A stretch of DNA of 33,918 nucleotides from an uncultured Candidatus Saccharibacteria bacterium (GCA_964353135.1 CAYGTV010000002.1:133204-167121); one strand, 5' to 3'. Positions 1 through 33,918 are shown, counted from the first letter of the stretch. The notes: generated by a model not told the origin, from the sequence alone. Translations and numbers: made by a program.

Positions 1-2
1 CT

Positions 3-614
3 ATTTCTCCAGAACGAATTGAGCTAGCTAAGGTCCCAGAGCGATCGCTTGATTTGATTTCAAGTGCTGAACTAGCGAGACTACGCGCTGCACCTGATAC
101 AAAGACACTTGAAGGAAAACGGGATAAAGCGATTCTCGAATTACTGTTTTCAACAGGTTTACGTATCTCAGAACTCTGTGCTCTATCGATTGATGATATC
201 GACCTGACTCGTGATGAATTTTCAGTCCGGGGGAAAGGTGACAAAATCCGGGTTGTGTTTTTGTCTGATTCTGCTCGCGATGCAATTAGGGATTATCTCA
301 AAGCCAGAAAAGACCTTGATAGTGCGATGTTTGTTCGTTACGGACGCAAAGCCAACGATGGTGGTGACTTGCGGCTACAACCGCGCGCAATTCAACGGTT
401 ACTTAAAACCTACGCAGCAATGGCGGGCATTACGCGCAAAGTGACACCGCACGTGATTCGTCACTCATTTGCTACAGACTTACTTCAAAATGGGGCAGAC
501 ATTAGAAGTGTCCAGGCCCTCCTTGGTCATGCGAGCATCAATACCACCCAAATCTATACCCACGTAACGGATAAACACCTACGTGATGTGCATAAAAAAT
601 TCCACGGCAAGTAG
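3..614 (+). CDS. Tyrosine recombinase, XerC/XerD family (5'-truncated by window edge)
   Basis: Frame open from position 3 (ISPERIELAKVPERSLDLIS...). Catalytic motifs GLRISE, GKGDK, HVIRHSFAT, LLGH, TQIY present. Confidence 0.92.
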   Translation: MSPERIELAKVPERSLDLISSAELARLRAAPDTKTLEGKRDKAILELLFSTGLRISELCALSIDDIDLTRDEFSVRGKGDKIRVVFLSDSARDAIRDYLKARKDLDSAMFVRYGRKANDGGDLRLQPRAIQRLLKTYAAMAGITRKVTPHVIRHSFATDLLQNGADIRSVQALLGHASINTTQIYTHVTDKHLRDVHKKFHGK

Positions 615-615
615 G

Positions 616-855
616 CTATTTTTTCTTACTGAAAAATGACTTATACAATTTCCATATGTCGTCATCACTGAAATCGGTTTGTTTAATTTTGAGATAGCTA
701 AAATAAACAGCGTAGGCAAGGATTGCTAGCGGGATGTAGTACTGAAACAAAACTATAAAAAAGAGTCCGTGCATCAACAATGGTAGTAGGCTCAACGAAA
801 ACAGCGTGAGTCCTCCCCACTTGAGAATTTGTAACCGTTGTTCACTGGTAAACAT
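616..855 (-). CDS. Small hypothetical membrane protein (2 TM)
   Basis: Hydrophobic ORF. ATG at 855 lies 7 nt downstream of TATCTT; the longer 903 start overlaps a terminator. Confidence 0.6.
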   Translation of the reverse strand: MFTSEQRLQILKWGGLTLFSLSLLPLLMHGLFFIVLFQYYIPLAILAYAVYFSYLKIKQTDFSDDDIWKLYKSFFSKKK

Positions 856-888
856 TACCTGCAAGATACTCCTATAAAATTTGCTGTC

Positions 889-924
889 AATCAAAAACGA
901 CACCAGTTGGTGTCGTTTTTGATT
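889..924. terminator. Intrinsic terminator-like inverted repeat
   Basis: AATCAAAAACGACACCA-gt-TGGTGTCGTTTTTGATT, downstream of the M14 gene pair. Confidence 0.75.
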
Positions 925-935
925 ATTGTTGGTAT

Positions 936-1775
936 TTACCGATATAACTCTAGTGTCGCCAGTACCCCTGCCCAGTTACGGTCCCACTCGATACTTTCAC
1001 GAAGCTCAAGCTCAACGGTTACTGCTGGTATGCCAATGCTAGCTAGCCAGCCCTCGGCGTCACCGGTGACTGGGTACGCGGTCCATAGTCCGGCTGCCTC
1101 GTAGTTGGCGGCCGAAGCGTAGGTGTTCATAAGTAGTTGGGTTGCACCTAGTACCCCATTTCCACATTCACTAGTAAACACGGCGTTTCCAATGCTGTGC
1201 CAAAATACAGCTGCGTTTGGCTTGACCATGGCTACGTAGTCACGTAGTGCCGCTGCTTCTGGTTCTGAAAATGGTGCAGATCCAGCACTAACCACTGCGC
1301 TTCGCCACGTACTCTCTGGTTTCCACCGACAGCCAAAGTTTCGGTTGAGATCAACATCATTGGCATTAAACCTGCGCGCTTGGGCTGAGGCGGTCGACAC
1401 TACTGCGTATCCGTCAGGATTTAGATTAGGAATGATGTGAACAGTCACTGAATCAGGAATGACAGAACTGTTTGACTGAAATTCCTCAATCATCGCTTCG
1501 GCCAAACGTACTGTGTTTGCTTCGTAACCTCCATGGATTCCCCCCACAAACAGCAGATCGGTTTCACCAGTCCCAAAGGTGTAGGCCTCGATTGGCCTGG
1601 CTTCAACAGATGTACCAATCACAGTTCGAGTTGATGTGGCTGGAGTTTCAGTTGTTGTTTCTGAGGAGTCAGATGGCACAACGGCCGGGCCAGAAGGCAC
1701 CGGCCAGAAGGCCCATATTGCTATTGCTACAACTCCAAGCGTCAGTAGCGCTCCCGCAATAATAAATTTACTCAT
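936..1775 (-). CDS. Membrane-anchored M14 zinc carboxypeptidase (MpaA-like), catalytic residues present
   Basis: N-terminal TM; GGIHGGYE, NPDG, NANDVDLNRNF, PFSEPE, FWHS, AVTVELE. Confidence 0.85.
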   Translation of the reverse strand: MSKFIIAGALLTLGVVAIAIWAFWPVPSGPAVVPSDSSETTTETPATSTRTVIGTSVEARPIEAYTFGTGETDLLFVGGIHGGYEANTVRLAEAMIEEFQSNSSVIPDSVTVHIIPNLNPDGYAVVSTASAQARRFNANDVDLNRNFGCRWKPESTWRSAVVSAGSAPFSEPEAAALRDYVAMVKPNAAVFWHSIGNAVFTSECGNGVLGATQLLMNTYASAANYEAAGLWTAYPVTGDAEGWLASIGIPAVTVELELRESIEWDRNWAGVLATLELYR

Positions 1776-1778
1776 GCT

Positions 1779-2672
1779 CTAGTTTGACAGTGACTCTAGT
1801 ACTGCCTTAAATCCAGCTTCGTTTTTATTCCACTCGATTCCTGCCCGGTCGGTTAGTAGAACACTGATAGCTGGTACTCCTTCTTTTGCCAGCCAGTTCA
1901 CCATGTCACCGTTGATTGTGTAGGCATCAAACTCAGCCTCTACGCCATAGTTTGCAGCCGCTCCAAACGTATTGGCTAGTTGGGCTGATGCATTTGATGG
2001 GTTTCCGCCACAAGCTGATGGATACACTTTACCTTCGGCAGCAAACCAGACAATCGCTCCAACGGCGTTGATCTCTGTTACGTAGTCCCGGATAGCTCTA
2101 GCTTCTGGTTCTGAAAATGCAACACTTCCGCCACTGACTTCTTGGTCTCGCCACATACTAGTTGCAGCCCAATCACAATCAAAGTTTCGGTTGAGGTCCA
2201 CATTGTTAGCGTTAAATCGCCCCGTGGTTCCACCGGCTGCTAGACCGTCAGGGTTTACGGTTGGAATCACTGTTACCCGCATGTCTGCTGGAATCAGGTT
2301 TTGGTTGTCACCTAGATAAGAAATAAATTCCTCTGCCAGGGCTGCTGTGTTTGGTGAGTAGCTACCGTGAGTGCCAGCGATGAGTAGTACTTCGTCGCTC
2401 CCGTTTCCAAAGTGATACGCAGTAATAGGTGCTCCGTTGACTGATGTACCAAGCACAGTTTGACTCTCGTACGTCAAGGTATCTACCATATCTCCGTCAC
2501 CGATTAGTTCATCGAGTGGTTGTGCACCGTCACCGATTCCCCCGTCTGGCTCTACCGGCATCATGTCAGACGCTGGTGTTTCAAACATATTACCACTGTT
2601 GAGTAATAGGTAGGAACCCCCACCAACCAGTAGTAGGGCTAGTAATGCAATAATGATATTTTTTGTAGTCAT
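1779..2672 (-). CDS. M14 carboxypeptidase paralog, probably catalytically inactive
   Basis: Same scaffold (NPDG, NANNVDLNRNF, FSEPE) but HGSYS, VWFA and ISVLL at ligand/catalytic positions. Start 2672 is 7 nt after TATAAT. Confidence 0.8.
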   Translation of the reverse strand: MTTKNIIIALLALLLVGGGSYLLLNSGNMFETPASDMMPVEPDGGIGDGAQPLDELIGDGDMVDTLTYESQTVLGTSVNGAPITAYHFGNGSDEVLLIAGTHGSYSPNTAALAEEFISYLGDNQNLIPADMRVTVIPTVNPDGLAAGGTTGRFNANNVDLNRNFDCDWAATSMWRDQEVSGGSVAFSEPEARAIRDYVTEINAVGAIVWFAAEGKVYPSACGGNPSNASAQLANTFGAAANYGVEAEFDAYTINGDMVNWLAKEGVPAISVLLTDRAGIEWNKNEAGFKAVLESLSN

Positions 2673-2908
2673 ACTTTTCATTATACGCCTAAATGAGAAA
2701 GAGACAAAAATACACTGCATTTTTTGGTATGGGGACAAGTATAAACTTTGTAACATATACGCGTTATAGTATAGGGACGAAAAGCACTTTTGTGTCGTTC
2801 GTGTCATATCCGCAAGTTTACTTGCACAAGCAGTAGCAATTTTGGGGGCCGTTAGGTCTTTTTTGTTGTGTACTGGTCATTATTTAAAGCTAAACAAACT
2901 TATTATTT

Positions 2909-3652
2909 ATGCAAAAAGTTATTACTACTAAGTACGTCGCGTTGTTTGCCTTATTGGCACTTGCGTTCATGGTTGCTGTACCAGCCTACGCCTACGAAGA
3001 ACTAGAAATCGAAATTGAGATCAAAGGTCAATATGCCTATGTAGAAGTAGAACACGAAGTGAATGACAAAGACGTAGAGCAAGATTTCAAATTCATGACG
3101 ACTGATCTAGACGAGGTCTATGAACAGCTTGCAGAAGAACTTGATCTGTCAGTTGCTGAAGTAAAGGCAGCTTCAAAAGTAGAAGAAGATGATGAAGACA
3201 AAGACGATAAGGATGAAGATGAATATACAGAAGAAGAAGCTCGAGAAGCAATCGCAGACGCAACTGAAGAAGTAGAAAAAGCTAGGGCTGCAGTCGAAGC
3301 AGAAACTACTGATCGAGGTGAATATCTGGCAACTGCTGAAGAATATCTAGCAAACGCAGAAGCTGCTTTTGCAGATGAAGAATATGAAGACGCTGAAGAA
3401 TGGGCAGATAAAGCTGAAGATAAAGCCGAATATATTCTAGGTGAAGACGATGACAAAGAATATCAAGAAAAAGATAAGGATAAAGACATGTCATGGGATA
3501 AAGATGAGTCAAAGTACGAGTCATCTGACAAGTACAAAGATTACGGAAAAACTGATGACTATGCGGAACTGCAAGCACAGCTACAGGAACTAATGCAGCT
3601 ATTGATCCAGTTGCTAACAATGCAAATTGCACAGCAGACAGCTGCTCAATAG
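2909..3652 (+). CDS. Secreted, highly acidic (E/D/K-rich) hypothetical protein
   Basis: Signal peptide ending AYA; acidic helical repeats; Q/L-rich C-terminal helix. Confidence 0.8.
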   Translation: MQKVITTKYVALFALLALAFMVAVPAYAYEELEIEIEIKGQYAYVEVEHEVNDKDVEQDFKFMTTDLDEVYEQLAEELDLSVAEVKAASKVEEDDEDKDDKDEDEYTEEEAREAIADATEEVEKARAAVEAETTDRGEYLATAEEYLANAEAAFADEEYEDAEEWADKAEDKAEYILGEDDDKEYQEKDKDKDMSWDKDESKYESSDKYKDYGKTDDYAELQAQLQELMQLLIQLLTMQIAQQTAAQ

Positions 3653-3663
3653 ATTGACCGCCG

Positions 3664-3703
3664 AACAACAAAAAACGAGCCAATTGGCTCGTTTTTTGTT
3701 GTT
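3664..3703. terminator. Bidirectional terminator (perfect 40-bp palindrome)
   Basis: AACAACAAAAAACGAGCCAATTGGCTCGTTTTTTGTTGTT between convergent genes. Confidence 0.8.
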
Positions 3704-6151
3704 TTATAATGCTAGTTCCTCTGGAGTAAAATCGGCTTTGGTTAGACTGATCGTGTCGCCTTTTTTGACTGATCCTGCGATTATCTTTTGTGCCACCTTT
3801 TCCTCGAGTGTATCCTGCATCACTCGCTGCATTGGCCTGGCGCCAAATTCTGGGTGGTAGCCTTTTTGCACCAAGATCTGCAGCAATTCTTCTCCTACCA
3901 CCAAGTCATACCCTTTTTGTTTGATGCGGGTATTGAGGTCTTGTAGCATGAGACTGGCTACCTGACCTTGTTCCTCGAGCGTCAACGGTTCAAATATAAT
4001 GGTGTTTGAGAAACGGTTGATAAGCTCTGGGCGAAATAGCCCGTCAGCGATAATGTTGTCGATGATTGACTGGTTGAGGTTAGTAAGGGCTTTACGGCTT
4101 TGCACAGTTTCAATGATCAGCTGACTGCCAGCGTTACTAGTTGCAATGATGATTGTATTGCGGGCATTTACCTTTTGCCCTCGCCCATCGGTAAACACCC
4201 CTTCGTCTAGCACCTGTAGAAATACGTCGTGGACTGACTGACTTGCCTTTTCAAACTCATCGAGGAGTACCACTGAGTACGGGTGTTCGCGCAGTAATGT
4301 CGGCAAAGTCCCGGCGTTGTCAGTGGTTCCGATCAAACGAGCAAGCGCATCACTGCCGCTAAACTCTGACATATCAATCCGCTGCATGGTATGCTCCCCA
4401 CCGAAAAATACATTAGCCAGAGCCTTGGCCGTTTCGGTTTTTCCGACACCAGTTGGTCCAAGGAATAAGAATGACCCCATCGGTTTATCACTGGCTTGGA
4501 TCCCCGTTCGTGCCCGCCTCATAGTTTTTGCAATCGCATCAATCGCAGCACGCTGCCCTATGACTTGGTTGTGTAGCCTATCCTCTAGGTGTAGTAGTAG
4601 ATCTCGTTCAGTGTTTTGGATCGGTCCGGCTGGCACACCAGTTTTCTGACTGACAAATGCGTACACAAAATCAGCGTTGATGTATAGATTGTTTTGGCTG
4701 TGTGCATGGCTTGCTATTTCGAGCAGAAGCGAGACGGCTTTGTCTGGCATGACACCCTCTACGATATACCGACTGGCTGCCGCTGCTGTTGCCACGAGGC
4801 TTCCATAGGTAAATATCACTCCTCGTCTGGATTCTTCTTGCAGCGCGATGTTTTGCAGGACTCGTACAGTTGCGCTGTTGTCTGGTGTTTCGATGAGGAT
4901 TTCTGCAAACCGTCGGGTAAATCCACCGAGTGTTTCAAGGTGTGTGTGATAGCCAACCGGTGTATCTGTCATGATGAAATGGAGGTGAGGCAGAGCGAGG
5001 TATTCATCAAGTAATTCGGGTAAGAATACTCCGGCTGCCTCAGCTTCTTTGATAACGGTGCTCAGATTCTCAATAACTATTGTATTATGACCAGCGTTAG
5101 CGGCTTCGTTGAACATCGAAAGTAGTGTTAGTTCTAGTGACTGTTTATCTTTGTGGGTTGCAAACAGTCTCCCAGTATCGAGTACGACGATGTGCTCGTT
5201 GGTGAGCGAATCGAGTGCTTCCCCAGTTTGCATTCGTCGTTTCACTTCCATAATTAGGTCAGTTTTTCCTACCCCAGCTTCCCCGATGAGTAGTACGTTG
5301 GCTGACTGGCTACGGGCCAATGTGGTTTCGATCTCGATTACTTTTTCTGCTGCAAAAGAACTGTCTCGAGTCAGGGTCGAAAACACGGCTGTGGTCTGGA
5401 TGTTTTTAGAATAACGCGTTAGTAGGTATGCCACACCGTAGGATAGTTCTGAACCAATGCGGCTAGTTTTAGATAAGTTATCTCGACTCCACCACCGAGC
5501 AATTCGTTTTTGCTGATGGTAGGCCCCGATGGTCCATCGTAGTGAACCAAGGAAGTACTCCGGAAGTACTCCATTGTCGTGTATTAATGCTGCAAATGCG
5601 GGATCGTGTGCTAGCAAGTGCTTTCCTAGCCCAATGATGCTAAACACTTCTCCTTCCGGCAGCGTAATCATGTTGGCTGTGATTGGCTGCCGTTTGCTTT
5701 GTACATAAGCACTGATCTGATCTAGTGTTAGCCCAGATCGAATGAGTACTGTGCGCCCAAAATTTGATTCAACAAAAGCTGCTCCAACATCATCTGGGTT
5801 ACAAAGGGTCACAGTCGCCACATCATAGGTTGCGCCATGAGCCGGAGTCTCTTCCAGTCCAAGGATCGAGTGGAGGCCTTTGAAGTAGTAGTTATTGTGA
5901 TAACAAATCGCTAGCAGTGTATCGGTCCATACAGCTAACCCAAGCAGACTGACGCCGGCTGCGTAGTTGCGATACATGTAATAGTCGACAAATACCTCTG
6001 GGAAAAAGTGTAACGCCGCGGCCGTTGCTCCGCCGAGTAAAAATGCGGCCGTCCCAAACGCTCGCATACTACCGAGTGCCCGCCGTGATACCAGCTGTTC
6101 TAGTCGCACAGCTGGTTTAAAAGGTTGGATGCTGTCGTAAAGCGTATACAT
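3704..6151 (-). CDS. ClpA/ClpB-family AAA+ ATPase with N-terminal transmembrane segments
   Basis: Two Walker A motifs (GEAGVGKT, GPTGVGKT), RIDMSEF, VLLDEFEK, FRPELINR, GARPMQR. Confidence 0.9.
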   Translation of the reverse strand: MYTLYDSIQPFKPAVRLEQLVSRRALGSMRAFGTAAFLLGGATAAALHFFPEVFVDYYMYRNYAAGVSLLGLAVWTDTLLAICYHNNYYFKGLHSILGLEETPAHGATYDVATVTLCNPDDVGAAFVESNFGRTVLIRSGLTLDQISAYVQSKRQPITANMITLPEGEVFSIIGLGKHLLAHDPAFAALIHDNGVLPEYFLGSLRWTIGAYHQQKRIARWWSRDNLSKTSRIGSELSYGVAYLLTRYSKNIQTTAVFSTLTRDSSFAAEKVIEIETTLARSQSANVLLIGEAGVGKTDLIMEVKRRMQTGEALDSLTNEHIVVLDTGRLFATHKDKQSLELTLLSMFNEAANAGHNTIVIENLSTVIKEAEAAGVFLPELLDEYLALPHLHFIMTDTPVGYHTHLETLGGFTRRFAEILIETPDNSATVRVLQNIALQEESRRGVIFTYGSLVATAAAASRYIVEGVMPDKAVSLLLEIASHAHSQNNLYINADFVYAFVSQKTGVPAGPIQNTERDLLLHLEDRLHNQVIGQRAAIDAIAKTMRRARTGIQASDKPMGSFLFLGPTGVGKTETAKALANVFFGGEHTMQRIDMSEFSGSDALARLIGTTDNAGTLPTLLREHPYSVVLLDEFEKASQSVHDVFLQVLDEGVFTDGRGQKVNARNTIIIATSNAGSQLIIETVQSRKALTNLNQSIIDNIIADGLFRPELINRFSNTIIFEPLTLEEQGQVASLMLQDLNTRIKQKGYDLVVGEELLQILVQKGYHPEFGARPMQRVMQDTLEEKVAQKIIAGSVKKGDTISLTKADFTPEELAL

Positions 6152-6153
6152 AT

Positions 6154-6543
6154 TTATATAAGAAATAAACTAATACTCGCTCCAATCAAACCAACAATCA
6201 AAAATGGTGCTACCATCCAAAATAGATACACCAGAAATCCCCCAGCAATTGTCAGCAGTAACGTCAGCAGCCCAACAACGATAATCCCGGTCCGAGCGAT
6301 TGCCCCGACGATTCGAGACAGGAAATTAATAATCACGTACGCAGCGAGGTCTTCGAGATTGAATTTGTCTCCTCGATCCTGGGTAGTGCGTTTAAATGGA
6401 GCAAACCAGGATCGCAGCAGCTGCGGGATAGAGAAAAAGTGAATCACTACAAACAAAAAGTTGCGCCAGACAGCCCACATCTGCCACCACGCTTGGGTGT
6501 AGTGCCAGACAAAATAATCGCTAATGATCGAGGCGAAGAACAT
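6154..6543 (-). CDS. Hypothetical membrane protein, co-transcribed with the Clp ATPase
   Basis: Aromatic/hydrophobic ORF ending 2 nt before the ATPase start; TATACT 7 nt upstream of ATG. Confidence 0.8.
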   Translation of the reverse strand: MFFASIISDYFVWHYTQAWWQMWAVWRNFLFVVIHFFSIPQLLRSWFAPFKRTTQDRGDKFNLEDLAAYVIINFLSRIVGAIARTGIIVVGLLTLLLTIAGGFLVYLFWMVAPFLIVGLIGASISLFLI

Positions 6544-6580
6544 TGATATAAGTATACCAGCTGTCTGTTAAAATACTCTC

Positions 6581-7492
6581 ATGAAAACTTTGAAAAAAAT
6601 CGTACTCGCGGTTATTTTCCTTGTCTTGATCTTGTTGGTATATGTTCAGGTGTTCTCTCGTGATGCAGCCACAGTAGATGATGCAGATTTGGTGTTAGCG
6701 CCAGTTGAGATACTTAGTCAATCAGATAATGCATATTATGTATTACCGATCATCGATGGACGTACCGATCGTGATTTAACCGACGCTTTTATTGCAGCAT
6801 CAACATTGCCTGGGTATCAGTGTCCAACAATGGTTAACAACTACTCCGCAGTAGCAGAAGCGTGTCTACTCAACGACATACGCAATGTTGCTAATCTGGT
6901 TGCAGATCGAGCCATCGTGTCCTTGTCGGTTGGCAATACGACAGATGCTATGGAGAGCGCCTTAGCAATTGTGCGGGTGGCAAACCAGCTCGCTATCTCA
7001 AATAGTATGTTGATCGAAGAATTGGTTTCAATTGCCCTATATGATATCGCCGCCGATACCTTGGAGCAGCTAGAAGGTGAACTTTCGCCTGCCCAAAATA
7101 ACCAAGTGGCTGAAACTTTAAAGCAATACGGGCCTGACAAAATAACCCTGATGAACGCTTACCGAGCAGAGTATATGGTCTCGAAAGATCTTGTTAATCA
7201 AGCTGGGGTCGGTAACCCTAGTCCGTATCGATGGCAGCCAAACAAAACTACTAACGAGCTAGCAGACTGGTACCGGCTTATTTTAGGAGCAGAGCCTGAG
7301 TCCAGCAAAAAAGTGCAAAAGAAGTTAGAAAGAAATGCAAATATTTCCCCACTGGTATTGCTGCAACCAAATAGTACTGGGAAGATATTTTTGTCAGTAA
7401 TACTTGGGTCAACAAACGATATCACGCCACGATACAATCAATTACAGCAAAGATATAACGATTTACTGATGAGTTTTACTACTAAATCATGA
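6581..7492 (+). CDS. Hypothetical exported/membrane-anchored protein
   Basis: 303-aa ORF with N-terminal hydrophobic segment, followed by a terminator. Confidence 0.75.
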   Translation: MKTLKKIVLAVIFLVLILLVYVQVFSRDAATVDDADLVLAPVEILSQSDNAYYVLPIIDGRTDRDLTDAFIAASTLPGYQCPTMVNNYSAVAEACLLNDIRNVANLVADRAIVSLSVGNTTDAMESALAIVRVANQLAISNSMLIEELVSIALYDIAADTLEQLEGELSPAQNNQVAETLKQYGPDKITLMNAYRAEYMVSKDLVNQAGVGNPSPYRWQPNKTTNELADWYRLILGAEPESSKKVQKKLERNANISPLVLLQPNSTGKIFLSVILGSTNDITPRYNQLQQRYNDLLMSFTTKS

Positions 7493-7500
7493 GAGTAAAA

Positions 7501-7541
7501 AAGAAAACCGGCGCGACCCCAGGGGTCGCGCCGGTTTTCTT
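7501..7541. terminator. Bidirectional terminator
   Basis: 20-bp perfect arms AAGAAAACCGGCGCGACCCC / GGGGTCGCGCCGGTTTTCTT. Confidence 0.8.
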
Positions 7542-7554
7542 ATTGATGCGTGGA

Positions 7555-7827
7555 TTACGCAGCTTCTTCTGTAGCTTCGTCAGTGTCAGCTGTATCGTCT
7601 GATGCAGCGTCGTCTGTAGCTGGAGTTGCAGCCGCTCGGTCTACGTTTACCGCAGCAGGTCCTTTTGGACCTTCTTCGATATCAAATGACACAACGTCAC
7701 CTTCTTGTAGGTCATCAAATTCAACTGCTTCTAGAGCTGAAGCGTGGAAGAAAACGTCTTTGTCGCCTTGTTCTGGCTTGATAAACCCGTACCCCTCGTC
7801 TCGCTTTCGAATGATTGTTCCTTTCAT
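7555..7827 (-). CDS. cspA: Cold-shock domain protein with acidic C-terminal tail
   Basis: GYGFI (RNP1), DVFFHAS (RNP2), GPKGPAAVNV. Confidence 0.92.
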   Translation of the reverse strand: MKGTIIRKRDEGYGFIKPEQGDKDVFFHASALEAVEFDDLQEGDVVSFDIEEGPKGPAAVNVDRAAATPATDDAASDDTADTDEATEEAA

Positions 7828-7984
7828 CTTATGTTTGTTTATTTGTATTAATACAAAACGTCACTTCTTCTTCACTTTGCCGTACTTCAAAGGAGTTTGT
7901 TTCGCTAGCTGAATTAAAGCACAGCTGTAAATAAATACAAGCTAAAATTCAACCCTTTACGCTCATGTGCTATGATCGAAACGT

Positions 7985-8536
7985 ATGGATATTCTTACAA
8001 AGACAATTGTGTACGTTGACGAGTCCTTTCAAGGTAAGCAAAAATCGCACTTTGAGCGAGCTGTATTTTGGATTGAACAGTTTATTTCTGAGTGTAGTGA
8101 TGCCCACAAGGTAGCTGCCTATGCTCACGATATCGAACGAGCCTTTCGTGATAAAAGTAAACCAGCGCCAGCCAGTTTCCTCGATCCAACTTTTCTAAAA
8201 GAGCATCAAGAGAGCGGAGCTCAAATTATGCGAAATTTTCTTGAGAAAGAAAATCAAACAGAAGGTTTTATCAACAGTGTCACGCATTTGATCTCAAGGC
8301 ACGAAGAAGGCGGTGATACAGAGCAAAATGCCATGAAAGATGCCGACTCGGTCAGTTTCTTTGAAACTACAGCAGAAAACTTTGTGATTAACAAAGTTAA
8401 AACAGAAGGGTATAAGACAATCAAAGAAAAGATTGACTGGATGTATGATCGTATTTCTTCGGAGCAGGCAAAACAAGCAGCCAAACCTCACTATGATAAA
8501 TGGTCGGCGATACTAGAATTATCTAGCAGTTCCTAA
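7985..8536 (+). CDS. HD-domain/DUF4202-like protein
   Basis: H..AHDIER..HQ..HE..DADSVSFF pattern. Confidence 0.7.
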   Translation: MDILTKTIVYVDESFQGKQKSHFERAVFWIEQFISECSDAHKVAAYAHDIERAFRDKSKPAPASFLDPTFLKEHQESGAQIMRNFLEKENQTEGFINSVTHLISRHEEGGDTEQNAMKDADSVSFFETTAENFVINKVKTEGYKTIKEKIDWMYDRISSEQAKQAAKPHYDKWSAILELSSSS

Positions 8537-9174
8537 AACTCAGCTGATTCGTCTTCTCTTAGTTCTGTAAACGTTGTGCCAATTGCAGACAGTTCTCGCG
8601 CAACATGATTATAGGTTCCTTTTTTTCCTGCCTCGCTGAGCATATAGTCGTGTACCGGGAATGCTTTATTTGGTTTCACTTCACGAGCATATTTGATGGC
8701 GTCTGATAATTTGCACCATGGTCCAGCTACTGGTAGTGCCAGCACAGGCACTTCTTTTTCAGGGTTAGTGTATGCATCACCTGGGTAGAATAATTTTTCA
8801 GCAATAAAATAGCCGGTATTCTGAACAATCCCAAAATCGTCAATAATTTCAACGTGTTCGCCATCAAAGGCTTCTATATGTACGCCAGCACAAGTATCGT
8901 TATCGCGTCCTTCTAGAAGATCGTAATCAACTCTTAGTTCAGCCAGCACTTTTCCAACACTTGTATTAGTAACGACTTGTGCGTTTGGGTTCTTTTCTAA
9001 AACTGCTAGTAGTGATTCGCTATGCAGGTGGTCAGCATGCTCGTGAGTGATCAGTATCAGATCAATGTCAGTTACATCATTTTGACTCGTACTAAATCGA
9101 CCTGGATCAGTGAGGATTCGTTTCCCTGTAACCTCAATCAATAAACAACATTGCCCAAATTTAGTGATTTTCAT
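8533..9174 (-). CDS. Metallo-beta-lactamase-fold hydrolase
   Basis: THEHADH, YPGD, PVHD. Confidence 0.88.
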   Translation of the reverse strand: MKITKFGQCCLLIEVTGKRILTDPGRFSTSQNDVTDIDLILITHEHADHLHSESLLAVLEKNPNAQVVTNTSVGKVLAELRVDYDLLEGRDNDTCAGVHIEAFDGEHVEIIDDFGIVQNTGYFIAEKLFYPGDAYTNPEKEVPVLALPVAGPWCKLSDAIKYAREVKPNKAFPVHDYMLSEAGKKGTYNHVARELSAIGTTFTELREDESAEF

Positions 9175-9180
9175 ACTTTG

Positions 9181-9708
9181 TTAAATTGTTAGCTCGATAA
9201 TACCTCCGTCTGGGATCGAGTCTGGTAATGGTTCGCCCAGGTGTGCCAGTATTCGTTTTATTGAACCTCCGTGTGCCAGGATTGCAAACGATTCTGGTGC
9301 TTGTTCGACGATACTAGTAAACGCAGTTACTACTCGATCATTAAAATCTGCCCAAGATTCTCCCTCTGGATCAGTGTTTGTATGGTCCTTGTGCGCTTTT
9401 ACTGCTTCTGGGAACTTTGCGAGAGCCTCTGTCTTTGTCAGTCCGCCCAGGATTCCGTAGTCGCGTTCTTGTACTCCCTTGATTTGAACTAGAGTACAGT
9501 TGATTGTATTGCTAATTATTTCAGCACTTTCACGGGCACGAACAAGTGGGCTATGAAATATAGTCTCTATACCAGAATCAACCAGTTTGTCTGCAGTTTC
9601 TTGTAATTGTTTTTGTCCCAGCTCAGTTAGGTGATCATCGTACGTACCGCCGTAACGATCTTCTAAATCACCAGTAGTTTGTCCATGTCGAATGAGAAAT
9701 AATTTCAT
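9181..9708 (-). CDS. Histidine phosphatase (phosphoglycerate mutase-like)
   Basis: LIRHGQT, SPLVRA, ERDYG, GES, AHGG. Confidence 0.9.
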   Translation of the reverse strand: MKLFLIRHGQTTGDLEDRYGGTYDDHLTELGQKQLQETADKLVDSGIETIFHSPLVRARESAEIISNTINCTLVQIKGVQERDYGILGGLTKTEALAKFPEAVKAHKDHTNTDPEGESWADFNDRVVTAFTSIVEQAPESFAILAHGGSIKRILAHLGEPLPDSIPDGGIIELTI

Positions 9709-9720
9709 CTATACTTTATA

Positions 9721-10143
9721 TCACGAAATCAAAAACGCTACATAGACGGCCATTGGCAGCACCCAGGTGAAGACATCAAACACCGCTTTGCGGTGACTTT
9801 GGTTTAATTGTTTTGTTTGTACCACAAATTCTTGGAAGCAGAGTGCGATGATGGCTGCTCCAAGTAGTACATATAGTGCGGTTTGGCTACCTAGAAATCT
9901 GTCAGCAAACAGAGTTACAAGGCTGATAAATGTAATGGAACCAATCACATGCCACACCCCCCGGTACAACGTAAGTTTAAAACCAAATCGTCCGTGTCCA
10001 AGTAAATCATACCCCTCTTGTAAAGCTTTTTGGTGAGCACGCTTTCCTCGAACCCACCTCCCTTCAATTTCTTGTGCGAAGGGATAAAATATTTCGGGTA
10101 TTGTAAATAGCCACTGATAGAACGATTTTAAAAATTGCTTCAT
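9721..10143 (-). CDS. Hypothetical membrane protein
   Basis: Start moved to MKQF at 10143 because the 10263 start overlaps the EamA gene; three hydrophobic segments. Confidence 0.7.
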   Translation of the reverse strand: MKQFLKSFYQWLFTIPEIFYPFAQEIEGRWVRGKRAHQKALQEGYDLLGHGRFGFKLTLYRGVWHVIGSITFISLVTLFADRFLGSQTALYVLLGAAIIALCFQEFVVQTKQLNQSHRKAVFDVFTWVLPMAVYVAFLIS

Positions 10144-10168
10144 GGTGAGTGAGGTTAGTATAGCAAGC

Positions 10169-11041
10169 TTATCCAAGCAGCAGAATGGCAGCGATAGAAA
10201 TAACAATCGCCAGAGCCTTTCTGAGGTTCCAATGCTCACTATAGAACATGATCGCCAGTACAATTGGGATAACTATGTATAGAGAATGGATTGTATAGAC
10301 AACAGCCAATGGACCACCCGTTGCAAATGCGTACAAAAAAGCATTAAAACTAACAAATTGAACTACCCCCAGTACTCCAGCTAGTAACAATAGTCTAGAA
10401 TCAAAGGGATGATGAGTCATTGCTGCCGTGGTTTTTCTCCGCATTTTATGGCTTATAAAACCAAGGATTGTACTACCAAAGTGTGAAATGGCAGCAAACA
10501 GCAGTACAGATTCAAATATACTCACGCCATACTTATTAATCGCAGCATTGGTGGCTGTGATCGCAGCACTGATCACTAATAGAATTAAACCCTTTTTTAG
10601 GTTATGTTGGCGACTGCTTTCAAATCTGGATATAAGTAACAGCGGAACTAGTACCCCCAGTAATATTCCCCACCATTCAGCTGTAGTTAGTACTTCTTGA
10701 AAAACAATCAGTCCAAAGAGTAAAACGAATAACGGACTAAAAAATTTATGTAGCGGTAGCAGAATCGTTGTATCTATATAACGCATTGCATCCATGCGTA
10801 AATTAGACCCAACAAGATACGATGCCCCAGCTACTCCGGCAAACAGAACCATTACCCAGGATAGAGAATCAAATCCACCTACAAACAACACCGCAACCAG
10901 GCCGAGTGTCCCAGACAGCATACCTCCATAGGTATTGAGCAGGTTGGAGTTGTATTGCCGAACCGAACCGATCTTTTGGATAAACACGTGCAATCCAGCG
11001 AAAACCGTAGCTATCAACGCCCATATAAACCACATTTCCAT
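10169..11041 (-). CDS. EamA/DMT family transporter
   Basis: About 10 TM in two repeats; C-terminal YIVIPIVLAIMFYSEHWNL shared with paralogs at 20222 and 22857. Confidence 0.88.
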   Translation of the reverse strand: MEMWFIWALIATVFAGLHVFIQKIGSVRQYNSNLLNTYGGMLSGTLGLVAVLFVGGFDSLSWVMVLFAGVAGASYLVGSNLRMDAMRYIDTTILLPLHKFFSPLFVLLFGLIVFQEVLTTAEWWGILLGVLVPLLLISRFESSRQHNLKKGLILLVISAAITATNAAINKYGVSIFESVLLFAAISHFGSTILGFISHKMRRKTTAAMTHHPFDSRLLLLAGVLGVVQFVSFNAFLYAFATGGPLAVVYTIHSLYIVIPIVLAIMFYSEHWNLRKALAIVISIAAILLLG

Positions 11042-11060
11042 AATCTAGGCAGTATACAGT

Positions 11061-11540
11061 CTATCTACTAGCAAGTTCCAGTGCCTTCTTTGCGTATTGA
11101 TAGTGCTCATAGCGTAGTCGGTCGTCATTTTGGTGCATATCCTCCAGCTCCGCTGCGCTCACCCAGCAGAATTCCACATTAGGGTCTTCGCCTGGTCCTG
11201 GGTTAATATCCCGACTGTCAGATGTGGCTGCAAACACCAGTGCACTATGGTCATGGTGCTCATTTATATGGTGTCGGTTAATAAACATTGGTGGAACTAA
11301 TTCCCAATTATGTTCCGTATCCTTCTTTTCAAAGTTAGTTGGGTCAATCAGTTTGATTGCAAGGCCGGTTTCTTCCATAGCCTCCCGCAGAACTGCTTCA
11401 TTTGGGTCCTCATTGGGGTCAATGTGCCCACCTGGTCCAGCCCACATATTATATTTGTCATGCAGACGTAGTAGAACCGCTCCGTCATTAACAATAAATG
11501 CTTCAATACAAAGGTCGAGTGCGTAGTGTAGATGGGCCAT
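11061..11540 (-). CDS. NUDIX hydrolase
   Basis: GGHIDPNEDPNEAVLREAMEETGL Nudix box. Confidence 0.9.
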   Translation of the reverse strand: MAHLHYALDLCIEAFIVNDGAVLLRLHDKYNMWAGPGGHIDPNEDPNEAVLREAMEETGLAIKLIDPTNFEKKDTEHNWELVPPMFINRHHINEHHDHSALVFAATSDSRDINPGPGEDPNVEFCWVSAAELEDMHQNDDRLRYEHYQYAKKALELASR

Positions 11541-11623
11541 AAGATGGAATTAGAAATAAGGTGTAGATGCAGTATAGCAAACGGCCGCGAGTGGCGGCCG
11601 TTTGAAAGATCTTTTGTATCGAC

Positions 11624-12031
11624 TCAGGTCGGTTTTTGATACGCATAGGGCAGGAGACTAGCAGGAGTAACCATCTTATACCCGTCCATGTTCCCTTTTG
11701 GAACAAGCACTTCTACATGAGGAATAATGTCCAACAACAGATGCCTGCAGTTACCGCATGGAGTGATAATAGTTGGCTCGTCGCCAGAGTTACCAGTCCA
11801 GTGAACTGAGACGATCAAATCGAAACGAGTTTTGCCAGCCACGATGGCAGCACTTATCGCGCTCGGTTCACCACAGGTGTCAATCCCCTGTGTATCGAGA
11901 TGGAGACCAAAGTATACATCCTGGTTACACCTGAGAGCAGTTGCAACGTGATGACGACCTTGTTCATAACGGTCGAGGATGAGGTTTTTAGCAGCTCTTA
12001 CTAAGTCTGCGGCAGTAATAAATTCAGACAT
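11624..12031 (-). CDS. Cytidine deaminase family (homotetrameric CDA / blasticidin-S deaminase-like)
   Basis: CGEPSAI and PCGNCR zinc motifs; AGGAG SD before ATG 12031; hairpin at 11579-11603 downstream. Confidence 0.82.
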   Translation of the reverse strand: MSEFITAADLVRAAKNLILDRYEQGRHHVATALRCNQDVYFGLHLDTQGIDTCGEPSAISAAIVAGKTRFDLIVSVHWTGNSGDEPTIITPCGNCRHLLLDIIPHVEVLVPKGNMDGYKMVTPASLLPYAYQKPT

Positions 12032-12096
12032 GATGTTTCTCCTAATTACAGGTCCGAAATCACAATACAACTTTTTTAAAAATTGTCTACCAAAAA

Positions 12097-12609
12097 TTAA
12101 CCCCCCCCACCTTTTAGTAGGTCAAACCCACGTAATATGTCTAAATATTGTGGATCTTCGCCAACGGCCGGGTCAATCATTTCTTCAGAAATAAGTTCAA
12201 GACGACGCGCTATGACATCTTCTTTGGTAAACCAGTCAAACGTTGAATGGTCTTTGGGATCGAGCTTGATTTGTTCTACAGCTTCTACAAACTGCGCAAA
12301 ATAAGTAACCTGGATACTATGCGACCCTTTCACCTCATTTGTATAGGTAAATGAGCCAAATGGATCACCTACAGTAATGCTCATTCCAAGTTCTTCAGTA
12401 ATTTCACGTTTTAGTCCTGCTACGATATTTTCTCCAAAATCCACGTGGCCACCAGGTAATTCAAATGTTCCAGGCAAGAAGGCCTTGGTGTCTGCTCGTT
12501 TTGGCATAAAAAGCTTGCACACTCCATCAAACTCCTGATGGATAAATGCACAAGCGGTAATTACTTGTTGTCCATGGGCTGGAGTCGCACTGTCATGTGA
12601 GGTATTCAT
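12097..12609 (-). CDS. NUDIX hydrolase
   Basis: ELPGGHVDFGENIVAGLKREITEELG. Confidence 0.9.
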   Translation of the reverse strand: MNTSHDSATPAHGQQVITACAFIHQEFDGVCKLFMPKRADTKAFLPGTFELPGGHVDFGENIVAGLKREITEELGMSITVGDPFGSFTYTNEVKGSHSIQVTYFAQFVEAVEQIKLDPKDHSTFDWFTKEDVIARRLELISEEMIDPAVGEDPQYLDILRGFDLLKGGGG

Positions 12610-12705
12610 TTCTTTAGTATAGCAATAAAGAGCGCCGCCCAGGAAAGTCTAGACGGCGGTATGGCCAAAAATAGGCAAAAACAAAACATTTGATACACTA
12701 AATCC

Positions 12706-13518
12706 ATGAAAATCTACTCTTGGAACGTTAATGGCATCAGGGCAGTGCAGAAAAAGGCGCTTTTCGCCTCATTTTTAGCAAAACATGATCCAGATGTGTT
12801 GTGTATGCAAGAAACCAAGGCGCAGCCCGACCAGGTTGAGGATGATTTTGCGGAATTATATCCGGACTATCATCAATATTGGTACTCGGCAGAGAAAAAG
12901 GGCTACAGCAGCACCGCGATCTTTTCCAAAGAAGAACCGCTTGATGTCATCAATGGTCTTCCCCAACACATAAAAGATTCTTACAAACTAACTGACGAGT
13001 ATGGTGACACCACCAACGAAGGTCGGGTGATGGTGGCTGAATTCGAACCATTTTATATTTCGACCGTCTACACGCCAAACTCCAAAGACGACCTGTCACG
13101 GATCCCGATGCGGACTCAGTGGGACCCGGCGTACTTGCAGTACATGACTGAGCTACAAAAAAAGAAGCCGGTGATTTTTTGTGGTGACTTTAATGTCGCC
13201 CACACTGAGCTCGACCTCGCTCGACCAAAACAAAATGTGGGCAAAAAAGGATTCACCACAGAAGAGCGAAAAGGTATTGACGAAATGCACAATCGTGGTT
13301 TCGTAGATTCACTACGTTTGCTCCATCCTGACACCCCCGAGCTGTATACCTGGTGGTCACACTTTGGTGGTGCACGAGAACGTAATGTTGGTTGGCGAAT
13401 TGACTACGTGATGATTCACGAATCCTTAAAAGAGCTAGTAAAACAAGCCCAGATTCACCCTGCTGTATTAGGGAGTGATCACTGCCCCGTCTCAATCGAC
13501 ATCAGCATAGAACTCTAA
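12706..13518 (+). CDS. xth: Exodeoxyribonuclease III
   Basis: SWNVNGIRA, MQETK, CGDFNVAH, YTWWS, GWRIDY, GSDHCP. Confidence 0.95.
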   Translation: MKIYSWNVNGIRAVQKKALFASFLAKHDPDVLCMQETKAQPDQVEDDFAELYPDYHQYWYSAEKKGYSSTAIFSKEEPLDVINGLPQHIKDSYKLTDEYGDTTNEGRVMVAEFEPFYISTVYTPNSKDDLSRIPMRTQWDPAYLQYMTELQKKKPVIFCGDFNVAHTELDLARPKQNVGKKGFTTEERKGIDEMHNRGFVDSLRLLHPDTPELYTWWSHFGGARERNVGWRIDYVMIHESLKELVKQAQIHPAVLGSDHCPVSIDISIEL

Positions 13519-13748
13519 AATGGCCTTTGGGCCATTTTTTACAACAACCCGAAACACACATTTGTCAAACAAATATCTTAAAGGACACTTATACACAGCC
13601 TTGTCCTTTACCCTGTCCTTGAGTAGGAGTATATTGTTGGTAGGCCCAGAAAGGGCAAGCAGTCATCCACAAAGCTTCAAGAGATGAGATTTGCACAGGA
13701 AACATCCTGAATAAATCCCATCTCTTGAAGGGAAGACCCTTCAAGAGA

Positions 13749-13955
13749 TCATTCAAAATCCAATTGAGTATTACCTCCAATAAGTTCGAAAGAACTTAAC
13801 TCAATATAACGACAACATTCGTTATAACCACAACTTAAGAAGAGACGACGGATTCTGTTTCGACCACCCACATAGAAACAGTATTCAAAAACAACATAGA
13901 GCACACTTTTGGTTAGCAACAAATATTGCGCCAACCTGAACAACACGTTCAACAT
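13749..13955 (-). CDS. Possible small orphan protein (68 aa)
   Basis: GGAGAG SD just before ATG and upstream TATACT at 14100-14105; no recognisable family. Confidence 0.35.
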   Translation of the reverse strand: MLNVLFRLAQYLLLTKSVLYVVFEYCFYVGGRNRIRRLFLSCGYNECCRYIELSSFELIGGNTQLDFE

Positions 13956-14106
13956 AAGCTCTCCACAAAGGCCTTGGGAAGCCAGCTAGTGAGAAACCCA
14001 CCCTTCTCGTCAGCTGACTCCCCAAGGCCTTTTTCATACCAAGCGAAGCCAGTTCTTTTTGTTCCTTAGGCAGTCTCTATTTCCGTGATGGGAGATAGCA
14101 GTATAC

Positions 14107-14141
14107 AAAAACCGCTCCTAGAAATTCTAGAGAGCGGTTTT
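14107..14141 (-). terminator. Terminator of the CCA-adding enzyme gene
   Basis: AAAACCGCTC...GAGCGGTTTT just after the stop codon. Confidence 0.65.
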
Positions 14142-14146
14142 GTCTT

Positions 14147-15625
14147 TTATCCTACTTTGTGTTCACGCTGAATGTCTTTTATTGCTTGCGCTTCTTCTTG
14201 CGCTTGCTTTTGTTTTCCGGCTTCAGCCAGTTGTTGTAATTCTGCTTCTGGTAGTGCAAATAGCTCTATTCCCCGTTTTTCCATGTATTCTACAGTATTT
14301 TTAGTGCTATCATCTAGGGCTTCTTCCAAAAGAGCGTGTAAAACATAGCCTAATTTACGCCCTGGGCGTTCTCCGGTGAGTTCCATCAACCTATCACCGT
14401 TGGTTTTAAGCATTTTTACGCTAATTGGGTCCCGCAATGCCTCATCCACCATTGCTTTGTACTTGCGGAACCTAAATGGCTGCTCTTTTGGCCGCCCAGT
14501 GCCAATTCGGTCACAAACCCGTAAATTAAGCAGGTTTTCAATATTATCTTCGCCTATGCGGGTGATTGTACGGCGCACAGCAGACAGAGTTATTTCGTCT
14601 GGATCAGCAAAAAACATGTGCCAGCGCACTAAATTAACCGTTTTCTCGGTCAGATCACGAGGTAATCGTAGTCTGCGCATGATTTTGTTGGTCATCTTGG
14701 CCCCTACTACTTCGTGTCCAAAGAAGGTGTACCGTTTATTTTTTCCACCCTCTCTACGTGTCGCTGGCTTGGCTATATCGTGTAAAAGAGCCGCATAACG
14801 CATAAACAAAGGGTGTTTTTTGTCTGCGGCAGCCTGACAGGTACGTAAATTGTGTTCATAGACATCGAAATCATGGATTCCACCCTGTTCACACCCAATT
14901 CCATCTAGTAGTTCAGGAATAACGTATGAAAGTAAGCCCAGGCGTTCCATCATCACTATTCCCTGCAGCGGAGTGTCGGTCATCAGTAGGCGCGAGAACT
15001 CGTCAGCGATTCGTTCGATCGCGATATTTTCCAAAAGAGCCTTATTTTCATAGACAGATCGCATAGTATCACTCTCGATGGCAAAGTTAAGCTGCCCTGC
15101 TAGTCGCACCGCCCGCATCATTCGTAGGGCGTCCTCAGAAAATCGTTTGTCTGGTTCACCAACAGTTTTGAGGCGTTTTTTTACAATATCGCCTGCCCCG
15201 TCAAACAGATCTACAGTAGTGTTATCTGCTACCCGGTACGCGATAGCGTTGACGGTAAAGTCTCGTCGCTGTAGGTCTTCTTCCAAAGATACTCCAAAAG
15301 CAACGGTGTCTGGTCTTCGGTTGTCGGTATAGATACCTTCGCTACGGTACGGAGTCACCTCGATCACCTGGAGCGTCTCATCTTCGCTCTCAGTCTTTAC
15401 TCCAACTGTTCCAAAATCGTTATTGCAAAATGTCTCGTCCTCACTCCACAGGGCTTGGATCTGTTCTGGATGAGCATCAGTAGTTAGGTCCCAGTCCTTG
15501 GGAGTCCGTCCGATAAGTAAGTCACGAGTGCAACCTCCAACTAAATAAGCAGTAAAACCAGCTTTTTCTAGGGTTTCAGCCACGTTTTTAACTTCGTCTG
15601 GAATATGAACGGGAGTGATCTGCAT
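14147..15625 (-). CDS. cca: CCA tRNA nucleotidyltransferase with HD domain
   Basis: VGGCTRD, DWDLTT, RRDFTVNA, EDALRMMRAVR, LLHDIAKP; consistent with the tRNAs here lacking encoded CCA. Confidence 0.92.
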   Translation of the reverse strand: MQITPVHIPDEVKNVAETLEKAGFTAYLVGGCTRDLLIGRTPKDWDLTTDAHPEQIQALWSEDETFCNNDFGTVGVKTESEDETLQVIEVTPYRSEGIYTDNRRPDTVAFGVSLEEDLQRRDFTVNAIAYRVADNTTVDLFDGAGDIVKKRLKTVGEPDKRFSEDALRMMRAVRLAGQLNFAIESDTMRSVYENKALLENIAIERIADEFSRLLMTDTPLQGIVMMERLGLLSYVIPELLDGIGCEQGGIHDFDVYEHNLRTCQAAADKKHPLFMRYAALLHDIAKPATRREGGKNKRYTFFGHEVVGAKMTNKIMRRLRLPRDLTEKTVNLVRWHMFFADPDEITLSAVRRTITRIGEDNIENLLNLRVCDRIGTGRPKEQPFRFRKYKAMVDEALRDPISVKMLKTNGDRLMELTGERPGRKLGYVLHALLEEALDDSTKNTVEYMEKRGIELFALPEAELQQLAEAGKQKQAQEEAQAIKDIQREHKVG

Positions 15626-15670
15626 GTTGCGGTAATTGTAACAGAAAAGCGGTGCGAATTGGGTGGTTTA

Positions 15671-15875
15671 AGGGGTTCGGTCAGGAGTCGTTAGTTTTAT
15701 GTGGTCACGAGTCGTTAAATATAATCGTGCACTTAGTGCCGATTCTACTAAGCGCTCTCGACCCTTAAAAAGTGACATTGAGTCACTTTTTAACAGCTGT
15801 AATTTGCTCTAGGAAATGAGCAAATTACATGCTTCCGCCTTACACAAAGGCACGATACTAAAACTTTTTAGTATC
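15671..15875 (-). repeat. Degenerate tRNA-associated folded element D (downstream of tRNA-Arg)
   Basis: Minus strand: hairpin+GT, AGGCGGAAGCATGT, hairpin, GCTG[hairpin]GGGTCGAG ... CTCGTGACC; same motif order as element C. Confidence 0.55.
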
Positions 15876-15876
15876 A

Positions 15877-15914
15877 AAAACAAAACACGCTGCCAACGCA
15901 GCGTGTTTTGTTTT
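15877..15914 (-). terminator. Terminator after tRNA-Arg
   Basis: AAAACAAAACACGCTGC-caac-GCAGCGTGTTTTGTTTT. Confidence 0.75.
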
Positions 15915-15921
15915 ACCTTTG

Positions 15922-15993
15922 TGCACCCAGAGGGACTCGAACCCCCAACGACTGATCCGAAGTCAGTTATGATATCCATTTCACTATGGGTGC
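15922..15993 (-). tRNA. tRNA-Arg(TCG)
   Basis: GCACCCA...TGGGTGC-A acceptor; ACTGA-CT TCG GA-TCAGT anticodon arm; GGTTCGAGTCC T-loop. Confidence 0.92.
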
Positions 15994-16074
15994 ATATTGT
16001 CTTCGCTTCGTGTCGGATATCATACGTTACTTTCGTTAAAAAGCAATCAGGTAATACTGCTATACTGTTCGTAT

Positions 16075-16359
16075 ATGGAACTGTCAGAACGATTCATGCA
16101 GACGTTAGAAAAAGAGGGCTTCCCCACTGTTTATGAGTGGACTGATCCTGCGCGTACCGAATACCCAGAACACGCCCACGAAGGAAAGGTAGCCCTATGT
16201 ATAACCGATGGCTCAATTACTATTGATTTTGAAGGCACAATAAAGGTGCTGAAGGCCGGTGATCGGTTCGACGTCCCTATTGGCAAGCTGCACACAGCCA
16301 CTGTTGGTGATCGAGGTTGGACAGTAGTCGTCGGAGAAGAATTTGAAGAAGGTCCGTAA
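16075..16359 (+). CDS. Cupin domain protein
   Basis: YPEHAH, DGSI, LKAGDRFDVPIGKLHTA; ATG 8 nt after TGCTATACT. Confidence 0.82.
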   Translation: MELSERFMQTLEKEGFPTVYEWTDPARTEYPEHAHEGKVALCITDGSITIDFEGTIKVLKAGDRFDVPIGKLHTATVGDRGWTVVVGEEFEEGP

Positions 16360-16457
16360 ACTTATTGTGTATAAAGCAACCACACACCGCTTCCCTTCGA
16401 AGTGGTGTGTTTATATACAAACGAAACATATGTAATAGTGTATAATAGACTATCTGT

Positions 16458-17123
16458 ATGGTTCGAAATCAAGAAAACCTAGTTACTGCCTTACGATTAC
16501 GGGAACGTGGGTTTACCCTGCAGGAAATCGCCAAGGTGTGTGATGTGAGTAAGTCAACCATCTCGAAATGGTTGGCTGGTAACGCTGTTTCAGCTGATGT
16601 CACCAAACAAAACAAACGCCGCGCTGGACAAGAAAACGCTAAACGTCTACGGTTGGTCAATAAAACCCTAGCAAAACAAAGAAATGCTCGCTATACCGAA
16701 CTCGAGCAGGCCGCTATAACAGAATTTAAACACTATAAAACAGATCCCCTCTTTGTTGCTGGTCTGATGTTGTACGTTGGGCATGGTGACATGACGGATA
16801 AGCGGACAATTCGTTTGTCGGGCACGGCAATTGAAAGTCATGTGATATTTCTGAAGTTTGTGCGTGAATATATGGGGGTGACAAACGATCAGCCTCGGGT
16901 CCAGCTCGTCCTCTATCCGGCCCATACTGAGTCTGTGTGCATGAAACGGTGGTCAAAGGCACTGCGTCTCCCCTACACCCAGTTTCACCGCACACAGGTC
17001 ATTTCTAGTACCCAAAACAAGCCATTGCACTTTGGGGTTGGAAATACTATAATCGGCAGCACTGGTTTGAAGCGTAAATTGGTTACTTGGATCAATTTGC
17101 TGCAAAAAGACCTGATAAAATAA
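16458..17123 (+). CDS. N-terminal HTH protein with LAGLIDADG-like segment, directly upstream of tRNA-Gly
   Basis: GFTLQEIAKVCDVSKSTISKW HTH; FVAGLMLYVGHGD resembles a LAGLIDADG helix. Confidence 0.75.
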   Translation: MVRNQENLVTALRLRERGFTLQEIAKVCDVSKSTISKWLAGNAVSADVTKQNKRRAGQENAKRLRLVNKTLAKQRNARYTELEQAAITEFKHYKTDPLFVAGLMLYVGHGDMTDKRTIRLSGTAIESHVIFLKFVREYMGVTNDQPRVQLVLYPAHTESVCMKRWSKALRLPYTQFHRTQVISSTQNKPLHFGVGNTIIGSTGLKRKLVTWINLLQKDLIK

Positions 17124-17136
17124 GAAAAATACCGAT

Positions 17137-17207
17137 GCGGCCTTGGTTAAGTGGTATAACGGGTCCTTGCCAAGGATCAGTCGGGGTTTCGATTACCCCA
17201 GGCCGCA
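17137..17207 (+). tRNA. tRNA-Gly(GCC)
   Basis: GCGGCCT/AGGCCGC-A acceptor; GGTCC-TT GCC AA-GGATC; T-arm GGGGT-TTCGATT-ACCCC. Confidence 0.9.
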
Positions 17208-17256
17208 CTAAAACAATAAACACCCTGACGGGTGTTTATTGTTTTAGTGCGGCCTG
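17199..17256. terminator. 27-bp perfect inverted repeat that includes the tRNA-Gly 3' acceptor strand
   Basis: CAGGCCGCACTAAAACAATAAACACCC-tgac-GGGTGTTTATTGTTTTAGTGCGGCCTG. Confidence 0.7.
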
Positions 17257-17364
17257 TTATATCTACCGGGGGTAGATATTGCCTGATCAACCCATAGTGT
17301 AGCGCTCACATAAACCGCAGCTCACGAGAGCTGGAAAACACACCCCCACGGGTGTTTTTCATTT

Positions 17365-17538
17365 TGTGGCCTTGAGCAACATGCTGGATGCATGTTGCGT
17401 GGTAATCGAAAGAGAGTGAGTATATCGCCCGGAACAAAGTGAGGACGATTCGAGCGTCGGGGTCGCGTCGCACAATAGTTTGGAGTCGTAAGACGAACAA
17501 AATACTGATGCAAAGGTGACTCGATTACCCCAGGCCGC
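17365..17538 (+). repeat. tRNA-associated folded element A (Gly-GCC ends)
   Basis: Inverted tRNA 3' end split by a hairpin (TGTGGCCT..GCAACATGC/GCATGTTGC-GT-GGTAATCGAAA); core homologous to 22661-22780; ends with an 18-nt exact copy TCGATTACCCCAGGCCGC. Confidence 0.8.
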
Positions 17539-17616
17539 TTTACCTACCCTCACCCGCACCGAAATAAATCTCACAACCCCCACGTATACTAGAATATATA
17601 CAAATAGTTAAAATAT

Positions 17617-18258
17617 ATGCAGACAAATCTACAATCTGGGCTAAGTGTTACCCGTATTATCGTAATTCTGGCCGCAATTGCTGTTTTGCTCGGGGTCTTG
17701 AGTATCTTTACTACCTCAGATGGACCCTCAGCCGCCACCCAACTCCTAGAAAATAACGCTGAAATGGAAGTAATCGAGGACATTATGGTTGATGATATGG
17801 GTGAAACCGTGACCGATTCAGCTGCGCAAGCTATAGAAAGTGAAATGATGGAAGATGAAATGGACATGAAGGATGATGATATGGATATAGGGTCAGAGAT
17901 GATGGATGATGCGCCAGAAACAGCATCAGCGCCCGTACCTGCCGCATCAGCTGGTACCTTTCAGCCATATAGTGCAGATAAACTGGCATTAGCAGACGAT
18001 GGTACTGTCGTACTATTTTTCCATGCTAATTGGTGCCCATCATGCCGTGGTTTAGAGAACGACATTAATGCTAGTTTGAGTGATATTCCCGCTGACACCC
18101 ACATTTTAAAGCTCGATTACGATACGCAGACTGAACTAAAGCGGAAATACGGCGTGGTTCGACAACATACCTTGGTCGTTGTGGATGCTAGTGGAAACGA
18201 AGTCAAAAAAATCACTGGACTGACAAATACGCTCGAGCAAGTAGTGAATCAACTCTAA
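17617..18258 (+). CDS. Membrane-anchored thioredoxin-like protein with Met/Asp/Glu-rich linker
   Basis: N-terminal TM; FHANWCPSCR active site. Confidence 0.88.
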   Translation: MQTNLQSGLSVTRIIVILAAIAVLLGVLSIFTTSDGPSAATQLLENNAEMEVIEDIMVDDMGETVTDSAAQAIESEMMEDEMDMKDDDMDIGSEMMDDAPETASAPVPAASAGTFQPYSADKLALADDGTVVLFFHANWCPSCRGLENDINASLSDIPADTHILKLDYDTQTELKRKYGVVRQHTLVVVDASGNEVKKITGLTNTLEQVVNQL

Positions 18259-18265
18259 AATAGCT

Positions 18266-19003
18266 ATGGAAACATTAGCTGTATCGTTTCTACTGCTAGC
18301 TTTCTTTTCTGGAGTACTGACAGTCCTGGCGCCATGTATCTTGCCGCTTTTACCGGTTATTATCGGTACCAGTGCCGGTGCCCGGAGTAGATATACGCCA
18401 TACATAGTGATTGGTTCACTATCTGCCTCGATTCTGGTATTTACCTACCTACTCAAGGCTAGTACCCTACTCATAGACATTCCGACGTCATTTTGGGCTT
18501 ATTTTTCTGGCTTAATCCTGATCCTGATTGGTTTCACGTTCACCTTCCCTACCATATGGAGCAAGGTGCCAGGTATGAACAAGCTTTCCCGGAGCGGAAA
18601 TGCCGTGGTGGGTAGTGGTTATACGAAAAAGAGCCTGTGGGGCGATATCACCATCGGTGCAGCGCTTGGACCAGTGTTTTCTAGCTGCAGCCCGACTTAT
18701 TTCCTGATCCTGGCAGCGGTCCTCCCTGCTAGTTTTGCTTTAGGTACTGTGTACTTACTAGTGTATACAGCTGGTTTAGCGTCTGTCCTCATGCTAATTG
18801 CCCTACTTGGTCAACGGTTTGTCGGGAATATTGCCTGGGCAGCTGATCCTCACGGTGGGTTCAAGCGTAGTTTAGGAGTCATCTTCCTACTGGTAGGCCT
18901 AGCCATCTTTACCGGACTAGATAAACAGTTTGAAGCCTTTATTCTAGACACTGGATTTAACACTGTTAATTTTGAAAACAGTCTCTTAGAAGGTGTCCTG
19001 TAG
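18266..19003 (+). CDS. ccdA: CcdA/DsbD-type transmembrane electron transporter
   Basis: APCILPLLP and FSSCSPT cysteines, about 6 TM, next to thioredoxin. Confidence 0.88.
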   Translation: METLAVSFLLLAFFSGVLTVLAPCILPLLPVIIGTSAGARSRYTPYIVIGSLSASILVFTYLLKASTLLIDIPTSFWAYFSGLILILIGFTFTFPTIWSKVPGMNKLSRSGNAVVGSGYTKKSLWGDITIGAALGPVFSSCSPTYFLILAAVLPASFALGTVYLLVYTAGLASVLMLIALLGQRFVGNIAWAADPHGGFKRSLGVIFLLVGLAIFTGLDKQFEAFILDTGFNTVNFENSLLEGVL

Positions 19004-19087
19004 ATAACTGTGTATAAGACTGGGGATATGGGGATAAAGGACAGGTGCATAACCTGTCCTTTATTTATATTTGGTATACTGTAAGGG
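18999..19087. promoter_or_regulatory. DnaA-box cluster, candidate oriC
   Basis: TGTAGATAA 18999, TGTGTATAA 19009, TGGGGATAT 19021, TGGGGATAA 19029, GGTGCATAA 19044 (consensus TGTGNATAA), followed by an AT-rich stretch. Confidence 0.6.
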
Positions 19088-19852
19088 TATTTCACGTGAA
19101 ATACAGTAAGACCTGCCACGTGAAACGTTTCATATGAAACAAAGTAATAAACAAGGAAAAAAGAACCAGGTAGGCGCTTTGGGTGAACAAATTACCGTTA
19201 ATTACCTTAAAAAACAGGGTTTTTTGGTGTTAGATACTAATTATTTGAAAAAATGGGGAGAAATCGACATTGTTGCACGGGAAACGTTGGAAAATAAGCA
19301 GATTATAAGGTTTGTAGAAGTTAAAACAGTTTCATATGAAACGAAAGCAGCGTTAGACTACGCTGTTACACATGAAACCTGGAATCCCGAAGATAATGTG
19401 CACTATAAAAAGATCCAACGCATGAATCGGGCGATAGAGTCCTGGTTGTCAGAAAACAATTGTGATCTGGATTGGCAGATCGATATTGCTGCTGTTCGGA
19501 TAGTTACACGTGAAAAGTTTGCTACCATAAAGTATATTCCTAACATTATCTTATAGTTCATCGCGCTGTGCCATGTGGAACAGGGAATATGTGTGCCACG
19601 TGAAACGTTTAAGTGATTGATTTAGGTTCTACTGGGTGCCGTGTTATGCTGGTTTCATATGGAACAAGACATCAACACTTTTTTAGAAAATCATAGTTCC
19701 TGGCAGCTTAGTGACAATACGCTGGTAGGTAACTGGAAACTGGCAGATTTTGCCCAGTTACGCCAAGTGGTGACACAGCTGTGTGACTTGGCAGATGAGC
19801 TCAACCATCACCCAACGGTGACCTATGGATACAACACGTTACACGTGGAAAC
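19088..19852. promoter_or_regulatory. Cluster of about 11 parS-like sites
   Basis: 16-mers resembling TGTTTCACGTGAAACA at 19088, 19112, 19126, 19271, 19328, 19364, 19502, 19567, 19592, 19651, 19837. Confidence 0.85.
19134..19556 (+). CDS. yraN: YraN/UPF0102 family putative endonuclease
   Basis: GALGE, YLKKQG, GEIDIVA, FVEVKT, IDIAAV. Confidence 0.9.
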   Translation: MKQSNKQGKKNQVGALGEQITVNYLKKQGFLVLDTNYLKKWGEIDIVARETLENKQIIRFVEVKTVSYETKAALDYAVTHETWNPEDNVHYKKIQRMNRAIESWLSENNCDLDWQIDIAAVRIVTREKFATIKYIPNIIL

Positions 19853-19934
19853 AACCACCCATGATGCTGGAAACCAGATAACACACAAGGACCTGGAACT
19901 GGCACGGAGTGTAAGTCAGATGGTGGGTGAGTAA
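19659..19934 (+). CDS. phhB: Pterin-4-alpha-carbinolamine dehydratase
   Basis: ADELNHHP, TTHDAG, ITHKDLELA. Confidence 0.88.
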   Translation: MEQDINTFLENHSSWQLSDNTLVGNWKLADFAQLRQVVTQLCDLADELNHHPTVTYGYNTLHVETTTHDAGNQITHKDLELARSVSQMVGE

Positions 19935-20090
19935 GCTCGCATTTTTTTCGTAGAGGTGGTATATTTTGCGGACTTTGGTAGCTGTGAATTATATTTCTGC
20001 TCCTAAGAAGAAATCAAAATATAGAGTCTATTTTCTGCTTCGCATTTCATGCTCAGATCGAAAATAGAAACGATTTTGCTTTTGCAAAAT

Positions 20091-20161
20091 CGGGGTGTAG
20101 CATAATGGTAGTGTACACGGTTTGGGACCGTGCGGCCCGGGTTCGATTCCCGGCTCCCCGA
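20091..20161 (+). tRNA. tRNA-Pro(TGG)
   Basis: CGGGGTG...CTCCCCG-A; CACGG-TT TGG GA-CCGTG; CCGGG-TTCGATT-CCCGG. U6-U67 mismatch in the acceptor stem. Confidence 0.9.
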
Positions 20162-20164
20162 CAA

Positions 20165-20206
20165 AATACAAAACAGCGTCAGACATGTCTGACGCTGTTT
20201 TGTATT
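20165..20206 (+). terminator. Palindromic terminator after tRNA-Pro
   Basis: AATACAAAACAGCGTCAGACATGTCTGACGCTGTTTTGTATT. Confidence 0.7.
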
Positions 20207-20221
20207 GTATACTTACCCGAT

Positions 20222-21100
20222 ATGGAACTGTGGTTTTGGGTAGCAGTAGGAGGAGCGGTCGTGTCTGGTATTAGCAACTTCTTTTTTAAAGTAGCTGCAA
20301 AAAACGAGTGTAATGCAGAGCTGTACATACTATATAGCTCACTCACTTCAATGGTTATTACTACTACATTACTCGTTGTATGGCCTCAGCAACTATTTGG
20401 CTTTGGCTGGATCGCTTTTGTGGTTTTTGTTGCTGGTATGACGTCTGCTTTAGCTGGCAGTCTCAAAGTGTATGCGTTGCGTTATATTGATTCAACTCTG
20501 TATTTCCCTTTATTTAAGTTAATAGTGCCGGCGTTAGCTATATGTATTGGTGTTACATTCTTTGAAGAATCATTTAGCGCAATTGAGTGGACAGGTTTGA
20601 TTGTTGGGTTGTTAGTGCCACTTATGCTGATTAACAGGTCAGAAAATAGTCGACAAGAGAATTTAAGGATGGGCTTATTGTTGATCTTAATAACAGGTAT
20701 TTTGTCGACAATAACGGCTGTTGCTGCAAAGTATGCAATTGTGGCTGAGGTGCCTGTAAATACAACGCTGCTTTTGACGGTTTTAGGGATTTCTCTAGGG
20801 GCGGTTTTCCTGATAGTGCGTAAGAATGGTGTGCGAAAAATACCTGTACTGATTAAGGAAGAAACTACCAGTCTTTTGGTAAAGATAGCGGTACTTAGGT
20901 CAACCTTTATTGTTACCGGTGTCTGGGCAATGTTATATGCCTATTCACTTGGAGGGACCCTTTCGGTGGTCCAAACCATCCATTCCATGTATATCCTCAT
21001 CCCGATCGTTCTCGCCATCATTTTCTACAACGAACACTGGAACTTGCAAAAGGCAGCTGCGATCGCTCTGTCAGTTGTTTCGCTCGCGTTTTTAGGCTAG
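20222..21100 (+). CDS. EamA/DMT family transporter
   Basis: Start MELWFW at 20222 (the 20105 start lies within the tRNA); about 10 TM; paralog of 10169 and 22857. Confidence 0.88.
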   Translation: MELWFWVAVGGAVVSGISNFFFKVAAKNECNAELYILYSSLTSMVITTTLLVVWPQQLFGFGWIAFVVFVAGMTSALAGSLKVYALRYIDSTLYFPLFKLIVPALAICIGVTFFEESFSAIEWTGLIVGLLVPLMLINRSENSRQENLRMGLLLILITGILSTITAVAAKYAIVAEVPVNTTLLLTVLGISLGAVFLIVRKNGVRKIPVLIKEETTSLLVKIAVLRSTFIVTGVWAMLYAYSLGGTLSVVQTIHSMYILIPIVLAIIFYNEHWNLQKAAAIALSVVSLAFLG

Positions 21101-21181
21101 ACAAAGAGATTATTTATAGTACTTTGTTTGCAAGCGCTCGGATGCGCTGTTTTTTGAAACTGGTGTGCAGTGTTGCGCACC
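21017..21181 (+). repeat. Direct repeat copy 1 (EamA 3' end + promoter/leader); copy 2 at 23655-23819
   Basis: Near-identical DNA at offset 2638, including GCTAGACAAA..TTATTTATAGTACTTTGTTTGCAAGCGC..GGATGCGCTGTTTTTT..GGTGTGCAGTGTTGCGCACC. Confidence 0.9.
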
Positions 21182-21205
21182 CTTTACGTAAGATAGGAGA
21201 CGGAT

Positions 21206-21610
21206 ATGGGTGGTATGGACATGGCAGAGCTGGGGTCAATTCCAAAGTTTAATGGATTGACACCTTTTAAGCCCGATGATCTACCTGGTAATTTTCAGAA
21301 GTTGATGGATTCAGCTTTGATCGGTCGTGAGAATCAGGTCATGACCTGCATCAAGAGTTTCACCATTAGCGGCAAAACAACCGCTGTGGTGAAAGATAAG
21401 TGCAAGTCAGCACTTTTTGTTGCGTATCTGACGTACCTTCGTCACAACATGATCGCTGATTACCAATCAGGTAAGCCAGTTGAAATGAGCGACTATTGTC
21501 GTGAATTGGTGCTTCTTTACTTCGGTGAAGAATTTATGGATCACGAAGTGCCGACTGATCTAATGGAGCTAAATGCAATCATCCAAATTGAATGGAAACT
21601 AGCCGCGTAG
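21206..21610 (+). CDS. Hypothetical protein (cassette cargo)
   Basis: AGGAG SD; 134 aa; no family recognised. Confidence 0.65.
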   Translation: MGGMDMAELGSIPKFNGLTPFKPDDLPGNFQKLMDSALIGRENQVMTCIKSFTISGKTTAVVKDKCKSALFVAYLTYLRHNMIADYQSGKPVEMSDYCRELVLLYFGEEFMDHEVPTDLMELNAIIQIEWKLAA

Positions 21611-21640
21611 CGGCTTTCGAAACTCTGAAGGAGAACAAAG

Positions 21641-22525
21641 ATGGATTCTATGTGGAAATCTTTAATCGAACTTGAGGGGGCGATTGATGTTATGTGGGAA
21701 GAGCGTGCTGACATCAATTCAACTCTGTGCCACGATGCGCCAAGCCGGCTAGCTGTTATGGAGACACTGCAGCGTCTCGACAATGGTTCGCTTCGAGTCG
21801 CTGAACCTACGACCGTTGCAGACGGTCATTCAAATGCGACTCACTGGCAAGTAAACCAGTGGGTCAAGAAGGCTGTCTTACTGTCGTTTCGTTTGAACGA
21901 CATGGAACAAATTCCTGGCGGTCCTGGTAATTCAGGTTGGTGGGACAAAGTGCCTTCCAAGTTTGATGGCTGGGGGCCAAAGCAGTGGCGTGCGGCGGGA
22001 TTCCGGGCAGTGCCTGGATCCATCGTTCGTCGTTCGGCTTATATTGCCAAAGACGTCGTGCTCATGCCGTCATTTGTTAACCTTGGCGCCTATGTCGGTG
22101 AAGGGACGATGGTTGATGCTTGGGCCACAATTGGCTCATGTGCACAGATTGGCAAGAACTGCCATATCTCTGGTGGTGCCGGCATCGGTGGTGTGTTGGA
22201 ACCGATGCAAGCTGGTCCAACCATCATCGAAGACAACTGCTTTATCGGCGCTCGTTCAGAGGTGGTCGAAGGAGTGATTGTTCGCGAAGGCTCGGTTCTC
22301 GGTATGGGTGTGTTCATCGGCCAGTCGACTAAAATCGTCGATCGCGAGACTGGCAAGGTCATGTATGGCGAAGTACCACCATATTCGGTCGTGGTAGCTG
22401 GTTCTATGCCTTCACGTAGCGCACGCGACTCAGCGGAGGTTAATCTCTACTGTGCAGTGATTGTGAAAACAGTTGACGAGCGGACTCGCTCCAAAACTGG
22501 TATCAATGAGCTCTTGCGCGACTGA
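21641..22525 (+). CDS. dapD: 2,3,4,5-tetrahydropyridine-2,6-dicarboxylate N-succinyltransferase
   Basis: [40 protein letters not shown], hexapeptide repeats, [10 protein letters not shown] end; AAGGAG SD. Confidence 0.95.
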
Positions 22526-22572
22526 TTTGACCAAAGAAGAAAACAAAAGGTCCGGCGGAAATCCGCTGGGCC

Positions 22573-22650
22573 TTTTATCTGCCTTATTTTTATACTAAAG
22601 CCACCCAAGCAACCCCAATCATTGCTAATATAGAACCAACAATTTTGTAT
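22573..22650 (-). pseudogene. 3' remnant of the minus-strand EamA gene (copy of 24351-24428)
   Basis: Encodes YKIVGSILAMIGVAWVALV* versus YKIAGSILAMVGVAWLALI*; truncated exactly where element B begins. Confidence 0.85.
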
Positions 22651-22795
22651 GGAGAGCTGCGGGGAATCAAAAAGAGTGAATATATCGCTCGGACCAAAGG
22701 GAGGACGATTTGAGCGTCGGGGTCGCGTGGCACAGTAGATTCAAGACGAAGTCGTAGAATATACTGATGCAAAGGCGACCGACTCCCGGCTCCCC
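22651..22795 (+). repeat. tRNA-associated folded element B (Pro ends)
   Basis: Starts GGAGAGC..GGGAATC (inverted tRNA-Pro 3' end); core aligns with element A; ends CGACTCCCGGCTCCCC (15/16 match to the tRNA-Pro 3' end). Confidence 0.82.
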
Positions 22796-22856
22796 CTACA
22801 TAAAACAAACCAATGTCAGACATATTTAATGTTGTTTTGTATTGTATACTCGTAGG

Positions 22857-23738
22857 ATGGAACCTTGGTTTGTATTGGCCGTTGTAGCAGCAATAGTGGG
22901 TGGGATCCCGCCTTTTTTAGTTAAGGTGGCTGCCAAGCGTGACTACGACGCCGGCTTGTTTATTCTCCTTGGGTCAATTGCAAAAGCACTTATCATTGTT
23001 CCCCTTGTATTAGTTTGGGGAGATTGGGAGGTGTTTCATATTATTCCAGTACTCCTAGGTTTCTTGGTTGGTTTGGTGGCTGTGCAAGGCGCAATAATGC
23101 GAGTGCTAGCGTTGCGACATGTCGACGCGACTATTTATTTCCCACTAAACAAGGTGCTTTCTCCAGTTGTGGTTATTGCCGCCGGAATACTGCTATTTTC
23201 AGAATCATTTACATTTATGGAATGGTTAGGGCTTCTGGGTGGTATTTTTGTGCCTTTGTTACTAATTTCTCGGGGTGAGCATACAAGGCAGAGTAATTTG
23301 CGTGCTGGCTTGATTCTGATTGTTATTACAGCTTTAATCTCGGCATTTGGAGCTATCGTAAATAAATTTACTCTCGATACTTTTGCCGACACCGCACTAT
23401 GGATATTGGCCGGAAATGCTTGTGGAGCACTACTTGGTTCTCTGTATAAGTATTGGCGCACCCAGGGGAGTCTTGCCATGATCATACCGGGAATAAGGGT
23501 TACAGATGGTGTCATGATTAAATTGTCACTGGTTAGAGGCCTTTTGTTGATAGTTTCTTTGGGAAGTGGTTTGTATGCCTTGGCGCTTGGAGGTCCAGTT
23601 GGTATCGTATATACAATTGGAGCGTTATATATTTTGATTCCGATACTGTTGTCTATCATTTTCTACAACGAACACTGGAACCTACAAAAAGCCTTGGCAA
23701 TTGTTCTGTCAGTTGTTTCGCTCGCGTTTTTAGGCTAG
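22857..23738 (+). CDS. EamA/DMT family transporter
   Basis: Start MEPWF 6 nt after TATACT; paralog of 20222-21100 with near-identical 3' end. Confidence 0.88.
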   Translation: MEPWFVLAVVAAIVGGIPPFLVKVAAKRDYDAGLFILLGSIAKALIIVPLVLVWGDWEVFHIIPVLLGFLVGLVAVQGAIMRVLALRHVDATIYFPLNKVLSPVVVIAAGILLFSESFTFMEWLGLLGGIFVPLLLISRGEHTRQSNLRAGLILIVITALISAFGAIVNKFTLDTFADTALWILAGNACGALLGSLYKYWRTQGSLAMIIPGIRVTDGVMIKLSLVRGLLLIVSLGSGLYALALGGPVGIVYTIGALYILIPILLSIIFYNEHWNLQKALAIVLSVVSLAFLG

Positions 23739-23844
23739 ACAAATAAATTATTTATAGTACTTTGTTTGCAAGCGCTTGGATGCGCTGTTTTTTACAATTG
23801 GTGTGCAGTGTTGCGCACCTTTCACATTGAAAAGGAGTAAGAAT

Positions 23845-24312
23845 ATGAGCGGAGCATACATGTCAGTACGGGATTCAATCCCAGAGACGCTGGCGGATTT
23901 TGTCGCAAGACTTGATTCTGCCAATCCAGCACAAAACGCTGCACATTTGGTTGATGAGCTTGGTTTGTTTAACAAGCACATGGTTTCAGTGAACGAGGCT
24001 GAGGAACAAATCCAGTATCGTATCGCAGGTTTCACTACCACACGCGGTGGTCAGGTCGAACATGATCACCAGATTGGGTTTGACAAGCCTGGCACAGCAA
24101 AAGTCGCTGTGTTCCTAGAGAAGTTATCTATCATTCTCGGTGAAGACGAGTTTGAAATGACAACAAAGATGTTATTGGCCGCCAGAGCGTACTTCGGTGC
24201 TAATGAGACTGAGAGGGCAGCGATTGAGCGTCAGCTTTACGACAAACCACTCAATGCACTGATGCAAAGTGGGAGCGCAGTGGTTACCATCAAGCGCCCA
24301 AAGAGACATTGA
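23845..24312 (+). CDS. Hypothetical protein (cassette cargo)
   Basis: AAGGAG SD before ATG 23845; followed by a GC hairpin; no family recognised. Confidence 0.65.
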   Translation: MSGAYMSVRDSIPETLADFVARLDSANPAQNAAHLVDELGLFNKHMVSVNEAEEQIQYRIAGFTTTRGGQVEHDHQIGFDKPGTAKVAVFLEKLSIILGEDEFEMTTKMLLAARAYFGANETERAAIERQLYDKPLNALMQSGSAVVTIKRPKRH

Positions 24313-24367
24313 AAAGAGCCCGGCTGGATTGTTATCCTGCCGGGCCCTTGTTTTATCTGCCTTATTT

Positions 24368-25231
24368 TTATATTAAAGCCAGCCAAGCAACCCCGACCAT
24401 TGCTAATATGGAACCAGCAATTTTGTATTTCAGATAGTCTCGTTCTTTGAGAAAAATCATCGAAAATAGAACAGAAAGAATAATCGTTAGTGGTAGTAAG
24501 GCGCTAAGTAATGACAGGTTGTCGGTTCGTTTGATTGCTTCTAGTAGTAAGACGATTGAGGGTACAAAAAACAGGACGTCACCTGCAAATGGGATGAAAT
24601 TGTTTTGATTGAACAATTCTTTAGTCTTGCCGAGCCGTCTTCGGTAGATAATTGCCAAAATTAATCCTTGGACAATTAAAGCGATGGATAAATAAGATAT
24701 AACGTCTACAGCTGAGAACAACACTCGATCTACGATCGTGGCTGCTCCATACACAGCTGCAAAACTAGCGGCCAAAATGAACCCCAAGGTAGTACTTTTT
24801 GAGACTGAACGTTGTGGCCAGAGCACAAGCATTGCAGCTAGCAGTATTACTCCTGCTGCTAGTAGTTGCGCGACAGTCAACCCTTCATGTAGCAGTATCG
24901 TTGCTCCAACGATTGTCCATATGACACGGGTGCTTTCAATAATTGCAAAACTGCCTGCGTCGATGTGTTTGATGGCGTTAAATTGCAGCACGTCTGCAAT
25001 AGCCGCTGCGCCGATGTTGATTAGAACCCAAACCCATATCTGTGATATATCAAATGGCTTGAAACCAACTACTAGTGCAACCAGTAACAAAACTGCGCCC
25101 GCACATAAATTAAAAAATATTGCGCTGACATACGGATCAGCTGAGTTAGTTCTGCCTAGCAGCCTTCTACGAAATATCGCTCCGCCTGATTTCAGCACTA
25201 TGCTGGCTGTAAGTAAGGTGACCCAATTCAT
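24368..25231 (-). CDS. EamA/DMT family transporter (distinct subfamily)
   Basis: About 10 TM; LLHEGL and FLKER repeat ends; ATG 6 nt after TATAAT. Confidence 0.85.
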   Translation of the reverse strand: MNWVTLLTASIVLKSGGAIFRRRLLGRTNSADPYVSAIFFNLCAGAVLLLVALVVGFKPFDISQIWVWVLINIGAAAIADVLQFNAIKHIDAGSFAIIESTRVIWTIVGATILLHEGLTVAQLLAAGVILLAAMLVLWPQRSVSKSTTLGFILAASFAAVYGAATIVDRVLFSAVDVISYLSIALIVQGLILAIIYRRRLGKTKELFNQNNFIPFAGDVLFFVPSIVLLLEAIKRTDNLSLLSALLPLTIILSVLFSMIFLKERDYLKYKIAGSILAMVGVAWLALI

Positions 25232-25278
25232 GGATTGATTATATCCCAAGACTTTGTGCTTTTGTTATACTAGATAGA

Positions 25279-26202
25279 ATGATCACCCGTTATTTCCGTA
25301 CTCTCAAAGATTCAGAACTAAAACAAGTTCCAGTCACACGGTCTGGGGTATGGATTCACGCTGTTTCACCAACTGAACAAGAATTGACGGACTTGTTCAT
25401 TGAATTGGCGCTAGATAAAGCACTCGTGGAAGATGCTCTCGACTTTTACGAGGTGCCACGGTTTGAGCGGTCAAATGATGCGACGTTTTTCTTTACCCGC
25501 TACCCCTACGCCGAGAAAAAAGAAGACACTGACACAGCGCCGCTTTTGATCGTGCTGGGGGAGTCGTTTGTGCTGACGGTGGTACAGCGCGAGCTGCCAC
25601 AGATCAAGCCGCTGCTGGAAGGAAAGGTCGTGGTGCATACCACCCAAAAAACCAAGCTATTTATCCAGATTATGCAGGAAATCGTGGATGCATTTGAAAT
25701 TGATTTGGTGCGACTGCGAAGGTCGGTGCACAAAGACCGGGCAAAATTGCGTAAAATCGGAAACAAAGAAATCGAGCGGTTTGTGACAGTGGAACACAAG
25801 CTAAACGATATGATCGCAGCGGTGCTGCCGACCAACACTGCACTGCAGCAGATCGCCAAAGCCAGGGTAATCAAACTCCACCCCAACGACGTTGATTTGA
25901 TGGAAGACCTGATGATCGACAACACCCAGCTGGTCGACTCGGCCCGGTCGGTTCTCAAAACCATTCAAAACGTCCGCAGTGCCGCTGAGGCAATTCTCAC
26001 CAATACTTTGAACAATCGTATTAAAACGTTGACTGTATTGACGATTCTACTAACTATCCCAACCATTATTTCCTCACTTTACGGGATGAACGTGGCATTG
26101 CCGCTAATGGAGACACAGTATGCGTTTTGGGTGGTGATTGGCTCGATTGTATTGATTGTGGGCTTTGTTTTGTGGCTATTTAAGAAAAACGAGTGGTTGT
26201 GA
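25279..26202 (+). CDS. corA: CorA family Mg2+/Co2+ transporter
   Basis: PT...YGMNV signature followed by C-terminal TM. Confidence 0.92.
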   Translation: MITRYFRTLKDSELKQVPVTRSGVWIHAVSPTEQELTDLFIELALDKALVEDALDFYEVPRFERSNDATFFFTRYPYAEKKEDTDTAPLLIVLGESFVLTVVQRELPQIKPLLEGKVVVHTTQKTKLFIQIMQEIVDAFEIDLVRLRRSVHKDRAKLRKIGNKEIERFVTVEHKLNDMIAAVLPTNTALQQIAKARVIKLHPNDVDLMEDLMIDNTQLVDSARSVLKTIQNVRSAAEAILTNTLNNRIKTLTVLTILLTIPTIISSLYGMNVALPLMETQYAFWVVIGSIVLIVGFVLWLFKKNEWL

Positions 26203-26214
26203 TAAATTGATTCT

Positions 26215-26787
26215 ATGGAATCACAATTTGTTTACATTGATGACTACGGTCTGCGAGGAACCAATTTCTATTGGCATAAGTATGAAGGCAAAGGCTTGAG
26301 TAAACAGGATGTTCTAGATGCTGGATTAACTAGCGATCGGGTACAGGTACATAAAGATATTATTGATTTACTGATTAGTATCAATAATAAATTTCAAGAA
26401 CGAGGCTATGTTATGTATATAAAAGAGGGTTATAGATCAAAATCTCTGTACGAAATCATGTATCAGCGAAGGGTAGAAAAGTTTGGCCAAGAAGAGACTG
26501 ACCGACTGATCAATATGAATGATATGCCTCATGCACAAGGATTGTCAGTTGATGTGGCACTTTGGAATCCAGAGACTGACGCAGAAGTGTTTATGCGAAA
26601 CGGAGAGGATGGGACTGACGCATTGTTTGTGGACTTTTATAAAGATAAAGAAGATGACAGTGCCCAGAAATACCAAGAATTACAGGAGTGGTTTATCGAT
26701 ATTATGCAGAATCATGGATTTCGATTGGGAACCAGGCGAGAGTATTTTCACTTTGATTATCGGCCAGATATGGAACGTAACTATTAG
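26215..26787 (+). CDS. D-Ala-D-Ala dipeptidase-like M15 peptidase (VanX/DdpX-like)
   Basis: EGYRS, PHAQGLSVDV, EYFHFDY. Confidence 0.8.
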   Translation: MESQFVYIDDYGLRGTNFYWHKYEGKGLSKQDVLDAGLTSDRVQVHKDIIDLLISINNKFQERGYVMYIKEGYRSKSLYEIMYQRRVEKFGQEETDRLINMNDMPHAQGLSVDVALWNPETDAEVFMRNGEDGTDALFVDFYKDKEDDSAQKYQELQEWFIDIMQNHGFRLGTRREYFHFDYRPDMERNY

Positions 26788-26790
26788 ATT

Positions 26791-27405
26791 ATGGAAAAGC
26801 GACAAGTATTTTATATTCATGGGGGAGAATCATATAAAAATTACCAAGATTTTATCGAGCGCTTAGAAACCAAAGATATTTGGGACTTACCATCGGCTGG
26901 GTCTTATAAAAAATGGACTAGTACATTTGCATCTGACTTGGGTGATTCATATGAAGTGTTCATGCCAGCAATGCCTAACAAGAACAATGCTAAATACGAA
27001 GAATGGAAAATATGGTTTGAGAAACACTTTGAGTACTTGCGTGATGATGTTGTTTTGATTGGGTGCTCTCTAGGTGCAATGTTCCTTACGAAATATTTTA
27101 CTGAAAATCGGGCACCATTTATGGTGCGTGAACTAATCATTATGGCCTGTCCGGTGCAAGATGGGACATTTTCAGATAAAGATTGTGGTGATTTTCTGAC
27201 CAATATTGAAGATTTACCTAAACTTTCTGGTAAAGCAAGAAAAATTACAATTATGCAATCAAAGGACGATTTTTTAGTACCATATGAACATGCCCTCAAA
27301 TACAAAGAAGCTCTACCAGAGGCAGAACTAGTGACATTTACCGATAAAAACCACTTTTTGGTCGAAGAGCTGCCTGAATTGGTAGAACGGATTAAAAGTC
27401 TGTAG
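26791..27405 (+). CDS. Alpha/beta hydrolase, RBBP9/YdeN family
   Basis: IHGG, GCSLG nucleophile, SKDD, NHF. Confidence 0.88.
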   Translation: MEKRQVFYIHGGESYKNYQDFIERLETKDIWDLPSAGSYKKWTSTFASDLGDSYEVFMPAMPNKNNAKYEEWKIWFEKHFEYLRDDVVLIGCSLGAMFLTKYFTENRAPFMVRELIIMACPVQDGTFSDKDCGDFLTNIEDLPKLSGKARKITIMQSKDDFLVPYEHALKYKEALPEAELVTFTDKNHFLVEELPELVERIKSL

Positions 27406-27453
27406 TAGACGATTAGCGCCCCACCAAATAGAATTGGTGGGGCTGCTTTGTCT

Positions 27454-27822
27454 TTAGTGGGCGGTGATTGTGAGACAAGGCTTGTCATGGAGCGTCACAT
27501 GGATTGTAAGATCCTGCTCTTCCAGGCGACACTTCGCGAGCAGGTCCGCAATCTCTTTTTTGAGATCGCCGAAATCGCTCATTTTGAACTTAACCCGCCT
27601 TGGTCGCATTTCCGGAGCAAGAGAGAACAAGCGGTTTGTTTCATGAGGTCGGCAGATGTAGGGGGTACGCAAATCATCGTGACCATTGGTTTTTCTGACT
27701 TTGCCAACTATTTGGCGGTCATTATCTACCAGAATCAAGTAGTCTCCAATATTTAGTGTTTCAGTTGCTCTGCGCAACCCGCTGGCAGATGTTTTACGGA
27801 TAGCAATTTGCGGTTCTGACAT
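27454..27822 (-). CDS. Hypothetical protein
   Basis: GAGGA SD, upstream TTGACA, convergent hairpin at 27416-27448; basic 122-aa orphan. Confidence 0.5.
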   Translation of the reverse strand: MSEPQIAIRKTSASGLRRATETLNIGDYLILVDNDRQIVGKVRKTNGHDDLRTPYICRPHETNRLFSLAPEMRPRRVKFKMSDFGDLKKEIADLLAKCRLEEQDLTIHVTLHDKPCLTITAH

Positions 27823-27973
27823 TACATTCGTTCCTCATAAGGGTTATATCTACCGGATACTTTGCCTCATATATGGCTCATTTGTCAAATATTAAGATGT
27901 TTGAGGCCACATTAGTGTTTTTATCATGAAAGATTTAGCTACTTCACCCGTCTTCGAGTATAATGGTCACAAC

Positions 27974-28582
27974 ATGGCAGGGGAGCAATCAACTGAAAAC
28001 CTGAGTGGCCACGAAGCACGGTTCCTCGCAGCATATGACGAATACAACGACGCGCTCTTTCGACACGCGTGTATGCGTATCAGCGATCGTGAAAAAGCGA
28101 TTGATTTGGTGCACGACACGTATACAAAAGTTTGGTCGTATGTCAGAAAAGGCTACGAAATCGAACAATTCCGTCCGTTTTTATACAAAGTACTCAATAA
28201 CCTGATTATTGATACCTATCGGAAGAAAAAAGAATCTTCCTTGGACGCGTTGCTCAATATCGAAGGAGTGGACGAAGGTTCGTTTGACGAATTGTCGGAA
28301 AGCACAGTCGAGGCGCTGGCCGCCACCATTGATGGCCGCAAAGCCTTTGAACTGATGGATGAAATTCCAGACGTATACAAAGAGGTCCTCATCATGCGGT
28401 TTGTCGACGGACTAGGCCCCAAAGAAATGAGTGAACTGACCGAGGAGAAAGAAAACGTCATTTCAGTCAGGATTCACAGAGGGCTCAAGTTGCTCAGGCA
28501 AAAAATCGAGGCTCAAGACGAATTTGCAGATGAAAAGCGCAAGGCTACCGCGCGAAAAAAGACAGCCGACAAAAATAATTAA
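27974..28582 (+). CDS. ECF (sigma-70 group 4) RNA polymerase sigma factor
   Basis: Region 2 (AIDLVHDTYTKVW, FRPFLYKVLNNLIID) and region 4 HTH (VISVRIHRG). Confidence 0.9.
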   Translation: MAGEQSTENLSGHEARFLAAYDEYNDALFRHACMRISDREKAIDLVHDTYTKVWSYVRKGYEIEQFRPFLYKVLNNLIIDTYRKKKESSLDALLNIEGVDEGSFDELSESTVEALAATIDGRKAFELMDEIPDVYKEVLIMRFVDGLGPKEMSELTEEKENVISVRIHRGLKLLRQKIEAQDEFADEKRKATARKKTADKNN

Positions 28583-28583
28583 T

Positions 28584-30005
28584 ATGAAACGCTTTAGCGA
28601 ACAACTGCATAAACAAGCACAGACTGTGAAACTCAAAAAGAGTGAACAGGCTGATTTGCGTGAGCGACTAGTTTCATACATGGAATACCACCCGTTGCCA
28701 GCATCTATGAAGGCAGCAGACGTTTCTTATAATAAAAAAGCGACCCGTACATCGGTGTTGACCGACTCATTTGCACAATACGCTATCCCGTACCAGGCAC
28801 TATTTAAATTTGGAAGTGTGGCTGCAGTGTTCATTGTATTGATTGTGCCATTTATGGCTGAGCGAACAGTTCCTGGTGATACGCTGTACGCGGTCAAGGT
28901 GCAGTTTAATGAAGAGGTCCGAAGCACCCTGACGTGGGGAAGTTATGAAAAAGTGGAATGGGAGACCGAGCGTCTCAATCGCCGAATCGCCGAAGCCAGG
29001 CTACTAGCTGACGAAGGGCTCCTCACCCCAGAAGCCGAAGCCGAAGTAGCTGCTGCGGTAAAGGTACATAGTGATAACGCAAAACGCGAGATCGAAGTAT
29101 TGCGTGCATCAGATGCTGACGAGGCTACGATCGCGACCATCGCTTTTGATTCTAGTTTGCAGGTGCAGGCTCAGGTGCTACAAGAAGGGGTTGATAGCAC
29201 GGCCTCAAGCAGTAGTGCACACGGTCTGATTTCAGAAGCAATTGATGAGTCTCTAGAAAAACCTGTTTCTACCGAAGTAGCCGCTGTACCAGCCTATGGA
29301 AAATTGATGGCACGGGTTGAGTTAAACACGACTCGGGTGCAAGAACTACGTGATTCACTTGCTGGAGTAGTTACAGATCAAGGGCTGGTAGACGTGAACC
29401 GTCGAATTGACGATATTAATCGAGCAATTACCGACGCAGTAACACTAGCGCAGAACCCTGATACAGAGCTGGAAGCACGAACCGCATTGGTTGATGTGCT
29501 AACGCGAACCCAAAAACTGATCGTATTTATGACTGACCTCGAGGTACGAGAACAAGTGGGGATTGAAGCAGTGGTACCAGTTGTGTTGACCAACGATGAG
29601 ATGACAATCGATCGATCAAAACGAACGAGTGAATTGAACGAGGCAATCGTGAAAATTACATCAGTGATAGAGGCAGATACGGCCAGCGCACTCACAGAAA
29701 AACTGATTGACACTAACGAAAAACTGGTAGCAGCCCAGCAACAGCTGTCTGCGACAACTAACTACAAGGAGTTTGTTCAGTTGAGCAACAACGCCCTGGC
29801 TTTGGCTAAAGATAGTTTGCAACTGGTGGCCAATGAGGGTTACAAAATCCCAGAGCCGGCTGATGTGACAGCGACTTCAACCGAAGCATCGGTCGAAGAC
29901 ACAGCCACTTCAACTGATGAAGTGATTGAAGGTGAAGGAGGGGTACCGGTTGCTGTATCTACAACTACATCTAGTACTACACCAGTTGAAATTGACACTC
30001 TCTAA
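28584..30005 (+). CDS. Putative anti-sigma factor, single TM with DUF5667-like extracytoplasmic domain
   Basis: Starts 1 nt after the sigma stop; TM followed by PGDTLYAVK...E...RRIAEA; Thr/Ser-rich tail. Confidence 0.8.
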   Translation: MKRFSEQLHKQAQTVKLKKSEQADLRERLVSYMEYHPLPASMKAADVSYNKKATRTSVLTDSFAQYAIPYQALFKFGSVAAVFIVLIVPFMAERTVPGDTLYAVKVQFNEEVRSTLTWGSYEKVEWETERLNRRIAEARLLADEGLLTPEAEAEVAAAVKVHSDNAKREIEVLRASDADEATIATIAFDSSLQVQAQVLQEGVDSTASSSSAHGLISEAIDESLEKPVSTEVAAVPAYGKLMARVELNTTRVQELRDSLAGVVTDQGLVDVNRRIDDINRAITDAVTLAQNPDTELEARTALVDVLTRTQKLIVFMTDLEVREQVGIEAVVPVVLTNDEMTIDRSKRTSELNEAIVKITSVIEADTASALTEKLIDTNEKLVAAQQQLSATTNYKEFVQLSNNALALAKDSLQLVANEGYKIPEPADVTATSTEASVEDTATSTDEVIEGEGGVPVAVSTTTSSTTPVEIDTL

Positions 30006-30020
30006 ACCCTGGAGTATATT
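29992..30020 (+). promoter_or_regulatory. Sigma-70 promoter
   Basis: TTGACA-17 bp-TATATT. Confidence 0.7.
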
Positions 30021-30026
30021 GCGTAT

Positions 30027-30131
30027 ATGACACAGACGTATACCAACCAAGCGATCCTAGAGATAAACCAGTCATGGTTTGCCCTGTCAGTGATCGTAAT
30101 TCTCGCCTTTGGCGGGTCGGTTGGTATATAG
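30027..30131 (+). CDS. Putative leaderless 34-aa hydrophobic peptide (or structured sRNA)
   Basis: ATG at the predicted +1; MTQTYTNQAILEINQSWFALSVIVILAFGGSVGI*; terminator follows. Confidence 0.45.
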   Translation: MTQTYTNQAILEINQSWFALSVIVILAFGGSVGI

Positions 30132-30148
30132 GTCCATAATCTACTGCC

Positions 30149-30182
30149 ACAAGACCCGCCATCCGGCGGGTTTCTTGTTTTT
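30149..30182 (+). terminator. Intrinsic terminator
   Basis: ACCCGCC-atcc-GGCGGGT followed by a T-rich tail. Confidence 0.75.
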
Positions 30183-30308
30183 AAGGATTTGTTGGTCGGT
30201 GGGAAAATAAATAATCATTTATTTTCCCACCGACTCGCAACAATGCGAGCGGATCACTGCCCGAGCGCGGAAGAGTGATATGTAAACCCATAACAATGAG
30301 GAAATAAT

Positions 30309-30485
30309 ATGGGACTTCAAACAGATGGAGGTGCCAGCAATACTGCTGGCAGTGACCTGAGAGGCCAGCAATTGAGTGTGGCTTGTGGGTCGTGCACATT
30401 TTGTCTTGATGTGCTCGCTGGGGTGGATCCAAAAACAATGCCCCCGAGGCGTGCGCTACAATGCCATCGAGACAGAATACAATAG
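30309..30485 (+). CDS. Small Cys-motif protein (58 aa, CxxCxxC)
   Basis: GAGGA SD; MGLQTDGG...ACGSCTFCLD...LQCHRDRIQ*; shorter than any ORF listed in the track. Confidence 0.45.
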   Translation: MGLQTDGGASNTAGSDLRGQQLSVACGSCTFCLDVLAGVDPKTMPPRRALQCHRDRIQ

Positions 30486-30827
30486 CGCACAGGCAGGAAA
30501 AGGTTGTTGATGCCTTTAATTACCCTGCATAGGTAGTAAGGGCGCGGAATTATCCGCGCCCTTGTTTTGTATATTTTTAATTTAGTGATATTATTTTTGT
30601 ATGCATATTGCATCTACAGCTTTTTATTTCTTTTGGTTTACCACGCGAGAAACTCGGGCTGATTTGATGTAGCACTACTCACTTTACAAAATGCCGCGGG
30701 TTTCTCACTCAGAGACCCGCGGCATTTTTGTTGGCCGAAGGAAATTGTGTTGGTAAAAGCAATTTCCTTCGGCTCGCAAATAAGCGAGTCGTGTAACTTC
30801 ACAACGAAGAAAAAAGGAGAGTTCTTT

Positions 30828-31031
30828 ATGTCAGGTTCAGGTTTTGTTCCTAAAGGTGATTTGCCGCAACAACAAAATGTCAATTCTGGTCAAGCACAAC
30901 GACAGATGCCTACTATGAAACCGAGTCGTTCTGATTCGGAAAAACCTCAATCAAGCCGTAGGTTTGGGCCAGAGATATATCGCCAGGAATTTGGTGATAT
31001 AGGTAACCCTCTTGCTGGCAGGGTAAAATGA
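30828..31031 (+). CDS. Small hydrophilic orphan protein (67 aa)
   Basis: AAGGAG SD; followed by AAGCGCG..CGCGCTTTT terminator. Confidence 0.5.
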   Translation: MSGSGFVPKGDLPQQQNVNSGQAQRQMPTMKPSRSDSEKPQSSRRFGPEIYRQEFGDIGNPLAGRVK

Positions 31032-31128
31032 GCCAGCTAAGCGCGTCCCACCGGGGCGCGCTTTTCTTTTGCAACCTTACTCACATTTGTTACTCTATAG
31101 ACACTTATTAATATAGATATTTCTGATT

Positions 31129-32238
31129 ATGTTTGAAACCGCTTCAAGTGCCCTAGCTCAGTACATCCCAGAAGCAATGGTAAGCCTACCATTGCTTGGA
31201 ATAGTAGATATCCAAAAGCTGGTTATCGCGATTGCTTTGTTTACAATTATTTCGCTTGCAACTTGGTTGCTGCGCCTAGTAGTGCTGGTTCGGCTCGAAT
31301 CACTAGCTAAAAAAACTAGTAAACAATTTGACGATACGTTTGTGGAAGCAATTCAGACCATCCGTCCTTGGGTGTACAACTTGATTGCATTTTACGTGGC
31401 GTTACAGCTCTACACGCTGCCAAGTATGGCTGATCAGATTATTACTGGCTTGTTGTACTTTGCCTTTGTATGGCAGGGAATCCAGGTGATCAAATGCTTT
31501 ATCCGCTACGCCATCACTAATTTTGTCGAGAAAGATGAAGATGGTGACGGAGTGATCGACCCGGCGGCCGCGACAGCATCTGATTTGATCACACTGATTA
31601 GTAGCATCGTGCTGTGGGTTCTAGGGGTTATTTTTGTGTTGTCCAACATCGGGATTGAGGTGACTTCGTTGATTGCCGGTTTAGGGATCGGTGGTATTGC
31701 AATCGCGTTTGCCTTGCAAGGAGTCCTTGGTGATCTGTTCGCTTCATTCTCGATTTACTTTGATAAACCATTTCGGATTGGAGACTTTATTGTGATTGGG
31801 GCTGATTCAGGAACGGTGGAAAAAATCGGGATTAAATCAACCCGCATCCGCACTCTACAAGGGGAGGAGTTGGTGGTTAGTAACGCTGAGTTGACCACGG
31901 TTCGGGTCCAGAACTTTAAAAAGATGCAGCAGCGACGGATTGCTTCCCAGTTTGGCATCACGTATGAAACACCGCAGGATAAGGTGCAGATGGTTACAGG
32001 GGTTGTACAACGGATTTTCGAAGATATCAGCGGCTGTCACCTAGACCGTGTGCACTTTACTACGTTTGCTGACTCGGCATTATTGTTTGAGGTGGTGTAT
32101 TTTATTGAGTCTTCGGAATATGTAGATTTCCTTAATGCCCAACAGCAGTTCAACTTTACGTTGATGGAACGTTTTGCTGAAATTGGTATTGATTTTGCCT
32201 ATCCAACGCAGACAATTTACACCAAGACAGTCAGTTAG
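31129..32238 (+). CDS. mscS: Small-conductance mechanosensitive channel
   Basis: AGLGIGGIAIAFALQ, KPFRIGD, GTVEKIGIKST, FAYPTQ. Confidence 0.93.
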   Translation: MFETASSALAQYIPEAMVSLPLLGIVDIQKLVIAIALFTIISLATWLLRLVVLVRLESLAKKTSKQFDDTFVEAIQTIRPWVYNLIAFYVALQLYTLPSMADQIITGLLYFAFVWQGIQVIKCFIRYAITNFVEKDEDGDGVIDPAAATASDLITLISSIVLWVLGVIFVLSNIGIEVTSLIAGLGIGGIAIAFALQGVLGDLFASFSIYFDKPFRIGDFIVIGADSGTVEKIGIKSTRIRTLQGEELVVSNAELTTVRVQNFKKMQQRRIASQFGITYETPQDKVQMVTGVVQRIFEDISGCHLDRVHFTTFADSALLFEVVYFIESSEYVDFLNAQQQFNFTLMERFAEIGIDFAYPTQTIYTKTVS

Positions 32239-32245
32239 TAGATTT

Positions 32246-32283
32246 AGAAAAACCGGCGCACCAATTGGTGCGCCGGTTTTTCT
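32246..32283. terminator. Bidirectional terminator (perfect 38-bp palindrome)
   Basis: AGAAAAACCGGCGCACCAATTGGTGCGCCGGTTTTTCT. Confidence 0.8.
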
Positions 32284-32289
32284 GTGTAC

Positions 32290-33381
32290 TTATTCCGCTG
32301 ATTGTAGAATTGAAAGTAAAAATGGTGTGAGCGTCTCGGCAAATATCTGCGACCGGAACGCTAGATTTCCATCCAGGTTTTCTGCCAGTGTGAATCCGGT
32401 TTCTTCAAGCATAGTTCGATGAACATGCGAGAGGGTGATGGCTCGCAGGCTACCAGCCCCGTCTACACTATCGTCTCCTCGGGTGGCGATCATACCGATT
32501 ACTTCACCATCGTCGTTAAGCACTGGGCCACCTGATGACCCTTGGGCACCCACCACACTGCCTCTGATTGAAAACACGTCAGCTCTGTTTGATCCAAAAG
32601 TATATAATTCAGAAATACTAGTTTCAGCTGAGCGTGGGATCAGGTCAACCGACGCGCCGCGAGCGAGTAAGTCGCCAGCTGGGTATCCTGCAACTACAAT
32701 GTCTGCATTACGAATTCGTGTAGACAAGAGTTCGCTTGAGAATGGTAAGGCAGGGAACGTCTCAGGTACCGGCGTACCGGCGACAGTTCCGTCTACATAG
32801 AGTAGGGCGTAGTCACGTTCGCCAGTCCCCATCGGTTGCGCGTCGTTGAGTACAGCGGCATTTTCCAGTACCCAGGCAGGCGGGATGTAGAGCAGTGAGG
32901 CAGTGTACCGCGGGCTAGCTGGGTTTCCATTACGAACAATGCATTCTGCACTACCGTCTTCTTCTGCTTGGCTGAGGAGTAAAAATTGAGCTACATGTGC
33001 ATTGGTCATAATGACGCCATCTGCGTCGATAAAGAAACCGGTTCCAGTTGTCGTTTTAATGTATTCGGTTGTACGAAACGTACAGAAAATGTTCACAATG
33101 GCATCAACTGGATTAGTAGCAGTTGGTTCACTTAATCCGTCAGCTCCAACCACAGTTGCTTGTTGGTACTGAGCACTCTGTTTGAGTAGATCGGGAATGG
33201 TAGAAAACGCGCTTGGCAATGTTGCCATGATTGAATTGTCAGTTGACGACTCTTCCATCATAAACACATCAGGTTCGTATGATGTATCGGTAAATAAATT
33301 GGTGACTTGGATCGCTAAAGTGTTACTAAATGCGATGTACGCCGTAAAAATAGCGACGAGGGTATCGGTTAAAAATGACAT
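32290..33381 (-). CDS. Trypsin-like (S1) serine protease, exported, no PDZ domain
   Basis: GTGF, TNAHV, DYALL, GSSGGPV catalytic triad motifs. Confidence 0.9.
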   Translation of the reverse strand: MSFLTDTLVAIFTAYIAFSNTLAIQVTNLFTDTSYEPDVFMMEESSTDNSIMATLPSAFSTIPDLLKQSAQYQQATVVGADGLSEPTATNPVDAIVNIFCTFRTTEYIKTTTGTGFFIDADGVIMTNAHVAQFLLLSQAEEDGSAECIVRNGNPASPRYTASLLYIPPAWVLENAAVLNDAQPMGTGERDYALLYVDGTVAGTPVPETFPALPFSSELLSTRIRNADIVVAGYPAGDLLARGASVDLIPRSAETSISELYTFGSNRADVFSIRGSVVGAQGSSGGPVLNDDGEVIGMIATRGDDSVDGAGSLRAITLSHVHRTMLEETGFTLAENLDGNLAFRSQIFAETLTPFLLSILQSAE

Positions 33382-33475
33382 TGAAATAAGTATAGCATCG
33401 AGGCCTTTCTAGTTTGGTTGAAAATAGATGAGGTTGTGATAGGATTGTTGAACTTTGATGAATCAGTCATCAATT

Positions 33476-33546
33476 GCGGGTGTGGTTTAGTGGTAAAACG
33501 ACTGCCTTCCAAGCAGTAGTCGGGGGTTCGATTCCTCTCACCCGCA
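33476..33546 (+). tRNA. tRNA-Gly(TCC)
   Basis: GCGGGTG/CACCCGC-A; ACTGC-CT TCC AA-GCAGT; GGGGG-TTCGATT-CCTCT. Confidence 0.92.
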
Positions 33547-33590
33547 CAGGTACTAGAGAGCCGGTTTTATACCGGCTTTTCTAGTGCCTG
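33547..33590 (+). terminator. Hairpin after tRNA-Gly(TCC)
   Basis: CAGGTACTAGAGAGCCGGT...ACCGGCTTTTCTAGTGCCTG. Confidence 0.6.
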
Positions 33591-33593
33591 AAA

Positions 33594-33717
33594 GGGTGAA
33601 GTAAGCAAACTGCTTTGCTTACGTGGGGAATCGAAAGACAGAGCGATGTTTACGAACGAGTCGGGGTCGAGAAAAATTTCTGAAAGAAATTTATTCGTGA
33701 CCGATTCCCCTCACCCG
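33594..33717 (+). repeat. tRNA-associated folded element C (Gly-TCC ends)
   Basis: GGGTGA-[GTAAGCAAA/TTTGCTTAC]-GT-GGGGAATCGAAAG ... GTCGGGGTCGAG ... TCGTGAC-CGATTCCCCTCACCCG. Confidence 0.8.
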
Positions 33718-33798
33718 ACTTATGTGTTACCATCCCGATAATCCAGCGTCGGCGATAACGCATCGTGACACATTACAATGTTAATATAAAAAATAAGT

Positions 33799-33918
33799 AT
33801 GGATATTCCAGAATGTTTTTATCGTATCAGTGTCAAAGCGTTAGTGTTGAATGAAACACGAGACAAATTTTGATTATCCAAGAAGAAGACGGTCGTTGGG
33901 AATTGCCTGGTGGAGGGC
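33799..33918 (+). pseudogene. NUDIX hydrolase N-terminus with a frameshift (runs off the window)
   Basis: MDIPECFYRISVKALVLNETRDKF then TGA at 33871; the -1 frame continues LIIQEEDGRWELPGGG. Confidence 0.7.

Follow-up and report, generated by a model that had tools for sequence, protein, structure and literature searches.

Folded elements behind the tRNA genes of the window

The window, by which we mean the whole stretch of 33,918 nt that was analysed, contains four tRNA genes (ARAGORN and the Rfam tRNA model), each followed on its own strand by one of the folded elements A, B, C and D that had been described from the sequence alone; all four were located where that reading had placed them. 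tRNA-Gly(GCC), the host of element A, lies on the plus strand at 17137–17208 and encodes no CCA. It is followed by the leftover left module of an older unit (17209–17339, plus strand), consisting of a terminator palindrome that reaches into the tRNA acceptor strand, a small hairpin and a spacer. A first copy of the inverted acceptor strand (antiAcc) is found in this module at about 17247–17255, and TGCGGCCT is located 39 nt past the tRNA gene. A terminator-like hairpin with a subsequent T run (17340–17355, plus strand) stands immediately ahead of element A. The left arm of A (17366–17410, plus strand) is made up of antiAcc (17366–17372), a hairpin (17376–17398), the dinucleotide GT and the inverted T-arm, antiT (17401–17410), which is the complement of tRNA positions 54–64. 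The conserved core (17411–17520, plus strand; 143.9 bits) comprises a left domain, GTCGGGGTCG at 17457–17466, a long right hairpin and GTGAC at 17516–17520, and is followed by S' (17521–17538, plus strand), a direct copy of tRNA-Gly(GCC) positions 55–72 with 17/18 identities over positions 56–73.

tRNA-Pro(TGG), the host of element B (20091–20162, plus strand), is separated from its element by 2.5 kb (20163–22650, plus strand) holding a terminator, a gene for an EamA transporter, a 134-aa ORF and a gene for a DapD-like acyltransferase. Beyond S' of B lies another copy of this terminator and EamA gene, the two being 41% identical. Element B (22651–22795, plus strand; 141 bits) has an unbroken antisense arm, antiS (22651–22668), that lacks the first, small hairpin, as had been noted earlier, a core (22669–22779) ending in GCGAC, and an S' (22780–22795) identical to tRNA-Pro positions 56–73 at 15/18. 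The compensatory differences between A and B quoted in the sequence-only reading were all seen in the alignment. Element C (33594–33717, plus strand; 28.5 bits) belongs to a short-core subtype and follows tRNA-Gly(TCC) (33476–33547, plus strand) and a terminator hairpin (33548–33593, plus strand). Its parts are antiAcc (33594–33599), a hairpin (33601–33622), GT, antiT (33625–33635), GTCGGGGTCG (33660–33669), GTGAC (33697–33701) and S' (33702–33717), and its closest paralogue is the copy behind the tmRNA gene.

Element D, at about 15651–15920 on the minus strand, lies behind tRNA-Arg(TCG) (15921–15993, minus strand), and reads in the order terminator, small hairpin, short antisense arm, core, ...GTGACC / ...CTGACC and decayed S'. 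The partners of its antisense arm are CAC of the tRNA end and the flank AAAGG. Rather than the decayed member for which it had been taken, D represents a second subfamily, in which the antisense arm pairs only with the last 3–4 tRNA bases and about 6 flanking bases; nhmmer searches with D returned copies behind Lys-CTT, Leu-GAG, Arg-CCT and Glu-TTC.

Architecture and junction

The elements are specific for tRNA and tmRNA genes and have a common anatomy and an exact junction. Read from the tRNA, the order is: intrinsic terminator – antiS (antisense of positions 54–73) – core – S' (direct copy from C56), in units of about 190–260 bp that contain no ORFs. The layout proposed from the window, with both ends tracking the host tRNA, is now supported by over 100 copies in many genomes. 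The core of about 110 nt forms a three-way junction with GTGAC at its end; the inner arm ends read ...CGAA / GTGAC-C, and AAAAG, GGGGTCG and GTGAC are conserved and unpaired. Core subtypes differ, yet they have one architecture in common, and in some of them antiS is interrupted by a small conserved hairpin and GT. The intrinsic terminator lies 0–3 nt ahead of antiS, a second one often stands beyond S', and promoter prediction gave nothing at the element.

Of 43 scored elements, 98% have an S' that begins at C56. The identity of S' to the tRNA drops only towards the 3' end, from 0.98 to about 0.6, by truncation, while antiS pairing is about 0.9 at all positions. About one-third of copies, including the best-scoring one (Lys, 6/18), have a shortened acceptor portion in S', and the direct repeat of tRNA sequence measures 6–19 nt. 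In this arrangement S (positions 56–73) is the replacement 3' end of the gene and S' the displaced original 3' end, often with the original terminator after it; the layout is the attL/attR geometry of T-loop-integrating elements. At substitution sites between S and S', antiS fits S at 33, S' at 16, both at 13 and neither at 8 (24 of the 38 elements listed, counted with a noisy script); in one locus (L071), for example, the T-loop reads CAAGT in S and CGATT in S'. That antiS mostly complements S where the two differ fits an arrival of S and antiS together, with S' as the old tail. Minimum free energy folds of tRNA plus element select either S:antiS or antiS:S', and behind 12 genes the energy of pairing between antiS and the real tRNA is −25 to −38 kcal/mol.

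A conserved fold on the tRNA-sense strand

The structure is conserved on the sense strand. A covariance model, which the sequence-only reading had called for, was built and used to scan genomes, and 29 of 32 modelled pairs show compensatory changes. Pairing reaches 92.7%, compared with 76.1% in shuffles (0/500 reach 92.7%) and 34–46% with the partners slid, and G-U/U-G pairs outnumber A-C/C-A combinations by 118 to 27, the pairing and G-U counts being inflated by an alignment that was fitted to the model. The excess of G-U over A-C identifies the tRNA-sense strand as the one that folds. The heptamer GCGAAGC, a DNA mini-hairpin, is present in 28/71 copies and CGAAG in 55/71, while subtype 1a lacks GCGAAGC. 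This motif is described in PMC13037366 as extraordinarily stable as DNA and as known from single-strand replication origins. We infer that the working form of the fold is single-stranded DNA.

Distribution and turnover

The hosts of the superfamily are Paceibacteria-type (Parcubacteria) CPR bacteria. In the 0.99-Mb genome containing the window (G000), homologues follow 20 of 36 tRNA/tmRNA genes, all on the tRNA strand, so that the proposed association with every tRNA locus holds for the window (4/4) and not for the genome. nhmmer, run with A, B and C as single queries, and an iterated profile gave 15 matches, each with a same-strand tRNA as the nearest upstream gene at a distance of 39–2495 nt; a further copy, with an S' identical at 18/18, lies behind the tmRNA gene. 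A pattern scan of named genomes provided a built-in control, as none of the 54 high-GC chance matches had a tRNA with a matching end close by, against 17 of 19 low-GC CPR matches with an upstream same-strand tRNA. Together with the tRNA linkage of every nhmmer and profile match, this excludes chance. At least 20 isoacceptors and tmRNA are targeted. The main type was detected by its covariance model in 76/128 genomes of the genus and 35/151 of the order sample; a further 150 genomes from the phylum sample gave two weak matches, both with the same architecture.

Related genomes differ in the presence and absence of elements, many holding 0–2 copies and one (G088) eight. The orthologous tRNA-Lys locus is empty in G121 and G013, carries a type-1 unit in G000, and in G088 carries two tandem units with a core unlike the type-1 unit. 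Tandem pairs were also seen in G061, G055 and G192, and in G162 tandem units with different cores lie behind a single tRNA-Gln. A G000-specific clade of cores spans six different tRNAs. Neither an excised form nor a circle junction was seen, nor an empty and a filled site in a single population; the only runs containing the window are contig-level DNA.

Recombinases and nested islands

The cassettes are independent of the recombinase islands nested beside them. The protein search of G000, which is 99.9% complete, returned no reverse transcriptase, IS110 (PF01548), TnpB or Y1 transposase; the genome holds one tyrosine recombinase, at least 15 kb from every element and with no tRNA gene beside it, one large serine recombinase and one HUH Rep. 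Presence of the large serine recombinase does not track the element (58/76 element-bearing versus 36/52 element-free genomes), G088 gave no serine recombinase match despite its eight copies, and Rep occurs in only 12/128 genomes. Islands encoding HUH Rep (PF23343) and a large serine recombinase do occur at tRNA 3' ends in G000 and G069, and the serine-recombinase islands cross over at the last tRNA bases, not in the T-loop. Islands in G114, G069 and L136 have short repeats of their own and are merely nested beside a cassette, and the end of the G000 Rep island has no cassette core. Apparent longer versions of the cassette with cargo were rejected: they are islands in their own right, with a large serine recombinase, and are nested at the very 3' end of the tRNA.

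Interpretation

The best reading of the sequences is that the elements form a superfamily, not described before, whose members are non-coding cassettes occupying the T-loop in tRNA and tmRNA genes. We tentatively propose, at somewhat short of an even chance, that they are a new kind of protein-less miniature integrative cassette that restores the tRNA end and terminator and has a folded single strand as its working part. An excised or imported single-stranded form would fold, with S pairing to antiS, and the duplex would recreate a copy of the target beside the conserved core, as in the folded integron attC or the CTX-phage attP hairpin; a trans-acting enzyme would then join it to the chromosomal T-loop by recombination at T55/C56. 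Insertion would be harmless because a tRNA tail and a terminator come with the cassette. This scheme presumes mobility by site-specific recombination, the trans-acting enzyme and a way of matching both arms to a new tRNA. The non-autonomous attC/MITE-like, tRNA-targeting element of the sequence-only reading survives as the leading reading on three grounds: presence or absence at the orthologous tRNA-Lys, tandem arrays of differing subtypes, and the element's own 3' end and terminator; its weak side is that neither a circle or excision product nor a cognate enzyme was found. Three further points count against a mobile cassette: we know of no mechanism that would overwrite both arms with a new 18-nt target; gene conversion between long-resident copies, with no recent movement, would account for the G000-specific core clade on six tRNAs; and a structure conserved throughout an order is no less typical of an RNA gene than of an att site.

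A possible, if less probable, alternative is a gene for a structured non-coding RNA that rides on tRNA loci. Read-through from the strong tRNA promoter would give an antiS–core–S' transcript, the core of which might, for example, bind a protein, act in catalysis or take part in tRNA-related regulation. This would suit the strong covariation with its sense-strand G-U excess, the conserved unpaired motifs, retention across an order, the frequent second terminator behind S' and the independence of any recombinase. Moreover, antiAcc equals the tRNA's own 5' acceptor strand, so that a 7-bp acceptor-like stem can form; with the closing stem mimicking the coaxial acceptor/T helix, both ends could be substrates for trimming by RNase P and RNase Z. 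The intrinsic terminator ahead of antiS and the lack of a predicted promoter argue against such a gene, as does the truncation of the acceptor part of S' in roughly a third of the copies, which implies that a tRNA-like end is not required; antiS also follows the real tRNA and not S', and a pure RNA gene need not match its neighbour at all. It is also conceivable, though unlikely, that the cassette is a protein-less insertion system programmed by nucleic acid, with an antisense guide and a sense copy of the 18–20-nt target: at re-targeting both arms would be rewritten from the tail of a new tRNA, for instance through a template switch at the terminator palindrome, and ubiquitous host enzymes would insert the folded single strand, taken up by naturally competent cells, at T55/C56. 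If true, a non-coding stretch of 200 nt could spread to all the tRNA genes in a lineage.

The other explanations fare worse. We consider it improbable that the elements are ssi/sso-like DNA signals, whose folded top strand recruits primase or RNA polymerase and which were left by, or are satellites to, rolling-circle islands (HUH Rep plus serine recombinase) in the same tRNA genes. Such islands do exist in G000 and G069, the fold is strand-specific, and mini-hairpins of the GCGAAGC / CGAAG kind are given in PMC13037366 as typical of G4-type origins and ssiA; but the G000 Rep island ends without such a core, Rep is found in far fewer genomes than the element, the islands have their own repeats, subtype 1a lacks the heptamer, and an origin leaves antiS and S' unexplained. 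Inert scars, in which S' is the attR remnant of a lost island and the core its conserved terminal segment, kept alike by gene conversion and now devoid of function and mobility, are still less probable. Decay of S' by truncation, clustering of the G000 cores by genome and the absence of a linked enzyme are in line with scars, but inert DNA would not retain 29/32 pairs through compensatory changes across an order, the unit size is uniform with no intermediates carrying island genes, and different core subtypes share one architecture. We give least credence to a cis-acting device in which antiS lengthens the terminator stem so that it takes in the 3' half of the tRNA, with effects on termination, on pre-tRNA 3' processing or on the control of read-through, and S' is a competitor that frees the tRNA. 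The alternative folds and the stable antiS:tRNA pairing would allow it, but many relatives hold few or no copies, orthologous tRNA-Lys genes function with plain terminators, and the 110-nt core is left unexplained. The suggestion in the sequence-only reading of a cis RNA controlling pre-tRNA processing is likewise weakened by the upstream terminator, the lack of a predicted promoter and the occupancy of only 20/36 genes.

Comparison with known systems

Among the mobile-DNA and RNA families compared, no match was found for the cassette anatomy, as read from the sequence. Only tRNA and tmRNA pass the gathering threshold in Rfam 15, in agreement with the earlier impression that no named family has this design; sub-threshold matches are miRNA-hairpin models sitting on terminator palindromes, and comparison with phages and plasmids gave no match. 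T-box leaders lie upstream of aminoacyl-tRNA-related genes and recognise tRNA by specifier–anticodon pairing and by pairing of the T-box bulge with NCCA. This class was rejected, as there is no Rfam T-box match and the elements lie downstream of tRNA genes with complementarity to positions 54–73.

Integron attC sites are folded single-stranded substrates with R''/R' sites (RYYYAAC ... GTTRRRY), L''/L' sites with extrahelical bases, and an association with intI, attI and gene cassettes; the folded CTX-phage attP is a single-stranded recombination substrate with a dif-like core. The elements resemble both in their imperfect inverted arms around a variable or structured centre, in conservation of structure over sequence on one strand, and in a crossover at the start of the 3' arm, beside a GTT-type motif. 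The strand-specific covariation and the mini-hairpin motifs hint indirectly that the cassette may be recombined as folded single-stranded DNA. In contrast, its arms are 18–20-nt copies of the host tRNA in place of 7-bp RYYYAAC/GTTRRRY sites or a dif-like core, it has neither IntI nor a cassette ORF, and its target is not attI or dif. Membership of attC was rejected: the core sites are absent, and the elements follow tRNA genes with no intI, attI or cassette link.

MITEs and CIMEs are non-autonomous derivatives of transposons or integrative elements. The cassettes are likewise small, non-coding, multi-copy and presumably moved in trans, but no autonomous parent was found, their termini are target-derived and not transposase-binding inverted repeats, and there is no fixed short target duplication. 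Assignment to MITEs or PATEs, which share terminal or subterminal inverted repeats with an autonomous IS, was rejected, since the ends vary with each tRNA, Y1, TnpB and IS110 genes are missing, and the repeat is 6–19 nt of tRNA. The IS110 bridge RNA and the IS200–IS605 omega RNA are programmable guides, and share with the cassette a conserved scaffold of about 150–180 nt flanked by variable segments matching the DNA target in sense and antisense; unlike theirs, the two arms of the cassette cover the same 18 nt and pair together, not in open loops. The bridge RNA is encoded beside a DEDD/Tnp recombinase and has its guides in two internal loops; with PF01548 absent from G000 and the arms paired with each other, this class was rejected. 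ssoA and G4-type ssi signals, which prime synthesis of the complementary strand on single-stranded DNA and are linked to rolling-circle replicons, are also strand-specific folded DNA of 130–200 nt with GCGAAGC-type mini-hairpins; the cassette differs in its chromosomal site, its tie to tRNA genes and its arms matched to the target.

Large-serine-recombinase islands at tmRNA/tRNA 3' ends, such as the Dehalococcoides ssrA islands (PMC3146451), occupy the same genes in the same genomes and often directly adjoin a cassette. They differ from it in being several kb long, in encoding a recombinase with or without Rep, in having 4–9-bp repeats at the last tRNA bases and not from C56, and in having no structured core. 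Sublocation classes of tRNA/tmRNA integration, including T-loop islands and prophages of the tyrosine-integrase type, have reportedly been defined by K. P. Williams. Like these T-loop islands, the cassette targets tRNA and tmRNA genes, has an identity block from T-loop to 3' end, supplies a new 3' end while displacing the old one as a direct repeat, and occurs in tandem arrays; as in a tRNA island, a direct repeat of the tRNA 3' segment bounds the insert and the gene is restored. It was not classed as an integrase-type island proper, as it encodes no integrase and the nearby recombinase genes belong to nested islands with repeats of their own. In contrast to the T-loop islands, the cassette is about 200 bp long, has no integrase or any other gene, contains the target in antisense as well as a structured, covarying core, and serves more than 20 different tRNAs with a single core family.

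Architecture of the tRNA-associated cassettes

The window contains four tRNA genes, Arg-TCG on the reverse strand and Gly-GCC, Pro-TGG and Gly-TCC on the forward strand (ARAGORN and Rfam). The positions that a sequence-only reading had assigned to four tRNA-matched elements, A (17365–17538), B (22651–22795), C (33594–33717) and D (15671–15875), were borne out on reading the sequence. Element A starts with GTGGCCT, which is complementary to the acceptor 3′ strand with one G–U pair, and continues with a 9-bp hairpin, GT and GGTAATCGAA, the complement of tRNA positions 54–64. Its core contains GTCGGGGTCG and ends in GTGAC, and its tail, TCGATTACCCCAGGCCGC, is identical to positions 56–73 of tRNA-Gly-GCC at 17 of 18 sites. 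As the earlier claim of a shared layout had it, elements B (for Pro) and C (for Gly-TCC) are constructed like A, with the small hairpin absent from B, and all three compensatory A/B differences quoted are present in the alignment.

On the tRNA strand, the order of the unit is: tRNA, intrinsic terminator, an antisense arm (antiS), AAAAG, core, GGGGTCG, long hairpin, GTGAC and S′, a direct copy of the tRNA from C56. The antisense arm complements the tRNA from position 73 back to 54, and is either contiguous or interrupted after position 64 by the small hairpin and GT. CCA is mostly unencoded in the tRNAs ahead of the units, and a second terminator is often present downstream of S′.

The interval between tRNA-Gly(GCC) and element A (17209–17339) holds a perfect palindrome with 26-bp arms, into which the tRNA acceptor strand falls, together with another small hairpin and a spacer of about 60 nt; this resembles the left module that an older unit would leave on losing or exchanging its core. 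Immediately 5′ of this tRNA, at 16458–17123, lies a 221-aa ORF that begins with a helix-turn-helix domain (HTH_23/HTH_3) and whose C-terminal remainder is uncharacterised.

Copies in the genome and in relatives

G000, the genome holding the window (990,937 bp, 11 contigs, 99.9% complete), has 35 tRNA genes and one tmRNA gene. Elements A, B and C as nhmmer queries, and then an iterated profile, produced 15 matches in it, and the expectation that copies adjoin tRNAs held for every one: the nearest upstream gene is a same-strand tRNA, 39–2495 nt away. R1, a covariance model of the main core type (type 1) built from 11 copies, also yields 15 matches at E up to 1. Two more core types share the architecture, a short or composite C/type-2 core behind Gly-TCC, tmRNA, Asp, Arg-TCG (element D), Lys-CTT, Leu-GAG and Arg-CCT, and an Ala-type core behind Ala-TGC. 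Units are present at 20 of the 36 tRNA/tmRNA genes.

Three copies in G000, of type 2, Ala-type and weak type 1, have no adjoining tRNA gene (C1:187947–188092, C1:140763–140855 and C2:232494–232633) and lie at a contig end or 5–6 kb from the nearest one. Ala-type cores occur at G000:C1:289103–289206 and in three related genomes (L076 in G088, L079 in G019 and L044 14900–15100 in G002); their motif includes GGTATACTG, followed by a hairpin with a TGTAA loop. They share the terminator, antiS, hairpin and S′ with type 1, have cores that are unalignable to it, and may be a separate family built to the same design. At locus L011 (378–504), the tmRNA 3′ end and the C-type element downstream match the Rfam permuted-tmRNA model below threshold (27 bits versus a gathering score of 47), probably because the element repeats pieces of the tmRNA T-arm and acceptor. 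ARAGORN places a second, permuted tmRNA at G000:C4:40732–41108, which may be a false call.

A covariance-model scan of relatives, as the sequence-only reading had proposed, found many copies across the genus and order and few beyond. R1 matches 76 of 128 genomes of the genus (1–13 copies apiece), 35 of 151 genomes in an even sample of the order (32 of 131 genera) and, weakly, two places among 150 genomes sampled from the rest of the phylum. These last two have the same architecture, behind tRNA-Phe and tRNA-Leu, and at tRNA-Phe S′ takes in an encoded CCA. Among loci from other families of the order, 10 of 11 show tRNA, terminator, antiS, core and S′.

Wider scans used a sequence pattern that matches 26 of our own 71 copies. 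In metagenomes it found at least 120 stretches; the 80 loci fetched contain 81 matches, 33 with a same-strand upstream tRNA and 27 with S′ identical at 14 or more of 18 positions. The remainder are mostly GC-rich chance matches (about half of the matches listed are GC-rich coding DNA), and no free or permuted form was recognised among those listed. The 73 places found in named genomes divide into 19 of low GC, mostly titled Candidatus Paceibacteria, Kaiserbacteria, Nomurabacteria, Parcubacteria or Patescibacteria, and 54 of high GC; an upstream tRNA is present in 17 of the 19, and a tRNA with a matching end in none of the 54 chance matches. The pattern was found in no viral contigs, and element A has no blastn match in phage or plasmid collections. 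Rfam searches gave no match to the element, consistent with the earlier view that it belongs to no named family, and the titles and abstract openings of the literature searched contain no description of such elements.

Match between cassette and host tRNA

G000 and its relatives contributed 51 non-redundant type-1 copies to the scoring of junctions, and 43 of these copies have a same-strand upstream tRNA inside the fetched locus. In these 43, position 56 of S′ is C in 98%, and identity to the tRNA declines along S′ toward position 73, from 0.98 to about 0.6, by abrupt truncations and not by scattered substitutions. The antisense arm pairs with about 0.9 of all tRNA positions, so that the ends indeed track the host tRNA. 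Where S′ and the present tRNA tail (S) mismatch, antiS fits S at 33 positions, S′ at 16, both at 13 and neither at 8, in a count that covers 24 of 38 listed elements and comes from a noisy script with a few doubtful loci. At one tRNA-Leu-CAA locus the T-loop reads CAAGT in S versus CGATT in S′.

Conserved fold

RNAalifold predicts a three-way junction from 11 G000 copies, with compensatory changes in 22 of 32 pairs. The predicted helices are antiT:S′ stacked on GGTCG:TGACC, a variable left domain and the long right hairpin. Covariation was then counted in 61 copies from 40 or more genomes, an alignment that was fitted to the model, so that its pairing and G–U figures lean toward structure: both sides have changed in 29 of the 32 pairs, and 92.7% of cells are paired, versus 76.1% in shuffles (0 of 500 as high) and 34–46% when the partners are slid. 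G–U/U–G combinations outnumber A–C/C–A by 118 to 27, or 72 to 27 without one conserved G–U, and this excess marks the tRNA-sense strand as the folding strand. Folding energies of single sequences tell neither one strand from the other nor DNA from RNA (z = −3.7 for RNA, sense; −3.9 for DNA, sense; −4.5 for RNA, antisense). The heptamer GCGAAGC occurs in 28 of 71 copies and CGAAG in 55 of 71; this motif forms a DNA mini-hairpin of exceptional stability that occurs in single-strand origins (PMC13037366).

Serine-recombinase islands between tRNA and cassette

Element B lies 2.5 kb and the Val-TAC copy 1.6 kb from the respective tRNA, and the proteins encoded in these gaps are ordinary (EamA, a DapD-like enzyme, a peptidase and a NUDIX protein). 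What follows tRNA-Pro (20163–21100), a terminator and an EamA transporter gene, recurs after element B (22796–23738), with the two EamA proteins 41% identical and the second terminator a decayed copy of the first. The DNA from tRNA-Pro to B therefore includes a divergent second copy of the native flank, which may be a foreign allele or an old duplication.

Relatives with longer gaps have a uniform arrangement, in which the gene for a large serine recombinase lies directly against the tRNA 3′ end (G114, G069, L185) or the far end (L136, L113), and a remnant of the last 3–9 tRNA bases precedes the cassette's terminator. G000 has such an island outside the window, at tRNA-Arg(TCT) (G000:C2:63496–70252, locus L103; 6.7 kb). 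Its large serine recombinase (508 aa) is encoded by an ORF that overlaps with the end of the tRNA; also present are an HUH Rep (PF23343/RepSA-like), an OLD-family ATPase/TOPRIM nuclease and two ORFs with no match in Pfam. The island is bounded by the 9-bp repeat GGGGCACCA, with a displaced terminator beyond the second copy and no structured core at its end. We rejected the recombinase as part of the cassette: since the islands have 4–9-bp repeats of their own at the end of the tRNA, and the one in G000 is coreless, they form an independent second layer between tRNA and cassette.

Large serine recombinases are found in 94 of the 128 genomes of the genus, up to 8 in each, strikingly numerous for genomes of about 1 Mb; they fall into two size classes (about 430–480 and 500–600 aa), and several abut tRNA 3′ ends. 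They are not enriched with the cassette (58 of 76 cassette-bearing genomes versus 36 of 52 without, kin not being independent), and Rep is present in only 12 of the 128. G000, at 99.9% completeness, has no reverse transcriptase, IS110, TnpB or Y1 transposase. Its sole tyrosine recombinase domain, in a 312-aa ORF at about 63–578 of the window (G000:C2:133266–133781), is beside no tRNA gene and presumably Xer-like.

Turnover of copies

The orthologous tRNA-Lys-TTT locus has a plain terminator in two relatives (G121 and G013), a type-1 unit in G000, two tandem Ala-type units in G088 and yet another combination in G019; by eye, in the printed sequences, the G088 terminators are visibly similar to that of G000. 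Another relative, G162, has tandem units with different cores behind one tRNA-Gln. A tree restricted to the core columns has a Val-TAC clade with members from many genomes, in which Leu-TAG, Gly-TCC, Met, Ala and Val-GAC copies are nested, and six G000 copies from six different tRNAs form their own clade. The latter could reflect retargeting in the recent past or gene conversion between resident copies; gene conversion is favoured because hairpin-bearing and hairpin-less left arms both occur inside the clade. Four contig-level DNA runs provided no usable empty site or circle, their unitigs being broken at tRNAs and repeats and the loose ends coming from related organisms.

Nature of the cassette

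The exact boundary at C56, the restoration of tail and terminator, targets consisting of tRNA and tmRNA genes, and the tandem arrays and presence/absence differences are traces that a target-restoring integrative element would leave. To this extent the earlier reading of the elements as mobile is supported in part; an excised form, or an enzyme tied to the cassette, was not found. Double-strand att sites do not explain the antisense arm and covarying core, which suggests a folded single strand as the active form. A serious rival is a structured RNA processed by the enzymes that mature tRNA. We nevertheless favour DNA, because the unit sits behind a terminator with no predicted promoter of its own, because antiS tracks S rather than S′, and because GCGAAGC/CGAAG forms a very stable DNA mini-hairpin. 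We know of no described mechanism by which both arms would acquire a new target; template switching at the terminator palindrome may be one that could do so.

Other candidates were rejected. A retroviral-type primer-binding site would be at odds with the lack of a CCA complement, which is due to the pairing running on into the gene flank, and with the lack of a reverse transcriptase in G000. A hammerhead or other known ribozyme has no Rfam match, nor has a group I or II intron a match, and we take the cassette's end motifs to be wrong for such an intron. We class the family with the tRNA-targeting integrative elements, and there is a real possibility that it belongs to an altogether new category.

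In a genome of 1 Mb, over half of the tRNA/tmRNA genes carry a gene-less cassette about 200 bp long, and this cassette recurs across a CPR order. Should it prove to be an RNA gene, it would represent a new, widespread class of structured RNA in organisms with very few. Under both readings, tRNA 3′ flanks in Paceibacteria are organised, layered insertion sites, cassette first and serine-recombinase islands second, and the model would account for many "orphan tRNA 3′ halves" in annotations. tRNA genes are classic landing sites of mobile DNA, and the well-understood elements that integrate there, to our knowledge, each bring their own recombinase. If mobile, the cassette might be inserted by host enzymes or under the guidance of nucleic acid and, compared with the elements familiar to us and with the literature searched, would be the smallest target-restoring integrative element.
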